From Candidatus Sulfomarinibacteraceae bacterium (GTDB taxonomy: Bacteria; Acidobacteriota; Thermoanaerobaculia; Thermoanaerobaculales; Sulfomarinibacteraceae): a DNA stretch of 64,000 bases. The position numbers were made by a program, and so were the translations under genes. Positions 1 to 64,000 of this stretch are shown piece after piece (the stretch's first letter is position 1; every line of letters begins with the position of its first letter). The notes under the pieces are model-generated. The model had not been told where the DNA came from. It did not search any database and saw nothing but the letters and a program-made list of their open reading frames with translations. Location: assembly GCA_963796455.1 (NCBI GenBank), contig CAWCLO010000004.1, positions 608,001 through 672,000 of the forward strand, written 5' to 3'.

Positions 1-12
1 TCCATTGAAAAA

Positions 13-1029
13 ATGTGGTGTATTCGAACTTACACTCCAGCGTACCATGGGGCACTTTTGAGGGTGCCCCCCGCCCATGCAACTCAGAGCGCGCGAAACC
101 GTACCTGGAGTGACGGGGGTTGTTTGCCGGTTCGCTCGAGTTCGGTAGGTGTTCTTGGATGCGGCCTGCTGGCGTTGTTGGTCGTGTCTGCATCCGGTTT
201 CGGGTGTGAGTCTTCGGCCAACAGCTGCGATGGGGTGATCGTATTCTCGTCGTCACACGAGGAAAATCCGGAGATCTACCTCATGCATGTGGACGGCTCA
301 GGGCTCATCCGTCTCACCGACAGGGATCTGAGGGACGGGTACCCGGCATGTTCGCCGGATGGTCAGAAGATCGCGTTCTACGCCTACGAGAATTCAACGA
401 CCCGGTCGATCAACGTGATGGACATCGACGGTGGGAATCGGACGCGGTTGACCCACGAAACGGGCGCCGGGGATGCTTCGCCCACATGGTCGCCCGATGG
501 ACGGTCAATAGCCTTTACCCGAAGGCAAAACGATGAGCTCGAACTCTGGGTGATGCATGCAGACGGCAACAACCAACAACCGCTCGGGGATCTCGACGGC
601 TTCGCCCCGCAGTGGTCCCCTGACGGATCTTTTCTTGCCTTTGCGACCTATCCTCGAGGGGACGTTTTCGTCGCCAATGCCGATGGGACCTCGCCTCGTA
701 ATTTGACCAATAACCAAATGGAAGACATGTGGCCCTCGTGGTCGCCGGACGGCTCGCAGATCATCTACATGTCCGGGGAACCGAAACACCACCAGATCTG
801 GGTGATGAATGCCGATGGTACCGGCTCCAGGCGGCTCACTTTCAATCAGTTTGATGACTGGCGACCGAAATGGTCACCGGACGGTTCGAAGATCATCTTC
901 AATTCGTTTCGGGACGACACCGTCGGTTTGTATCTGATGAAACCTGACGGATCCGGGGAGCGAAGCCTGACACCGTTCTCCGACCACGCGATGCAGGCGT
1001 CCTGGTGTCCTTCAGCAGAGTCCCGCTGA
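13..1029 (+). CDS. TolB-like PD40 beta-propeller protein, probably exported
   Basis: Repeated (P/W)SPDGxxIxF motifs; hydrophobic leader; true start probably downstream of nt 13. Confidence 0.85.
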   Translation: MWCIRTYTPAYHGALLRVPPAHATQSARNRTWSDGGCLPVRSSSVGVLGCGLLALLVVSASGFGCESSANSCDGVIVFSSSHEENPEIYLMHVDGSGLIRLTDRDLRDGYPACSPDGQKIAFYAYENSTTRSINVMDIDGGNRTRLTHETGAGDASPTWSPDGRSIAFTRRQNDELELWVMHADGNNQQPLGDLDGFAPQWSPDGSFLAFATYPRGDVFVANADGTSPRNLTNNQMEDMWPSWSPDGSQIIYMSGEPKHHQIWVMNADGTGSRRLTFNQFDDWRPKWSPDGSKIIFNSFRDDTVGLYLMKPDGSGERSLTPFSDHAMQASWCPSAESR

Positions 1030-1072
1030 AGCGACCGCGCCTATCGGGAGCATCCTCGGATCGACGACGCTC

Positions 1073-3286
1073 CTATCGCTCTCCAGGATGATATTGGGCT
1101 TCGGTGTGGTCTTCGAGTTGCTCCGGATAGAAGTACACGTCGCGGAGATCGCCGGTGCAGTAGCGTTCAATCTGATCGTCAAAATGGGGTGAGTTCACAT
1201 CACCGCTCAGACCCCCTGCCGTGACGGCTTTCGCGCTGATTCTGTCGCCGAATTCGACGACTGCCACGAAACTGTTGCCGCCGGTCCCGTACAGCTTTTT
1301 GGAGCCGTTGTAGCGACGGGCGCCGTAAGACGCCAATGATCCCCACCGCCCCGATGTAAAGCCTACTGCACGGCTTGGTTGCTCGTCGTCGAACGGGTGA
1401 ACGATATCCGCGGAGATCCTCTGAAACCGGTTGATCTCGCCCCACGGAGTCCTCCAACTCCCAAAATCCTGAACGAGCCGATCGGATGCCACTGCGAGCG
1501 CCTCGAGCTTTTCGGCGCCGGTTGTTCGAGTCACCATGTAGTCGTAGATGGAGTCACCGGCGTCCGGGGCCGCGTTTCTCACCCGTTCCATGAGTTCCGT
1601 TCCCCAGAAGACGGCGAGTGAGGTGGCGACCGACGACTCGGCCCAGCGAAGGTCCCACTCCCGAAGCACCTCGATCTGATCCGCCAACGCCGCCTTGTGT
1701 GGATCGGACGCCGGCGCGTTTTCGTGCGCGGTCAACAGTGACGGAATCAACGGCTCGAAGGCGGTGAGATAGCTGTCGTACGCCGCATCGATGAGCGAGT
1801 CGACTGTGAAATCCGTCGTGTTTTCCAGCACTCGAATCGCGTGGACGCCCCTGGGGTTTTCCAGACCGGTGTCCATGTACGACGGGAAGTCATCCCGTTT
1901 TGGAGAGTATTCTCCCGCCACCGAGTAGGGCCAGTTGTTGGTGTTCTGGATCCAGCCGTTTGCCGGGTTCAGGGAACCGACGGTTTCCTCGAGGGTGTGG
2001 ATGCCCTGCCATTCCGTTTCAGGATCGCGCCCGTCGACCGGACGGTTCCAATCGAAATCAGTGTCGCGCCTTGGCACGAAATTCGAGTGAAAGTAGGCGA
2101 TGTTGCCTTCTGAGTCGGCAAACACCGTGTTGTTCGATGAATTGGTGTGGAGCTCCATGGTCCGTGCGAACTCTTCGTAGTTCCGGGCCTTGGTGCGGAT
2201 GTATGACTGGTTGAGAGCCTTGAGGGGCTCTTCCATCAGCCGCACGCTGATCCACTTGCCGTCGCTTGCTCGGACGACGGGCCCATGGTGGGTTTCAAAG
2301 ACCGTGAACCCCCGCTGACCCATGCCGCCTTCGGTTGCGAAGGGCACCATGACGGATCTGGTGAGAACCGGCCGTTCTTCTTCGCCATAAATATAGAAGT
2401 AACTGCCGTCGCGCTCCACGATCGTCTCGGCGTATTCGTCGATGTTGTCCACGTCGCTCGAGGTGTGCATCCAGCCTGCGGTCTCGTTGAAACCCTGGTA
2501 GACGAAGAACTGTCCCCACGTCACGGCCCCGTAGGCGTTCAAGCCCTCGTCGCTGACCACGTGGACCTCGGCTCGAAAGTAGAACGACGTGTGGGGATTA
2601 ATGAGGAGCAGGGCGTTGCCGTTCTTCGTATTCGTGGGAGCGATGGCGAACCCGTTCGATCCCGTCGGTTCAGGAAGAAATCCGGGGTCGCCGCCGGCCT
2701 GGCCGGCCACGCCAAGATGAGCGGCAACCTTCGGCAGAGCCAAGCCGGCCTCTTCTACGCCGTAGAAGGCCTCGAGTTCGTCGAGCGAGACCCGCTCGAT
2801 GTCTCCACCGATCGAACCCTCACTGAAGGTCAGGGCCATCCACGGCTCGAAACGGGTGATGACTCGCGGAGTCACTTCGGGGTGTAGGTGGAGGTAGTAG
2901 TTCAGCCCGTCCGCCCACGCATCCATCAGGGCCCGGAGCCACTGCGGGCTCTCCTCGTACATCGCCTGGATCTCCTCCGGGACGATAAAGAGCTTCATCC
3001 GGAGATCCCGGTAGATCTCCTCCTCTCCTTCGGCCTCTGCCAGTCGCCCCTGGGAGTTCAGAAAATTGACCTCGATTCGGTTGAAATCGTCCTCGGCCTG
3101 GGCGTAGATCAGACCGAAAACGGCGTCGGCATCGGTCTTCCCGTGGATGTGGGGGATTCCCCAGTCGTCGCGGACGATCGTGACGTTCTGGGCCCGTCGT
3201 TCCCAGCGGGCGACCTCGTGGTCCACGGGCGCCTGTGTGCTGCATGAAAGTGAGGCAATAACGAAAACGAGTAGGAATCTCTTCAT
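1073..3286 (-). CDS. Penicillin acylase family Ntn-hydrolase (lipoprotein)
   Basis: RDDWGIPHI, AQAED, beta-chain start GSNGFAIAP; start MKRFLLV with GGAG RBS and lipobox LSC. Confidence 0.92.
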   Translation of the reverse strand: MKRFLLVFVIASLSCSTQAPVDHEVARWERRAQNVTIVRDDWGIPHIHGKTDADAVFGLIYAQAEDDFNRIEVNFLNSQGRLAEAEGEEEIYRDLRMKLFIVPEEIQAMYEESPQWLRALMDAWADGLNYYLHLHPEVTPRVITRFEPWMALTFSEGSIGGDIERVSLDELEAFYGVEEAGLALPKVAAHLGVAGQAGGDPGFLPEPTGSNGFAIAPTNTKNGNALLLINPHTSFYFRAEVHVVSDEGLNAYGAVTWGQFFVYQGFNETAGWMHTSSDVDNIDEYAETIVERDGSYFYIYGEEERPVLTRSVMVPFATEGGMGQRGFTVFETHHGPVVRASDGKWISVRLMEEPLKALNQSYIRTKARNYEEFARTMELHTNSSNNTVFADSEGNIAYFHSNFVPRRDTDFDWNRPVDGRDPETEWQGIHTLEETVGSLNPANGWIQNTNNWPYSVAGEYSPKRDDFPSYMDTGLENPRGVHAIRVLENTTDFTVDSLIDAAYDSYLTAFEPLIPSLLTAHENAPASDPHKAALADQIEVLREWDLRWAESSVATSLAVFWGTELMERVRNAAPDAGDSIYDYMVTRTTGAEKLEALAVASDRLVQDFGSWRTPWGEINRFQRISADIVHPFDDEQPSRAVGFTSGRWGSLASYGARRYNGSKKLYGTGGNSFVAVVEFGDRISAKAVTAGGLSGDVNSPHFDDQIERYCTGDLRDVYFYPEQLEDHTEAQYHPGER

Positions 3287-3392
3287 CAGCTCTCCATCGA
3301 TGCATTTTCGAGGTCGGCACATCCGGGCGAGTCCGGGTTCGCGGTCTGGTCCGGCCCGAACCAATTCGAATGGCCGCGTCATGGTACTCCAT

Positions 3393-3571
3393 CATCGGTG
3401 CCCTGTTGACCGCCCGGTGACCGGGGCCGGGGTGCCAACAATGGTCTCTGCATCGCGATAACGTGGAATGAACGGCACTTATGATCCAGATTGAATTCGG
3501 ATCGGTGCCACATACCGTTTGAACCCACTGTGTCGTCGGAGTGGGATCGGCGGCTCCCTTGAGCACCTATG
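3393..3571. repeat. Cluster of GGGTGCCAC/GTGGCACCC-family sites
   Basis: CATCGGTGCC 3393, GGGTGCCAAC 3430, GGCAC 3474, GGTGCCAC 3504, GAGCACCTATG 3561. Confidence 0.7.
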
Positions 3572-3577
3572 GAACGT

Positions 3578-4060
3578 CTAAGACCCGACCTCGGTGACGC
3601 GCGCTGCCATCTCGGCCTTGAGGAAACGCTGATGATCGAGTTCTTCCTCGGCGAGTTCCTCGAGGATTTCGACGGCCTTGGCATCAGATATGTAGCCGAT
3701 GGCCTGGCGAAAGTAGGCCTCCGCGCGTTCCTCGGCGCCAAGGGCCAAACGATATGCCTGTTCGAGGGTAAATGATGGACCGACCTGATCGAAGTCCGGC
3801 ATTTCCACCTCCCACGGAGCGGCGTCCGTGTATCGAGAAGGACGATCCCCGAACAGCTCTCGCCGACGATCCTCGATCCGACTGTCGTGCTGGCCCTCGA
3901 GATAGGCCATTCGGTTGAAAAAATCCGCAGCATCGGGACTGTTGGATTCCGCCCAGGAAGCCAGCTGCTGGTATGTCTCCGCGGCCTCTTTTTCGAAGAA
4001 GCCCGCCAGATCCAGAACATCCATTGCATCGAGCTTGGAAAAATCGAATTGAATACCCAT
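3578..4060 (-). CDS. Rubrerythrin/ferritin-like diiron protein
   Basis: Two ExxA..Y / ExxH helix pairs (EGQH, ELDH). Confidence 0.85.
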   Translation of the reverse strand: MGIQFDFSKLDAMDVLDLAGFFEKEAAETYQQLASWAESNSPDAADFFNRMAYLEGQHDSRIEDRRRELFGDRPSRYTDAAPWEVEMPDFDQVGPSFTLEQAYRLALGAEERAEAYFRQAIGYISDAKAVEILEELAEEELDHQRFLKAEMAARVTEVGS

Positions 4061-4118
4061 TATGAACTCCTGTGGAGCACAACGCGCAAAGCCGTGTCAG
4101 TAATCCAACAGGTGCGAA

Positions 4119-4260
4119 AGGTGCCGCTGATCAAGATCTGACAAGGGACACGATCGCTTACAGGCGTTGTTGGGTTGTGAGGAAGGCCGCCCATGCCCAA
4201 ACGAATTTTTGTGGGCGACAAATGTGTAAATGTTTGCGTGCCACCCGTGTGGCACACATG
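4119..4260. repeat. Type A element (4119-4195) plus type C right arm with doubled core (4219-4260)
   Basis: GGTGCCGCTGATCA...GTTGTTGGGTTGTGA; both arms match 59687-59746. Confidence 0.75.
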
Positions 4261-4388
4261 CGTGAGCGTCTGTAGAACTCGAGATGATCCCCGCAACAAA
4301 AGGAAACCCGACCGCGTAGGTCTCAATGCGGGGTCGAGTTCCCGAAGGTTCAGTCGGAGGGGCCCGCAAGCGGAAGGGGGATCGCATC

Positions 4389-5432
4389 GTGAATTGGAAA
4401 TCTGTTCTTGCTTCGGCGGGATTTGTGCTGACCCTCATGGCCTGCGGTCAGGACGACCAGAGCCTGTCGTCATTCGCCGCCTTGACCGGCCCTTACCTCG
4501 GGCAGGCCCCGCCGGGCATGACCCCAGAAATGTTTGCCCCGGATCTGCTTTCAGCTGGCGGCAATGAGACCAGCATTTCGTTCTCACCGGACGGACTGTC
4601 GTTCTGCTACACGCTCCTTTCTCGCGGCGATCGGTTGCTTGCGGATCCGAAAGGGCCATTCAAGACGATCTTCATGATGCATTCTCGCGAAGAGGGGGAT
4701 AGTTGGGCCGAGCCCAGGGAGCTTCCTTTCGCGCTGCATCGAATCGCGAGGTATCCGAGCTTCAGCCCAGACGGATCGAGGCTGTTTTTCAATGCGCGGC
4801 CTGGAGGAGTCGATGCCGTCGATACGATGGCCACCGATATCTGGTTCGTCGAAGCACTCGACGACGGTTGGTCCGAGCCGCAGCAGATAATCTTCGGGCC
4901 AGAGTTCACGGGAAAACGAATCGGTGTCTATCCCACCGCTGCGGCCAATGGCAATCTGTACTTCGCGATCTTCGCCGACGGCCAGAACGGTGACCTCCAC
5001 GTGAGCCGGTACGAAAACGGAGCCTACTCGATCCCGGAGAGTCTCACCGATGCCCTGCAGAGTCACGGCAACCACCCGTACATTGCACCGGACGAAAGCT
5101 ACATTCTGTTCGACTGGGAGCTCGAGGGCGAGCATTACGGAGAAAACGACGTCTTGATCAGTTTCCGCGACGGTAGCGGGGACTGGATGCCGGCGCAAAA
5201 CCTCGGTGCCCGGGTGAATACGGTTTACCACGATTGGCGGCCCTTCGTGTCGTTCGACGGGAAATATCTCTTCTTCTCCAGCAATCGGATCGTGAACACC
5301 GAGGTCCCGGGCGGATCCGTTTCGCTTGCCGAGCTTCGGGAGCTGACCAACGTCCCCGCCGACGGATTCCAGCACCTCTACTGGGTTGACGCCAAAGTCA
5401 TCGAGGAGTTGAGGCAGGGGGGCCAGGAGTAG
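4389..5432 (+). CDS. PD40-repeat lipoprotein
   Basis: Lipobox LMAC; GPYLGQxPPGxTPExFAP; FSPDG repeats; HPYIAPDESY. Confidence 0.85.
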   Translation: MNWKSVLASAGFVLTLMACGQDDQSLSSFAALTGPYLGQAPPGMTPEMFAPDLLSAGGNETSISFSPDGLSFCYTLLSRGDRLLADPKGPFKTIFMMHSREEGDSWAEPRELPFALHRIARYPSFSPDGSRLFFNARPGGVDAVDTMATDIWFVEALDDGWSEPQQIIFGPEFTGKRIGVYPTAAANGNLYFAIFADGQNGDLHVSRYENGAYSIPESLTDALQSHGNHPYIAPDESYILFDWELEGEHYGENDVLISFRDGSGDWMPAQNLGARVNTVYHDWRPFVSFDGKYLFFSSNRIVNTEVPGGSVSLAELRELTNVPADGFQHLYWVDAKVIEELRQGGQE

Positions 5433-5506
5433 TAGCTATCGGTGACTCTTGTCCAAAACGGCATTTCGGACAGCTCGAGTTCAAATTCAGAATCGACCCA
5501 GCCGAA

Positions 5507-5551
5507 GCGGGTCTGAAGGTGGGCCTTGGCCCACCTTCAGAGCTGACCCGC
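5507..5551. terminator. Strong hairpin between convergent genes (terminator or REP-like)
   Basis: TCTGAAGGTGGGCC-TT-GGCCCACCTTCAGA, a perfect 14-bp inverted repeat. Confidence 0.55.
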
Positions 5552-6298
5552 GACAAAAAATCCGTAGCTGAAGGAATCGTTGAATCGACGGAACATCGAG
5601 ATTTCCTCTTCGGCCGCTGCTGCGATTTCCCGCGCAATTCCATCCCCCGGATTCTCTTCGAGGAACTCGGGGATCCTCGCCTCCATGGGGCCGTAGTAGT
5701 CGGTCCACCAGGCTTCGGCGGGCAGAATGAAGGAATCGATGACACGATATCCGGCATCGAGAATTGCCTGTCGAACTCCGATCTCGTCGGTTATCGCCGG
5801 GTATTCGCGCAACCACCAGTTTTTGATCTCTTCGTCAGGATCGTTCCGGAGCCAGACGGGTTCGGTCAAGGCGACACAACCGCCAGCTGTCAGATACGGC
5901 CGCCACGTTTTGAGTGCCGCCGTCACGCCGAGAAAATATACGGCTCCTTCGCACCAGATCAGATCCTGGCTGCCATGGGCAACCGGGGGCGCGGCCATGT
6001 CAGCGACGGTCGCGAGGATCCGGGCAGAGACTCCGGCATTGCGGCTCCGGCGGGCGGTCTCTTGGACCATCGACGGGAGGACATCAACAGCGACGATCAT
6101 CGAGTCGGGGAGTGCGCCGGCGAGGGACAGAGTCTGAGCGCCCGGACCGCAACCGAGATCGAGGACGCTGTTCCGAGGGCCGTTCGGCAGGGCGCGAAGT
6201 GCTGCCAATGTGGCTTCGTTGCTGCCCGGTGCTGCCCGCGGCAGAACGCCGTACAACGCGAGGAATCGCTCGAACACATCAGGGTTTGAAGAATCCAC
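5537..6298 (-). CDS. Class I SAM-dependent methyltransferase
   Basis: VLDLGCGPG motif I; DLIWCEGAVY. Confidence 0.9.
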   Translation of the reverse strand: MDSSNPDVFERFLALYGVLPRAAPGSNEATLAALRALPNGPRNSVLDLGCGPGAQTLSLAGALPDSMIVAVDVLPSMVQETARRSRNAGVSARILATVADMAAPPVAHGSQDLIWCEGAVYFLGVTAALKTWRPYLTAGGCVALTEPVWLRNDPDEEIKNWWLREYPAITDEIGVRQAILDAGYRVIDSFILPAEAWWTDYYGPMEARIPEFLEENPGDGIAREIAAAAEEEISMFRRFNDSFSYGFFVAGQL

Positions 6299-6392
6299 GT
6301 GGGCTACGGTAACAAAGATCTCCTGGGTGGCGAGTGTGCAAAATCATCAGTTGCCCCGAGGGGTCCGTCCCGATTCCGAGCAATTGATCTCC

Positions 6393-7532
6393 TCATGGGC
6401 ACGTCGCAAACGCAGCGGTGTCCGTCACGGCATCCGCCGATTGACCAAGAGGGTTGAAATAGGTCACCTGTTCGTCGGTCAGCGTGTCGGTGACCGTGAC
6501 GGTGAATTCTTGATTGGTGGTCGCCGCAAAGAACACCCAGTACCGATTGTTGACCGGGCACCCGTTGAGGATCTTGACCAGAAACTCCCAGTTGTTCGGG
6601 TTTGTGTAATAGAACAGGCCTGAATCGACGGTGTCCGGATCGGCGCAGAATGCGTCCCCGGTCGTCCCGTTGTTGAGACGATAGTTGATTTCCACTTCGA
6701 ACCTGTTTTCCCGCAAACACATCGTCGTGGGGCTCGGTATGCATGTGCCGGCCGCTGTTTGTTTCGTGATGTAGAGGTCGTCGATGTAGGCGCCTTCTTT
6801 CACTATCGAACCATCACTTAAGAATGAAAAGGCCAAATAAACAGTGCTCTGACCCGTGACGTCACCAAGTCCAGGGACATCAGTGAAGTCGATATCACGA
6901 CGTTCCCAGCCGTTCGATGTCCCGCCTTCCTGGGCACCGTACCAGTTATCCAGATCAGTCGACACTAACCAACTGATGTAGTCGTAACTGCGTTCTTCGA
7001 TGTCATACCACATGTTGAAGCTGATCGATCCGCCCACCGCGTCGCTCAGGTCGATCGGGCCGTAGACGATGATGCTAATTGTGTCGTTTGCGTACGGCCC
7101 GCCAGGCGGTTCGGCGTTGACACCGGAAGCAACACACCACGCGCTCCAATTTCCGCTATGGCTTCGATACGAGCTATCGCCCCATGAGACTCCGCCCGCA
7201 GTCGAAAAAAACCAAGATTCGTCGCCCCAATCTTCACTTTCGAAGTCCTCATCCAATACAACTACCGTGGCTTTCTCGGTAGGGGTCTCCATTCCGAAAC
7301 CGGTGTCGCGAGGGAGAACGATGTCAGTCATTTTCGGAAATCTCTCGTCGGCACCCACAGGTAATTTGGCTGCAAGTTCCGGCGTTGAAAAATGGACGTA
7401 TTCCTGAATGGAGGATTTTGGCCCCGTCGTATCCTGTGCGTCTGTTGGCAGAGCGCTCCACAGAACAACGAAAGCGATCAGCACGGTACCGGCTAGAAAA
7501 CGATTTGGCCTGTTCTCTCGTGACAACTTCAT
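6393..7532 (-). CDS. Secreted protein with beta-sandwich domain and Cys-bounded C-terminal domain
   Basis: Signal peptide; GAYIDD; C-terminal CLxxxRF...DSGLF...NWExLVKxLxGC...WVFxAAxT domain. Confidence 0.8.
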   Translation of the reverse strand: MKLSRENRPNRFLAGTVLIAFVVLWSALPTDAQDTTGPKSSIQEYVHFSTPELAAKLPVGADERFPKMTDIVLPRDTGFGMETPTEKATVVVLDEDFESEDWGDESWFFSTAGGVSWGDSSYRSHSGNWSAWCVASGVNAEPPGGPYANDTISIIVYGPIDLSDAVGGSISFNMWYDIEERSYDYISWLVSTDLDNWYGAQEGGTSNGWERRDIDFTDVPGLGDVTGQSTVYLAFSFLSDGSIVKEGAYIDDLYITKQTAAGTCIPSPTTMCLRENRFEVEINYRLNNGTTGDAFCADPDTVDSGLFYYTNPNNWEFLVKILNGCPVNNRYWVFFAATTNQEFTVTVTDTLTDEQVTYFNPLGQSADAVTDTAAFATCP

Positions 7533-7677
7533 CTCGTCCTCCTTTTTGGGCGCAGTTTTCCCTCAATCGGGTCTCGGCGAACCACTCGCCGGGAACTCTC
7601 GCTTTCATGAAATTGGCCTTGTTGAAAAGATGTGTCGCAACACGGTCCGCGTCAACCTGGAAAGGTGATGAAAATGT

Positions 7678-7723
7678 GGGTGCCGCACATTCGATAGTCA
7701 GGGTGGCACCCGTGACACCCATC
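7678..7723. repeat. GGGTGCC...GGCACCC element with stuttered core
   Basis: GGGTGCCGC 7678; GGGTGGCACCC 7701; GTGACACCC 7712. Confidence 0.75.
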
Positions 7724-7879
7724 TGGCGGGATCCACCAAAACCGGCGGCGGAATAGGCTCCAGACCCCCCGTGTTGCAACAGGATCAGATCAAAAAAACC
7801 TGTCGCGCAAGGATGGTAGTTGGATGCCAGAGCTCCTCTTGCGCACGGATCGACTTCGACACCACAAAGGGGTGAAACA

Positions 7880-8959
7880 ATGACGTCTGAGAATTCGCGA
7901 AGCACCGAGGGTCGCGGCCGCCTCTACGACAGCGTTGTCGACACGATCGGCAACACGCCGTGTATCCGAATCAACCACCTGGCGCCGGATAGTGTCCGCG
8001 TCTACGTCAAGGCAGAGTTCTTCAATCCCGCCTCGTCGATCAAAGATCGTCTGGCGATCAGCATCATCGAGGAGGCCGAGCGCCGAGGCGACCTCAAGCC
8101 CGGCCAAACGGTGGTCGAGGCGACCAGCGGCAATACCGGTATCGGACTCGCCATGGTGTGTGCCGCGAAGGGATACCCACTCGTCGTCGCGATGGCCGAC
8201 AGCTTCTCGATCGAGCGGCGCCAGCTGATGCGAATGCTCGGTGCAAAGGTCGTGCTGACGCCGCGCGCCGCCAAGGCGGTCGGCCTTTACAAGAAGGCCC
8301 AGGAACTGGCGGATGCCCATGGCTGGTTCCTGGCACGGCAGTTCGAGACCGACGACAACGCAAAGGTGCACGAGAACACCACGGCGCGCGAAATTCTCGC
8401 AGATTTCTCCGGTGAGCGACTCGACTACTGGGTGACCGGCTACGGCACCGGAGGCACTGCAACCGGTGTCGCGAGGGTGCTGCGCAAGGAACGACCCGAA
8501 ACCAAGATCATCCTCAGCGAGCCCTCCGATGCGCAGCTCGTCGGCAGCGGCATCCCGCAGGAGCGCGGTGAACAGAACGCCCCATCTGTCGGCCACAGCG
8601 AGTGGAAGCCGCACCCGATCCAGGGCTGGGCACCGGACTTCATCCCGTATGTGTTGCAGGAGGCGATCGACAACGGGTATTACGACGAGCTGATTCCGGT
8701 AGGCGGACCTGAATCCATCGAGTGGGCCCGCAAGCTCGCCAACCAGGAAGGCATCTTTACCGGGATTTCCGGCGGCGCGACCTTTGCCGTCGCGATGCAG
8801 ATGGCCGAACAGGCTGAACCGGGCTCGGTGATCCTTTGCATGCTGCCTGACACCGGCGAGCGTTACCTGTCGACGCCCCTGTTCGACGGGATCCCGACGG
8901 AGATGACCGAGGAGGAGACGGCATTGTCCCTCTCGACCCCGGGCTTCCACATGGAGTAG
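7880..8959 (+). CDS. cysK: Cysteine synthase A (PLP)
   Basis: IGNTP, NPASSIKDR, EATSGNTG, GYGTGGT, PDTGERYLST. Confidence 0.92.
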   Translation: MTSENSRSTEGRGRLYDSVVDTIGNTPCIRINHLAPDSVRVYVKAEFFNPASSIKDRLAISIIEEAERRGDLKPGQTVVEATSGNTGIGLAMVCAAKGYPLVVAMADSFSIERRQLMRMLGAKVVLTPRAAKAVGLYKKAQELADAHGWFLARQFETDDNAKVHENTTAREILADFSGERLDYWVTGYGTGGTATGVARVLRKERPETKIILSEPSDAQLVGSGIPQERGEQNAPSVGHSEWKPHPIQGWAPDFIPYVLQEAIDNGYYDELIPVGGPESIEWARKLANQEGIFTGISGGATFAVAMQMAEQAEPGSVILCMLPDTGERYLSTPLFDGIPTEMTEEETALSLSTPGFHME

Positions 8960-8974
8960 GGGAGCCCTTTCTTT

Positions 8975-9030
8975 GGGTGCCACTTAGGGGGCGCACCCGT
9001 GGAGTGCTGTTCCTTCGATGTGTAGCACCC
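8975..9030. repeat. GGGTGCCAC...GTAGCACCC element
   Basis: Starts 16 nt after the cysK stop; internal GCGCACCC. Confidence 0.7.
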
Positions 9031-9110
9031 TTCTGCGCTTGATTTCAGACCCTGTTACCGGGAAGATCATTTTGGAGATTCCGTCGACAGGGGCTGATTG
9101 GAGCTGAGAA

Positions 9111-9974
9111 ATGAACATTGGGGGTCCGAAGACGATTCTGGACATCATCGGCAGGGAGCAATGCCCGGCGCCGTGGTCAGAGGGCGAGAACATACCCTGG
9201 AATGATCCCGAGTTTTCAGAACGCATGCTCGCCGAACATCTGAGCCAGGAGCACGATCTGGCCAGCCGCAGGAGCGAAAACATCGAACAGCACGTCGAGT
9301 GGATATTCTCGGAGGTTATGGGCTCCCGGCCGGCAAGAGTGCTCGATCTCGCGTGCGGGCCCGGGCTGTATTCGATTGCCCTTGCAAGGAATGGCTGTGA
9401 GTGCGTCGGGATCGATTTTTCACCGGCGTCGATTCGGCACGCGCGAGAGATCGCCGGATCCGGGTCGAGCCACGCCTGCAGCTTTCATCACGCCGATGTG
9501 CGGGATGCCCGGTTTGGCGAGGATTTCGATCTCGTGATGATGATCTACGGACAAATCAATGTTTTTCGACGAGATCAGGGTCTAGAAATCTTGAAGAAGG
9601 CCCACAGTGCCTTGAAGTCCGGAGGAGTCTTGTTGCTGGAAGTTCAGACCCGTGAGCAGATTCAGAATGAAGGGGAGTCGGAGCCTACCTGGTATTCCGC
9701 TGAGTCGGGTCTGTTCTCCCCGGATCCGCACCTTGTTCTTCAGGAAAATTTCTGGGATTCGGATGCAGGGGCGTCGACCAGTCGTTTTTCAGTTATTGAA
9801 GCGGCGAACTGTTCGGTGAGCACCTATGCCCTCAGCAACGAAGCGTACACCGTCCGGGAGTTCGAGGACACCCTCGATTCGGTTGGTTTCACCAACATCG
9901 AAATGTTCCCTTCACTGAACGGTACTGCGGTTGACGAAGCGCATGACCTTCCGGTCTATATCGCTCGGAAATAG
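9111..9974 (+). CDS. Class I SAM-dependent methyltransferase
   Basis: VLDLACGPGLY, GIDFSP; PWNDPEFSERML. Confidence 0.9.
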   Translation: MNIGGPKTILDIIGREQCPAPWSEGENIPWNDPEFSERMLAEHLSQEHDLASRRSENIEQHVEWIFSEVMGSRPARVLDLACGPGLYSIALARNGCECVGIDFSPASIRHAREIAGSGSSHACSFHHADVRDARFGEDFDLVMMIYGQINVFRRDQGLEILKKAHSALKSGGVLLLEVQTREQIQNEGESEPTWYSAESGLFSPDPHLVLQENFWDSDAGASTSRFSVIEAANCSVSTYALSNEAYTVREFEDTLDSVGFTNIEMFPSLNGTAVDEAHDLPVYIARK

Positions 9975-10009
9975 ATCGGCAGAGGAGGGTCAAAACGTCG
10001 ATCTCCCCA

Positions 10010-10025
10010 GGGTGCCCAGGCACCC
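10010..10025. repeat. Collapsed element GGGTGCC-CA-GGCACCC
   Basis: Two cores separated by only 2 nt, between convergent genes. Confidence 0.7.
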
Positions 10026-10043
10026 ACAGAATTGCCGGCGTCT

Positions 10044-10970
10044 TCATGCCTCCCTGATGGTGGGAGGAGGATCCTCGATCCCGTAGACATGTGCGGGCCC
10101 CAGCGACCCGGGGAACCGTTCGCGGAGGACGGTTCGGGCTTTGTAACAGAGGTGGCAGGCATCCACATAGCTGTCCTCGTGCGGGAGGTCGAAGCGACGA
10201 ACCAGCTCCGCGGGGCCGCCTTCCACCAAGGCGCTGATGATGGGGTGGGTGTGGGGATCGTAGAGATCGAGCATTTCGCTCAGCGAGGAGTCCGTTTCCA
10301 GATTCCCGAGCAGGAGGCCTTGGCACAGATGAACGTTACCCCAACCGTCCACGTGAACCCGCCCGGGGTCGATGAAATCCTCGTCGGGACACTGGTCGAA
10401 CTCAGACCACGGCCGGCGCGGCAGATCGGCCGTGAGGTTGACCGCGGCGCGGCCGCGGAAACGCACCGAACCGCCGATGATGGGCAGGCCCTTCTCGTCG
10501 GGAGATTCACACACGGCTGGAGGATCAATCGTGATGACCACGTCGTCGAGCCCCAGTTCCTTGGCCGCCTCAACTGCATAACCCGGCCTCGGGTCTTCAA
10601 TATCTCCCGCGTGAAAGGTGTCGGATGAGACGCTGAGGTTTCCGACCTCGAGCTCGCCAAATGGTTTGAGCCAGAGGGCGGCATCCGGTTTCGCCGTGGC
10701 CCAGTAGCAGTTGCTCACCACACCGGTGGAAAAACCGCGTTCTCTGGCCAGCCGGATTCCTTCCAGCAGCAGTGGGTAGAAGAGAAAGGGCTCTCCGCCC
10801 TCGAAGTAGATGTTGTCGATGGTGCCCAGTTCTGCGGCCTGATCGAGCACGTCGGTCATGGTCTCGAGAGAGATGGTGCCGCCGGCACGGGGGCTCGACC
10901 AAACAAAACAGTGATCGCACTCATGGGTGCATTGATAGCTGAGCAGGAAGTGGATTCCGGTCAAGGGCAT
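10044..10970 (-). CDS. Radical SAM protein
   Basis: CTHECDHC, FEGGEPFL, C-terminal Cys motifs including CHLC. Confidence 0.92.
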   Translation of the reverse strand: MPLTGIHFLLSYQCTHECDHCFVWSSPRAGGTISLETMTDVLDQAAELGTIDNIYFEGGEPFLFYPLLLEGIRLARERGFSTGVVSNCYWATAKPDAALWLKPFGELEVGNLSVSSDTFHAGDIEDPRPGYAVEAAKELGLDDVVITIDPPAVCESPDEKGLPIIGGSVRFRGRAAVNLTADLPRRPWSEFDQCPDEDFIDPGRVHVDGWGNVHLCQGLLLGNLETDSSLSEMLDLYDPHTHPIISALVEGGPAELVRRFDLPHEDSYVDACHLCYKARTVLRERFPGSLGPAHVYGIEDPPPTIREA

Positions 10971-10997
10971 CGTCGCCTCCCGATCCCTGTCATACGG

Positions 10998-11746
10998 TCA
11001 TTGATCGAACCCGAACAACACACTCTGGATCGGCCGGGTGAGGATGGCGCCCTGCCGAAGACCGAGGTAGAGACCGCGCGGCTCCGGGTTTTCTCTGCGG
11101 TGGATTTTGGCTTCTTCTTCTGACCAGAAGAAGACACTCTTCATTCAAAAATCGTCCACGATGCACGGAGACTCGAGGTCGGGTAGATTGATGAGCGGTA
11201 TCACGAAGAGCGGCTTTTCCGCCGGCGGGTGCACCGTGAATCGAAGCTCGCTGTCGAGCTCGAAATGGATCGGCCGGCCGCTGACCGAACACTCGGATTC
11301 GATCTTGAACCTCAGATCTTTTTCCAACAGTCGCCCTTGCACGAAGGGCGTCGCCATGGCGTCGGCCGCTCAAGCGGCCGAGAAGGCGGCACCTCCGTCG
11401 ACCCGGACTTGATGGGGCGTTTCGTCCGAGGTCACCGGGTAGGCCCAGTTGACGTCCTCGCCGCCGCGCCGGCAGAGAAAGGTCATCCGCCGTTCAAGCT
11501 CGTCGAGGATCTGCAGCACTTCCTCGAGCGGCAGATCGAGCTCTGTCGCGAAGACCTCTGGAGCGATGGCTTCCAGCCGGCGCGGGATCTCGCGCACCGC
11601 AAAGTGCTGCACCCGGCGCTGATCGGGTTCGAGGGTCGGGCGGCTTCGCGAGCTTTTTGGTGTCGCGTTTGACCATCGGGCGGAAGATGAACTCGGGTAC
11701 CGGGCAACATTCGTTTTCCGATTCCGAGAAAGACTCGTTCGAACAT
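10998..11746 (-). CDS. MerB (alkylmercury lyase)-like protein, candidate di-selenoprotein; two apparent +1 frameshifts near the N-terminus
   Basis: One frame 11640-10998: WAYPVT..TPH...AA-TGA-AADA...SECSVSGRPI...DDF-TGA-MKSVFFWSEEEA; RBS GAGGAGG before ATG 11746. Confidence 0.75.
11114..11133 (-). promoter_or_regulatory. Candidate bacterial SECIS for TGA 11145-11147
   Basis: CUUCUUCU-GGUC-AGAAGAAG; stem starts after 11 nt 3' of UGA. Confidence 0.65.
11332..11350 (-). promoter_or_regulatory. Candidate bacterial SECIS for TGA 11370-11372
   Basis: CGCCCUU-CGUGC-AAGGGCG; stem starts after 19 nt 3' of UGA. Confidence 0.55.
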
Positions 11747-11756
11747 CGCTGCCTCC

Positions 11757-12656
11757 TCAGTGCACCGCGGCGTTGAATTTGACCCCGGCGAGATCCGGCG
11801 GATGCCCTGCCGATAGCGATACTTCGGATAGCCGAGGATGAGTGAGGTCAGGACCCGGTGGTCCTCTGGGATGCCGTACCGGCGCGAAGCTCCTTGGACC
11901 GCTCCACAACCGGCGGGATCATCCCGATGATGGTGGTGCCGAGACCGAGGGAGAGCGGCGGCCAGCATGGCGTGGTGGCACACCAGATGCGCGTTTTCCC
12001 CGTACGACGCTGTCCGAACGATTGGCGTGGAAGATCATCAGCGCCGGCGCACCGTACAGATATCGATCCGAGCCATCCTCCCGGTACGACTGATTGGCGC
12101 GGGTAGCCGAATCCACCACATGGTCGCGAAGCTCGCCGTACACTTCAGGGCCGGTCATGAGGCGGATAACGGCGCGCCCGATGGGGGTGGCGAAGTTCTT
12201 GACCATGCCTTCGTAATGCTCGACCAGAGCTCGGAGCAGAAAATCCAACTCGCCGGGCTCGTCGATGACCACCACCTCGGTGGTGTGGGGCGGGAAACCC
12301 ATGGGCGCGGTCGCCGCAGCAGTGAGGATCTTGTCGATGTTCTCCCGAGCGACGGGTTTGTCCTTGAAGAGGCGAACGCTGCGCCGTGTTCGCAAGAAAT
12401 CGTGAAATTGTTCGAAACCGAAGACCGGCTTTTGGAGCCGATCAAAGTCCGCGTCAGGGATTGTCCGCAGCTGCAGCGCCTCGGTGGGGCAGACTGCCAC
12501 GCACTGGCCGCAGACGATGCAGGTCTCGGCGCGGCCCTCCACCGTTGACGCCTTTTCCTCGACCATTTCAATAGCGCCCTTGGGGCAGACCTCCGCACAC
12601 AAACCATCGCCGTTGCAGTTTTCGGTGTCGACAACATGCAATTGCTTGACCATCAT
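11757..12656 (-). pseudogene. Ferredoxin-nitroreductase fusion, frameshifted (about 4 indels in the 3' third)
   Basis: CNGDGLCAEVCP and CIVCGQCVAVCP; RRSVRLF; C-terminal pieces (LGLGTTIIG, YGIPEDH..LGYP, DLAGVKF) lie in alternating frames. Confidence 0.8.
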
Positions 12657-12703
12657 TCACCCCGTTTTCCGACCTGTGCGTCTCAATGGGCGCGATGTAC
12701 AGA

Positions 12704-13562
12704 TCACGTCTTTTCTGCGTGCACGATACGTTCAATGGCCATCCAGCCGAGCTCGCGGCCGGTGGGTTGCACATAACGTTCGTCGAGTTCGTCGTAGCCC
12801 AGATGCTCCACAGTTTTCCACCCGTACTCGCCAACGAAGACATCGATCAACTCCGGTCTTATGCCGTAATGCCATATGGGGTCTTTCCCACGCATCTTCG
12901 AATAGAGATAGTCGTGGCCATATGTGTTGCTGCCGTCGATGAAGTCTTGAGGGACATAGGTGAAGACCAGCCGACTCCCTTTGGGTGCGGTGGAGAGGAA
13001 AGTCGAACGTGGCCCGGATCCCGGGCTCGCTCACATACTGGGTGACTCCCTCGAGAATGAAAAATGTCACGAGATCCGCCGCGTACCCCTCTGAAGCCAG
13101 GACGTCTTCCAAGTCCTGATGATCGAAGTCGATGGGGACCAACGTCACGTGATTGGGAACCTCGCCGAAGATGGTGCGCAGCCTCGACCATTTCAGAGCG
13201 ATGTTCTGCTTCTGATCGACCTCCCATACCGCAGCCTCGGTGAGGGCCGGATGCCTGACAGATCGGGTGTCGAACCCGGCACCGAGGTTGACCACCGCCC
13301 GGGGCCTGATGCCGGTGATCAGGTCGTCAATATAACGTTTCCGGGCCATGATGCCGCCCCACAGACCCGGGACGTTGCTCTCGCTCTTGCGAACGATGGC
13401 GTTCTTGAAAGGAGCAAGCACACGGACCCAGAACCGCGAGCCGAGTGGAAGGACCCGATAGGCCAGGTCGTCGGTGAGGATGCGCTCGTTGTCGGGGAAA
13501 CTCTGCTCGAGGGCCACCAACACCATGGCCCCGGGTCCAGTCTGTGCCGCTTTGCGTGTCAT
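12704..13562 (-). pseudogene. Leucine-carboxyl-methyltransferase-like SAM methyltransferase, one +1 frameshift near 12999
   Basis: ARKRYIDD, NLGAGFDTR, WEVDQ, LEGVTQY; continues STAPKGSRLVFTY in the next frame. Confidence 0.82.
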
Positions 13563-13687
13563 GGTGACCCCTCTGTGTGGTACGCGACCGTCTGGTTGGA
13601 GTTCTCGGACGGAATGTCAACTCGGAAATTTCTCGGACGAAACATGAACCAGAGGATGCAGTCCGCGCACTCGATTGAATCCGGCGG

Positions 13688-13882
13688 TCAGGCGAATTTG
13701 CCCGGCGGAAAGCTGTACTTCTCGGTGAGCGATTTTTTCTCTTCGTCGGTGAGCGATGCCATATAGCTTTTCCACCCGGGGCAGAAGTTGGCGTGCCAAC
13801 GCCACAGGCGCCCCAGGAAGGACTTCGGCTCCAGTTCGTATTTGGCGCGAAAGGAGCAGGTCGCGCATCCGCTTTCGCTCAT
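13688..13882 (-). CDS. Small CxxC-containing hypothetical protein
   Basis: 64 aa, CATC...WRWHANFCPGW; AAGGAGG RBS. Confidence 0.75.
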   Translation of the reverse strand: MSESGCATCSFRAKYELEPKSFLGRLWRWHANFCPGWKSYMASLTDEEKKSLTEKYSFPPGKFA

Positions 13883-13943
13883 CGGGTCCTCCTTTTCAGT
13901 GGTCGAAACGAATCTTCGATACCCTGGAATTTGTATTACCTCA

Positions 13944-13987
13944 GGGAGCCATCAGGGTGCCACAAATCGCTTTTCCTCATTGTTGGC
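13944..13987. repeat. Doubled core plus type B left arm
   Basis: GGGAGCCATCAGGGTGCCACAAATCGCTTTTCCTCATTGTTGGC. Confidence 0.75.
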
Positions 13988-14026
13988 GTCCATCGTGCCA
14001 TAGCTCGGTCTGGGCTGCCGTGTGGG

Positions 14027-14323
14027 TCATGTCGAATCTCTCGGAGTGCGGGTGTCGTCTGCCGGAGTGCACAGTATTTCGTCCCACACCGTGTGCTCAA
14101 CCAGACCGAATTCTCGAAGAGCCATGGCCAGGTGAGCCGCGAGGGTGCTCGGTCCGTCGCCGCGAATGTGCACGGCCACATCGGTGTCGAGCCCGTGGCG
14201 ACGGAAGAGCGTGGCCACCCGGGTACGGTTGCCCTCTGCCCAGATCGACTCGCGGATGCGATCGGCCAGGGACCTGATGGGTTCGCCGGACGAACGAAGG
14301 TGAACAATCTCGAGGGTGCTCAT
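14027..14323 (-). CDS. Hypothetical protein
   Basis: 98 aa with AGGAAGGA RBS directly after the upstream gene; FGLVEHTVW. Confidence 0.65.
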   Translation of the reverse strand: MSTLEIVHLRSSGEPIRSLADRIRESIWAEGNRTRVATLFRRHGLDTDVAVHIRGDGPSTLAAHLAMALREFGLVEHTVWDEILCTPADDTRTPRDST

Positions 14324-14337
14324 CTTGTCCTTCCTGA

Positions 14338-15021
14338 CTACCAGACCCGCGGAATCAGACGATGCGGGACCTGTTCCATGTATTCCGGGTAACCCGGCAG
14401 ATTCTCGCGGAGATGCTTCTCTTCGATGAGGATTCGGGCGACCAACGGGGCCGCCGCCAATGGCAGCAGGATCGCGGCCGCAACGCTTCCGAGCCAGAGT
14501 GCCAGCCCGGCAAGGAACAGGAGATATCCGAGGTAGAGGGGATGGCGAATTCCGCCGTAGGGTCCGCTGTCGATTACGATCTGGTGGCGCTCAGATTGGT
14601 CGCCGACGATGGGCGCCGCGTAGGGGTTCTGCCACACCGTGACGATCATGAGGCCGTAGCCGGTGAGTCCCAACACAACCCCGAAGATCGAGAGCCACAT
14701 CGGCGGAAACGGAAGAAGATGCAGGCGGTGCACATCAACCGCGATGAACACGAACCAGGCGAGATTCAGGATCGCGAAGCAAAGAGAAACGATCTTGTCG
14801 GCAGTCGGCTGGTCGGTTGCCGCTCCCCGCTTGACCCGGGCCTCGAGGGAGGCTGGGGCCCAGCGAGCGAGGGCGGCGATGCAGATGATCGATAGAAGCC
14901 CGAAAACCGCGAGGAACTGGAGGGCACGGGGCCAGCGCAGGGTTCCGGCGGGGATCAGCAAAAGCGCGGCGAAAAGACTGGTCTGAAACATCGAACGCAC
15001 GAGACCGCGGAGCATCAGCAT
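14338..15021 (-). CDS. Isoprenylcysteine carboxyl methyltransferase family membrane protein
   Basis: Multiple TMs; GPYGGIRHPLY, RILIEEKHL, RLIPRVW. Confidence 0.88.
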   Translation of the reverse strand: MLMLRGLVRSMFQTSLFAALLLIPAGTLRWPRALQFLAVFGLLSIICIAALARWAPASLEARVKRGAATDQPTADKIVSLCFAILNLAWFVFIAVDVHRLHLLPFPPMWLSIFGVVLGLTGYGLMIVTVWQNPYAAPIVGDQSERHQIVIDSGPYGGIRHPLYLGYLLFLAGLALWLGSVAAAILLPLAAAPLVARILIEEKHLRENLPGYPEYMEQVPHRLIPRVW

Positions 15022-15062
15022 GAGGGCCCTCTTGCGACAGGATTCCACGATACCAGAAGGCA

Positions 15063-16571
15063 CTATCGCAGCCTGGGAAGGGCGCGCGCCGACGGTGTGA
15101 CGGCGCAGCCTCCTCTGGCGGTGCACCGAAGCTCGCCGGGCAGGGCTTTGCCGACCTCATAGGAAGCGTCGATGGCCTCGTCCAGCGGGATCGGGTTGGT
15201 GTAGCCACCGAGGATGAGATCAGCGCAGGTGAAGGCGCTGGAGGCGGCCACCGCGTTGCGGGTGTGGCAGGGGACCTCGCAGGTACCGGCGACCGGGTCG
15301 CAGGGAGAGCCCATGGTGTTCTGAAGCGAAATGGCGGCGGCATCGGCGGCCTTCCGGGCACTCCCGCCGGCCGCCTCCACGACCGCCGCAGCAGCCATGG
15401 CGCCGGCCACGCCGATCTCCACCTGACAGCCGGCGATCTCGGCTGCAAAGGTGGCTCGTTTGGCAACGATGAGTCCAATTGCCGACGCCGCAAACAGGGC
15501 GAGCGCGGTCTGCCGGCGCGCCAAACCTCTCTCTTTCACCAGGCTGACGACAACGCCGGGCAAGGTTCCGGCCGAACCCCCGGTCGGCGCCGCGCAGACC
15601 ACGCCCCGGCTGTTGCAGTGGTGCATCACCGCCAGGGCGCGGGCGGCAGCGCGGGTGTGAATTCCGCCGATGGCCACCGTCCCACGGCTCTCGGCCTCGA
15701 GGACTCCGGAGGCGGTTGGTTGCAGCAGCAGCATGTCCGATCGCTGGTCATCGAGACCGGAGGCCACGGCTCGCTCCATGACCTCGTAACGACGCAGCAT
15801 CTCCTCGACCGCTTCCTCGTCTGTCATGCCGAGCAGCTCGCACTCGAAAACCAGGGCTGTCTCGCCGAGCGAGAGATCGCGGTTTTCGGCCAGCGCCACC
15901 ATTCCGTGGCCACTCTCGATGAGATTCTTGCCCTTCTCGACGTAAAAGACCGGTGCGGCGGTCCACGTCCGTTTTGCGCTCGGAATATCCGAAACCTGGG
16001 GAGCCGGGCTGATCGAAGTCAGCAGAACGGTCTCACCATCCTCCTGGCGGGTTGCGTCCACCAGGAGGTCGGCAACGGCAGACTCCTCGGCGCGACCGAC
16101 CTCTGCCAGCACAATGTATGTCTTTCCATCGAAATCGATAACCCAATCGTTGCAGCGGATGAGACGGATTCCTCCTCCTCCAACGGCCTCAGCCACCACT
16201 CGCAGCACCCTCCCGACGGCATCTTCGACCTCGATCAACATGCCATTCGGATGGTCGGTGTGATCGAGCGGGGCGATCGCGAAGTCGACCGTGAGCCCGG
16301 CGTTCGTCGCTCGTTCGAGGGTTGCACGGTAGTGCTCGTCGAGCATCGACCAACCCATGAGCCCAGCGGTGAAGGCGAGGTCTACCCCGAGCGGTTTCCA
16401 GGTCGGCGCCATGGAGCCCCTGGGGTCGAAGACCACCCGCGCTCTCGCCGGTGTGTCCCCAAACAGATCGCGTACCAACAAACCGATCCGATGGGCGCCG
16501 GCTGTGTGTGAGCTCGACGGGCCGCGCATCACCGGTCCGATCACATCATTGAAAATGCTGATAAAGGCCAC
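15063..16571 (-). CDS. sdaA: Fe-S L-serine ammonia-lyase, fused beta+alpha
   Basis: GPVMRGPSSSHTAG; AAPTGGSAG; GCQVEIG; CDPVAG..PC; CTARGG. Confidence 0.88.
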   Translation of the reverse strand: MAFISIFNDVIGPVMRGPSSSHTAGAHRIGLLVRDLFGDTPARARVVFDPRGSMAPTWKPLGVDLAFTAGLMGWSMLDEHYRATLERATNAGLTVDFAIAPLDHTDHPNGMLIEVEDAVGRVLRVVAEAVGGGGIRLIRCNDWVIDFDGKTYIVLAEVGRAEESAVADLLVDATRQEDGETVLLTSISPAPQVSDIPSAKRTWTAAPVFYVEKGKNLIESGHGMVALAENRDLSLGETALVFECELLGMTDEEAVEEMLRRYEVMERAVASGLDDQRSDMLLLQPTASGVLEAESRGTVAIGGIHTRAAARALAVMHHCNSRGVVCAAPTGGSAGTLPGVVVSLVKERGLARRQTALALFAASAIGLIVAKRATFAAEIAGCQVEIGVAGAMAAAAVVEAAGGSARKAADAAAISLQNTMGSPCDPVAGTCEVPCHTRNAVAASSAFTCADLILGGYTNPIPLDEAIDASYEVGKALPGELRCTARGGCAVTPSARALPRLR

Positions 16572-16601
16572 GCCCGATGATAAGCCAACCTACAGAAGGG
16601 A

Positions 16602-16610
16602 GGGTGCCGC
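16602..16610. repeat. Single left core GGGTGCCGC
   Basis: In the 78-bp spacer between sdaA and the S41 peptidase. Confidence 0.5.
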
Positions 16611-16649
16611 TACGCTGCCGAGTTCAAAACTCCCCAGTTGTGCGGCCCT

Positions 16650-17966
16650 TCAGTCTCGGGTGTGCGTGTCGAGGGTTCCCTCTGGGGTGAGGCCTTCGAC
16701 GGCGACGACCCTGTCGCCCTCTCTGAAAAATCTGAGGCGGAACCAGTCGGGCTCATCGAACATGAAAAGATCCGGCCCCATTGGGATCATCTTCATCTTG
16801 TCTCGGTCCCGTCGCTGGTAGAACAACGAGCCGTCCTCGAACGTGATAGTCCGTGGACCGTAGATCCCGACATAGGCTTGCAGCGCCTCTTCGTCCGGTT
16901 TTGCGGGGTGGAGGGCGTAGTCATAGACGTCGTGGTGCCAGGCGTGAAAAGCATTTGCGTAGGACGACCCCTCCCTTTCTGCCAAGCTCGCGCTGGCCAG
17001 GGCCAGTGCCGTCTTCAGCGTCATGTCACCAGACGCGGGGACATCGGGCTCGACGCCGACCTCTTCCCAGTTGGATTTCGTGACGGGGTTGACGGCGCGC
17101 GCAAAAGGAAGACTCATCATGTATCGGTCGGTGAGGACAACGAATCTGTTGTCGTGGGCGCCACCACCCGTGGTTTCGCCGACGATTACGGCCCGGTCCA
17201 TGCTTTTGAGGTTGTAGGCGAACTCTTCAGCGGCCGAAAAGGTGTTATTGCTCGTCAGAACGAAGAGTTCGACCTCATCCAACCTTCTGCCGGGAAGAAA
17301 GGTGTAGGTCCAGTATTGGGTCAACTTCTGCGGGTCCTTGTAGGTGAAGGAGTTGAGGTGCTTGCGGGGGTTTCCCAAGAAGTAACTACAGAGGAATTGG
17401 ACCATTTCCGGCGAACCGCCGCCATTGGACCGGAGGTCCAGAACCAGCGCCTCGATATTGCTCAAGAGACTCATCGCGCCGATGGCCACCTCGTACGCCG
17501 CCTCTTCATAACTGAACGAGTCCAGCTTCATGTACCCGATATTGCCGGGAAGGATCTCGACCTTTTGAAAACCGTAGTTGGCGGCTCGGTTCCGCCACTT
17601 CGAGCGCGCGATCGCCGCCTCGTCGAGATCCTTCCGGTTTCTTTCCTCGCTGACCCATTCCGGGTTGAACTGAACCTGGAGATGCCGGTCCTTATGGATG
17701 CTCGCGAGGTCCTCGGTGATCGCAGCGGCGAATGCCTCTGGATCCTGGATATCGTCGTAGGTCCCGGAGCGAAGATTTTCCCTGAGTGTTTGCACATACC
17801 GGTCACTGATGTCGGCAAATATGTACTCGCGCTCCAGGTGGCCGCAGACGCTTTCGATCACGGCGGCCTTTTCCACGGATCCCACGACTGCGTCAGGGTT
17901 CTCTTGACTGGAGAGCGGTTGGCAAACAAAGGCCAGAAGGACCGCTACCTCGAGGATTCGTCGCAT
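16650..17966 (-). CDS. S41 family peptidase, secreted
   Basis: DRHL, GNIGYMK, LDLRSNGGG, TFSAAEEF, GETTGGGA, GVEPD. Confidence 0.92.
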   Translation of the reverse strand: MRRILEVAVLLAFVCQPLSSQENPDAVVGSVEKAAVIESVCGHLEREYIFADISDRYVQTLRENLRSGTYDDIQDPEAFAAAITEDLASIHKDRHLQVQFNPEWVSEERNRKDLDEAAIARSKWRNRAANYGFQKVEILPGNIGYMKLDSFSYEEAAYEVAIGAMSLLSNIEALVLDLRSNGGGSPEMVQFLCSYFLGNPRKHLNSFTYKDPQKLTQYWTYTFLPGRRLDEVELFVLTSNNTFSAAEEFAYNLKSMDRAVIVGETTGGGAHDNRFVVLTDRYMMSLPFARAVNPVTKSNWEEVGVEPDVPASGDMTLKTALALASASLAEREGSSYANAFHAWHHDVYDYALHPAKPDEEALQAYVGIYGPRTITFEDGSLFYQRRDRDKMKMIPMGPDLFMFDEPDWFRLRFFREGDRVVAVEGLTPEGTLDTHTRD

Positions 17967-18118
17967 CACTGTGCCTCCTTCCGATCGCTGTGCGGTCCGG
18001 GGAGCTGCCACCGTCCACATAGTCCACGGTACGTCGGTGAGGCCACCGGGGTTTCCCAAATCTCAAGATCTCATCCGCAATCAGGAAACGAAGGAGGTCG
18101 ATCTACGACGAAACCTTG

Positions 18119-18179
18119 GGGTGCCCCATTTGGAGTCACGTGGGACTTGGGCGCCTTATGGTGGCGCCCATGCACCGAT
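18119..18179. repeat. GGGTGCCCC...GTGGCGCCC element
   Basis: Cores at 18119 and 18161, internal GGGCGCC, trailing ATGCACCGAT. Confidence 0.65.
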
Positions 18180-18235
18180 TGTATTTGTTAATCTGTGTCG
18201 CGGTTCGACCCAAATCCAAATTGCATAGGTGAAAC

Positions 18236-18781
18236 ATGCTGACCAAATATGCTCTTGCCGTGGCCCTGATATTCGGTGTGCCTCTTTTCTGTACCGCGCA
18301 GGAAACACCAGCTCCGATGCCGATTGAATTGGAGGTGTTGAAGGCGTCCATCGGAGTTTGGGACGCTGAAATCGAAGTCTGGCCGGCCGGACCGGATTCG
18401 TCCCCGATCACCTTCAACGGCGTGGAAACGAATCGACCGTACGGCGAGCACTGGATCGCATCCGACTTCGATTTCGAAAATATGGGGCAGACCATGAGAA
18501 TCCATTCCATTGTCGGGTACGACCTGGACAAAAAGAAATTGGTCGGCACGATCATTGACCATGGCCCCTACGCGGCGACAATGATCGGAGATTACGATGT
18601 CGAGTCAAAGACCGTCCATTGGATTACGGAAGCCAAGGATTTGGATGGAAAACCAATGGTACAGAAGACAATGGTTACCCAGAAAAGCGCCAACGAACGT
18701 GTGCTCGTTTTGGTGGTGCCTGGCGAAGAGCGCGACGATTTCAAGAAATTCATGCAGATCAGATTCGTGAAGCGGAAATGA
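18236..18781 (+). CDS. DUF1579-like secreted protein
   Basis: Signal peptide; IGVWDAE...G.ETN...GYD..KKK..GT.ID. Confidence 0.75.
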   Translation: MLTKYALAVALIFGVPLFCTAQETPAPMPIELEVLKASIGVWDAEIEVWPAGPDSSPITFNGVETNRPYGEHWIASDFDFENMGQTMRIHSIVGYDLDKKKLVGTIIDHGPYAATMIGDYDVESKTVHWITEAKDLDGKPMVQKTMVTQKSANERVLVLVVPGEERDDFKKFMQIRFVKRK

Positions 18782-18785
18782 CCTC

Positions 18786-18865
18786 CATCGGTGCCGGTCA
18801 CAAGACCTCAGAATTTTTGTTCCAGGGGCACCCTTGACCGTCAGTGATTGCGAACGGGGCCACCC
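18786..18865. repeat. Element with A-like left arm and B-like right arm
   Basis: CATCGGTGCCGGTCACAAGACCTCAGA; GGGGCACCC 18825; GTGATTGCGAACGGGGCCACCC. Confidence 0.7.
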
Positions 18866-18906
18866 AAGGATTCCATTGAGTGCTAAGTTCGTGGCCGGAG
18901 GTGCCC

Positions 18907-19251
18907 ATGAAGGTCCAGTATCTCGAGATCGTCACGCCCGATGTCGATGCCGTTTGTGCGACCTACGCCACGCTCCATGGCGTGAGCTTTAGCGAACCAG
19001 ACGCCCGGCTTGGCAACGCCCGTACCGCCTCGTTTCCAGGTGGCGGTCTGCTTGGCGTTCGCGCGCCGATGCACGAGACCGAAGCGCCCGTGGTACGGCC
19101 CTACACATTGGTGGACGACCTCGACGCCGCTGTCGAGGCGGCCAAGGCGGCCGGCGGCGAGATTGCACACCCGCCGATGGAGATTCCGGGGCACGGTCGT
19201 TTCGCGATCTTCATCCGGGGCGGCATCCACCACGGCCTCTGGCAACTCTGA
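18907..19251 (+). CDS. VOC/glyoxalase family protein
   Basis: YLEIVT.DVD; VDDLDAAVEAAKAAGGEIAHPPMEIPGHG. Confidence 0.88.
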   Translation: MKVQYLEIVTPDVDAVCATYATLHGVSFSEPDARLGNARTASFPGGGLLGVRAPMHETEAPVVRPYTLVDDLDAAVEAAKAAGGEIAHPPMEIPGHGRFAIFIRGGIHHGLWQL

Positions 19252-19320
19252 AACGTGATACTCAGGCCAGCTTCTTCTGCAAATAGTCACTGGTCAGGTG
19301 CTTGACCACGTCGACACGAA

Positions 19321-19463
19321 GGGTGCCATTGATAACAACCTCACATCGAGAAGGCCGTCAGAGCGTCAGGTTATTAGGTAGTAATCAGTGGCACCCACAC
19401 GAACTGAGATTTCGATCAGGGGCGATGACCCAGGCTGTGAAGTTGTGATCAATGGCACCGATG
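19321..19463. repeat. Complete type A element (19321-19396) plus extra right arm (19436-19463)
   Basis: GGGTGCCATTGATAACAACCTCACA...TTAGGTAGTAATCAGTGGCACCC; TGTGAAGTTGTGATCAATGGCACCGATG. Confidence 0.85.
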
Positions 19464-19555
19464 CCCCCGCAAAACTCACGTCGTTCATTGTGGTTGTTCG
19501 TGCCTGGGCATCGTATTGACTACCATGAGGAGGGACTCATCCTCTGGAGGTCGCG

Positions 19556-20638
19556 TTGTCGAAATCGATCGTTGTCACGGCATTCCTCGTGGTGTTGGCC
19601 GGCAGCGGCATCACGCAGGAGATCTACAGTGACGGCTTCGAAGCGGGGAATCGCCTCGACTGGTCGAATATCGTGGCGCCTTGTGAAATCCCCACTGGCG
19701 CAGGCCTGGAGGATGTTTCAACTCCCACCACGGTCGTTGGCAGCGGAACGCCGGCGAGTTGTACCTCCGCAGCATTTGTCAGCGCCGTGGCCCTTGGTGG
19801 AATCATCACCTTCGATTGCGGTCCCGACCCGGTAACCATCACGCTCGACCAGACGGCCAGGGTTTTTAATGACACGGGACCAGAAATCGTCATCGACGGC
19901 GGAGGGTTGATCACGCTCAGTGGGGGAGGCATCCGGCGCATCCTTTATATGAACACCTGCGACGAGGACCTCGTGTGGACCACACCGCATTGCCAAAACC
20001 AGGACCACCCAGAGCTCACTGTACAGAACCTGACTTTCATCAACGCCAACTCCAAAAACGAGCCCGTGTACGACGGAGGAGGAGCCATATGGGCTCGCGG
20101 AGGCCGCTTCAAGATCGTCAATTGCAGCTTCTTTGACAATGTCTGCGAAGACGTCGGGCCTGATCTCGGTGGGGCAGCCGTCCGCGTCTTCAGTCAGTAC
20201 GAAGGACTGCCGGTCTATGTCGTCAACTCGCATTTCGGTGCGGCGCAGGGGTCCGGAAACACGTGTTCGAATGGGGGAGGGATCAGCAGCATCGGAGTTT
20301 CATGGACCGTCCTTAACAGCACGTTTTCCCGCAATCGTGCGATCGGTAATGGCGGGAATCCCTCCCAGTCGGGTACCCCGGGGGGCGGAAGCGGCGGCGC
20401 AATCTACAACGACGGCAACACGATGACGCTCTCCATTTGCGGTACGCGCATCGAGTACAACGAAGTCAACGCGCATGGAAGTGCCATCTTCTTCGTCAGC
20501 AACGACCACTCGGGCGACATCGTCATCGATCGTTCGGTCATCACCAACAACATCGGTGGTTCGTGGTATCCCACCTATCCTCAAATATCCAACCACTCCG
20601 ACACGCCGATTGAGGTGAAGGCCTCGATTATTCGATAG
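19556..20638 (+). CDS. Secreted beta-helix-like protein with GGAI repeats and N-terminal DGFE motif
   Basis: Signal peptide; IYSDGFEAG...W; GGGAIW, GGAIYN; GGAGG RBS. Confidence 0.8.
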   Translation: MSKSIVVTAFLVVLAGSGITQEIYSDGFEAGNRLDWSNIVAPCEIPTGAGLEDVSTPTTVVGSGTPASCTSAAFVSAVALGGIITFDCGPDPVTITLDQTARVFNDTGPEIVIDGGGLITLSGGGIRRILYMNTCDEDLVWTTPHCQNQDHPELTVQNLTFINANSKNEPVYDGGGAIWARGGRFKIVNCSFFDNVCEDVGPDLGGAAVRVFSQYEGLPVYVVNSHFGAAQGSGNTCSNGGGISSIGVSWTVLNSTFSRNRAIGNGGNPSQSGTPGGGSGGAIYNDGNTMTLSICGTRIEYNEVNAHGSAIFFVSNDHSGDIVIDRSVITNNIGGSWYPTYPQISNHSDTPIEVKASIIR

Positions 20639-20831
20639 GTCGTTTCACACAGCCACATCAGGCGATGCCAAGGCGTCAATTGATACGTGGTATCCCTGAT
20701 CCAAACAGACGATTGCCGAGTGGTGAACGTGGGGTTCTCATGGATGCCCTGTGCGTTGCAACCGCGCTCCGAAATCCCCGTATTCAAATGCAGAACGCGG
20801 AGAGCCCAATCGAACCCGGAGGTAGCGCAAG

Positions 20832-21651
20832 GTGTCTCGCACGATTGCCGCACTCGTTCTCCTTTTGGCCTTCACTTCCGTCGCCCCGGCGCAGGAAAAC
20901 GAAGAAAAACGTACCACTCGCCGCACGCAAGGTCAAGCTCGAAGAGCGAGCACAGAAGGCCTACGAGCAGATTGTCGCGGCGCAGACCGAACCCCTGGCT
21001 ACGACGGCCGAGGAAGTGGTCGACCGCTGTATCGCGTCGATGGGCGGTCGTGATGCACTGGTTTCTCTGCGAACCCTTTCCATGACTTCGACCGGTTTCA
21101 TGGTGGGGGGCAGATTCGGCGGCACGCGCCAGTTGAAGGCGCCCAACCTCATTCGGCAGGAACGGAATGAGGGACTCTTCGTCGTAACAGACGGCATAAC
21201 GGCCTGGCAGGTAGAGGGCGATGATTGGCAAGCTTTGCCGCCCGGTCAGTCGATGTGGCAACAAGTGTTCAGCATCACTCTCGATCTGATCGACTACAAG
21301 GCAAAGAACGTGGCCTATGATTTTGTCGAAACCGCGGCCCTCGAAGGAGGGGCGTTCTACAAGCTTCGCAAGACCATCAGCACCGGCAAGGAGATCTTCG
21401 TCTATTTCGACATCGCCACCGGTCTGCTCACGATGGAAGAGGAATTCGGAGAGAACGGCCGGATGGTCAACCTCTTCTATGATCACCGAGAGGTCGGTGG
21501 CGTGCTGCTGCCGCACATGAGAGTCCGCCTTGCCGAGGTCCTCGACACGGCCCACGTGGCCCTGCTCTCGTACGAGGCCAACCCGCCGCTCGACGACACC
21601 CTTTTCGAGCCCCAGATTGTGGCAGAATCAGACGAGACGTCGATTCAGTAG
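20832..21651 (+). pseudogene. Secreted hypothetical protein (LolA-like fold suspected), frameshift in A5 run 20905-20909
   Basis: Signal peptide MSRTIAALVLLLAF joins the long frame (TAEEVVDRCIASMGG; YDHREVGGVLLPH) if one A is removed. Confidence 0.7.
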
Positions 21652-21656
21652 ATTGA

Positions 21657-21667
21657 GGGTGCCACCA
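21657..21667. repeat. Left core GGGTGCCACCA
   Basis: 5 nt after the stop codon at 21651. Confidence 0.65.
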
Positions 21668-21700
21668 ATTACTCTGTGACTTCAAGGTGAGCGCAAACGA

Positions 21701-22255
21701 TCAGTCGTTTCCGAAATGTTGTTCCCACACCTGGTTCAAACAATCAGCCACCTCCGTTTCGTCAAAGGTGCGGAGCTGCTGAATCCGAAGGAAGAGATCG
21801 ACTCCAGTTTGATCGGGATCGTAGGGCTCCCACAGTCTGCGGTTAGAGGCGAGTAGGCAGTAAGAGCACTTCCATTCCCACTTTCGTTCGGATGAAGTGC
21901 ACAAACGGCAAGCACAAGAGAATCCGGACTTCTCTTCTTCGATGATAGTGCACCCACCAGATGTGCTTTGAGGGGCAGCGTTCGGGAAATCCCGTTCGCG
22001 AGCGAAGCGATATCGGCAATCTCGCTCCCGTCCAGCCATTGATACCGGCTCGTCGATTGGAAGACCAAATTGAATAGGTACCTCGATGACTTCGAATGAG
22101 ACTTCGTGGACCTCGCAAAAGAAGCGAGGGGCTTTTTCAGCTCTGCAGTACCGCTGACTCCTGCTTTCCTCGTCTTGCGGCTCCTGCCCTTGGCCAGGGA
22201 CGGCCGTGAACAATGAACAACAGATCATGGCAATCATCGCAAGGCTTCGCTTCAT
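21701..22255 (-). CDS. Cys-rich secreted hypothetical protein
   Basis: Signal peptide; CEVH...IQFGLP...FPNA...GGC.I...C..C. Confidence 0.6.
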   Translation of the reverse strand: MKRSLAMIAMICCSLFTAVPGQGQEPQDEESRSQRYCRAEKAPRFFCEVHEVSFEVIEVPIQFGLPIDEPVSMAGRERDCRYRFARERDFPNAAPQSTSGGCTIIEEEKSGFSCACRLCTSSERKWEWKCSYCLLASNRRLWEPYDPDQTGVDLFLRIQQLRTFDETEVADCLNQVWEQHFGND

Positions 22256-22435
22256 GCGTTCCTCCAACTCCATCGATCGCAGAGATCGAACAGTTTTCGA
22301 TTGAGAGTGCCGGCACGACAGAGAGTTCCCCCGATCACATTAGCGAGGTCCGCAGTTCAGTTTTATTCTGGATGGCGCAGTGGGCGAGGAGTCACCTCGA
22401 GCTTTGACCTGGTGTTGGAGCTTCCTCGTCACCCG

Positions 22436-22504
22436 CACAATTCAACAAATGTGAACGTTGCACCCATACATGCATGGCACCCATGTGCAGGAAGGGCGGC
22501 ACCC
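22436..22504. repeat. Type C right arm followed by two more cores
   Basis: CACAATTCAACAAATGTGAACGTTGCACCCAT; GGCACCC 22476; GGGCGGCACCC 22494. Confidence 0.8.
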
Positions 22505-22665
22505 TCTTAATCGGATGGCTTGACATCTGACCGATCGCGCCGAATATTGTAGGCAACAAAATATGTACAAGCTGAAGGGATGCATCTCATGTTTCAACAG
22601 AGTTTTGGGATTTGTAGCGTGAGATTTGCCCATCATATTGACACACTGGCCATCGAGAGGTCGTC

Positions 22666-23001
22666 ATGCGACGCAAGCTGCCTGTTTTTTTCTTGATAGT
22701 TGTCTGCTGTCTTATCTGGCCGGTTACGAAGCCTTCTGCGGGTGAGCAAGATGCCGTCACAAAATCGGCGGTTGTCGAGCTTGAAGGGTGGCACCTGGGA
22801 GGAGGCGGGGGGAGCAGCAAAGGCGGGCCCTTTGAAATTGGCGCAACGGTGGGCCAGACCAGCGTGGGGACGGCAGTCGGTGGGAGCTTCGTTCTCGAGG
22901 CTGGTTTGCTCGCAGGTGCTGCGCCTCCTGGCGGCTTCCTATTTGGAGACGGATTCGAGTCGAATTCGGCGAATTCGTGGACAGCCATCGTCGGTTGGTG
23001 A
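22666..23001 (+). CDS. Small secreted protein with C-terminal DGFES motif
   Basis: Signal peptide; GGGGGSS.GGPF...TVGQ; LFGDGFESNSANSW. Confidence 0.7.
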   Translation: MRRKLPVFFLIVVCCLIWPVTKPSAGEQDAVTKSAVVELEGWHLGGGGGSSKGGPFEIGATVGQTSVGTAVGGSFVLEAGLLAGAAPPGGFLFGDGFESNSANSWTAIVGW

Positions 23002-23036
23002 GAGCGTCGTCGACGCAGCAAACGGAGGAGAGAATC

Positions 23037-23954
23037 ATGCATATCAGGATGTTGTCGATTTGCCTGTCGGTGTTCGTTGGAGTCTGTTTCTTCCCCGTTA
23101 GAAGCGCCGAAAGCATGGATTCTGCGTTTTCGTATCAGGGCAACCTGAGTGTTTCCGACAGGCCTGCCGAAGGGAACTTCGATTTTAGATTCATCCTCTA
23201 CGGTTCGGAAATCGGAGGGTCGCAGGTCGGACCCATCCTGTATGGGGATGACATCGAGGTGTCAGGTGGTCTGTTCTCGCTTTACCTGAATTTCGGGGAC
23301 GAGGTGTTCGACGGAAGCCAGCGATGGCTCGAAGTGGCAGTTCGGTCCGGTGATGAGACCGGGGCCTACACACCGCTCGGACCGCGGCAGGCCATAATGC
23401 CGTCGCCGTACTCGCTGCGCGCCGGCCGTATCTCGTGGTCCGACATCGAGGACATCCCCGCGGGATACGCGGACGACGCTGACGCCGACCCGTCGAATGA
23501 ACTGCAAACCCTCTCGCTCGAAGGCACCTCGCTCAGTCTTTCACGGGAGGGCGGCACCGTTGTTCTTCCAGTGGGGGTGGTGAACGGATATACCGACCTG
23601 CCCGAGGCCGTGTATGGACCCCTAACTCTTTGGGAAATCGCGAGGGTCGACTTCACATTGGACGAAGAGAGCACTGTGTTGATTTTGGCCGACGTCAACG
23701 TCTGGGGTGAAGGAGCGTGCGAGGACGCAATCGAGTTAGAAATCAATGGAGAGCTCGAGCCCCGGACTTCGGTGCATGTTGATAACCAGGCCCCGGTCCC
23801 GAGTCCCGTCAATAACACCAACAATGGCGTCTCGGTTCATACCTCGTGGATGCAGACGCTTCCTGCCGGACAGAACTTCGTCAGATTGAAAACATGGGGT
23901 GGCTGCAACATCTACGTGAACCCTCATCTTCACGTGCTGGTGTTGAGCAATTGA
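23037..23954 (+). CDS. Secreted hypothetical protein
   Basis: Signal peptide; FSYQG.L...FDFRF.LY...GGLFS..LNFG...FDG..RWLEVAVR; DPSNELQTLSL; GGAGG RBS. Confidence 0.75.
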   Translation: MHIRMLSICLSVFVGVCFFPVRSAESMDSAFSYQGNLSVSDRPAEGNFDFRFILYGSEIGGSQVGPILYGDDIEVSGGLFSLYLNFGDEVFDGSQRWLEVAVRSGDETGAYTPLGPRQAIMPSPYSLRAGRISWSDIEDIPAGYADDADADPSNELQTLSLEGTSLSLSREGGTVVLPVGVVNGYTDLPEAVYGPLTLWEIARVDFTLDEESTVLILADVNVWGEGACEDAIELEINGELEPRTSVHVDNQAPVPSPVNNTNNGVSVHTSWMQTLPAGQNFVRLKTWGGCNIYVNPHLHVLVLSN

Positions 23955-23963
23955 TGATCGAAG

Positions 23964-24026
23964 GGGTGCCATCAGGGTGCCACCCATCATTCTCACAATT
24001 CAACAATTCGGTACGCGGCTCCTATG
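23964..24026. repeat. Doubled left core plus type C right arm
   Basis: GGGTGCCATCAGGGTGCCACCCAT...CACAATTCAACAATTCGGTACGCGGCTCCTATG. Confidence 0.8.
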
Positions 24027-24127
24027 CGTTTCTGATCTGGCTCGACTTTGACTGGGAGGTTTTCATTGAAACGATCGCGCCCGGCTCGAGCCGCGAGCCA
24101 TCTCACCGCGATCGGGAGGCCACGACG

Positions 24128-25246
24128 TCAGTCGTTAGCGGGTGAACCATTCTCCTGAACGCAGCGAATTCCCTCACCCTTGCGGGCAGGAACATAGCAT
24201 CCAAGACACGAAACGCAGGCAGCACGCTCCTGGTCCCCTTCGAGCCATCGCGTCGGGAGACCCGGCTCGCGGATAAGAGGTCGCGACATCGAGAAGTACT
24301 GGACGACTCCTTCGGCCAGGATTTTCTCCATGATCTCAGGCGACCGCATTCCTCCGACCAACATGAGCGGAACCTGGGGTGCAGCCTTCCCGATCGCTCG
24401 AGCCTGCGAGAGAAAATAGGCTTCCTCGTCGGGGCCCTTGATGTTGGGCCGCGCGGCACCGAGAAGACCCGATCCCGGTGTCCCACCCGATACCTCGATG
24501 GCATCGATTTCCTCTGCGGCGAGAGCAGATGCCAGAAACGTCGAATCTTTTTCGGTGGTTGACCCATCGAGGAAGTCGTTGGCGTTGAGCTTGATCATCA
24601 CCGGGAAGTCGGGACCTACCGTTGTACGGATCTTTCGGTAGACCTCGAGACAGAGTCGTGAACGGTTCAAGAGAGAACCGCCATATTCGTCGGTCCGGCG
24701 GTTGCGCAGCGGAGACAAAAAGGCGGCCAACAGGTATCCGTGTGCTCCGTGCAGTTGAACGCCGTCGAAGCCGGCTTGCTGGAGACGCCCGGCGGCAGCG
24801 CCGAAATCTTCGATGATCTGGCGGATTTCGTCGGCGGTCAGTTCGTGGGGTACTTCCGGGTAACCCGGATCCTCGATCGCACTCGGTGCAACCGGGTGGC
24901 GCCCGCCATTCTGTTCAGTATTGGCCTGACCGCCGCAGTGAACGATCTGCCCGACGATCTTGCCGCCGTGTTCGTGGACGATGTCGGCGAGAGAAGCAAG
25001 CCCGGGAATCAGATCGTCGCGATCGACAGCGATCTGGCCGAGGCTCTGTTGACCGATCTTTTGAATGTAGAGATAGCTGGAAATGATCAGACCGACGCCG
25101 CCCTCTGCCAGTTCTTTGTAGATGCGAAGCAGCTCAGGAGTCACCCGGCCATCAGCATCGGCCAGCCCCTCCCAGGTGGCGGATCGGACCAGGCGATTAG
25201 CCAGCTCGAGACCGCTCAGTTCGGTTGGTTCAAATATTCCAGTCAT
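24128..25246 (-). CDS. NADH:flavin oxidoreductase (Old Yellow Enzyme family)
   Basis: NRLVRSATWE, GFDGVQLHGAHGYLL, NRRTDEYGGS, CVSCLGC. Confidence 0.92.
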   Translation of the reverse strand: MTGIFEPTELSGLELANRLVRSATWEGLADADGRVTPELLRIYKELAEGGVGLIISSYLYIQKIGQQSLGQIAVDRDDLIPGLASLADIVHEHGGKIVGQIVHCGGQANTEQNGGRHPVAPSAIEDPGYPEVPHELTADEIRQIIEDFGAAAGRLQQAGFDGVQLHGAHGYLLAAFLSPLRNRRTDEYGGSLLNRSRLCLEVYRKIRTTVGPDFPVMIKLNANDFLDGSTTEKDSTFLASALAAEEIDAIEVSGGTPGSGLLGAARPNIKGPDEEAYFLSQARAIGKAAPQVPLMLVGGMRSPEIMEKILAEGVVQYFSMSRPLIREPGLPTRWLEGDQERAACVSCLGCYVPARKGEGIRCVQENGSPAND

Positions 25247-25295
25247 GGGTTCGGGCCCCCTTCGGAGACTTACTTTACCGCGGCCCTGGAGAGCT

Positions 25296-25373
25296 GGGCA
25301 CCCAAACTGGAACGAAGCCATGGCTCATCCGAATTTTCTGTTGCAGAGTGGTACCCAAACATATGGTACCGAT
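25296..25373. repeat. Three right-type cores
   Basis: GGGCACCCAAAC 25296; GTGGTACCCAAAC 25348; ATGGTACCGAT 25363. Confidence 0.6.
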
Positions 25374-25386
25374 ACGAAATATCGTT

Positions 25387-27518
25387 TTATGGCGACGGCG
25401 TCATCGTCGGTGTTGGAGTTGGTGTCGGATCACCCTCGTATTCGAGTGATGCACAAACGTTGAGGCACTCCATCACCGGCGCACTGGTATTGAGGATGGC
25501 GAAATCCAGACACACCTGGTAGGTGCCCGCAGGACGGAGATGATACGAGTGATCCGCGTGCCACGATGCGGTAGCGCCCGCCATGATGTTGAGGGTCGGC
25601 GGGTTCCAATGGTCGGGCTCCACATCCACAGGTGAGACGTAGCTGTTGCCGTGCCAGTAGGTGTAGGCGGCTGAGCTCGACGAGGAGTTGACCGAAAAGA
25701 AATCGACGTAGTGGGCTGCCGACCCGGGATGCCACGTCCAGACGGTGCGCGTGATTTCGAGATATGGCGGTCCCGGTGCAAAAACGGTCAGTCCGTTGGT
25801 GATGGTGGCCGTGAAATCATCGTTGCCCGAAGCCTGAAGGTTGGTTACGGTTACCAGCCCGCAGTCCACCTCTGGAACCGGAGTGTTGGTTCGGGTCGGC
25901 GTCTGGGTGGCCGTGGGTGGAGGTGTATGAGTGCTGGTCGGTTCGGGGGGGACGTGGCGGTCGGCACCACCGTCGGGGTTCCGGTCGGCGTCATGGTTGG
26001 GGTTCCGGTCGGCGTGCTCGTTGGCGTTGGAGTTGCCGTGATCGTGGGTGTAGCGGTTGGCGTTGGCGTGGGAACCGGGTAAGAAGCCGACCACTTCGAG
26101 CTATTTCCAGTTTCGAAACCATCTTCGAATATCAGCTCTCCAACCAGGTAGATATAGGCCGTTCCTGCGTTCATGACGGGATCACCCGGGCCGCCGTCCT
26201 CAAAGAATGCCCCGACAACGGCGACGCCGCCGTTGACCGAGACGGCGACGCCGAAATTGTCTTGGGCCGCAGCATCTGGAGCCCGCAAAATCCGTCGTTC
26301 GCCCCAGTTTTCTTCGCCTCCGAAATTCCGTTCGAACTGATAAACAGCGCCGGCGCTTGGCAATTGTCCGCCCTCGCCGCCGTCCTCGTCGAATGCGCCG
26401 ACGATGATCGTGTCGTCATCGAGGGAGACCGAGAACCCGAACAGATCGTCAGGCTGCGCATCGGAGGCGGTGAGTTTTACCACTTCGCCCCAGGCGCCTG
26501 CTCCACCGTGGTTTCGCTCGAAAATATAGGCAGCCCCGGCGTTGGACATCGGGTCTCCAGTACCGCCGTCCTCGAAATCAGCCGCGACGACCAGGGTGTC
26601 ACCGTCCAGGGCGAGGGAAGTGCCGAAATGGTCGTCGGATTGAGCATCGGAGGCCCGCAGGACCGCAACCTCGCCCCAGGCGTCTGTTCCGCCCTCATTT
26701 CGTTCAAAAATATAGACGGCGCCGACGTCGGGCGTGGGATTTCCTTCACCGCCGTCCTCCCCGATGGCGCCGATTGCGATCGTATCGTTCGAGATGGCCA
26801 CTGCACTTCCGAAACTGTCGTGTGCCCGGTGTTCTGATGGGCGAAGGATAGCGACCTCGCCCCACCCGTCCACTCCGCCAAGGTCGCGGTCGAAGACGTA
26901 GGCACTTCCGGCCAGCCAGAGCGGATCCTGAAGACCGCCGTCTTCCCATCGGGCCCCGACCACCAGCGTGTCGTTGTCCAGCGCCACCGCGCTGCCAAAG
27001 ATATCTCCGCCCTGGCCGTCGGACGCCCGGATTTCGGCCACTTGTCCCCATTGATTCTCACCATCTCGGTGTCGATCGAAGATGTAGACGGCGCCGGCGT
27101 CCTCCGGGTCGAGTCCGATTCCGCCGTCCACCTTTCTGGCGCCGACGGCGACGGTGTCTCCATCGATCGCGACGGGAAGTCCGAACCAGTCTTCGGTATC
27201 CGGTCGGAAAAGACGCAGGATCTTGGTCTCACCCCAGGAGCCTGGGCCGCCCTGATCGCGCTCAAAAAGGTAAACGGCGCCGGCATCGAGCGTTGGATCA
27301 CCCGCGCCGCCGTCCTCGAGAAAGGCGCCCACCGCCAGCGTGTCGCCGCTGAGAGAAACCGACGCGCCGAAATTGTCATCACTTTGCGGGTCGGAGGCAT
27401 ACACCACCGCATGCGTCTGGGAAAGCTCACTTTTGGCGGAGGCGAGGATCGATGCGACCCCCGCCAGGAGGAGCAGTGCAAGGGTGGCGGTGCCAAGAAC
27501 GAGCCGGTTGCGAGCCAT
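25387..27518 (-). CDS. FG-GAP repeat secreted protein with DGFE motif, Pro/Thr linker and C-terminal domain; frameshift in C7 run at 25945-25951
   Basis: Seven ASDxQxxDxFGxSVxxxGDT...GA repeats; IFEDGFETG; PTPTPT linker continues in ORF 25387..26094. Confidence 0.8.
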
Positions 27519-27651
27519 GGTTCCTCCGATTCGCACCGTTTCGAGATTTTTCCCGTAAAAACTCAGCAATTGGTGCGACTCTAAACAACCATACGGTCGG
27601 ACTGGTGAGTGTGTCAACAATAGGTATCACCAGCAATCGAAAGCTCGCAAG

Positions 27652-27681
27652 TGGGTGGCCCTCAGGGCACCCATGCCCACT
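27652..27681. repeat. Core cluster GGGTGGCCCTCAGGGCACCCATGCCCAC
   Basis: Exact GGCACCC at 27666 in a divergent spacer. Confidence 0.55.
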
Positions 27682-27739
27682 TGATGTTCGCTCTTCAGGC
27701 GGTACCATCGAAGGAGAGGAACTTCTTGGGAGGACGAAC

Positions 27740-28642
27740 ATGGGATCACGCGAGGTTGTCGACCTGGAGGCGAAGCTTTTCGACGTGGAGAAGAGGGGCC
27801 CCGTGAGGCTGGCGTGTCTGTGCGGACTGATCTTGAGCATCGCCCTTTCGCCGGTTTCTGGCCAGGATCCTCCACGGTCCGCGAACGATCCTGAGGTCAC
27901 GAAACTGGTCGGCGAGGGCACCACGGCCTTTCAAGCCCAGAATTACAAGGCCGCATTCAAAAAGTTTCAACTCGCCGATGAGTTGGCCGATGGAACGTCA
28001 TGGGATGCGTTGGCCGGCGCGGGGTCGGCTTCGCTGCAGATGGGCAAGCCCGCCAGGGCCCGCGAGTACGCCGAACGGCTCGTTCAGATGGAGCAGGATC
28101 CCCAGCGGAAAGGCATTTCACTCCATTTGCTCGGCGTGAGCCTCGGCCGGCTCAACAAACTGTCGGAGTCGGAAGCCGCTCTTCGAGAATCCCTGGCCCT
28201 CCGGCCCGACCGGCCGCTCCAGACGCGAATCTCACTGGTCTCCGTTCTGTGCCGACAGGGCAGGCACGACGAGGGGCTCGCGTTCTTCGATGAGGAGGGT
28301 AAATGCGCCGAAGGCAGTGCCGATCTCCATCGGAAAGAATGGACGGCACCGGAACGATTCGAACTCGATGGACCGATCACCGAGCCGATCAGGCTGTCAG
28401 GAGCTTACCCGGAATACCCTGAGCAGGATCGCCTGGCGCGGATCGAGGGCACCGTGGTGCTCGATTCGCTCATAGGCGCCGACGGGTCGATCCTCTGCGT
28501 CTACGTGCTGGATGGACCGACCCCCGATATGAGCTGTGCGGCTGCGATCGCCGTCATGAACTGGAAGTTCAAACCCTCCACCCTCGAGGGCGAGCCGGTC
28601 GAGGTCTATTACAACCTGGCCGTCAGATTCAACCTGCAGTGA
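27740..28642 (+). CDS. TPR + TonB C-terminal domain protein
   Basis: TPR-like helices; PEYPE..R.ARIEGTVVL...IG.DG...WKFKP..LEGEPV. Confidence 0.8.
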   Translation: MGSREVVDLEAKLFDVEKRGPVRLACLCGLILSIALSPVSGQDPPRSANDPEVTKLVGEGTTAFQAQNYKAAFKKFQLADELADGTSWDALAGAGSASLQMGKPARAREYAERLVQMEQDPQRKGISLHLLGVSLGRLNKLSESEAALRESLALRPDRPLQTRISLVSVLCRQGRHDEGLAFFDEEGKCAEGSADLHRKEWTAPERFELDGPITEPIRLSGAYPEYPEQDRLARIEGTVVLDSLIGADGSILCVYVLDGPTPDMSCAAAIAVMNWKFKPSTLEGEPVEVYYNLAVRFNLQ

Positions 28643-28667
28643 GGGCCGCGCCCTGCCAGGGTTCCTG

Positions 28668-28730
28668 GGGTGCCATCCATGCAGCCGCACTCACAAAGGC
28701 AGGATTGAGTGACTGCGGAGGCTGGCACCA
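28668..28730. repeat. Complete type B element
   Basis: GGGTGCCATCCATG...GATTGAGTGACTGCGGAGGCTGGCACCA. Confidence 0.8.
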
Positions 28731-28835
28731 TATTTTTTATCCGGCCGCCGCGGTGGTGCCCGCGGCGAAGAACGCCGCGAGCAAAGCCACCCCGATTGCC
28801 GGCGATCGCGTGAGCGACAGAGGCCTGCTCAGACC

Positions 28836-29579
28836 CTACGAGTCGAGCCAGTTCACCTGGCCGGTGGCCAGGTCGTAAACGCCGCCGACCACGAGAAGCT
28901 CGCCGTTGTCGACCAACTCGGAGATCACCTCGCTGGAATCGAGCAAGTTGGCGATGGTCTCGCGCACGTTTTCCTCGATGGCCAAATTGAGGAAAGCCGC
29001 GTTCGACGAGTTGGCCTCGCCCTCGGTCGCTGCGTCAGCTCTCGCAATGGGGGCGTCGAAGTCGTTCAGCAGTTCAGTGAGGTTGCCGAGTTCGACACCG
29101 TCTGCGGCTCCTTTGATGGCTCCGCACGAGCTGTGGCCAAGAATCAGAATGACCTTGGAGCCGGCGACCTTGGTAGCGAACTCGAAGCTGCCGACCATGT
29201 TGACGTCCTCGACATTGCCGGCCACGCGACCGACGAAGACGTCGCCGATACCCTGGTCGAAGATGATCTCCACTGGGACCCTGGAGTCGACGCAGCTCAG
29301 GATGGTCGCCTTTGGAAACTGCCCGCCGGCGGCGGTTGCTTCGGCCTGAGCCATGTAATCACGCGGTGTCAGCAGACCCGCCGAGAAGCGCTCATTGCCC
29401 GCCTTGAGATCGGCGAGGACCTGCTGTGGAGTCATGGCCTGCTGGGCGGCAGCCGTGAGGACGTCGTGCACGAGCTCGGGTCCTGGTGGAATTTCGGCTA
29501 CCGGCGCCGGTGGGGGAGCGCACCCGACGCTGGCGAGAGCGGCCGCGGCAGCAAGAGCAATCAATAGAGGAGTCTTCAT
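28836..29579 (-). CDS. Beta-class carbonic anhydrase (lipoprotein)
   Basis: LSCVDSRV, RVAGN, LGHSSCGA; lipobox VGC. Confidence 0.92.
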   Translation of the reverse strand: MKTPLLIALAAAAALASVGCAPPPAPVAEIPPGPELVHDVLTAAAQQAMTPQQVLADLKAGNERFSAGLLTPRDYMAQAEATAAGGQFPKATILSCVDSRVPVEIIFDQGIGDVFVGRVAGNVEDVNMVGSFEFATKVAGSKVILILGHSSCGAIKGAADGVELGNLTELLNDFDAPIARADAATEGEANSSNAAFLNLAIEENVRETIANLLDSSEVISELVDNGELLVVGGVYDLATGQVNWLDS

Positions 29580-29720
29580 GTTTGGTTCCTTTCGGTTGGT
29601 CCGTCACCACGTTCGAATCGGCGGTCGAGGCGCGGAAGGTACTCGATATTCTCAGTTGGCCGAACTCCTGCGAAACGCAACAATATTCCTGATCTTCCAT
29701 AGACATGCTGAATTCCAACG

Positions 29721-29758
29721 GGGTGCAACAGAGAGGTTGCCTTTGCTGAGTGGCACCT
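29721..29758. repeat. Short element GGGTGCAAC...GTGGCACCT
   Basis: Directly beyond the katG terminator. Confidence 0.6.
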
Positions 29759-29765
29759 GGGGTGG

Positions 29766-29798
29766 AAAAAAACGGCGGCGTTTTGAACGCCGCCGTTT
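29766..29798 (-). terminator. Rho-independent terminator of katG
   Basis: 13-bp stem AAACGGCGGCGTT/AACGCCGCCGTTT ending in a U7 run on the minus strand. Confidence 0.85.
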
Positions 29799-29850
29799 GT
29801 CTGTCCGCGTCATGAATATTCGCGTGGCAGAGAGCTCATTCGACCATCTG

Positions 29851-32127
<2,277 letters not shown>

Positions 32128-32321
32128 TCAAAAAGTCTGTAATCGTTCATCGTCTCAACCGACACTTCTATTCCAACCAGGGAACGCCGACGAATTCTTC
32201 CATTTCTTATTCCGGAGGACGGCACCCAATGAGTTTTCATACTTTTGAAATATTCGAGCCCCTTTCATGAGTTAGCCGACCATCGATAACAAATCCGCCT
32301 GATGGCGGAGAGGAGTCCAAG

Positions 32322-32846
32322 ATGAGAAAGTTTGTGTTTGTTCTGGCGACGATTGTTCTAATGTCCGCAGCCCCGCTGTTTGCGCATTGTGGTTCCTGCG
32401 GAACAGGTGAGGCACACGACCATGTCGCTGAAGCTGCTTCTGCCGATATCGTCGGTGTGGCTTCCTCGGCCGGCACCTTCAACACCCTGCTCGCGGCGGC
32501 CAAGGCAGCGGGTCTGGTGGACACGTTGCAGTCCGCCGGTCCATTCACCGTCTTCGCGCCCACCGATGAGGCATTTGCCAAGTTGCCCGAAGGCATGATT
32601 GAAAGCCTGCTCGCCGACCCGGAAAAGCTCAAGCAGGTATTGCTCTACCACGTTGTTTCCGGCACGGTGCTGGCCAGCGACGTGGTCGGCCTGTCGAGCG
32701 CCACGACCGTTCAGGGTTCTGACATCGCCATCGCCGTCTCGGGCGGCACCGTGATGATCAACAACGCCACAGTGGTAAAAACTGACGTGATGGCTTCCAA
32801 CGGCGTGATTCACGTCATCGACACGGTCATCGTGCCCTCCGCCTGA
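32322..32846 (+). CDS. Fasciclin domain protein
   Basis: [29 protein letters not shown]. Confidence 0.93.
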
Positions 32847-32868
32847 CTTTGAATTTCGAGTGAGATGG

Positions 32869-32897
32869 ACGGTCCGCGCGATGCGGGCCGTTTTTTT
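32869..32897 (+). terminator. Rho-independent terminator
   Basis: ACGGTCCGC/GCGGGCCGT stem with T7. Confidence 0.75.
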
Positions 32898-32950
32898 GTC
32901 TGGTGCAGGATCCAGTACCCTGACCGGGCATTATACTGGCGGGAGTTTCT

Positions 32951-33934
32951 ATGGAAAACTCGAAGGTCGTGGTCGTCGGAGCCGGTCTCTCGGGGCTGAC
33001 GTGTGCGCGGGAGCTGGCCGATGGCGGCCTCGATGTTCGGGTTTTTGACAAGGCGCGGGGTGCGGGTGGACGCATGGCGACCCGTCGAGCCGGCGACCTG
33101 TGTTTCGACCACGGAGCCCAGTACTTCACCGTCCGGGATGACCGGTTCGAGAAGACGGTCGATGCATGGTGTCGACAGGGGATTGTCGAGCCGTGGACAG
33201 GCAGGATAGCCGTCGTCGAAAACGGTGCCGTGTCCGAGAAAATCAGCCGCATCCCTCGGTTGGTCGGCGTGCCGGGCATGAACGCTGTTTGCCGGCACCT
33301 CGCTCGCGATCTCGATGTGTCGTACGGCACCAGAATCGAGGTTCTGAACCGGGAGGCCGACGAGTGGGTGCTGGCAGACCAGAACGGTGTCGAACTGGGG
33401 TCGTTCGACGCCGTAGTGGTGTCCGCTCCGGCACCCCAGACTGGCGCCCTCTTCCGCACCTGCTCGCCCGATCTCGCCGCCCATGCGGCATCGGTCGAGA
33501 TGTCGCCGTGCTGGGCGGCGATGATGACCTTTCCGGAAAGCTTGAATCTGGGCTTCGACGGTGCCTTCGTGAACAACTCCGCCATCACCTGGGTGGCTCG
33601 GGACGCCTCGAAGCCTGGGCGCCCGGATCACGAGGCCTGGGTGATCCACGCCTCGCAGGAGTGGTCGACCGCTCATCTGGAGCTGGAGCCCGGCCGTGCG
33701 GCCGAGGTCCTACTTCGCGAGTTCCGCGCTGCGCTGGGCCTGGAGAACAGGGATCCGAATCACCTGACCGCCCACCGGTGGAGGTTCGCGCTGCCACTCA
33801 ATCCTCTTCCTGAGACCTGTCTTTTTGATGCGAAGCTTCGATTGGCGGCGTGCGGCGATTGGTGCGGCGGACCGCGGGTCGAGGGCGCCTTCCTGTCGGG
33901 GCTCGCCGCCGCCGAAGGGATTCTCGGGCGCTAA
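32951..33934 (+). CDS. Renalase-like FAD-dependent oxidoreductase
   Basis: GAGLSG, GGRMATRR, FDHGAQYF, HRWRFA, GDWC.G.RVEGAFLSG. Confidence 0.9.
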   Translation: MENSKVVVVGAGLSGLTCARELADGGLDVRVFDKARGAGGRMATRRAGDLCFDHGAQYFTVRDDRFEKTVDAWCRQGIVEPWTGRIAVVENGAVSEKISRIPRLVGVPGMNAVCRHLARDLDVSYGTRIEVLNREADEWVLADQNGVELGSFDAVVVSAPAPQTGALFRTCSPDLAAHAASVEMSPCWAAMMTFPESLNLGFDGAFVNNSAITWVARDASKPGRPDHEAWVIHASQEWSTAHLELEPGRAAEVLLREFRAALGLENRDPNHLTAHRWRFALPLNPLPETCLFDAKLRLAACGDWCGGPRVEGAFLSGLAAAEGILGR

Positions 33935-34095
33935 GCTGGGGTGCCACCCATGAAGGGCGGACGACCGCATTGTCGAGGTGCACCCGGAGGTCTGCCTTCT
34001 TGACGCCGCGCCATTCCAACAATTCGTTCCGTGGCACCGGTCCTCAGCCCCGCTCATCGATCAGCAAGTGTGAAAGTGTGTGCGTGGCACCCATA
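33935..34095. repeat. Cluster: left core, internal core, two type C right arms
   Basis: GCTGGGGTGCCACCCATGAAG 33935; GGTGCACCC 33977; GTGGCACCG 34031; GTGGCACCC 34084. Confidence 0.85.
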
Positions 34096-34286
34096 CCTGT
34101 GCATGTCCATGTATGGATGTGTGTCAGCGAAAGGTCGGCCCATGGTAGGCTTTCACCGATATATAAGCCCAGCTGGAAAAGAAAATCACGTTTTAAGATC
34201 TCATTCCGAGATCGGAATCCGGATCCCCGCCGTTTCTGGAATAGGCGGCGACTCGTATCCGTTGTCCCGTCAGATTTGGAGGCGCG

Positions 34287-34658
34287 ATGCTCGTCGATCT
34301 GCAACGTTCGAACTTCGAAGACCACGTGATGTCCGTAGGCATCGTGCTCATCGATTGTTGGGCGCCGTGGTGCGGAGCGTGCAAGGACTTCATGCCCACC
34401 TTCGAAGCGGCGGCCGAGCGCCACGCCGAGCACACCTTCGCCAAGCTCGATACCCAGGCCGAGGAGGAGCTCGCCAAGAAGCTCAAGGTGAGTCACATCC
34501 CTACCATCATCCTGTTCCGCGATGGGCTGCTGCTCCTGCGGCGGCCGGGCTATCTGTCAGAGGTGGAAATCGACGAGGCCATCGGCACCGCAGAGGGTCT
34601 CGATATGGAACATGTACGGGCCGACATGGAGAAGCGGCTGGCCGGCGAATCCGGCTGA
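34287..34658 (+). CDS. Thioredoxin
   Basis: WAPWCGAC, IPT; GGAGG RBS. Confidence 0.88.
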   Translation: MLVDLQRSNFEDHVMSVGIVLIDCWAPWCGACKDFMPTFEAAAERHAEHTFAKLDTQAEEELAKKLKVSHIPTIILFRDGLLLLRRPGYLSEVEIDEAIGTAEGLDMEHVRADMEKRLAGESG

Positions 34659-34711
34659 GCTTCGCCGAACCATGTCATTGAAGATGAACTGAACACAACA
34701 AGGAGGAAGCG

Positions 34712-34894
34712 ATGACCGAGATCTACGAAGCTGATGTGGAGTTCAAGAAGACCCTGGGTGTGAAGTGGGTCAAGGTTGATTCGGGCCACACCTATCTGTG
34801 CCCGGTGGATGCTCTCAAGCGGTTCGAAAACCCTACCGAGGAACAGCTCAAGATGATCTGTGTCGACGAGTCGGATAACCCGCAGAACGACTGA
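34712..34894 (+). CDS. Small hypothetical protein with two Cys
   Basis: 60 aa, AGGAGG RBS, strong GC3 bias. Confidence 0.75.
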   Translation: MTEIYEADVEFKKTLGVKWVKVDSGHTYLCPVDALKRFENPTEEQLKMICVDESDNPQND

Positions 34895-34935
34895 GCCCGA
34901 GCGCCTTCAAGGCGCTCTCAGATCGTCAAATGTAA

Positions 34936-34974
34936 GGCGCCGCTGCGCCCGTGGCGCGGCGGCGCCATTTTTTT
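34936..34974 (+). terminator. Terminator-like hairpin just upstream of ahpC
   Basis: 14-bp GC stem followed by A-T7. Confidence 0.65.
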
Positions 34975-34984
34975 GGAGTGCATC

Positions 34985-35584
34985 ATGTCATTGCTGGTCA
35001 CCAAACCCGCGCCGGAATTCACGGCCACCGCCGTCCTCGCCGACGATAGCTTCGACGAGCAGTTCAGCCTCTCGGCCCTGCGCGGCAAGTACGTCGTGCT
35101 CTTCTTCTACCCGCTGGACTTCACCTTCGTCTGCCCCACCGAGATCCTTGCCTTCGACGAGGCGCTCGAGGATTTCCGCAAGCGAGATGCGGAGGTCGTC
35201 GGCGTGTCGGTGGACTCGCACTACACCCACGCCGCGTGGAAGCGCACCCATGTGGACGATGGTGGCATCGGTCCAATCCGCTACCCCCTGGTCTCCGACC
35301 TCAACAAGGAGATCGCACGCAGCTACGGCGTGCTGCTCGACGAGGGCATCGCGCTGCGAGGGCTCTTCCTGATCGACAAGGAAGGCATCGTCCGCCACGC
35401 CCTGGTCAACGACCTGCCGCTCGGCCGCAATGTCAGCGAGGCCCTGCGGGTGCTCGACGCGCTGCGCTTCCACGAGCTGCGCGGCGACGTCTGCCCGGCC
35501 AACTGGAACGAGGGTGAGGATGGCATCGAGGAGTCCCAGGACGGAATCGTCGACTACCTCTCCAAATACGCCGCCAAAGACTGA
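34985..35584 (+). CDS. ahpC: 2-Cys peroxiredoxin
   Basis: FYPLDFTFVCPTE, GRN, VCPANW. Confidence 0.93.
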   Translation: MSLLVTKPAPEFTATAVLADDSFDEQFSLSALRGKYVVLFFYPLDFTFVCPTEILAFDEALEDFRKRDAEVVGVSVDSHYTHAAWKRTHVDDGGIGPIRYPLVSDLNKEIARSYGVLLDEGIALRGLFLIDKEGIVRHALVNDLPLGRNVSEALRVLDALRFHELRGDVCPANWNEGEDGIEESQDGIVDYLSKYAAKD

Positions 35585-35716
35585 GCTGTCTGCCAGGCTT
35601 TCGGATTTTCGGAAGTTCGAGCGAGAATCAAGACCAAACAAATCCCCAGGTTCCTGAAGCCTGGCAGCGAAATTTTTGAAATTCGAATCCACGCGAACCA
35701 CGGCGGGCTTGGAGGC

Positions 35717-35747
35717 GCAGCACCCAACAATGCGAAGGGTGGAACCC
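35717..35747. repeat. Type B-like right arm
   Basis: GCAGCACCCAACAATGCGAAGGGTGGAACCC. Confidence 0.65.
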
Positions 35748-35814
35748 ACAGGCGTTCAGGACCATGTACTATGGCCTCCGCACCTAAAATCGAGAGCTGG
35801 TGAGGGGAGAGACC

Positions 35815-36177
35815 ATGGAAACTGCTGTTCTCATCATTCAGGTCGTGATCGCCCTGGGAATCTTCAATGTCTGGGTTCTTCGTTTCGGGAAATCGACCGA
35901 GTGGCGCGGCGGTACAGCCGCCAACATGAAGGAAGAGTTCCAGGCCTATGGCCTGCCGTCGTGGTCGGTGCAGGTCGTCGGTTTCCTGAAGCTCGTGTTT
36001 GCCGCATGTCTGCTCGCGGGCATCTGGTTTCCGACGTTGACCAAACCTGCGGCGGTCGGCATCGCGATTCTGATGCTCGCTGCTGTCGCGATGCATCTGA
36101 AGGTCAAAGATCCATTGAAAAAATCCCTGCCTGCCCTGACGATGCTTCTCCTGTCGGTGATCGTCGCGGCATCCTGA
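35815..36177 (+). CDS. DoxX family membrane protein
   Basis: NVWVLR...EEF..YGLP...MHLKVKDP. Confidence 0.85.
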   Translation: METAVLIIQVVIALGIFNVWVLRFGKSTEWRGGTAANMKEEFQAYGLPSWSVQVVGFLKLVFAACLLAGIWFPTLTKPAAVGIAILMLAAVAMHLKVKDPLKKSLPALTMLLLSVIVAAS

Positions 36178-36302
36178 CCCGTCTCCGTCCGCTCGCGGGA
36201 ATAGGAGTAGGGGGAATCAGGTTCCGCCATCTAGCGTCTCGCACGATTAAAAAGCGGTTTGGTATTTAGCGGAGCGTGGTTTTCGCTTCGGGAGGATCAG
36301 CA

Positions 36303-36485
36303 ATGACTGTAACGAAAAAAGCGAAGTTGCTCATTATCGTGGCCGCGGGATTGTCTTTTCTTTTATCAGTCGGCCTTTGGTTTAGCGGGCAAAAAGAAGA
36401 GGGTATGTTTGTCGGTCTCTGGGTGCCGTCCATTCTGTCCCTTGGAGCGCTGCTTTTCGCCGGTCGGGGAGCGTCGAGCCAATGA
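36303..36485 (+). CDS. Small membrane protein
   Basis: SFLLSVGLWFSG.KEEG.FVGLWVPSIL; GGAGG RBS. Confidence 0.7.
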   Translation: MTVTKKAKLLIIVAAGLSFLLSVGLWFSGQKEEGMFVGLWVPSILSLGALLFAGRGASSQ

Positions 36486-36673
36486 GCGCTCTTGGCATTT
36501 TCCTTTTCGGGCTCGTCGTCACCGGAATCACGCTGACGGCGGTTTTCCTGATAGGCCTGAGTGAAGCTTCTGATCCAGCGCATAGCCGGCTGAGCGATCT
36601 CTCGGCGCTGGAGAGAAAATTGGTCTCTCGGCCGAACGAAGGGGAAGAGGACGCGTCGAGCGGCGCGCGGTAG
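36482..36673 (+). CDS. Small membrane protein
   Basis: ATGA overlap with the upstream gene; single TM. Confidence 0.6.
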   Translation: MSALGIFLFGLVVTGITLTAVFLIGLSEASDPAHSRLSDLSALERKLVSRPNEGEEDASSGAR

Positions 36674-36800
36674 ATAGGTCGGCCGTTCGCGGAGTGACCT
36701 CGTCACGCTGGATCGCTTGAGACTTCGGTCCGGCGGATCGTGTGAGCTGGAATTCGCTTCCTGTCCTTGAGGTTGCCCAGGCATCGCAAAAGGAGGAAAA

Positions 36801-37433
36801 ATGTCACGACGCGCTTCAGTTTTTGTCTCAATGTCGTTTCTCGTGGTGGTTGCTATTGCCTGCGGAGGTGGGCAGCAGCAGTCTTCTGGCCCGCAACCCG
36901 CGCAGCCGGTGGCGGCAGTCGAGGAGGGTCCGACGGGGACCATCGACCACACCGTCGAGTCGTTGACCGGTGACACGGTCGAGCTGGCCTCCTTCCGAGG
37001 TCGGCCGATGCTGATCGTCAACACCGCCTCGAAGTGCGGCTATACACCGCAGTACGAAGGCCTCCAAAAGCTCTACGAGCGCTACGGCGAGGGCGATCTC
37101 GTGGTGATCGGTTTTCCGAGTAACGATTTCGGAAATCAGGAGCCCGGCACAGCCGAGGAGATCGGTAACTTCTGTCGCCTCAACTATGGTGTGACCTTCC
37201 CGATGATGGCCAAGGTCCATACCAAGGGCGTCGATCAAGCGCCAATCTATCGGACTCTCACCGCCGAGAGCGGCGACGAATACGAGGGCGAGGTTCGGTG
37301 GAACTTTACGAAGTTTCTGATCGACCAGGAAGGTCGTGTGGTTGCTCGCTTCGAGTCCGCGGTCGAGCCGTTAGATGAACAGATTACCTCTGCCGTCGAT
37401 GCATTATTGGCCGAGGCGACTCCGCAGGGTTGA
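36801..37433 (+). CDS. Glutathione peroxidase (Cys type, lipoprotein)
   Basis: VNTASKCGYTPQY, GFPSNDFGNQEPG, WNFTKFLID; lipobox IAC. Confidence 0.93.
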   Translation: MSRRASVFVSMSFLVVVAIACGGGQQQSSGPQPAQPVAAVEEGPTGTIDHTVESLTGDTVELASFRGRPMLIVNTASKCGYTPQYEGLQKLYERYGEGDLVVIGFPSNDFGNQEPGTAEEIGNFCRLNYGVTFPMMAKVHTKGVDQAPIYRTLTAESGDEYEGEVRWNFTKFLIDQEGRVVARFESAVEPLDEQITSAVDALLAEATPQG

Positions 37434-37496
37434 GGTATTTCTTGGGGCTCGATCGGGGCTGCAGCCTATAATGTTCGACGAAGGGCGAACAGAACC

Positions 37497-37946
37497 ATGA
37501 GCGACGACCGCAGCCACATGGAAGCTCTGCGCGAGATGCTGGACCACCAGCTGCTGGGTGTGCTTGGAACTCATCACGAAGGCGAGCCCTACACGAGCCT
37601 GATCGGTTTCGCGGCCACCGCCGATCTCAAACACCTGCTCTTTGCTACCGGTCGTGCAACTCGCAAGCACGCCAATCTTGCCGCCGATGCCCGCGCCTCG
37701 ATGTTGGTCGACACCCGAACGAATCGTCCTGTCGACTTTACAGAGGCGGCCGCTGCGACCGCGGTAGGAGTGGTGGAAGAGGTGGCGAAATCCGAGCGCG
37801 AGGACTTCGACCGGGTTTTCCTGGCCAAGCATCCCCATCTCGAGAGCTTCGTGCGTTCGCCGAGTTGCGTGCGGCTGCGCCTCCGGGTGTCGGTCTACAT
37901 GGTGGTGGCCCGCTTCCAACACGTCATCGAACTCCATATCGACTGA
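37497..37946 (+). CDS. Pyridoxamine 5'-phosphate oxidase-like FMN-binding protein
   Basis: GVLGT...PYTSL.GF...FAT.R.TRK..NL. Confidence 0.82.
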   Translation: MSDDRSHMEALREMLDHQLLGVLGTHHEGEPYTSLIGFAATADLKHLLFATGRATRKHANLAADARASMLVDTRTNRPVDFTEAAAATAVGVVEEVAKSEREDFDRVFLAKHPHLESFVRSPSCVRLRLRVSVYMVVARFQHVIELHID

Positions 37947-40159
37947 TGAATTTGGTTGTCGGCCTCGACCAGATCGGTGATGACGACGGTGGCCGGGTCG
38001 GTGGCAAGGCCGTTGCGCTCGCGGCTCTGAAGCGGACCGGCCATCCCGTTCCCCGTTCGCTGTGCCTGACGACCGATGCCTACGAACTGTTCGTCGAGCG
38101 GGCGTCGCTGCGAGCCGTCCTCCACCAGGAGCTGGGTCGCAAGAATTTCGAGGACATGCGCTGGGAAGAGATCTGGGACGTGGCGCTGCGCATCCGCAAC
38201 CGCTTTCTGAGGGCACCGGTGCCACACGATGTCGTGGCCGCGGTCGAAGCACAACTGGCGAAATATCTGCCCGAGGTCGCTCTCGCGGTGCGCTCGTCGG
38301 CGCCCGGCGAAGACTCGGAAGGCGCGTCCTTTGCCGGCCTCCACGACAGCTTTGTCGGCGTGTTCGGCGCCCCTGCAGTGGTCGAGGCGATTCGCGGGGT
38401 ATGGGCCTCGTTGTGGAGCGACCGGGCCCTGCTCTACCGCCGCGAACTCGGAATCGACGTTGACACGAGTTCGATGGCAGTCGTGATCCAGGAGCTCATT
38501 GAAGGCTCGGTCTCCGGGATCGCCTTCGGGGTCCATCCGACGGATCCTGAGCTGGCCGTCGTCGAGTCGGTCTACGGCCTCAACCAGGGTCTGGTCGACG
38601 GTACGATCGAACCCGATCACTGGACCGTTGACCGGATGACGGGGCGCACCGTTTCGCACACTGCACCGAGCGGCCGCCGGCGGCTGCTGGCCCGCGGTTC
38701 TCAAACTCAGGTCGAACAGGTGCCGCCGGGCATGGCTGGCACACCGCCGCTCGACGAGGAAAGCCTGACCCGCGTCGTCGATGCGGCTCGCGCCGCCGAG
38801 GCACTTTTCGGTGCGCCGCAGGACGTGGAATGGACCATCGCTGATGGGCGGCTGGTGCTCTTGCAGTCGCGGCCCGTGACAACTTCCACCGCGAGTGAGG
38901 GCGACAAGCGGGCGTGGTACCTGAGCCTGACCCGCAGCCTCGACAATCTCCGCGGCCTCCGCGAGCGGGTCGAAAGTGAATTGCTGCCGGCGATGGATCG
39001 GGAGGCTGATGAAATCGCGGAGCGCGATCTCGGGGTGCTCGATGCCGAGGACTTGGCTGAGGAGATCGAGCGCCGCCGGACAGTCCACGACCGATGGGTC
39101 GACATCTACTGGCGGGAATTTATTCCATTAGCGCACGGCATTCGTCTCTTCGGTCAGTTCTACAACGACATCGCACGGCCGGATGATCCTTACGAGTTCA
39201 TGGAGCTGCTGGCTGCCACACCGATGCTCAGCGTTCGCCGCAACGGCGAGCTTGAACGAATCGCTTCGATGGTGCGGGAAAGTCCCGAGATTCGCGCCAG
39301 TCTCGCAAGCGGAGAACCTGCCGATGCAGAATTCGAACGTGAGTTCGAGGGTTTTCAGCGCACGTTTGGCGACACGGTTTATGCAGACCAGCAGTGCTTT
39401 GCCAATCGTGCACGCCTGGTACGGTTGCTGCTGTCACTGGCTGACGTGCCGGCGGCGGCGAAACCGGCGTCCGCTGTCGATGTCGAAGCTCGCACCGAAG
39501 CCTTCATCGAAAGTGTCGACATCGACAGGCGCGAGCTGGCACGGGAGCTGGTCGATATCGGACGGGTCAGCTACCGGTTGAGGGATGATGACAACATCCA
39601 TCTTGCCCGTCTCGAGGGTCTGGTGTTGGCGGCGGTCGAGAAGGGCCGGCGAAAGCTCGGCGAGCGCAGCGGTGATGTTGCGCGCGCGGAGCTCGAGGAT
39701 GTCGTGCTTGGGCTGCGTCACCCGAATCTGGTGGTCGAGGCGAAACCGGAGCAGCAGCGACTGGTTGCTGAGCCAGGTTTCCGCGCGCGGCCGCGGCAGC
39801 TGGTCGGCCAGCCGGCGGGCCCGGGGGTGACCACCGGCGCCGCCCGTGTGATCGACGACGTCGATGACCTCTTCGAGTTCCAGCCCGGCGAGGTGCTGGT
39901 GTGCGACGCGGTCGATCCAAACATGACATTTATCGTACCGATGGCGAGCGCGGTCGTCGAGCGCCGAGGCGGCATGTTGATTCACGGCGCCATCATCGCC
40001 CGCGAGTACGGTCTTCCATGCGTCACGGGTGTTCCCGATGCCACGAAACTGATCGGCACCGGCGACCAACTGACGGTGGACGGTTACCTCGGTATCGTGA
40101 CCGTCAGCCGACCAACGCCCTCGCAAGGTCGAAGCATCCGTGGCCTCGATCAGGGCTGA
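37946..40159 (+). CDS. PEP-synthase-like phosphotransferase (ATP-grasp + central + His-swivel domain)
   Basis: VGGKA, AVRSSA..ED...SFAG, PQDVEW, LQSRPVT, GGMLIHGAIIAREYG. Confidence 0.85.
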   Translation: MNLVVGLDQIGDDDGGRVGGKAVALAALKRTGHPVPRSLCLTTDAYELFVERASLRAVLHQELGRKNFEDMRWEEIWDVALRIRNRFLRAPVPHDVVAAVEAQLAKYLPEVALAVRSSAPGEDSEGASFAGLHDSFVGVFGAPAVVEAIRGVWASLWSDRALLYRRELGIDVDTSSMAVVIQELIEGSVSGIAFGVHPTDPELAVVESVYGLNQGLVDGTIEPDHWTVDRMTGRTVSHTAPSGRRRLLARGSQTQVEQVPPGMAGTPPLDEESLTRVVDAARAAEALFGAPQDVEWTIADGRLVLLQSRPVTTSTASEGDKRAWYLSLTRSLDNLRGLRERVESELLPAMDREADEIAERDLGVLDAEDLAEEIERRRTVHDRWVDIYWREFIPLAHGIRLFGQFYNDIARPDDPYEFMELLAATPMLSVRRNGELERIASMVRESPEIRASLASGEPADAEFEREFEGFQRTFGDTVYADQQCFANRARLVRLLLSLADVPAAAKPASAVDVEARTEAFIESVDIDRRELARELVDIGRVSYRLRDDDNIHLARLEGLVLAAVEKGRRKLGERSGDVARAELEDVVLGLRHPNLVVEAKPEQQRLVAEPGFRARPRQLVGQPAGPGVTTGAARVIDDVDDLFEFQPGEVLVCDAVDPNMTFIVPMASAVVERRGGMLIHGAIIAREYGLPCVTGVPDATKLIGTGDQLTVDGYLGIVTVSRPTPSQGRSIRGLDQG

Positions 40160-40189
40160 AAACGGTAGTCTCTGTCAGTTGCTTCAAAT

Positions 40190-40254
40190 GGGCGCCATTT
40201 GGGCGGTACCCATGTGCTCGTCACACTTCAACAATTCGCTACGTGGGACCCATC
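40190..40254. repeat. Element with type C right arm overlapping the phosphatase 3' end
   Basis: GGGCGCCAT 40190; GGGCGGTACCCATG 40201; CACACTTCAACAATTCGCTACGTGGGACCCATC. Confidence 0.75.
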
Positions 40255-41325
40255 GCGGCTCACCACCACCACGCTGCAGTCGTCGTAGAGGGGCTCGTCG
40301 CCGCGAAAATCGTCCACCTGTTGCAGCACCCGGTCGTGCACCGATCGGCTCGAACCGCCTTGCGCCACGGCCGCCATCAGGCGCTCGAACCCGAACGATT
40401 CGCCGGCGCGGTCGAGAGTCTCGAAGACTCCGTCGGTGAACAGAAGAAGGGTGTCGCCAGGCTCGACCACCGCGTGATCGGCCACCATCTCGAGATTGAG
40501 CCGAATACCCAGCGGCAGGCTCCCTGTGCCGAGTTCGAGGACCTCACCCGAAGCGCGCCGAAGCAGTGGGTACGGGTGGCCGGCGCAGACGTAGTCCAGC
40601 CTCCCGCTCGGAGGGTCCAACACGCCGCAAAACAAGGTCATGAAGTCGCGGCTGCCGCCGGTGCGGTACAGGGCGCGGTTGACCAGGCGGCTCACCGGAA
40701 TGGGCTCGGAATCGTGGTCGAACCCGAGCTTGAGCGCCGAGTTGGCGATCGCCATCACCAGTCCAGCGGCGATGCCGTGACCGCTGGCGTCGCCGATGAC
40801 GATGGCGAGACGTCCGTCGTCGAGCGGCAGGAAGTCGTAGTAGTCGCCACCGATGGTGTTGGCGGTGCGGTAGGAGAACATGAACTCGTAGCCCTCGACC
40901 CCCGGTTCCTGTCTGGGCAGCAGCTCGCGCTGCAGATCGCGCGCCACCTCGAGTTCGTCGCGCACCACGACTCGATCGGCGAGTTCGAGCACCAACAGGA
41001 AGATCAGCCCGGCGATGCTCACGAGCGACAACGGCATTAATCGATAAGTCATCCCCCACAGCGCGAAGACGATGCACGCTACAAAAACCAACCGTCGCGG
41101 TGGCGACAGCTTGTAAGACAGCCCGAGAAACAGAATTTTCGCTCGGTAGAAAAATCGCCAGAAGCGGCTGGCGGGCTCCCCGTCGTTGTCGTGCTCGCGC
41201 GTTACCACTTCGTATGCCCGCACGGCATCGCGATCGAAGAGGCGTCGGAACTCGCCCCCGCGAAAGCCCTCGGTCGAGGACCTCACGTATTGCTCCGCCT
41301 TTCGAAACCACTCCGCCGTTTTCAT
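40228..41325 (-). CDS. PP2C/SpoIIE-type Ser/Thr phosphatase with TM segments
   Basis: GGDYYDF, IGDASGHG, CAGHP, FTDGV.E, DDCS. Confidence 0.9.
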   Translation of the reverse strand: MKTAEWFRKAEQYVRSSTEGFRGGEFRRLFDRDAVRAYEVVTREHDNDGEPASRFWRFFYRAKILFLGLSYKLSPPRRLVFVACIVFALWGMTYRLMPLSLVSIAGLIFLLVLELADRVVVRDELEVARDLQRELLPRQEPGVEGYEFMFSYRTANTIGGDYYDFLPLDDGRLAIVIGDASGHGIAAGLVMAIANSALKLGFDHDSEPIPVSRLVNRALYRTGGSRDFMTLFCGVLDPPSGRLDYVCAGHPYPLLRRASGEVLELGTGSLPLGIRLNLEMVADHAVVEPGDTLLLFTDGVFETLDRAGESFGFERLMAAVAQGGSSRSVHDRVLQQVDDFRGDEPLYDDCSVVVVSRDGSHVANC

Positions 41326-41405
41326 CGTGCCCCACAGCGTACTACGGTTGCCTTGACCCTTTGGTTTCGGCGCTCCCTCAGGGCCCAGCCTCACTGAGAA
41401 TGTCT

Positions 41406-41477
41406 GGCGCCCCCTTGCTCGCATCCTCATAAAGCAACAATGAGTCATTGCGAAGGATGGCACCCATCGCACCCATC
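41406..41477. repeat. Type B element with stuttered right core
   Basis: GGCGCCCCC...AGCAACAATGAGTCATTGCGAAGGATGGCACCCATCGCACCCATC. Confidence 0.8.
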
Positions 41478-41695
41478 GGCTGGTATCGGGATGGTTGCTG
41501 TCAAACCGACGAGGCGGATCTCGGGCGCCACGTGGCGTGCGCGGTGATGACCGGGAAATTCCTCGAGTTCACGCGATCCCGCGGCAACGATCTGTCGACA
41601 CCGGCGTCACAGCCCGGCTTGCCGGGGTTCAAACCCGGCGACCGTTGGTGTCTCTGGACGACCTTGAGGCACACTCCGCTGATCCCGTGGCATAA
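41466..41695 (+). pseudogene. DUF2237 family remnant (N-truncated, internal deletion)
   Basis: GWYRDGCC.T...H..CA.MT..FL.F.RSRGNDLSTP...PGDRWCL; C-terminus VSLDDLEAH in another frame. Confidence 0.8.
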
Positions 41696-41728
41696 ATCCC
41701 TGCCCAAACCGGTGGAGATTACCGGCCA

Positions 41729-41804
41729 GGGTGCCGCGTAATTCAACGTGACATGAGGTGGGACCAAATCGATTCACAAAGTCAACAGGTGATGCGTGGC
41801 GCCT
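41729..41804. repeat. 76-bp element with type C right arm
   Basis: GGGTGCCGCG...CACAAAGTCAACAGGTGATGCGTGGCGCCT. Confidence 0.75.
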
Positions 41805-41816
41805 CTGGTGAAAAAA

Positions 41817-42833
41817 TCAGGGCTCGTCCGAAACCTTGATGATGAGCTTGCCGTCGTGCGAACCGTCGAACAGCCGGTTGATATTGCGCGGTGCGGTCTC
41901 GAGGCCGTCGTAGACGTCGACCTTGTATTTCAGATAACCCTCTGCGTACCACCCGCTCAGCTTCTCGATGGCCTCGGCTGTCCGATCCAGATAGTCCATG
42001 ACGATGAAGCCCTCGACCCTGGCCCGCCGGATCAGAACCATCGGGAACGCGGAAGGCCCCGGCACCGGCTCGGTGGCGTTGTAGCCGGAGATCAGACCGC
42101 AGATCACGACGCGGGCGGAGTTGTTGATCCACACCAACTCGGCGTCGAGGATCTCGCCGCCGACGTTTTCGAAGATCACGTCGATGCCGTCCGGACAGTG
42201 CTTGTGGAGCTTGCGAGCGACGTTTTCGCTCTTGTAGTTGATGGCGGCATCAAAGCCGAGGTCATCGGTAAGCCAGGCGCACTTGGCGTCGCTACCGGCG
42301 ATGCCCACAACCCGGCAGCCGACGATCTTGCCGATCTGGCCGACGATCGATCCGACGGCACCGGCCGCGCCTGATACGACCAACGTTTCTCCGGCCTTCG
42401 GTTGGCCGATGTCGAGGAGGCCGAAGTACGCCGTCAGACCCACGATTCCGAACAGCCCGAGAAACGCGGTGAGCGGCAGCGGGCCCGGATCGATCACCCG
42501 TAGGTCGCTGCCGTCGGAGATGCCATAGTCCTGCCAACCGATCGTCCCGGAAACCAGGGCACCCGGCGAGAAGCGGTCATTATTTGAGTCCTCGACAACG
42601 CCGATCGTGAGCCCGCGCATGACATCGCCCACTCCGACAGGTTCGACATAGGACGGTCCCTCGCGAACCCATCCCCGGTTGGCGGGATCGAGAGAAAGAT
42701 AGATGTTGCGGGCCAGTACCTCGCCATCGGAAAGCGCGCGTACCGGTTCTTCCACCCATTCAAAGTCGGAATCCTTGATCAGTCCATTCGGCCTCGCGGC
42801 CAGACGCCACTGACGGTTGATACGGTCGCTCAT
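41817..42833 (-). CDS. NADP-dependent oxidoreductase (CurA/prostaglandin reductase-like MDR)
   Basis: YLSLDP, GLTAYFGL, VSGAAGAVGS, FENVGG, CGLISGYN. Confidence 0.92.
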   Translation of the reverse strand: MSDRINRQWRLAARPNGLIKDSDFEWVEEPVRALSDGEVLARNIYLSLDPANRGWVREGPSYVEPVGVGDVMRGLTIGVVEDSNNDRFSPGALVSGTIGWQDYGISDGSDLRVIDPGPLPLTAFLGLFGIVGLTAYFGLLDIGQPKAGETLVVSGAAGAVGSIVGQIGKIVGCRVVGIAGSDAKCAWLTDDLGFDAAINYKSENVARKLHKHCPDGIDVIFENVGGEILDAELVWINNSARVVICGLISGYNATEPVPGPSAFPMVLIRRARVEGFIVMDYLDRTAEAIEKLSGWYAEGYLKYKVDVYDGLETAPRNINRLFDGSHDGKLIIKVSDEP

Positions 42834-43057
42834 GGTGCCCCGTTTTCTCTCGGCGATTGGAATGTGGTCTGTGCCGGGGCTGCATTGTACAGGCAGGAAG
42901 ACCCGATCGATGCAAGATTTACTCGTCTCATCCACCTCGAGGTTCGCCTTACCCTTCTCGCACCCATGCATGCCCACCCTTGGGGCTCGTGTAGAATTCG
43001 CAGACCCCGGGGCTTGGGGTGACGTGCCGTGCACCCCCAGACGCCTGATATCAGGTT

Positions 43058-44839
43058 GTGACAAGGATGATGATGGTTGGACCACAACCCTACAAAAGCA
43101 CGATAACGATGGTGTTTGCCGTTTGGGCATTTGCACTGTGGTCGAACCCGAGTTCGGTCGAAGCCGAACTTCCGCCACAACTCCGTGCAACCGAGGCACA
43201 TTCCCGTCTCGGCATGGTCTCGACAGGCTCACCCGAGGCCACCGCAGCCGCGGTCGGGGTGCTCGAAAACGGTGGCAATGCCGTCGACGCTGCGGTCGCC
43301 GCTGCCCTTGCGCTGGGCGTCGCCGATTCGGACGCTTCGGGTATCGGCGGCGCGACCTACATGGTTATTCGGTTTGCCAACGGGCGGGCCGTCGCGATCG
43401 ATGGTACGCCGAAGGCGCCGGGCCGATTCGACCTCCGGAGCCTGCAGGCCGCCGCCGAGGCCGGCAGAACAACCGGTCATGAGATGACGGCCGTCCCGAC
43501 GACCCTGGCGGTTCTCGACCTCGCGCTGCGCAAATACGGTTCGATCGATTTTGCCGAGGCCCTGCAGCCGGCGATCGAAATCGCCGATCGCGGTTACAGC
43601 CTCAGTGAGAACCAGATCATTTGGACGAATCGTTACTACGAAGACCTCGTCGGGACGTCCAACTATTTGCGGTATCTGGTAATGGCAGACGGGCACACTG
43701 TGGGTGAGCCGGGAGACCGCATCTGCAACCCCGAACTCGCGCAGACACTTCGTACGATTGCCGCACAAGGGGTCAGCGCATTTTACCGCGGAGCCGTCGC
43801 CGATCTTATCGAGGCCGACATGATCGACAACGGAGGAAACCTGCGCAAGAGCGATCTTGCGAGATTGAGGGTTTCCGAGCATGCACCGGTGAGAACGACC
43901 TACCGGGGCGTGGAGGTATTGTCTGTCCCGTCACCCGGAGGAGGAGACACACTCATCCACGCGCTCAATATTCTCGAAACCTTTCCCAGCGAGTTTCTTT
44001 CTGAGGACACGCTCGAGCGCCACCACGTATTTATAGAAACGGCCCGCATCGCGATTGCCGATCGAGCCGGATCAGGCGCCGGCATGGTGGCGAACGGTTT
44101 TCTCGGTTCCAACTTCCCAAGCAAGCGCTACGCGTACGGCCGCGCGCAGATGATCACACCTGGGACGGCACTCGCGGACTCCACCTTTGTGGGCCCCATC
44201 GATCCCGATTGCCTGCCGACAGGCGAAAGCACGACTCACGTCTCGGTCATCGACGCCCGCGGGAACGCGGTGTCGATGACTCAGACCCTGAGCGAGGGTT
44301 TCGGCGCCAAGATTGCCACTCCGGGTCTTGGATTTCCTTACAACAACTTTCTCGAGGCCTTCAGGGTTGAAAAGCCTCATTGCCCCGGATTTCTCCGTCC
44401 GTATGCGCCATGCGGCAACGATATGGCTCCCACGATTCTGGTTGATGAAAGAGGCCGCGTGATGGCTCTCGGGACTCCGGGAAGCAATCGCATCGCGTCG
44501 ATCCTCGCCGGTGTCATCAGCAATATCGTGGATCGCGGTATGAATCTCCGCGAGGCGATCGAGGCACCCAGGGTGATCTGGGGAGGGGGGCTGGAGATCA
44601 ATATCGAGTTGGAGGTCGCGCCGCCCATGGTCGAAACGTACGTGGACGCCTTCAACGCGATGAGCTACGAACACCCCGTGGAACCGGTTTTTTTTCCGGC
44701 TGACCCGAATGACCTCAGCAACTCCGGCGCAGTCAACACGGTTTTATATGACCCCACGGCCGGCGACTTCGTCGGCGTCGCCGACCCGAGGCGGGGAGGC
44801 CTTGCCGGCGGCCCTCGAGTGGTGGCGGGCCGAAAGTGA
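43058..44839 (+). CDS. ggt: Gamma-glutamyltransferase family protein
   Basis: GGNAVDAAVA, SGIGG, ESTTHVSVID, GTPGS; start uncertain. Confidence 0.88.
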   Translation: MTRMMMVGPQPYKSTITMVFAVWAFALWSNPSSVEAELPPQLRATEAHSRLGMVSTGSPEATAAAVGVLENGGNAVDAAVAAALALGVADSDASGIGGATYMVIRFANGRAVAIDGTPKAPGRFDLRSLQAAAEAGRTTGHEMTAVPTTLAVLDLALRKYGSIDFAEALQPAIEIADRGYSLSENQIIWTNRYYEDLVGTSNYLRYLVMADGHTVGEPGDRICNPELAQTLRTIAAQGVSAFYRGAVADLIEADMIDNGGNLRKSDLARLRVSEHAPVRTTYRGVEVLSVPSPGGGDTLIHALNILETFPSEFLSEDTLERHHVFIETARIAIADRAGSGAGMVANGFLGSNFPSKRYAYGRAQMITPGTALADSTFVGPIDPDCLPTGESTTHVSVIDARGNAVSMTQTLSEGFGAKIATPGLGFPYNNFLEAFRVEKPHCPGFLRPYAPCGNDMAPTILVDERGRVMALGTPGSNRIASILAGVISNIVDRGMNLREAIEAPRVIWGGGLEINIELEVAPPMVETYVDAFNAMSYEHPVEPVFFPADPNDLSNSGAVNTVLYDPTAGDFVGVADPRRGGLAGGPRVVAGRK

Positions 44840-44974
44840 GTCTTAGGGGTGGAGGGCAGCTAACCACCCGTCATGCAGAAGCCTGCACCACAAAATCGTC
44901 TGAATCCTCTGACCTCGCCCTGTGTCCGTGTGCGGACTACTTTGGTACGCTTGGGCTCAATCTGAAAATGCTGG

Positions 44975-45643
44975 TTGGAGTCGTTGATGTCGAGAGTACA
45001 GACTCGCGCCGAAGAGATGATGGACGAACATGGTTTTCTGGGTGTCCCCCGAGAGACTTTTGAGGAAGCCGGGCGAACTCAGATGGTAAGACTCTTGAAC
45101 CACGGTCTGCAACCCGAATCAAAGGTCCTGGACATCGGGTGTGGTTGCCTCCGTGTGGCGTATTGGCTGGTGCGTTTTCTAGACCCCGACTGCTATTGCG
45201 GAATCGAACCGGCGCGCCAGCGCGTCGAGCTCGGAAAGCGTTTTCTTTTTTCGGCCGACGAGCTGGAGAGCAAACGGCCCCGATTCGACTTCAACTCGAG
45301 TTTTGACCTGTCTGTCTTTTCGACGCGTTTCGATTTTTTTCTCGCAGGTTCAATTTGGACCCATTGCAGCAAGACACATCTCGAGACCACTCTCGACGGG
45401 TTTCTCCACAATTCGACGCCGACCGGAGTATTTCTCGCTTCCTTTCTGCCACCGGCAACGGCGGAGGACGACTATATGGGCGATTCGTGGGTGGGAACCA
45501 GCCACGAGTCGAACGAACCGGGCGTGATTCGTCACTCACTCGATTGGATCAAGGATGCCTGCGGACTGAGGGGGCTCAAATTGAGTAGATTGCCGGGCGA
45601 AGATTGTGACAGTCAATACTGGCTCCGCGTCGAGAGGCGGTGA
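44975..45643 (+). CDS. Class I SAM-dependent methyltransferase
   Basis: VLDIGCGCLR, SIWTH. Confidence 0.85.
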   Translation: MESLMSRVQTRAEEMMDEHGFLGVPRETFEEAGRTQMVRLLNHGLQPESKVLDIGCGCLRVAYWLVRFLDPDCYCGIEPARQRVELGKRFLFSADELESKRPRFDFNSSFDLSVFSTRFDFFLAGSIWTHCSKTHLETTLDGFLHNSTPTGVFLASFLPPATAEDDYMGDSWVGTSHESNEPGVIRHSLDWIKDACGLRGLKLSRLPGEDCDSQYWLRVERR

Positions 45644-45669
45644 AGGGGCGTCCCGCCAGACGCGCGAGA

Positions 45670-45948
45670 TCAACCGGTCAATCGGTCCGCCCGCCGCTCC
45701 CATCGAGCCTTCGCCTTGGCGCGCTCCTCGTCCCGGTCTCGTGGTGGCGCCGTGGTCGTCAGCCTCTTCAAGAGACGGCGGCTTGCTGCCGAGATTTCTT
45801 CAACCGCCCGGTCAAATGCCTCGGTGTTGGCCTGGGAGGGCGCACGCATACCGCTGATTTTCCGAACGTATTGCAAAGCGCCGTTGCGCAACTCGTCTTC
45901 GCTCGCCGGCGGATCGAAGTTGAACAACGTCCGGATGTTGCGACACAT
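45670..45948 (-). CDS. DUF2277 family protein
   Basis: MCRNIRTLFNFDPPA...ALQYVRKISG...PSQAN..AF. Confidence 0.85.
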   Translation of the reverse strand: MCRNIRTLFNFDPPASEDELRNGALQYVRKISGMRAPSQANTEAFDRAVEEISAASRRLLKRLTTTAPPRDRDEERAKAKARWERRADRLTG

Positions 45949-45971
45949 AGGCGCCCCCTTTTGCTTCACCA

Positions 45972-46056
45972 GAGTGCCACAATTCGCATTGCCTCGGTGG
46001 CCTTTGTATATCGCTGAGAAAGCAACAATGCGTAAATGCTGAGGGTGGCACCCATG
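45972..46056. repeat. Complete type B element (82 bp core to core)
   Basis: GAGTGCCACAATTCGCATTGCCTC...AGCAACAATGCGTAAATGCTGAGGGTGGCACCCATG. Confidence 0.85.
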
Positions 46057-46383
46057 AGGTGCTCTGTTTCGCGACATGCCTATCTGGTTGTTGCACATTC
46101 AATACACAAGACCTAGATTTTGAGACACGAGAGGTAATAATGAGACAAGCGACGCCACGTCGCGCCGTGCTCAGGTGCGGTTCTAATGGGTCTTCTGCGT
46201 GCGTCCTCGGCGCCGAACCAGGTCTTTTTAGTGACTGGGGCGCCGGGGTGGATCTTCGGATGCGTTTGCCCTCCAGGGTAGATTATGTGCAGATCCGTCG
46301 TGCCCCCATTGTCGGTCGAGGTCGGTAGCAGGCCTTTCCCGCGCACAGAAGATCGCGGTCCGATAGACAGTCGGAGGTACGCG

Positions 46384-48753
46384 ATGCGCGGTGAATGGAA
46401 ATTGTGCCTTGTGGTGATCGTGGTGTCGGTATTTGGAGCGGTGACGCTCGCCGAAGGGTCAGGCGGGTGGCAGCAGGTCGCCGATTTGCCGTCGCCGTTC
46501 ATGTTCACTGGCTCTGCACCTTTGGCCGTCCTCGACGACCAGATCTACGCTCTATGCGGCACCGGGGGACCGTACCCCGACACCTCCGGATGTAGGGATT
46601 TCTGGAGATACGATCCGAGCGTAGATGCATGGACAAAGCTTGCTGACATTCCGGTGAGCACCAACTTTACCGGAGGGGTAACGCTCGTCGCAACCCGTGA
46701 CTCAATCTACGCTCACCCGGGCGGTTTCTGGTTCTACGATTACCTCTGGCGGTACAGTCCGGCGAGCGATTCCTGGCAGGCCGTGACGAGATTCCCTTGG
46801 AACACTGACATTGAATGGGGAACCTCGATGGTCTGGACGGGCGGAGAATTCCTTTATGTGAGCCTCAAACGTGCGGACGATGGATTCTATCGACTGCATC
46901 TGGCGACGCTTCAGTGGGAAAAACTCCCGAACCCACCGTTCCTCCCGTTGACCTCGTATCCGGATCCGCCATTCTCCCTCGGCACCGGCAGCACGCTCGT
47001 CTGGACAGGAGGCGATGACCTCTATTTGAACAGGGGTCCGGGCTACCCATGGTGGTCGCCGTACGGGCCGGAGTTGGCCCGATACTCCATCTCGAGCAAC
47101 ACCTGGACGCCTCTCGCGATCCCTCCCACCCAAATTGCTAGTGGGATGGCGTGGGACGGGGTCGACGCGATCTACGCGCGAGCCTACACCAGCCTGTACA
47201 GCTACTCGATCTCGAACAACGCCTGGACACAGCACGAGGACTTTCCGGTCGCCGGCGATAGCAGGGAATTCGACCTCGTCATGGCGGCCGGGAATCTCTA
47301 CTCGGCTGAGTTCAGATTTTCGCCAGGGTTCTGGCGTTTCAGTCTCAACCAACCGCCGGTGCCGCACACCGGAATGATCTTACCGGACGAATGGTATGAA
47401 GTCGGCGAAGGGTCCTCGATCGTCCTCGACGGTACCCAATCGTATGATCCGGAAGGGCGTGAGATCGAGTTTTGGTGGGATCTCGACGGCGATTCCGTTT
47501 TTGAGGCCTACGGGGCAGAGCCGACATTCTTCGCTGACTGGTTCGACAACCCCCAGGTCGAGGAAAAGCTCGTGATCCTGAGAGTATGTGACGATCAGGA
47601 CGCCTGCTCGGAGGCGGAGGCATTGGTCAAAATCTTGGACCTGGCGCCAGACGCGGCATTCACATGGTGGCCCGATCCACCGAATGAGGGCTCCCTGGTC
47701 GAGTTCACCGATCGATCGACCAGCGAGGTCGACGAAATCGAGGACTGGCTCTGGGATCTGGGGACATCCGACACGAGCACCGAACAGAACCCGAGCTTCA
47801 CCTATCCGGACAACGGTGATTTCACCGTCACGCTCACCGTTACCGACGACGACGGGTCAACCTCGACCACCGAGGAGTTGGTGACAATCGCCAACGTCGC
47901 GCCGGTGGTGAACGCCGGGCCCGACGGCGAGGTCAACATCGACATTCCGTTTGCGAGTTCCGGCGAGTTTTTCGACCCGGGTACCGACGAGTGGGTGGGC
48001 ACGGTTGACTACGGTGATGGTGCCGGTCCGCAGGATCTGCCGCTTGGAGGCGACAAGTCGTTTGACCTCAGCTACCACTACACCTCCAAGGGCAGCTACA
48101 TGGTGACCGCCTGCGTGCGGGACGATGAAGGTGACGAAGGGTGTGACTCCGCGACCGTCGATGTCGTCAACCGGCCGCCGGTGGCTTTGTGCCAGGACGC
48201 GACGATGGTCGCCGATGCAAGCTGTCAGGCCACATTGGTGCCAGCGTCCTTCGATGGAGGCTGTTATGACCCTGACGACGATGCGTTGACCGTGAGCCTG
48301 CATCCTGATCTGGTGACAGGTCTGGGTGATTTCCCGTTGACCCTCACGGTCGACGACGGTGAATTCGACGACAGTTGTGGGGCAACGGTGACCGTGATGG
48401 ACTCGTCGGCGCCGCTGATGGGCGGTCCGTCAGCGAATCCTGCGGCGCTGTGGCCTGCGAATCACAAGATGGTGAACGTAAATATTGCGGTGACGGCAAC
48501 CGACGCTTGTGATCTTGCGCCGGAATGCCTCGTTACCAACGTCACCAGTAACGAACCCGAGACCGGTTGCGGCTCGGGAAAAAAGAAACCTGATTGGATG
48601 ATCACCGGAGCTCTTTCAGTCGATCTTCGCGCCGAGCGCTGCGGAAGGGGCGATGGGCGGGTGTACACCATCGAGGTGTCGTGTGCCGACGATACCGGAA
48701 ATTCATCCACCATGACCACCGAGGTCTTGGTGAAGCACGACCAGGGAGGCTAG
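46384..48753 (+). CDS. Secreted Kelch-repeat + PKD/Ig-domain protein
   Basis: Signal peptide; WRYDP..D.W repeats; W.WDLG..QNPSFTY; LWPANHKMV...LRAER.G.GDGRVYTI. Confidence 0.85.
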   Translation: MRGEWKLCLVVIVVSVFGAVTLAEGSGGWQQVADLPSPFMFTGSAPLAVLDDQIYALCGTGGPYPDTSGCRDFWRYDPSVDAWTKLADIPVSTNFTGGVTLVATRDSIYAHPGGFWFYDYLWRYSPASDSWQAVTRFPWNTDIEWGTSMVWTGGEFLYVSLKRADDGFYRLHLATLQWEKLPNPPFLPLTSYPDPPFSLGTGSTLVWTGGDDLYLNRGPGYPWWSPYGPELARYSISSNTWTPLAIPPTQIASGMAWDGVDAIYARAYTSLYSYSISNNAWTQHEDFPVAGDSREFDLVMAAGNLYSAEFRFSPGFWRFSLNQPPVPHTGMILPDEWYEVGEGSSIVLDGTQSYDPEGREIEFWWDLDGDSVFEAYGAEPTFFADWFDNPQVEEKLVILRVCDDQDACSEAEALVKILDLAPDAAFTWWPDPPNEGSLVEFTDRSTSEVDEIEDWLWDLGTSDTSTEQNPSFTYPDNGDFTVTLTVTDDDGSTSTTEELVTIANVAPVVNAGPDGEVNIDIPFASSGEFFDPGTDEWVGTVDYGDGAGPQDLPLGGDKSFDLSYHYTSKGSYMVTACVRDDEGDEGCDSATVDVVNRPPVALCQDATMVADASCQATLVPASFDGGCYDPDDDALTVSLHPDLVTGLGDFPLTLTVDDGEFDDSCGATVTVMDSSAPLMGGPSANPAALWPANHKMVNVNIAVTATDACDLAPECLVTNVTSNEPETGCGSGKKKPDWMITGALSVDLRAERCGRGDGRVYTIEVSCADDTGNSSTMTTEVLVKHDQGG

Positions 48754-48927
48754 GAACAGACGACTATCAACGCTAATCTAGAAAACCCGAGCAAACGTCA
48801 AAGTGGTCGCGGTTTGGTCTTGCTTGGGTCTCTCGATGACTACGAAGCGCTTGCCGTTGCCGAGAGATCCTTCGAGCAGCCGGAGACGTCGGCGTGGGGC
48901 GCTTCCAACGGCCGCTATGGCAACCTC

Positions 48928-50331
48928 TCACCCGATGGACGGAATCGGCATCACCTGTTTGTTCTTTCGGCTGACTTCCGCCTGAAAGCCCATGATGTGG
49001 CTCTCGACAGAGGCGTCGATGGTGGAGGTCAGAACGGTCGGATCTTGGGTTTTGACGGCCCTGACCCAATCCGTCACCAGGGCCCAGTCGCCACCGCCGT
49101 GGCCGCTGGATTTGTAGTTCTCCACATCCTCCACGGTGATATCCCACGTGGTCGCCTTGCCGGTCAAAAAGTCCGTCAGGACAAAGTGCTCCATATCACC
49201 CACGATGTCTCCCTTGGATCCCATGACTCGGGTTCTCCGACCGTGGTAGGAGGTCAAGGCCTCCATGGAAAAGCTGGCGGTGATGCCGTCTCCAAACTCC
49301 ATTGCGGTGACGTAATGATCCGGCTGGTCATTGTCCATCCGATACACGCAGCGTCCGTAGTTCGTGCTTTTCAACTTATTCAGGATGTACTCACCATGGA
49401 CGGCCTCGTCGTCCGGCATGTCGAATACATAAATCCATTTCCGGTCGCGGTGGTAAATCTTCAATGCCGAGTAGGGACACTGTTCCTCAACGGCACAACC
49501 ATCTGTGCACCGGGGGGTGCTCCCCTCCGGGGCGTTGGCTCGCTTGAACCACCTGAGATCTCCGAAGGCTGAGATGTTCTTGCACGGTTCGCCGATCATC
49601 CACCTGAGGATATCCAGATCGTGGCACGACTTGCCCAGAATGATCGGGGTGGATTCCCGAGAGTTGTGCCAGTTGCCCCGCACATACGAGTGGGCCATAT
49701 GAACATGCCCAATCGGTTCGAGATGCTGGATGCTGACCAGCTCACCTATTGACCCCGATTGGATCACTTTCCTCAACTCGATGAAGTAGGGCGCATAACG
49801 CAACACGTGACAGACCGCCACGATTCGGTCGGTTTTTTTCGCCAGCGCCAAAATGTCCAAACACTCCTGTGCCGTCGGGGAGATGGGCTTTTCGAGCAGG
49901 ACGTCATATCCCATAGCAAGAGCTTGCATGCATGGACCGTAGTGGAGGTGATCGGGCGTGCTGATGATCACTGCATCAGCAAATTTGGGTTGATCGAAGA
50001 CATGCTCCCAGGTCACAAAGCGCTGTTCGCTGGGGATACCGTGCTTCGTTGCGTAACTCTCGTTACGACCGGGTATCGGCTCGGCGACTCCGACGATCTT
50101 GAGTTCATTCGGAAACTCGACCCCGTAGTTTCCATAAACATTGCCACGAGCGCCGGCACCGAGGGTGATGGCGGTTACTGGTTCCTGAACTTCGAGATTA
50201 CCAAGAGGGGCTGCGTGAACCCGCTTGTGACTCCCAAGACTCGCCATCGTCAGAGGCCCGGCGAGGAGTGATCCTTTGCCGATCGCCGCCATTTTCTTCA
50301 TCACGTCCCGACGGTTGAGTTTCTTTGGCAT
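48928..50331 (-). CDS. Gfo/Idh/MocA oxidoreductase with Tat signal
   Basis: NRRDVMK; GAGARG; LLEKP; HSYVRGNW; KSCHDLD; HGGGD. Confidence 0.9.
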   Translation of the reverse strand: MPKKLNRRDVMKKMAAIGKGSLLAGPLTMASLGSHKRVHAAPLGNLEVQEPVTAITLGAGARGNVYGNYGVEFPNELKIVGVAEPIPGRNESYATKHGIPSEQRFVTWEHVFDQPKFADAVIISTPDHLHYGPCMQALAMGYDVLLEKPISPTAQECLDILALAKKTDRIVAVCHVLRYAPYFIELRKVIQSGSIGELVSIQHLEPIGHVHMAHSYVRGNWHNSRESTPIILGKSCHDLDILRWMIGEPCKNISAFGDLRWFKRANAPEGSTPRCTDGCAVEEQCPYSALKIYHRDRKWIYVFDMPDDEAVHGEYILNKLKSTNYGRCVYRMDNDQPDHYVTAMEFGDGITASFSMEALTSYHGRRTRVMGSKGDIVGDMEHFVLTDFLTGKATTWDITVEDVENYKSSGHGGGDWALVTDWVRAVKTQDPTVLTSTIDASVESHIMGFQAEVSRKNKQVMPIPSIG

Positions 50332-50404
50332 GACTCTCCCTCACGTTTTCGTTGATACCGATGTCAGCTTACAGGTCCCACCCTCCGACAGGACCGTTCT
50401 GCTG

Positions 50405-50484
50405 TGGTGCTACCTATCACAATTGCGGGGTTGGCGTTGACATACACGAATCACAAAGCCACAAAGTGAAACGTGGCACCCATG
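50405..50484. repeat. Complete type C element (~77 bp)
   Basis: GGTGCTACCTATCACAATTGC...CACAAAGCCACAAAGTGAAACGTGGCACCCATG. Confidence 0.8.
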
Positions 50485-50565
50485 CCGGTTCCGGTTCCCT
50501 TGATCCTGTAGCGTCGGTGAACAACTTCTGCTACCGTCGCTACAGAAACCGACTGGAGAATTTAC

Positions 50566-52359
50566 ATGCGATTCGTTTTTCTGTTCCTGTTGTTTCAGGC
50601 GGGGACCGTTTTCGGCGGGAGCGGCAACCAAATTTTTGTCAACGGATTCGACTGTCGCGCCACCCGGCCCTGGTCGCAGACCGTGGGGGCGACTCCGGGG
50701 CCGACCCCGGCTCCGGCTCCGGCCGGCCAACCGGCCCTGCAGTGCGAGTGGGCGGGCCCTCCTGCCGGGGATCCCTTCCCGAATCATTTTCAGGCGCTCA
50801 GCATGGCGATGGTCGCGGACCTTCCATACCCAAGCTCTGCCAACGTGGAGATCGTTTTTGTAGCCTACAACGCTCTCGACGGCAGTGTTGACGCCTTTCG
50901 CGGGGACAATCCCCTGAACTTCGGGGTCCTGAGAGTGCTCGATGGCTGCACATGTGAACAGATAGCGACCATCCACGACGCGAGCAACCCGATCATCGGC
51001 GCTACCAGCCCGGCTCTGGGGGATATCGACGGCGACGGAACCGTGGAGATCGTTGCTCTGCGTGCCGGAGGCGGTCTGGTCACTTTTTCCTGGGATGCCG
51101 TACAAGATGACTACGTCACCTGGTGGCGGGCGGACGCAAATGACACCGAGCTGGAGACCAAGTGGCGTTGGGACAGCCCATCCCTGCACGACCTGGACGA
51201 CGACGGCATCGCCGAGGTCATCTCGGGGCACGAGGTTTTTGACGGGCTTCTTGGCACTCGGCTGAACCCCACCGACGTGTTCCCGCAGTCCACTCCTCTT
51301 GTATCGACCCTCGCTGTGGTCGACCTCGATGGCGACGACAGGGTGGATCTGGTCGGGGACAGCCTTTACTACTGGGAAACTGACAGGTGGTGGGTGTTGG
51401 CGGACGGACCGTACGGTCTGGGGCACAGCGCGGTCGCCGATTTCGGAACCGCGACCTTGAACAGCTTCGATCCGACCACGCGTGACGGCATTGCTGAGGT
51501 TGTGACCGGCCACACGGCCAGCAAAGATGTCGAACTCCGTGACATTTGGGGAAACTCTCTGATGAGCGTCTGGGCGGGCCCCGTATTCTCCCACAGCGCA
51601 CCAGCCGTCGCCGACTTTGACGGTGACGGCTTCCCAGAGATCGCGGTTGCTAACGCCAGCCTCCTCAGGGTTCTCGATCTCGACTGTGCCACTGCTGGTG
51701 GTGGTTGCTACGGTGGTTTTGTCAGGTGGAATGCGTTCATACTCCACACTCATTCTTACGGCACGACACCTACCGCCTTCGACCTTGAAGGGGACGGCGG
51801 CGTCGAGTTAATTTATGCCGACCAGTGTTTCGGCCGTCTCTACAACGGCTTGTCGGGCGCCGTCATCGCGTCCTGGCCGCGCGCCTCGTGCAACTCCGGT
51901 GAGGGAATCAGCATCGCAGACGTCGACGGTGATGGTTCGGCGGAGTTCGTGGTGACGTCGAACGATACCTGCAATGGAGTCTCGTGTCCGGACATCGATA
52001 ACCGGCATCAGGGTCTTCGTTGTGCCATCAACTCGGAATGCATCTCGGATGTTTGTGATTCCGGATTTTGCCGTTGTTCGAACACGCCGGAGTGTCCGGT
52101 ATTGCACGAGTGCGCACCACCCCTGGTCGGCACGCCGGGCAGCGGTTCGGTGTGCCGCGCGAGCCAGATCCGCGTCACTCCGTTTCGCGGTCTCCGCGTC
52201 TTCGGTGATCCGAGCGAAGGTTGGAGCCCCGCGCGACCAATCTGGAACCAGAACACCTATTCGGTGACCAACGTGAACGCGGACGGCAGCATCCCAAAAA
52301 CCACCGACAGGCTGGACAACCACGCGACAAACGGTCCCAACAGCTTTCGTACGCCTTAG
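50566..52359 (+). CDS. Secreted FG-GAP/VCBS repeat protein
   Basis: Signal peptide; many DxDGDG..E repeats; WNQNTYSVTNV; IFVNGFD...W. Confidence 0.85.
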   Translation: MRFVFLFLLFQAGTVFGGSGNQIFVNGFDCRATRPWSQTVGATPGPTPAPAPAGQPALQCEWAGPPAGDPFPNHFQALSMAMVADLPYPSSANVEIVFVAYNALDGSVDAFRGDNPLNFGVLRVLDGCTCEQIATIHDASNPIIGATSPALGDIDGDGTVEIVALRAGGGLVTFSWDAVQDDYVTWWRADANDTELETKWRWDSPSLHDLDDDGIAEVISGHEVFDGLLGTRLNPTDVFPQSTPLVSTLAVVDLDGDDRVDLVGDSLYYWETDRWWVLADGPYGLGHSAVADFGTATLNSFDPTTRDGIAEVVTGHTASKDVELRDIWGNSLMSVWAGPVFSHSAPAVADFDGDGFPEIAVANASLLRVLDLDCATAGGGCYGGFVRWNAFILHTHSYGTTPTAFDLEGDGGVELIYADQCFGRLYNGLSGAVIASWPRASCNSGEGISIADVDGDGSAEFVVTSNDTCNGVSCPDIDNRHQGLRCAINSECISDVCDSGFCRCSNTPECPVLHECAPPLVGTPGSGSVCRASQIRVTPFRGLRVFGDPSEGWSPARPIWNQNTYSVTNVNADGSIPKTTDRLDNHATNGPNSFRTP

Positions 52360-52371
52360 GGTCTAGCACCA

Positions 52372-52508
52372 GAGATCCACGTTCACAATTGCGCAGCTGT
52401 CAGTCACCGCGGGAGCTGGCTGTATCGCTGGGGTGCCAGGTTGTGCGTTGCACTGGTGCGGCACGACGCAGTTGTGAGGTTGTGATCAATGGCACCCATG
52501 TGGCACCC
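52372..52508. repeat. Type C left arm, left core and type A right arm with doubled core
   Basis: CCACGTTCACAATTGCGCAG 52377; GGGTGCCA 52431; GTTGTGAGGTTGTGATCAATGGCACCCATGTGGCACCC. Confidence 0.85.
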
Positions 52509-52511
52509 GCG

Positions 52512-53459
52512 CTATGCAATGTCTTCAGCAGTCTTCACCGAACTGGCGTTGCGGTCGAGGTTGTTGAGCGTGGCCACTTCCTCATCGCTGAGGGCAAAGT
52601 CAAAGATCTCCAGGTTGCTCTTCATGCGCCCTGGGTTGCTGCTCTTGGGCAGGGAGATAATCCCCCGCTGGAAGAGCCAGCGCAGGATCACCTGCCCCAC
52701 ATTCTTGCCGTACTTCTGGGCCAGGTCGCCGATCACCGGGTCTTGCAGCACACCCGTGGCCCCCGAACCAAAGGGGGCCCAGGCCTCCAACACGATGCCT
52801 TCCTCCTGGCAATAAGCCACGGTCTCCTGTTGGGCTATATATGGGCTGATTTCAATCTGGTTGACCTGCGGCACAATGTCGGTATCGGCAATCATGGTCT
52901 CCAAGTGCCGCTTCAAGAAGTTGGAGGTACCGATGGCCCGCGCCATGCCGGAGCGGTGGAGTTCCTCAAAGACCTGCCAACACAGCTTGCGGTAGTGGCG
53001 GTTTCTCACCTCGTCCGGCCCCTCGCCAGGCCAGTGCATCAGCAGCAAGTCAACATAGCCGTGACCCAGCTCATCGAGGCTGCGCTCGAAATCATAGAGC
53101 ACCCTTGCCTTGATATCCGTGACCGTAGCTAAATCCAGGGTTTTGCCAATTGCGTTCAATGCTATGCCCGCTGCAGGGTGAAAGACCTTGGTGGTTAGAA
53201 ACAGATCCTCGCGCTGAAGCTTGCCGCTGGAGTACTGCTGACCCAGCAGGTTTTTGAGCATAGAGTGGGTACCGTAGACATAGGCGGTGTCGAAGTGGCG
53301 GTAGCCCACTTCCAGGGCATTCTGAATTGGTTTCCAAGCCAGGTCCGGTTGAAAACCGAAAAATCGACCTTCAGCTTCATTCTCGGTCCAGTTTCCAAAG
53401 GCGCAGCCAAAGCCCAGGGCCGGTACCTCTACGCCATTACTCAGTGTGATGTTCTGCAT
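52512..53459 (-). CDS. Aldo/keto reductase
   Basis: GYRHFDTAYVY, FLTTKV, DLLLMHWP, IGTSNF, LPKSSNP. Confidence 0.92.
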   Translation of the reverse strand: MQNITLSNGVEVPALGFGCAFGNWTENEAEGRFFGFQPDLAWKPIQNALEVGYRHFDTAYVYGTHSMLKNLLGQQYSSGKLQREDLFLTTKVFHPAAGIALNAIGKTLDLATVTDIKARVLYDFERSLDELGHGYVDLLLMHWPGEGPDEVRNRHYRKLCWQVFEELHRSGMARAIGTSNFLKRHLETMIADTDIVPQVNQIEISPYIAQQETVAYCQEEGIVLEAWAPFGSGATGVLQDPVIGDLAQKYGKNVGQVILRWLFQRGIISLPKSSNPGRMKSNLEIFDFALSDEEVATLNNLDRNASSVKTAEDIA

Positions 53460-53475
53460 TGAGTTCTCCTTTACG

Positions 53476-53596
53476 GGGGCCACTCTGAAAGCATACCGGA
53501 TGGGTGCCACCCATGAAGGGCGCCACAGTTCGCTGGGGTGCCACCCATGAAGATTGAGTGATTGCAAAGGGTGGCGCCCATGGAAGGGTGGCACCC
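53476..53596. repeat. Densest cluster: six cores in 121 bp
   Basis: GGGGCCAC 53476, GGGTGCCACCC 53502 and 53536, GGGCGCCAC 53518, GGGTGGCGCCC 53569, GGGTGGCACCC 53586. Confidence 0.9.
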
Positions 53597-53627
53597 GCTC
53601 TCGTGACGAAAGGGTGAGAAGAGCGGG

Positions 53628-55478
53628 CTAGAACCCGCAATCTTCGTTGGCTTGTCCTGGCGTACCAAGATCTCCATCGCCGTATGGAGTTGTTGAGGTG
53701 CACCAATTCGCTCCGTCGTTATTGTCGAGGCCTGGGTTTGCGAGGGACATTGAAGCGCCTACGGGGTTGGGGAAAGTGGCACCGCCATCCCACTCGACTC
53801 GGTCGATTTCGTTCAAACAACGGTTGCTGAGTACGATTTCATCGGCAGAATTCCCGAGCGCTATTCCCGTATAGACATAGTCGATCGTGACGCCGCCGTT
53901 TGCGCCAGAATTCCCTTCGGCGCCCATCACAAGGTAGCCTCCCGCTGGTACAAAGAGCGGCCCACCGTTCGCGATAACGTGAGTGTCTGCGCCATTGTCA
54001 GACAGAGTCCAGCCATTGATATCTACAGGGGAAGCACCAGGATTGAATAGCTCAAACCACTCTCCGGCTGCGTCAGAAACAGCGACGGGGTTTTGCATGA
54101 TTTCGTTGATGACGATGACCGTTGCTGGAACCGTGGTTGACCAGGCGCTAGTATCGCCGCACTCGAAGCCATCAGAAAAGATTGGCAAAATCTCTCGAGG
54201 AACAACGTAGACACTGCCGGCCTGCCCATTTTGATTGATATCTTCGGGCGCGCTCATGACGTCCGCGCCTGACACCAACGCAACACTGTAGCCAAAACGA
54301 TCCCCGGCGTTCGCGTCAAACGCTCCGATTGGGTCGATCATGTATCCACTCCAGTCTCCCGCCGGACTGGTGTCGATGAATGAGTATGCTGCTCCGGTTT
54401 CTACACCTTTCCCATTGTGGGATGGACCACCTACCAAGATCTCCCGTCCGGCAAGATCAACGCTGTACCCGAACTGAAGCTGATCGACCGGATCGGAAGG
54501 AGCGAGTACGGTCTCTTGGTAATTACTCCAATCGCCGAGTGGGCTGTTGTCTTGGAACAGGTATACAACCCCGGAGAGGTGGAAATTATAGTAGTGCCAG
54601 GGAGCACCCACCACGAGATTGTGACCCGTGAACGCGAGTGACAACCCGAAAAAGTCACCAGCCTCGGTATCAGAGGCTATGAGTTTGGCCTCCTGGAATG
54701 TGCTCCAGTCGTTTTGAGCACTCGTGTCCCGGTAGATGTAAACAGCGCCGGTGTACAAACCGAAACCGTCGTCATACGGAACCCCAACCGCAAATACGCG
54801 GTCACCGCCAATACTGACCTTGGTACCGAATTGTTGTTGGGTGTATCCGTCTGATGCATCAATCTTCACTTCTGAAAAGGTGGACCAGTCACCGCTTGCA
54901 CTGGTGTCCTGAAAGACATAGACAGACCCAGAATAAATACCGTTGGGATCGTCGAACTCCGCACCGGCGACGATGGTACGGCCACTGACTGAAACGCTTC
55001 CGCCAAAAAGCATGTTGAGAAAGGCGTCAGATGGGACTATCTTGCGCTCCGCGGTGAGGGACCAGTCGCCGGCAGCACTGATGTCTCGAATAACGTAGAG
55101 GCAGCCGGCTTCTTCTGCGCCGTCGTCATCGCCCGTGGCACCAACCACCAGTGTTCGTCCGTCGAGGGATATCGATGACCCAAAACGATCCAGTATTTCG
55201 AGGCCGGCCGGCACGATAAAAGTGTCGCCTACGACCGACCAGTCTCCCGAATTACTGAGGTCCAGAAATACGAAGACCGCACCCGAGAATGGATCCAAGC
55301 CAGGTTCGGAATGTCTCGGTGATGACGCGAAAACCCCCCGCCCCTCGGCTGCCAATTCTGTCCCAACCCAGTCGTCGAGGTTCGAATCTGATGCTACGAG
55401 CTTGGTTTGTTGGGAAATCACGGGCGAAGCCGACAGCACGGCCAAGACGACCAGAAAAAACGTTCTGTGGATTGTCAT
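53628..55478 (-). CDS. Secreted FG-GAP repeat protein with DGFE motif and lamin-tail domain
   Basis: ASD..D.FG.S repeats; IFSDGFECGDTSAW; IVINEIMQNP...GEWFELFN...GTPG. Confidence 0.88.
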   Translation of the reverse strand: MTIHRTFFLVVLAVLSASPVISQQTKLVASDSNLDDWVGTELAAEGRGVFASSPRHSEPGLDPFSGAVFVFLDLSNSGDWSVVGDTFIVPAGLEILDRFGSSISLDGRTLVVGATGDDDGAEEAGCLYVIRDISAAGDWSLTAERKIVPSDAFLNMLFGGSVSVSGRTIVAGAEFDDPNGIYSGSVYVFQDTSASGDWSTFSEVKIDASDGYTQQQFGTKVSIGGDRVFAVGVPYDDGFGLYTGAVYIYRDTSAQNDWSTFQEAKLIASDTEAGDFFGLSLAFTGHNLVVGAPWHYYNFHLSGVVYLFQDNSPLGDWSNYQETVLAPSDPVDQLQFGYSVDLAGREILVGGPSHNGKGVETGAAYSFIDTSPAGDWSGYMIDPIGAFDANAGDRFGYSVALVSGADVMSAPEDINQNGQAGSVYVVPREILPIFSDGFECGDTSAWSTTVPATVIVINEIMQNPVAVSDAAGEWFELFNPGASPVDINGWTLSDNGADTHVIANGGPLFVPAGGYLVMGAEGNSGANGGVTIDYVYTGIALGNSADEIVLSNRCLNEIDRVEWDGGATFPNPVGASMSLANPGLDNNDGANWCTSTTPYGDGDLGTPGQANEDCGF

Positions 55479-55548
55479 ACCTGGAGACTAGCATGCTTCG
55501 ACTTGGTGCCGGTGCTGTGGTGCGGTGCGCATTGACCGCTCACATCCG

Positions 55549-55576
55549 GGGAACCCCGTTAACAATTGCACAGTTG
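55549..55576. repeat. Type C left arm
   Basis: GGGAACCCCGTTAACAATTGCACAGTTG; 21/28 inverted match to 56284-56311. Confidence 0.65.
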
Positions 55577-55611
55577 TTAGTCACAGCGGGCCACGGCAGC
55601 GATTGCCTCCT

Positions 55612-56169
55612 TTACGGCAAGTAGGTCTTCGGGATTGGAAGGTCGGGGCGTTCGGCGGTCCAGAATATGTTCACCACCCACCACCTTTCGCCATCATTCA
55701 TGAGCTGAAAACTGTTGATTCCGCGGGCAAAGGGCTTCTCATCCTCGGCTTTGCGCCGGGATTCATAGGTGGAAAAAAGATGCACCACCGGACCGAAGCT
55801 CTCGACGATACGGTGAATTTCCACCTCGAAGAATCCCTGGGCCTCGAGCCCGGAAGCGGCACGTTCGACGTACTCTTCGGGGCTCCACATGAGGTGCTCC
55901 ATGCCTTCGGCTTCTTTTGGTTTGAAGACAGGAATGAGCTTCGCACCGGGAACGAACAGGGAACGAAATCGGTCCCAGTCCCTCTTCTGCCCAGCCGGTC
56001 CGGAGATGACGTCGTACACCGCTTTCACGATGGCATCGACGGACTCCACATCAGCTGGAGCAGCCTTCGGCATTGACGAAGCCTCCTGAGCCGGGACGGG
56101 CGCGGCAGTGGTAAAGAGCAACGCCAGCGGCGTGAACAAACAGAAGGCGTTTCGGATCAAATAGGTCAT
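55612..56169 (-). CDS. Secreted NTF2/SnoaL-like hypothetical protein
   Basis: Signal peptide; YDVISGPAG..RDW.RFR.LF; RGINSFQL..DGERWW. Confidence 0.8.
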   Translation of the reverse strand: MTYLIRNAFCLFTPLALLFTTAAPVPAQEASSMPKAAPADVESVDAIVKAVYDVISGPAGQKRDWDRFRSLFVPGAKLIPVFKPKEAEGMEHLMWSPEEYVERAASGLEAQGFFEVEIHRIVESFGPVVHLFSTYESRRKAEDEKPFARGINSFQLMNDGERWWVVNIFWTAERPDLPIPKTYLP

Positions 56170-56283
56170 CTCTTTTTCCCCCTTGCGGCAACAAGCCGAA
56201 CATCACCGGGTTTGAGTTCCTGGCACGACGATTCTAACGGTTCTCGAAAGAGGACCCATGAATGTACGAACCCTCAATACTCT

Positions 56284-56314
56284 CAATTGTGTAATTGTGA
56301 ACGCGGCACCGATG
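56284..56314. repeat. Type C right arm
   Basis: CAATTGTGTAATTGTGAACGCGGCACCGATG. Confidence 0.75.
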
Positions 56315-56328
56315 CAACCCGCAATCCG

Positions 56329-57210
56329 TCAGACCGCGGCGCCGATATCCCCCGGCGTCGCCCTCACCTCAATCGGTGCCAACTGCAGAGTTTCGAAGGG
56401 CATGTCAACGCCCGCGCCGGTCAAGGTCGTGAAGATCGCCTCGCGCAGTTCGAAGGTCTTTGGAACGTGCTGTTTTTCGTCCTCGATCCACGCCTGCAAC
56501 TGGAGGTTCACATTGTAGTCATTGAGGGCGGTCACCACGACCCGCGGCGGAGGGTCGTTCAAGATGCTCGGATCATCTCGAACCAGGTTCAACAGGATTT
56601 CACGGGTTCGTTCGAGGTTTTCGGTCACCGCGACCGTGACCGAGATGTCGAGGCGCAGGTGAGGGAAGTTGGTGTAGGAAGCCACTGTCGAGTTGACCAC
56701 CGTCGCATTCGGCACAGCCAGCATCCGGCCATCCCGGGTGACGATCCGGGTTGACCGTGGCGTGATCCGATCCACCCGCCCGTAGTGTCCTTCGACCTCG
56801 ACGAGATCTCCGATCACAAACGGCCGGTCCCAGAAAATGAGAATGCCCGAAATCAGGTTGGACAACGCGTCGCGTGCCGCAAAACCGATCGTCAGACCGG
56901 CCACACCCAGACTGGTGACCAGCGCCGCCGTGTTGACCCCGACCGCGGAAAGGGCCTGGACGACACCAAAGGAGAGGACGAGGAACTTGAGGATCGTCCG
57001 GGCAAAACTGGCGGATGTCCGGTCGACCTTCCCTCGCCTCAAGACTGTGTCTGCAAAACGATCGACGACCCACCACAGGGCATAAAAGCCGGCAAAGGTC
57101 AAAAAACCGATCACGACATTGGTGAGCATCGTGACCAGCGCCGGGCCGAGCACCGCCGGATCGAACTGGTCGCGCAGACGGCTCAGAACCGCATTTAAAA
57201 AGGAGTCCAA
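56329..57210 (-). CDS. Small-conductance mechanosensitive channel (MscS family)
   Basis: GVAGLTIGFAA.D.LSN..SG...RPF..GD; VPN. Confidence 0.92.
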   Translation of the reverse strand: MDSFLNAVLSRLRDQFDPAVLGPALVTMLTNVVIGFLTFAGFYALWWVVDRFADTVLRRGKVDRTSASFARTILKFLVLSFGVVQALSAVGVNTAALVTSLGVAGLTIGFAARDALSNLISGILIFWDRPFVIGDLVEVEGHYGRVDRITPRSTRIVTRDGRMLAVPNATVVNSTVASYTNFPHLRLDISVTVAVTENLERTREILLNLVRDDPSILNDPPPRVVVTALNDYNVNLQLQAWIEDEKQHVPKTFELREAIFTTLTGAGVDMPFETLQLAPIEVRATPGDIGAAV

Positions 57211-57288
57211 CAGAATCCTCCGACTTGTTTTCGTTTTCGTGCTGACAGACCTCGAATTCTACACGATCGGGTTGTTCCTCAAGGGCAA

Positions 57289-57408
57289 GGGTGCCACTGA
57301 AAGGGTGCCGGGTTCCGCATTGTTGCATTGTGAGTGGGTGCTCCAGAGGGTGGCACGTTTACGACGGCAGAAAGCAACATTGAGGCAATGCTAAGTGTGG
57401 CACTCATG
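57289..57408. repeat. Cluster of five cores with type B arms
   Basis: GGGTGCCAC 57289, GGGTGCCGG 57303, GGGTGCTCC 57336, GGGTGGCACG 57348, AGCAACATTGAGGCAATGCTAAGTGTGGCACTCATG 57373. Confidence 0.85.
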
Positions 57409-57550
57409 TTTATTGATCCGGCTGCTATTGTCCTTGAAGAGTGCCCGTGCCTCCTTTCTACTCATGTGAAAACGTGAACGAAGTACCGACGTGGTACGGT
57501 CGAGGCGTTCAAAAGGTAATCGCTGTTCGATTCGGGAAGGGGAGCCAGCC

Positions 57551-57868
57551 ATGAACGATCCAAGCGAAGAGATCGCACCGGCAACCCGCGGGGTGGCGGT
57601 CATGCTTCTGGTCTTTGCGGCCCTAATCATCGGTGGGAACGCATTGGCCCTTCGTTTTATGGGCCGGTACTTTCCGCTCATTCTCGCCTTCGCCGGCCCT
57701 CTGGTCACGATGGGAATCGTCGGCCTGATCAGTCCGAAGATCCTCGATGCGCTCTTTTCGACGGTGGAGAAGGGGCACACGCCGACCGCGATTCGCGTCT
57801 CCTGGGGTGCCTTCCTCCTCGGTGTCGTCCTGAGCCTTGTCTTTCTGTTCAAGGCTTACATTGGCTGA
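57551..57868 (+). CDS. Hypothetical membrane protein
   Basis: Three TM segments; GGGGAG RBS. Confidence 0.65.
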   Translation: MNDPSEEIAPATRGVAVMLLVFAALIIGGNALALRFMGRYFPLILAFAGPLVTMGIVGLISPKILDALFSTVEKGHTPTAIRVSWGAFLLGVVLSLVFLFKAYIG

Positions 57869-57948
57869 CCGGAGAATCCGGCGCCCCACCAACACCGAGT
57901 CGAGAAGCCGCTTGACGAGGCGCCTCAGGTAGGGCACGACCTGCCAGG

Positions 57949-58001
57949 GAGTGCCGCCTACTCAATAACTCAACCATTGTGGAAAAGAAAACTTTGCACC
58001 C
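57949..58001. repeat. Degenerate element GAGTGCCGCC...TTGCACCC
   Basis: Between convergent genes, 12 nt from a stop codon. Confidence 0.5.
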
Positions 58002-58013
58002 GTAGTAACTGCT

Positions 58014-59612
58014 TCAGGGGACCCACCATGACGAAACATCTCCGGACTCGAAGCCGTCGCTGAAGACTTCATCTACGACCTCGTACGCCCCGATGGAGGG
58101 AGGCGTTGCATAGGCGGCGCCGTTTCGGTCTATCAGGATTCCAGCGGCAACCCCGCGCTGTCGAACGGGGGAGTCCTTTGCGGGAACCCAATCGAATTCA
58201 TCGAGGTCGGCCAACAGCGGATCTTCGATCACAGCCGTGGCTTCCCAATCGAATACCTGGCTCCGGTAGACGTAGCCCACGTCGCTCTCGATCGCGAGAA
58301 CCACGTCACCGGATTGCGGCCGGTAGCAAGCATTGTTGCTATGGGTGGCGGAAGATGCTGTGTTTGCGACATAGCAGGGATCGCCTGAAACCGCAGATCC
58401 CTTGTTGACGACCAGGTTGTTCCGAAAAACGGTAACGCCCGGAGTGCTCGAATCGTCCATGAAAGCGTTGCCTTCATCAACCACGATGGTGTTGTGGAGA
58501 AAATCGAACTGCGCCGTTTTTTCACCATCGGTATAACCGACGCCCGAGGCGATCTGGATCCAGATCGCCGCATTGTCGCCGGCGTCCTCCTGATAGAACA
58601 GGTTGCCGTAAATGGTTGCCGATGGGGCGTACCCATTTTGAACGACCATTCCGGGCTTGTCGCGCATGCGGATGTCGTTGTAGCGAATGACGGCGTTCTG
58701 TGGTGTGCCGTCTTCGTTGCCGGCGAGGGCGACCGCGGGGCCATCCAGACTCTCGGCCCCCTGGGTGATCGTGTTGCATTCAATGACGCCGTCGACAACG
58801 CTCTGAGAGAACGACATTCCCGTCGCTCGGCCGTCACCGTTGATTCCGAAATTGGTGACGGTGTTGCGGTACATCTGCATGTTGTAAAGCGTCGAAGGGG
58901 TTGCGCCATGTACGGCGCGCCCCACGTAGGCAGTGACACCGTGATTGGACGCCGTGTCGACCACATTGTCACGGAAAGTGATGTTCGACATATCCGTGTT
59001 CCAGGTCTGGAAGAGCACTGCGATGACGTAGTCGTCGTTCTCATCGCCACAATTCAGAATCGAATTGTTTTGCACGACAATGTTGGTTTCGGAGTCCTGA
59101 TAACCATTCGGTGAGTAATAGCTGTCTGTCCCACCGACGACGATGCCGAAAGCGTTCGTGTCGTTGCCGTCGACCACGATGTTCTGGAAATAGAGATGGC
59201 TGGCGCCGATAATGTTGACTACGGCTTTTTCAGGTGCCTCTCGATCTTGTGACGAACGGATGATGGCTTTGCCGCCGGTGCCCCAATAGTCGCCGTCCCA
59301 AACGATCGGCTGACCCGGCGTTCCTCCATGATGGATGCCGAGCGCCGTTGCCGTCTCGAAAACGTCCCCCCGCTTCAAGGCGATGCGCGCGCCCGCCACT
59401 GTCGCGTTGTCCTCGGCATAGTCGAGAGATTGCCAGGGTGTTTGCTCGGTCAGTCCGTCGTTGTCGTCATCGCCACCGGTGCTCACGTAGTAGGTCACTG
59501 AGGTAATAGGGGGCACCACCGCCACGCCGCACGGCGGATCCAGACTCTCGCCGCGAGCTGGAGCCAGCAGAAGAAAAACAAGAGGGAGAGACAGGGCACG
59601 AAGACTACTCAT
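58014..59612 (-). CDS. Secreted right-handed beta-helix protein with C-terminal DGFESG motif
   Basis: TYYVS..GDD.NDG.....PW; N-x-(I/V) ladders; IGAYE; VFSDGFESGDVSSW. Confidence 0.85.
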   Translation of the reverse strand: MSSLRALSLPLVFLLLAPARGESLDPPCGVAVVPPITSVTYYVSTGGDDDNDGLTEQTPWQSLDYAEDNATVAGARIALKRGDVFETATALGIHHGGTPGQPIVWDGDYWGTGGKAIIRSSQDREAPEKAVVNIIGASHLYFQNIVVDGNDTNAFGIVVGGTDSYYSPNGYQDSETNIVVQNNSILNCGDENDDYVIAVLFQTWNTDMSNITFRDNVVDTASNHGVTAYVGRAVHGATPSTLYNMQMYRNTVTNFGINGDGRATGMSFSQSVVDGVIECNTITQGAESLDGPAVALAGNEDGTPQNAVIRYNDIRMRDKPGMVVQNGYAPSATIYGNLFYQEDAGDNAAIWIQIASGVGYTDGEKTAQFDFLHNTIVVDEGNAFMDDSSTPGVTVFRNNLVVNKGSAVSGDPCYVANTASSATHSNNACYRPQSGDVVLAIESDVGYVYRSQVFDWEATAVIEDPLLADLDEFDWVPAKDSPVRQRGVAAGILIDRNGAAYATPPSIGAYEVVDEVFSDGFESGDVSSWWVP

Positions 59613-59684
59613 CCTTTCAAGGGTATCAGCGTGTGTGAGGGGTGCGAACGATACCGGGAGCGCTGACTCATGGGGAGTTCGTTT

Positions 59685-59782
59685 TTGTGCCGCTGATCAC
59701 AACCTCAGATGCTGATTGGTGTTGTTGGGATGTGATCAGTGGCACCAAAACGAGCCCTGAAGACGCCCGTTGGGTGGCACAC
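59685..59782. repeat. Complete type A element plus trailing core; last site of the array
   Basis: GTGCCGCTGATCACAACCTCAGA...GTTGTTGGGATGTGATCAGTGGCACC; GGGTGGCACAC 59772. Confidence 0.85.
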
Positions 59783-59816
59783 TCGTTGGGATACCTCTCA
59801 AAACGAGGCAAGCACC

Positions 59817-62800
59817 CTACTGAGAAGGGGAGGGGCTGCCCGGCACATCGGGGATCGCCGTCTTCCCCTCTCCCTTCGATCGGAGTGCCTTGAGCAACGA
59901 CAGAGCGGTCGCACCGAGATCGTCGAACAAGGTGAAGAAGACCGGCACCACCAACAAGGTCAAAAGGGTTGCCGTGGTGAGCCCGCCGATAAGGGTCAAG
60001 CCGAAGCTGGTGTAGCTCAAACCGATGGAGTTGGACCCGGAGAGGGTCACAGGGATCATCCCGCAGATTGTCGTCAGCGCGGTCATCATGATCGGTCTGA
60101 ATCGTCTGTTGGCCGCCGTGAGCAGCGCGTCCGTTCGGTTCATCCCGGTGCTCCGCAGTCGGTTGACGTAGTCCACCAGCACGATGCCGTTATTGACCAC
60201 CACACCGATGAGCAGTACCAGCCCGACCCCGCCGAGAAAATCGATGTTGTAGCCGAAACCGAAGTGGGTCCACCAGACCCCGAGCCCGGCCAGCGGGATG
60301 GTGAGGATGATGGACAGTGGAAGAGTGAAGCTTTCGAAAAGGAACCCCATGAGCAGGTAGATGAAGACGACGGAAAGACCCGCGGCCAACATCAGACCGC
60401 GGAGATCTTCGGCTGCGCTGTCGGCCCGCGCCAGCTGGCCGAACCGAACGCCCTCAGGGAGATCAACAAACTTCTCGAGCGCAGCCACCCTGCGCCGTGC
60501 CTCGTCCTCCTTGCCCTGCTCGAGCTCGAGGGTGATGGTGTGCGAGGTCTGCTTGTCGCGCCGGAAGATCCGCCGCGCGGTTTTGAGGTAGGTGGTGTCG
60601 GTCACCGAGGACAGCGGGACGAAGCCGCCCGAACCGGTGGGAAGATAGAAGCTCTTCAGCTGACTCAGCGTCTCGCGATCGCTCTCTAAAAAGCGGATCC
60701 TCACCGGGATGTCGTTGCCGTCGGTTCGATAACGATTGAGCTCCTGGCCCCGCAGGGCGTAGCCGACCATCCCGGCCACCACCCTCGGGCTGATGTTCTG
60801 CTGCTGCGCCCGCTCGCGGTCGATGACCAGACCGAGCTCCGAAGGTGCAGGATCACCCGACGCCTTGACCCCGAGCACCCCGGGGATCGAGGTGAACAGC
60901 GGTTCGAGATCTTCTGCCGTGGTTTCGAGCTGCTCGGCGTCGTCACCGTAGAGGGTCACCACGTGAACCTGCTCGCCCGTCTCTTCGGCCTCGGATTCCT
61001 GGCCCGTGTAGTAGGTGACCCCGGGTCGTTCGGGAAGCCTCTCGAGCACGATCGCAGTCACCTCGCGCGGGCTGAGATCGGTGGTGCGGGGGTTGTTGAA
61101 AAAGCCCTGGAGCTCGCCGAAGGTCTCGCGATGGAAGATGAACCATCCGGACAGCCCGAGCTCCTCCGCCGCCGTCTCGATGATCGCCTCGCACTCCAAA
61201 AAGAAGACCTCGGATTCCTCCAACGTTGTGCTGCGCGGTAGGCGGACCTCGATTTCGAAGCCGCCGCGTTCTTCCTCCTGAATCTCGACGAACTCGACCT
61301 GCTGCATGGGCACCGCGACAGTCACGGCGAAGACCGCCAGAATCACCAGGACCAGATCGAGGCGCCGCCTGAGAAAGACGGCGAGCAAACGGCCGTAGAG
61401 CTGGTTGAGCCGCCCGAAGGAGGCGTTGTAGATCCGTTCCATGACCGCCACGAAGCGGCGGTAGGCCGGTCGGAAGAAGGCCTCGCGGCCGCCGTTGCCG
61501 TTGCCATCGGACAGCGTGAGATAAACGCTCAAAGGAACGAAGATTCCCGCCACCACCAGCGAGCCGAGCAGCGCCACCGAGATAGGGATCGACAGCCGAA
61601 GCAGGAAGAACTGGGCCTGCCCACCGACCAGCGAAACCGGCAGAAACACGACCACGGTGGTCAGGGTGGCCATCAACACCGCCAGGGCGATCTCGGCGGT
61701 GCCGCGGATCGCCGCCTCGCGGCGCGCCAGACCCGCCCGGTGAAGGCGGTGGATGTTCTCGGCCACCACCACCGAGTTGTCGACCAGCAGACCGACCGAG
61801 ATCATCAGCGCCAGCAGCGACAGAATGTTGAGCGACTCGTTCGTGAAAAACATGGCGGTGAGCGCGATCAGCAGGCTCAAAGGGATGGCCAGGGTGATGA
61901 TGAGGGTCATCCGCAGCCGGCGGAGAAAGAAGTACAGCACGAAGACGGCGAAGAGCCCGCCGATTTTGCCGCTGTCGAGCAGGGTATCGAGGCTTTCGGT
62001 GATCACCCGCCCCTGATCGAAGAGCGGCACCATGAAGATCCTCTGTAGAGCGGGGCTTTCCTGCATCGCCCGCAGCTCGCCGCGGATGGCCCGCGCCACC
62101 TCGAGGGTGTTGGCGTCACCCTCCTTAAGTACTACGAGGGCGACCGCGGGACGCGAGTTGGCACGGATCCGGAACCGCGCCTCGGGCGGTTTGTAGGTCA
62201 CCGTGCCGATGTCGCGCAAACGGACCTGGGGCGCGACCATCCGATTCTCCAGCTCCTCGAGGTTTCGGTAGCGTGCCACCGAACGCAGCAGCAGCTTTCG
62301 GCCGCCGGTCCTGACATCGCCCGATGCCATCGAGAAGTTGTCCTGCCCAAGCTCCTGCGCCAGGGCGTAGATGTTGAGCCCTGCCGCCTCAGTGCGTTCG
62401 CGGTCGAGCTCGATGAAGATCTCTTTTTCGAGCAAACCGTTGACATTGACCGACGCGACCCCCTCGAGCCGCTGGAGGCGGACGACGATCTGTTTTTGGA
62501 CCAGGGTGTAGGGGTCTGTCAGCTCGGGGTCGATGGCGAGACCGACGACGAAGACCGGGATCGCCGACTCGTCCTCCTTGCGGATGAAGATCCGGTCGGC
62601 ATCCTCCGGCAGCAGCGCCCGAGCCCGCTCGATCCGATCACGGACCTCCCGGTAGGCGACATCCATGTCGGTCCCGCTCTTGAAGTTGAGGAAGCATCTG
62701 CCGAAGCCGGTGGTCGAGAAGGAGTTGAGCGACTCGAGCCCGCGCACCGTGCTGAGTTCGTCCTCGAGCGGCATGACGATCTTCTCCAGCACCTCCTGTG

Positions 62801-62996
62801 CCGGCGCGTCGCGCCAGGGAACGTTGACCCCGAGAAACGGCGGCGAGAACCCGGACGGGATGAGTTCGAGGGGAATACCCAGCGCCGCCACCAACCCCAC
62901 CACGACCATCGAGGCGAGCAGCACCAGGACCCCGATCCGCCGGTTGAGCGAGAACCGCGGCAGGGCCTCCTCGAAGTGGCGCTTGTCGTCCATCAT
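59817..62996 (-). CDS. RND efflux permease (AcrB/AcrD/AcrF family)
   Basis: GLLVDNSVVVAENI, GVVVNNGIVLVD, RFRPIMMT; 1059 aa. Confidence 0.93.
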   Translation of the reverse strand: MMDDKRHFEEALPRFSLNRRIGVLVLLASMVVVGLVAALGIPLELIPSGFSPPFLGVNVPWRDAPAQEVLEKIVMPLEDELSTVRGLESLNSFSTTGFGRCFLNFKSGTDMDVAYREVRDRIERARALLPEDADRIFIRKEDESAIPVFVVGLAIDPELTDPYTLVQKQIVVRLQRLEGVASVNVNGLLEKEIFIELDRERTEAAGLNIYALAQELGQDNFSMASGDVRTGGRKLLLRSVARYRNLEELENRMVAPQVRLRDIGTVTYKPPEARFRIRANSRPAVALVVLKEGDANTLEVARAIRGELRAMQESPALQRIFMVPLFDQGRVITESLDTLLDSGKIGGLFAVFVLYFFLRRLRMTLIITLAIPLSLLIALTAMFFTNESLNILSLLALMISVGLLVDNSVVVAENIHRLHRAGLARREAAIRGTAEIALAVLMATLTTVVVFLPVSLVGGQAQFFLLRLSIPISVALLGSLVVAGIFVPLSVYLTLSDGNGNGGREAFFRPAYRRFVAVMERIYNASFGRLNQLYGRLLAVFLRRRLDLVLVILAVFAVTVAVPMQQVEFVEIQEEERGGFEIEVRLPRSTTLEESEVFFLECEAIIETAAEELGLSGWFIFHRETFGELQGFFNNPRTTDLSPREVTAIVLERLPERPGVTYYTGQESEAEETGEQVHVVTLYGDDAEQLETTAEDLEPLFTSIPGVLGVKASGDPAPSELGLVIDRERAQQQNISPRVVAGMVGYALRGQELNRYRTDGNDIPVRIRFLESDRETLSQLKSFYLPTGSGGFVPLSSVTDTTYLKTARRIFRRDKQTSHTITLELEQGKEDEARRRVAALEKFVDLPEGVRFGQLARADSAAEDLRGLMLAAGLSVVFIYLLMGFLFESFTLPLSIILTIPLAGLGVWWTHFGFGYNIDFLGGVGLVLLIGVVVNNGIVLVDYVNRLRSTGMNRTDALLTAANRRFRPIMMTALTTICGMIPVTLSGSNSIGLSYTSFGLTLIGGLTTATLLTLLVVPVFFTLFDDLGATALSLLKALRSKGEGKTAIPDVPGSPSPSQ

Positions 62997-64000
62997 GCGG
63001 CGCCCTCCGGGACCGAACCGGCCCGCGGACGGTTGAGTACCCGCTCCCTGAGCCCGTCGACGACCGAGTAGAGGCTGGGAATGATCACCAGGGTCAGCGC
63101 GGTGGAGGCGATGAGCCCGGAGATCACGGCGATGGCCATCGGGGTCCGGATCTCAGCGCCGTCGCCCAGCCCGAGAGCCATGGGCAGCAGTCCGAGCACG
63201 GTGGTGGCGGTGGTCATCAGGATCGGCCGAAGGCGGACGGTACCCGCGGTCATTACCGCTTCGATACGGTCCATACCCCGCCGCCTGAGACGGTTGATGT
63301 AATCGACGAGGACGATGGCGTTGTTGACCACGATCCCGGCGAGCATGATCATCCCGAGAATGACCACTACCGAGAGCGAGATGCCGAGCACCTTGAGCGC
63401 GAGGACCGTGCCGAAGAAGGCCAACGGAATGGTGAGCATGATGATCAGCGGTTGCACGAGCGACTCGAACTGGGCCGCCATGATCACGTAGACCAGAAAA
63501 ATCGACAGCGACAGGGCGAGCAGCAGACTCGACCGGCTCCGCTCCCACTCCTGGTTCTGCCCGGTGATGAAAAACGTCATGTCGGCGGGCCAGTCGATCT
63601 CGCGGACCAGGGCCCGGTCAAGCGCCACGACCGCACCGCCCAGCGAGCCCGATCCGAGATTGGCAGACAGCACCGCCACCCTCCGTCCGTCGATCCGCCG
63701 CACCTCGGACGGCCCCTCGGCGAGCTTCACGTCGGCCACCGAGTCGAGCGGGATCGGCCGGTCGCCGCCGGGGTTGACCAGGAAGTTCGCGACATCCGTG
63801 ACCTGCCGGCGATCGACCTCGCGGAAGCGGACCACGATCGGGATCCGCCGGTCGCCCAGATTGTAAAGTGAAGCCTCCGCACCCTTGACCGCATCGCGCA
63901 CCTGGGCGGCCACGGTTTCGATGTTGAGCCCGTAGCGCGCCAGCTGCTCCCGGTCGTACGCGACCTGGACCTCAGGAGCTCCCACCCGCTGGCTCGTCTC
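62993..64000 (-). CDS. RND efflux permease, 3' part (runs off the window)
   Basis: GIVVNNAIVLVD, RLRPILMT; ATGA overlap with the next permease. Confidence 0.92.
   Translation of the reverse strand, partial: ETSQRVGAPEVQVAYDREQLARYGLNIETVAAQVRDAVKGAEASLYNLGDRRIPIVVRFREVDRRQVTDVANFLVNPGGDRPIPLDSVADVKLAEGPSEVRRIDGRRVAVLSANLGSGSLGGAVVALDRALVREIDWPADMTFFITGQNQEWERSRSSLLLALSLSIFLVYVIMAAQFESLVQPLIIMLTIPLAFFGTVLALKVLGISLSVVVILGMIMLAGIVVNNAIVLVDYINRLRRRGMDRIEAVMTAGTVRLRPILMTTATTVLGLLPMALGLGDGAEIRTPMAIAVISGLIASTALTLVIIPSLYSVVDGLRERVLNRPRAGSVPEGAA

Follow-up and report, generated by a model that had tools for sequence, protein, structure and literature searches.

What are the short repeats that separate unrelated genes at this Candidatus Sulfomarinibacteraceae locus, which enzyme acts on them, and do they take part in gathering the genes that they separate? 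We addressed these questions in a 64,000-nt stretch of DNA (the window), for which a first-pass annotation had proposed a non-integron cassette system built on GGGTGCC and GGCACCC heptamers. All 20 GGGTGCC and 16 GGCACCC positions that it listed were exact, and 35 of the 36 were intergenic under our own gene mask. The excess over chance was also real, since the window spacers (9,480 nt, 56% GC) contain 36 heptamers versus a mean of 2.1 and a maximum of 9 in 200 first-order Markov resamples. Similarly, the 8-nt core GGTGCCAC/GTGGCACC occurs 19 times in window spacers versus 0.46 expected. Over the whole genome the heptamers numbered 1,261 versus 1,264 expected and are not over-represented, so the excess in the window is local. 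Near-matches in intergenic DNA accumulated at C4:600-700 kb (96), at both ends of C6 and at the end of C7, with 0-5 per 20 kb elsewhere; the motif is confined to four regions and is not spread through the genome. Core density was 1.06/kb in array spacers versus 0.037/kb elsewhere, a ratio that is somewhat inflated because the motif itself served to set the limits of the array. The array overshoots the window, extending over ~93 kb (roughly C4:600-693 kb), and the part inside the window (positions 49-59782) consists of unrelated 1-6-gene modules parted by the sites. The exact 12-mer was not enriched in 300 other Acidobacteriota genomes (maximum 6, and one genome with 11, scattered), and no claim made here rests on the unpublished genomes G123 and G148.

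We found no recombinase or transposase gene within the window, in keeping with the earlier proposal that the enzyme is encoded outside it. No Rfam family matched in the window, and a defence-system scan of 12 unnamed window proteins returned one weak partial match. A tRNA-anchored island was ruled out, as neither the window nor the vicinity of the C4 array has a tRNA gene. When 12 element strands were folded as ssDNA, 5 reached z ≤ -3, so a conserved attC-like hairpin is not general among the sites. Two details of the first-pass annotation did not survive: GGGTGCC is not always first, as GGCACCC (41459) precedes GGGTGCC (41729) in the spacer before 41817 by our own gene calls, and the supposedly variable middles are not free, as the 20 nt behind each core sort into arm families.

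These arms identify the sites. Such sequences frame Y1/HUH transposase genes as terminal inverted repeats (TIRs) at 31 of 35 loci and, in an overlapping set, at 58 of 65 examined (73 fetched). Each is a 1.1-kb element whose main core form, GGTGCCAC/G, spans 8 nt within TIRs of ~28 nt and whose transposase has a DnaA-like C-terminus. This corresponds to the TIRtron and its transposase TIRYT, a class named by Di Nocera et al. 2013 (PMC3733652) and placed, in the text of Quentin et al. 2018 (10.1101/279083), in TnpA-Y1 subclass 2.1 (subgroup 2.1.2); subclass 2.1 is described there as ranking second in size among the groups of these HUH proteins. Sixteen window ends agreed with the arm of an intact TIR at 16 or more of 20 positions, the best at 20/20. 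Arms of at least 16/20 were found behind 27 of 1,085 array-spacer cores, versus 6 of 14,669 other spacer cores and 2 of 83,503 non-array coding cores. Comparison of the arms shows the window sites to be ends of TIRtrons, with an 8-nt core (GGTGCCAC or GGTGCCAG) followed by a ~20-nt element-specific arm. The idea that they are recombination or insertion sites of modules thus held in part: they mark joints of accessory modules that recur elsewhere in other orders and orientations, but they are TIRtron TIRs and not a new site family. GGTGCCAS agrees at 6 of 8 positions with GGGGWSAS, which the text of PMC3733652 gives as a motif of only some TIRs.

The transposases carried Y1_Tnp in 5 of 5 members and Bac_DnaA_C in 2 of 5 (best E 7e-4), and 2 of 2 proteins passed the cut-off for the NCBIfam REP-associated tyrosine transposase. 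A profile search matched TnpA-REP 4ER8 and DnaA (E 6.5e-5 for DnaA), and we assign the protein a predicted HUH fold. The HxH motif (H60, H62) is invariant in 25 of 25 transposases, and Y119, present in at least 90% of the 25, aligns with Y115 of 4ER8, which we take to be the catalytic tyrosine. The expectation of a transposase flanked by the same arms was borne out by intact elements in relatives but not in the window's own assembly (90.5% complete), which yielded no transposase bearing the window's main arm types and whose three copies are 38% identical to the clade that has them. The likely enzyme for these sites is the TIRtron Y1/HUH transposase, whose cutting and joining are putative; literature searches returned no experimental or biochemical work on subclass 2.1 in the texts they covered.

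Could another enzyme use the sites, or a regulator bind them? The genome does encode XerC- and XerD-like proteins and a C-terminal fragment resembling IntI, along with three IS91-like copies, of which two lie near a site cluster. We consider it highly improbable that the sites are targets of XerC/XerD, an integron integrase or an IS91-like Y2 transposase, or regulator binding sites, since they match, arm by arm, the TIRs framing Y1 genes and occur at convergent junctions and in stacks, whereas the IS91-like copies bear unrelated ends of their own. On the arm match we rejected Xer, IntI, IS91 and IS110 as the enzyme, and the shared other ends of the IS91-like copies excluded the sites as oriIS/terIS of a Y2 element. 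The resolvase family had 0 matches in the genome, and likenesses to a sigma-54 promoter and to shufflon sfx were set aside informally upon the TIR match. The non-integron label was upheld: there are no RYYYAAC/GTTRRRY boxes, the genes face both ways, and the 90.5%-complete assembly has no full-length IntI but only XerC/XerD-like genes and an IntI-like fragment about 185 kb from the array.

The window spacers hold mini-elements, single ends and stubs only, and of the ends with ATG in front, 17 face left and 1 right. On the left are decayed single ends and cores (3431-4256; at 3431, 3504, 4120, 4245 and 4256, the 4245 arm being 16/20 to an intact TIR), a core cluster (7679-7719) and further cores (8976-9029) with short or absent arms, and two tandem plus-strand cores 11 nt apart with an arm 14/20 to an intact TIR (13945-13983). 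Decayed paired cores (18120-18168 and 18832-18864) lie on either side of a DUF1579 gene within 18120-18864. The mini-TIRtron at 19322-19395 has TGATCAC-family arms at both ends, each 16/20 to the left end of the L141 transposase gene, and a ssDNA fold z of about -4; a minus-strand single end of this family (18/20) follows at 19432-19459. Next come two plus-strand one-gene modules. The first (19540-20642), with no Pfam/NCBIfam family, is shared by 7 of the 76 other genomes of the family but in none of them adjoins the next gene; the second (20738-21633) is in 2 of 76, and in the relative G006 it lies between other TIR ends. Three stacked same-direction minus-strand ends occupy 22437-22503, the innermost arm 19/20 to intact L037/L060/L127, and tandem cores with a left-facing end 19/20 to intact L134 occupy 23965-24022.

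Further right, a mini-element (28669-28729, right arm 16/20 to the L071 left end) precedes a minus-strand carbonic anhydrase module between TIR ends (28742-29705), a 91% identical copy of which belongs to the G006 array, where order and orientation are different. Beyond short paired cores (29722-29757), a minus-strand catalase-peroxidase module (29766-32054) has an 89% copy in the G006 array, with homology beginning directly behind a TIR core whose arm is different, and a plus-strand fasciclin and flavin oxidoreductase module (32220-33925) has an 86% copy there, with homology beginning at the core. A mixed end cluster (33940-34091, with ATG and a 17/20 arm at 34091) is followed by a decayed mini-element (35589-35668) whose arms are of the GGTGCCAG-GCTTTAG family, as are those of a transposase gene that this genome itself carries at C8:151 kb, and by a single ATG-flanked minus-strand end (41437-41464, 16/20). 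Of three further mini-elements, that at 41730-41803 is 14/20 and 15/20 to the L137 ends and is spanned with both flanks by one run X1 contig, and those at 45973-46052 and 50406-50480 (16/20) have CATG outside the right-hand core. A plus-strand FG-GAP repeat protein module (50503-52349; 77% copies in G001, G005 and G008) is followed by paired ends with an 11-nt core-only stub (52432-52507), the densest stack of the window with nine overlapping cores in 120 nt (53476-53595, 53578 arm 18/20), a minus-strand single end (56283-56310, 16/20), an end cluster with one arm 20/20 to the right end of intact L061 (57290-57404), and a TGATCAC-family mini-element (59686-59746, ssDNA fold z about -6.5) with two cores (59686-59781). 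Four public runs gave only short, low-depth contigs of the window, the best run containing 25% of the words. One X5 contig (depth 3.6) joins about 45671 to 52505, with a TIR core on the right side but not the left, and other joints were TIR-only cross-matches; we give these joints no weight.

Do the modules move with these ends? Conserved synteny, named beforehand as evidence against a cassette system, was not seen beyond 2.4 kb in 24 congeners (39.8 kb searched). Window modules turn up again in other species, differently ordered and oriented. The genes right of the array keep their synteny in relatives that have their known arrays at other places. The window's own modules, which we judge to be old, are 73-91% identical to the copies in relatives. 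Homology breakpoints fell at cores in 14 of 43 cases between genomes and 15 of 49 within, versus 6.3 each under the intergenic null, a level that 0 of 500 draws reached. The prediction that breakpoints coincide with cores was correct for about a third of them, 2.3-fold over the null; about two thirds (29 of 43 and 34 of 49) lie away from cores.

This majority is one reason to weigh a purely selfish account, in which TIRtrons and the mini-elements derived from them insert into one another in regions that are already dispensable, the ends carry no genes, and natural transformation, other IS or repeat recombination shuffles the genes. It fits with the IS91-like, IS110 and DDE transposases and group II introns also found in arrays, with window-gene homologues that occur in some genomes without an exact core nearby, and with the GGTGCCAG clade, around which ATG-ends are few (0.033/kb versus 0.106/kb). 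It also suits the one TIR-bounded indel (4.8 kb) among 21 candidates, which lies between 24-nt direct repeats and could stem from homologous recombination; none of the 21 was a clean empty/filled element site, which counts against array building by the transposase. Against selfish nesting, three cross-species segments, 94.7-96% identical, begin exactly at an (S)ATG-core and extend into genes with no right end between, and a TIR-bounded one-gene module occurs at 90-96% identity in 11 of 77 family genomes from 3 genera with no shared neighbours, whereas core genes are about 75% identical even within a genus. We regard selfish nesting as a serious, if rather doubtful, account of the arrays. The comparison of gain and loss draws on one genome per species.

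The arrays of relatives reveal how the ends are laid down. ATG-ends there run 360:36 in direction, in stretches picked for many ATG-ends, some after polarity was already visible, whereas genes run 337:344, which agrees with the earlier view that genes enter in either orientation. A same-direction core lies 6-60 nt upstream of 192 of 394 ATG-ends versus 937 of 5,855 controls; new ends are stacked a short way within older ones and add ~4 further bases. Stubs agree with intact ends to position -5 (27 of 43) and fall to chance at -4 (11 of 43), and the extra DNA measures 3-8 nt in 34 of 46 cases (mode 4). As regards the target-site duplication of a classical MITE of a DDE transposase, intact elements mostly have unlike flanks on the left and right. 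Of 10 arrays with flank skew, 7 have their ATG-ends on the C-rich strand, which does not decide whether replication sets the polarity, as the lagging-strand template sets the orientation of IS200/IS605. In G006:C20 (20, 17, 8, 10, 8 and 1 sites per 20 kb), G021:C12 and G001:C3, site density forms a gradient with ATG-ends pointing from dense to sparse.

Such gradients, the polar sites with 11-nt empty units and the 4.8-kb module between two direct ends would suit domesticated, strictly integron-like cassettes, in which each ATG-end is a recombination site and ssDNA circles excised between direct ends are re-inserted at a growing end. We find this improbable, since the arrays have neither a fixed enzyme gene nor an attI-like site nor a conserved locus, their joins lie at varying positions within older ends instead of at one crossover, and the window's own array shows no gradient.

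Taken together, we lean modestly towards the family's Y1/HUH transposase building the arrays by single-strand cut-and-join, with ends travelling together with downstream DNA; that is, we infer transposase-driven module capture. The transposase would cut about 4 nt outside one end, the incoming strand would start (C/G)ATG-GGTGCCAC, and the cut end would be joined with little site preference, in most cases 10-45 nt within a resident end. Joining there would make insertion self-targeting and polar, so that stubs stack and neighbouring DNA is deleted or replaced. DNA downstream of an end could move along with it, and end-plus-gene modules would thereby be gained, lost and reordered, reaching other species by some separate transfer route. 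The window holds part of an older array that is probably quiet. More tentatively, and with somewhat less than even confidence, we propose that subclass 2.1 Y1 transposases achieve integron-like gene accumulation by HUH chemistry: the left TIR plus 4 bases would be a portable cassette head, modules would move single-stranded into resident ends, and ~100-kb polar arrays would grow from one end and exchange across genera. In this family of sediment bacteria, the piling up of ends, most of them pointing the same way, between accessory genes that are reshuffled and exchanged among species suggests a gene-stacking system unlike integrons. The arrays yield predictions testable at the sequence level, namely a cut site about 4 nt outside the left end, a join inside a resident end, and cargo. 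If modules do move in this way, bacteria would possess, in addition to integrons, a second way to stockpile accessory genes; integron-finding tools would miss it, and it may explain why assemblies of these genomes break at such regions.

Chromosomal integrons likewise comprise long arrays in which the accessory genes are unrelated and the 60-90-nt sites polar, with modules common to species and group II introns in sites, and the arrays here are alike in these traits. Unlike integrons, the modules here keep their own upstream regions, the joins are imprecise, and the cores are GTGCCAC/GTGGCAC, not attC boxes. IS91/ISCR and Helitron elements perform one-ended rolling-circle capture; they share with our system an HUH enzyme, one defined end with a variable far end, and passenger DNA, but the arrays here differ in a Y1 rather than Y2 enzyme, symmetrical TIRs and the targeting of their own ends. 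The text of PMC3333891 names such capture as a parallel to TnpA-REP, which cuts away from its bound site and is proposed there to sequester flanking genes. With REPtron/TnpA-REP and its REP, BIME and REPIN sequences, as described in the text of PMC3333891, PMC8266576 and PMC5581495, our system shares the HUH fold, single tyrosine, non-autonomous paired repeats, low cut-site specificity away from the bound site and the proposed capture of flanking genes. Unlike REP, the sites here are without a GTAG tag (absent among the 14 commonest 5' flanks, which are CATG/GATG and others) or short hairpin, and they are clustered in four genome regions, unlike the genome-wide spread of REP/REPIN; the presence in one genome of several enzyme genes, be they diverse, near-identical or truncated, and an extra C-terminal domain also set them apart. 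In our literature searches the name TIRYT led only to PMC3733652 and 10.1101/279083, and we found no account of such arrays, although supplements and figures of the cited papers may list similar TIRs. The TIRtron class is known but little studied, and the array habit is absent from its descriptions in those texts. With the TIRtrons described there, our elements share a Y1 gene in long TIRs, a C-terminal DnaA-like helix-turn-helix, and free TIRs as singles, dimers and clusters; the arrays depart from those descriptions in ~100-kb accessory confinement, polarity, stacked stubs, the extra 4 nt at one end and TIR-bounded modules.

Every one of the 36 GGGTGCC/GGCACCC heptamers that the first-pass annotation took for recombination or insertion sites stacking modules of one to six genes proved exact on recount, and 35 of the 36 were intergenic by our own gene calls. 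Within the window's 9,480 nt of spacer, these 36 compare with a null mean of 2.1, and the 8-nt core, the conserved start of a ~28-nt terminal inverted repeat (TIR), occurs 19 times against 0.46 expected. Since the heptamer is at expectation genome-wide, the signal is local. The clustering that had been anticipated was found by genome scan, with intergenic near-matches concentrated at C4:600-700 kb (the contig holding the window), both ends of contig C6 and the end of contig C7. The array itself continues beyond the window to ~C4:693 kb and ends just short of the 2-oxoglutarate dehydrogenase genes. Among the 60 window ORFs that were scanned, whose products are unrelated enzymes, transporters and repeat proteins, none encodes a recombinase or transposase, in keeping with the earlier placement of the enzyme outside the window. 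The stretch poorest in TIR ends, 10044-13882, carries genes that are broken or in fragments (radical SAM, short ORFs, nitroreductase, methyltransferase), and oxidative-stress genes form separate modules at 28836-37433 (catalase-peroxidase, thioredoxin, peroxiredoxin, glutathione peroxidase). Other short intergenic repeats unrelated to TIRs are plentiful in the whole genome, e.g. AGAGGAGCA (518 copies vs 51 expected).

The sites are TIR ends of the kind that frames Y1 transposase genes. The 11-mer ATGGGTGCCAC has 10 to 79 copies in 14 of 24 congeners (reversed control, 0-4); these copies are clustered, and the clusters contain Y1 transposase genes that this sequence frames. A TIR pair of ~28 nt, starting GGTGCCAC or GGTGCCAG, was found in 31 of 35 such loci, around a gene of ~325 codons in an element of mostly 1.07-1.1 kb; a second set, which overlaps the first and excludes 8 partial loci, showed the framing in 58 of 65. 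Behind the core, a 20-nt arm differs from element to element. Sixteen window ends match intact-element arms at 16/20 or better, one of them at 20/20, and matches of at least 16/20 occur at 27/1,085 array-spacer cores, 6/14,669 other-spacer cores and 2/83,503 in non-array coding DNA. By sequence and profile comparison, the transposase has a Y1_Tnp domain, an invariant HxH and a DnaA-like C-terminus, and its conserved Tyr aligns with Y115 of TnpA-REP (4ER8). Judged on these sequence features, the elements framing the Y1 genes belong to the already published TIRtron/TIRYT class, as described in PMC3733652 and equated with subclass 2.1 in 10.1101/279083.

The best database matches of the transposase are titled Thermoanaerobaculia and Ca. 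Sulfomarinibacteraceae, and 49 of 60 further genomes of the family carry its gene family. All three copies in the source assembly have arms unlike the window's main ones, and we found no gene there closer to the window arms; the arm of one copy matches a decayed mini-element at window 35589-35668. Two TIRtrons, 98% identical, lie 2 kb apart with one gene between at G000:C4:1143-1147 kb (L013, L014; G000 being the source genome), one of them with a tandem duplicate of its own 3' end and a core-only stub. The source genome also holds three near-identical IS91-like Y2 transposase copies with shared ends of their own, two damaged by frame or deletion (C7:280-287 kb and C6:37 kb; L011, L022), and a C-terminal fragment of a gene resembling an integron integrase, with small ORFs next to it (C4:878 kb, L003).

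Ends preceded by ATG are polar in the window (17 vs 1). Over 22 stretches, picked for many ends and in some cases once polarity was already visible, their orientation was 360 vs 36 and that of genes 337 vs 344. For intact GGTGCCAC-clade elements, ATG lies outside the left end in 8/18 and outside the right end in 1/18. The ends are also stacked, in runs of up to eight: a same-direction core lies 6-60 nt upstream of 192/394 ATG-ends vs 937/5,855 control ATGs. Truncated and intact ends are identical to position -5 (27/43) and at chance from -4 (11/43), a match having been demanded up to -7 so that only the -5/-4 step is informative. Stacked ends carry 3-8 nt of extra DNA in 34 of 46 cases, most commonly 4 nt and most commonly CATG, and no base rule was seen at the break point in these 46. 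We infer that the incoming strand may begin ~4 nt outside its core and would then be joined at loose positions inside the resident end. A strict integron analogue, which would make precise crossovers, appears improbable.

Polarity compared with GC skew gave an indecisive split of the arrays, 7 to 3. In three relatives, end density drops away from the contig end and ATG-ends point down the gradient; the window's own array is flat, with no gradient. A ~790-nt group II intron (Rfam RF02005) lies at L036:8322-9111, a stretch of a relative's contig (G006:C20), with further copies at 25914-26703 and 39437-40029; at three places it sits ~10 nt inside a TIR, and a fourth Rfam match lies at 15180-15404. 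Introns targeting attC sites are known and offer a parallel.

Gene modules are shuffled among genomes. Against the 39.8 kb of window searched, uninterrupted matches in congeners never exceed 2.4 kb; of 24 congeners, 14 match the neighbouring core block over 5.4 kb in a single piece (74-77% identity). Three adjoining window modules (28.7-33.9 kb) recur inside a 12-kb stretch of the array in relative G006, in other order and orientation, and for two of them homology begins at a core bearing a different arm. Two adjacent window genes are present in 7/76 and 2/76 other family genomes, never together, some outside copies having no exact core nearby. Among 23 cross-species segments (93-97% identical) in relatives' arrays, 3 start exactly at (C/G)ATG-core and then run into genes. 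A ~450-nt one-gene module occurs in 11 of 77 genomes and three genera, its copies outside the source being 90-96% identical to the query and its neighbours differing in every genome pair; a core lies within 45 nt on the far side in 7/7 copies with a readable far end, and an end is close by on the near side in 10/11, judged by eye. Some TIR-headed cross-species modules hold housekeeping-type genes (MiaA-like, FabH, LpxD; L024:3515-5824, L038:2903-5124). In relative G001, one array appears in 97-99% identical, rearranged versions on three contigs (C3, C11, C12; L044, L048, L049, L052), either strain variants or repeated arrays.

Breakpoints had been expected at the cores. They fell at core edges in 14/43 cross-genome and 15/49 within-genome cases, against 6.3 for random spacer positions (0/500 draws); the enrichment is genuine, yet most breakpoints lie elsewhere. 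The main rival, selfish nesting of elements in DNA already plastic, enters here as a tentative possibility, set beside both the breakpoints away from cores and the modules that begin at them. None of 21 candidates was a clean insertion into a formerly empty site. One 4.8-kb indel is flanked by a pair of direct ATG-ends with 24 nt of overlap, an arrangement that homologous recombination could also produce. Public-run contigs, a thin set, contributed a single bridging contig and a single weak joint.

The exact motif was not enriched across 300 other Acidobacteriota genomes, and thus arrays with this core look family-specific. No published account of polar TIRtron arrays or TIR-bounded modules was found, PMC5581495 included, in a search confined mostly to openly available main texts. 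We lean toward the view that the joints are the work of the Y1 enzyme, with passenger genes carried along. There is precedent in TnpA-REP, for which PMC3333891 and PMC8266576 describe low-specificity cuts hundreds of bases away from the bound site, and PMC3333891 proposes flanking-gene capture.
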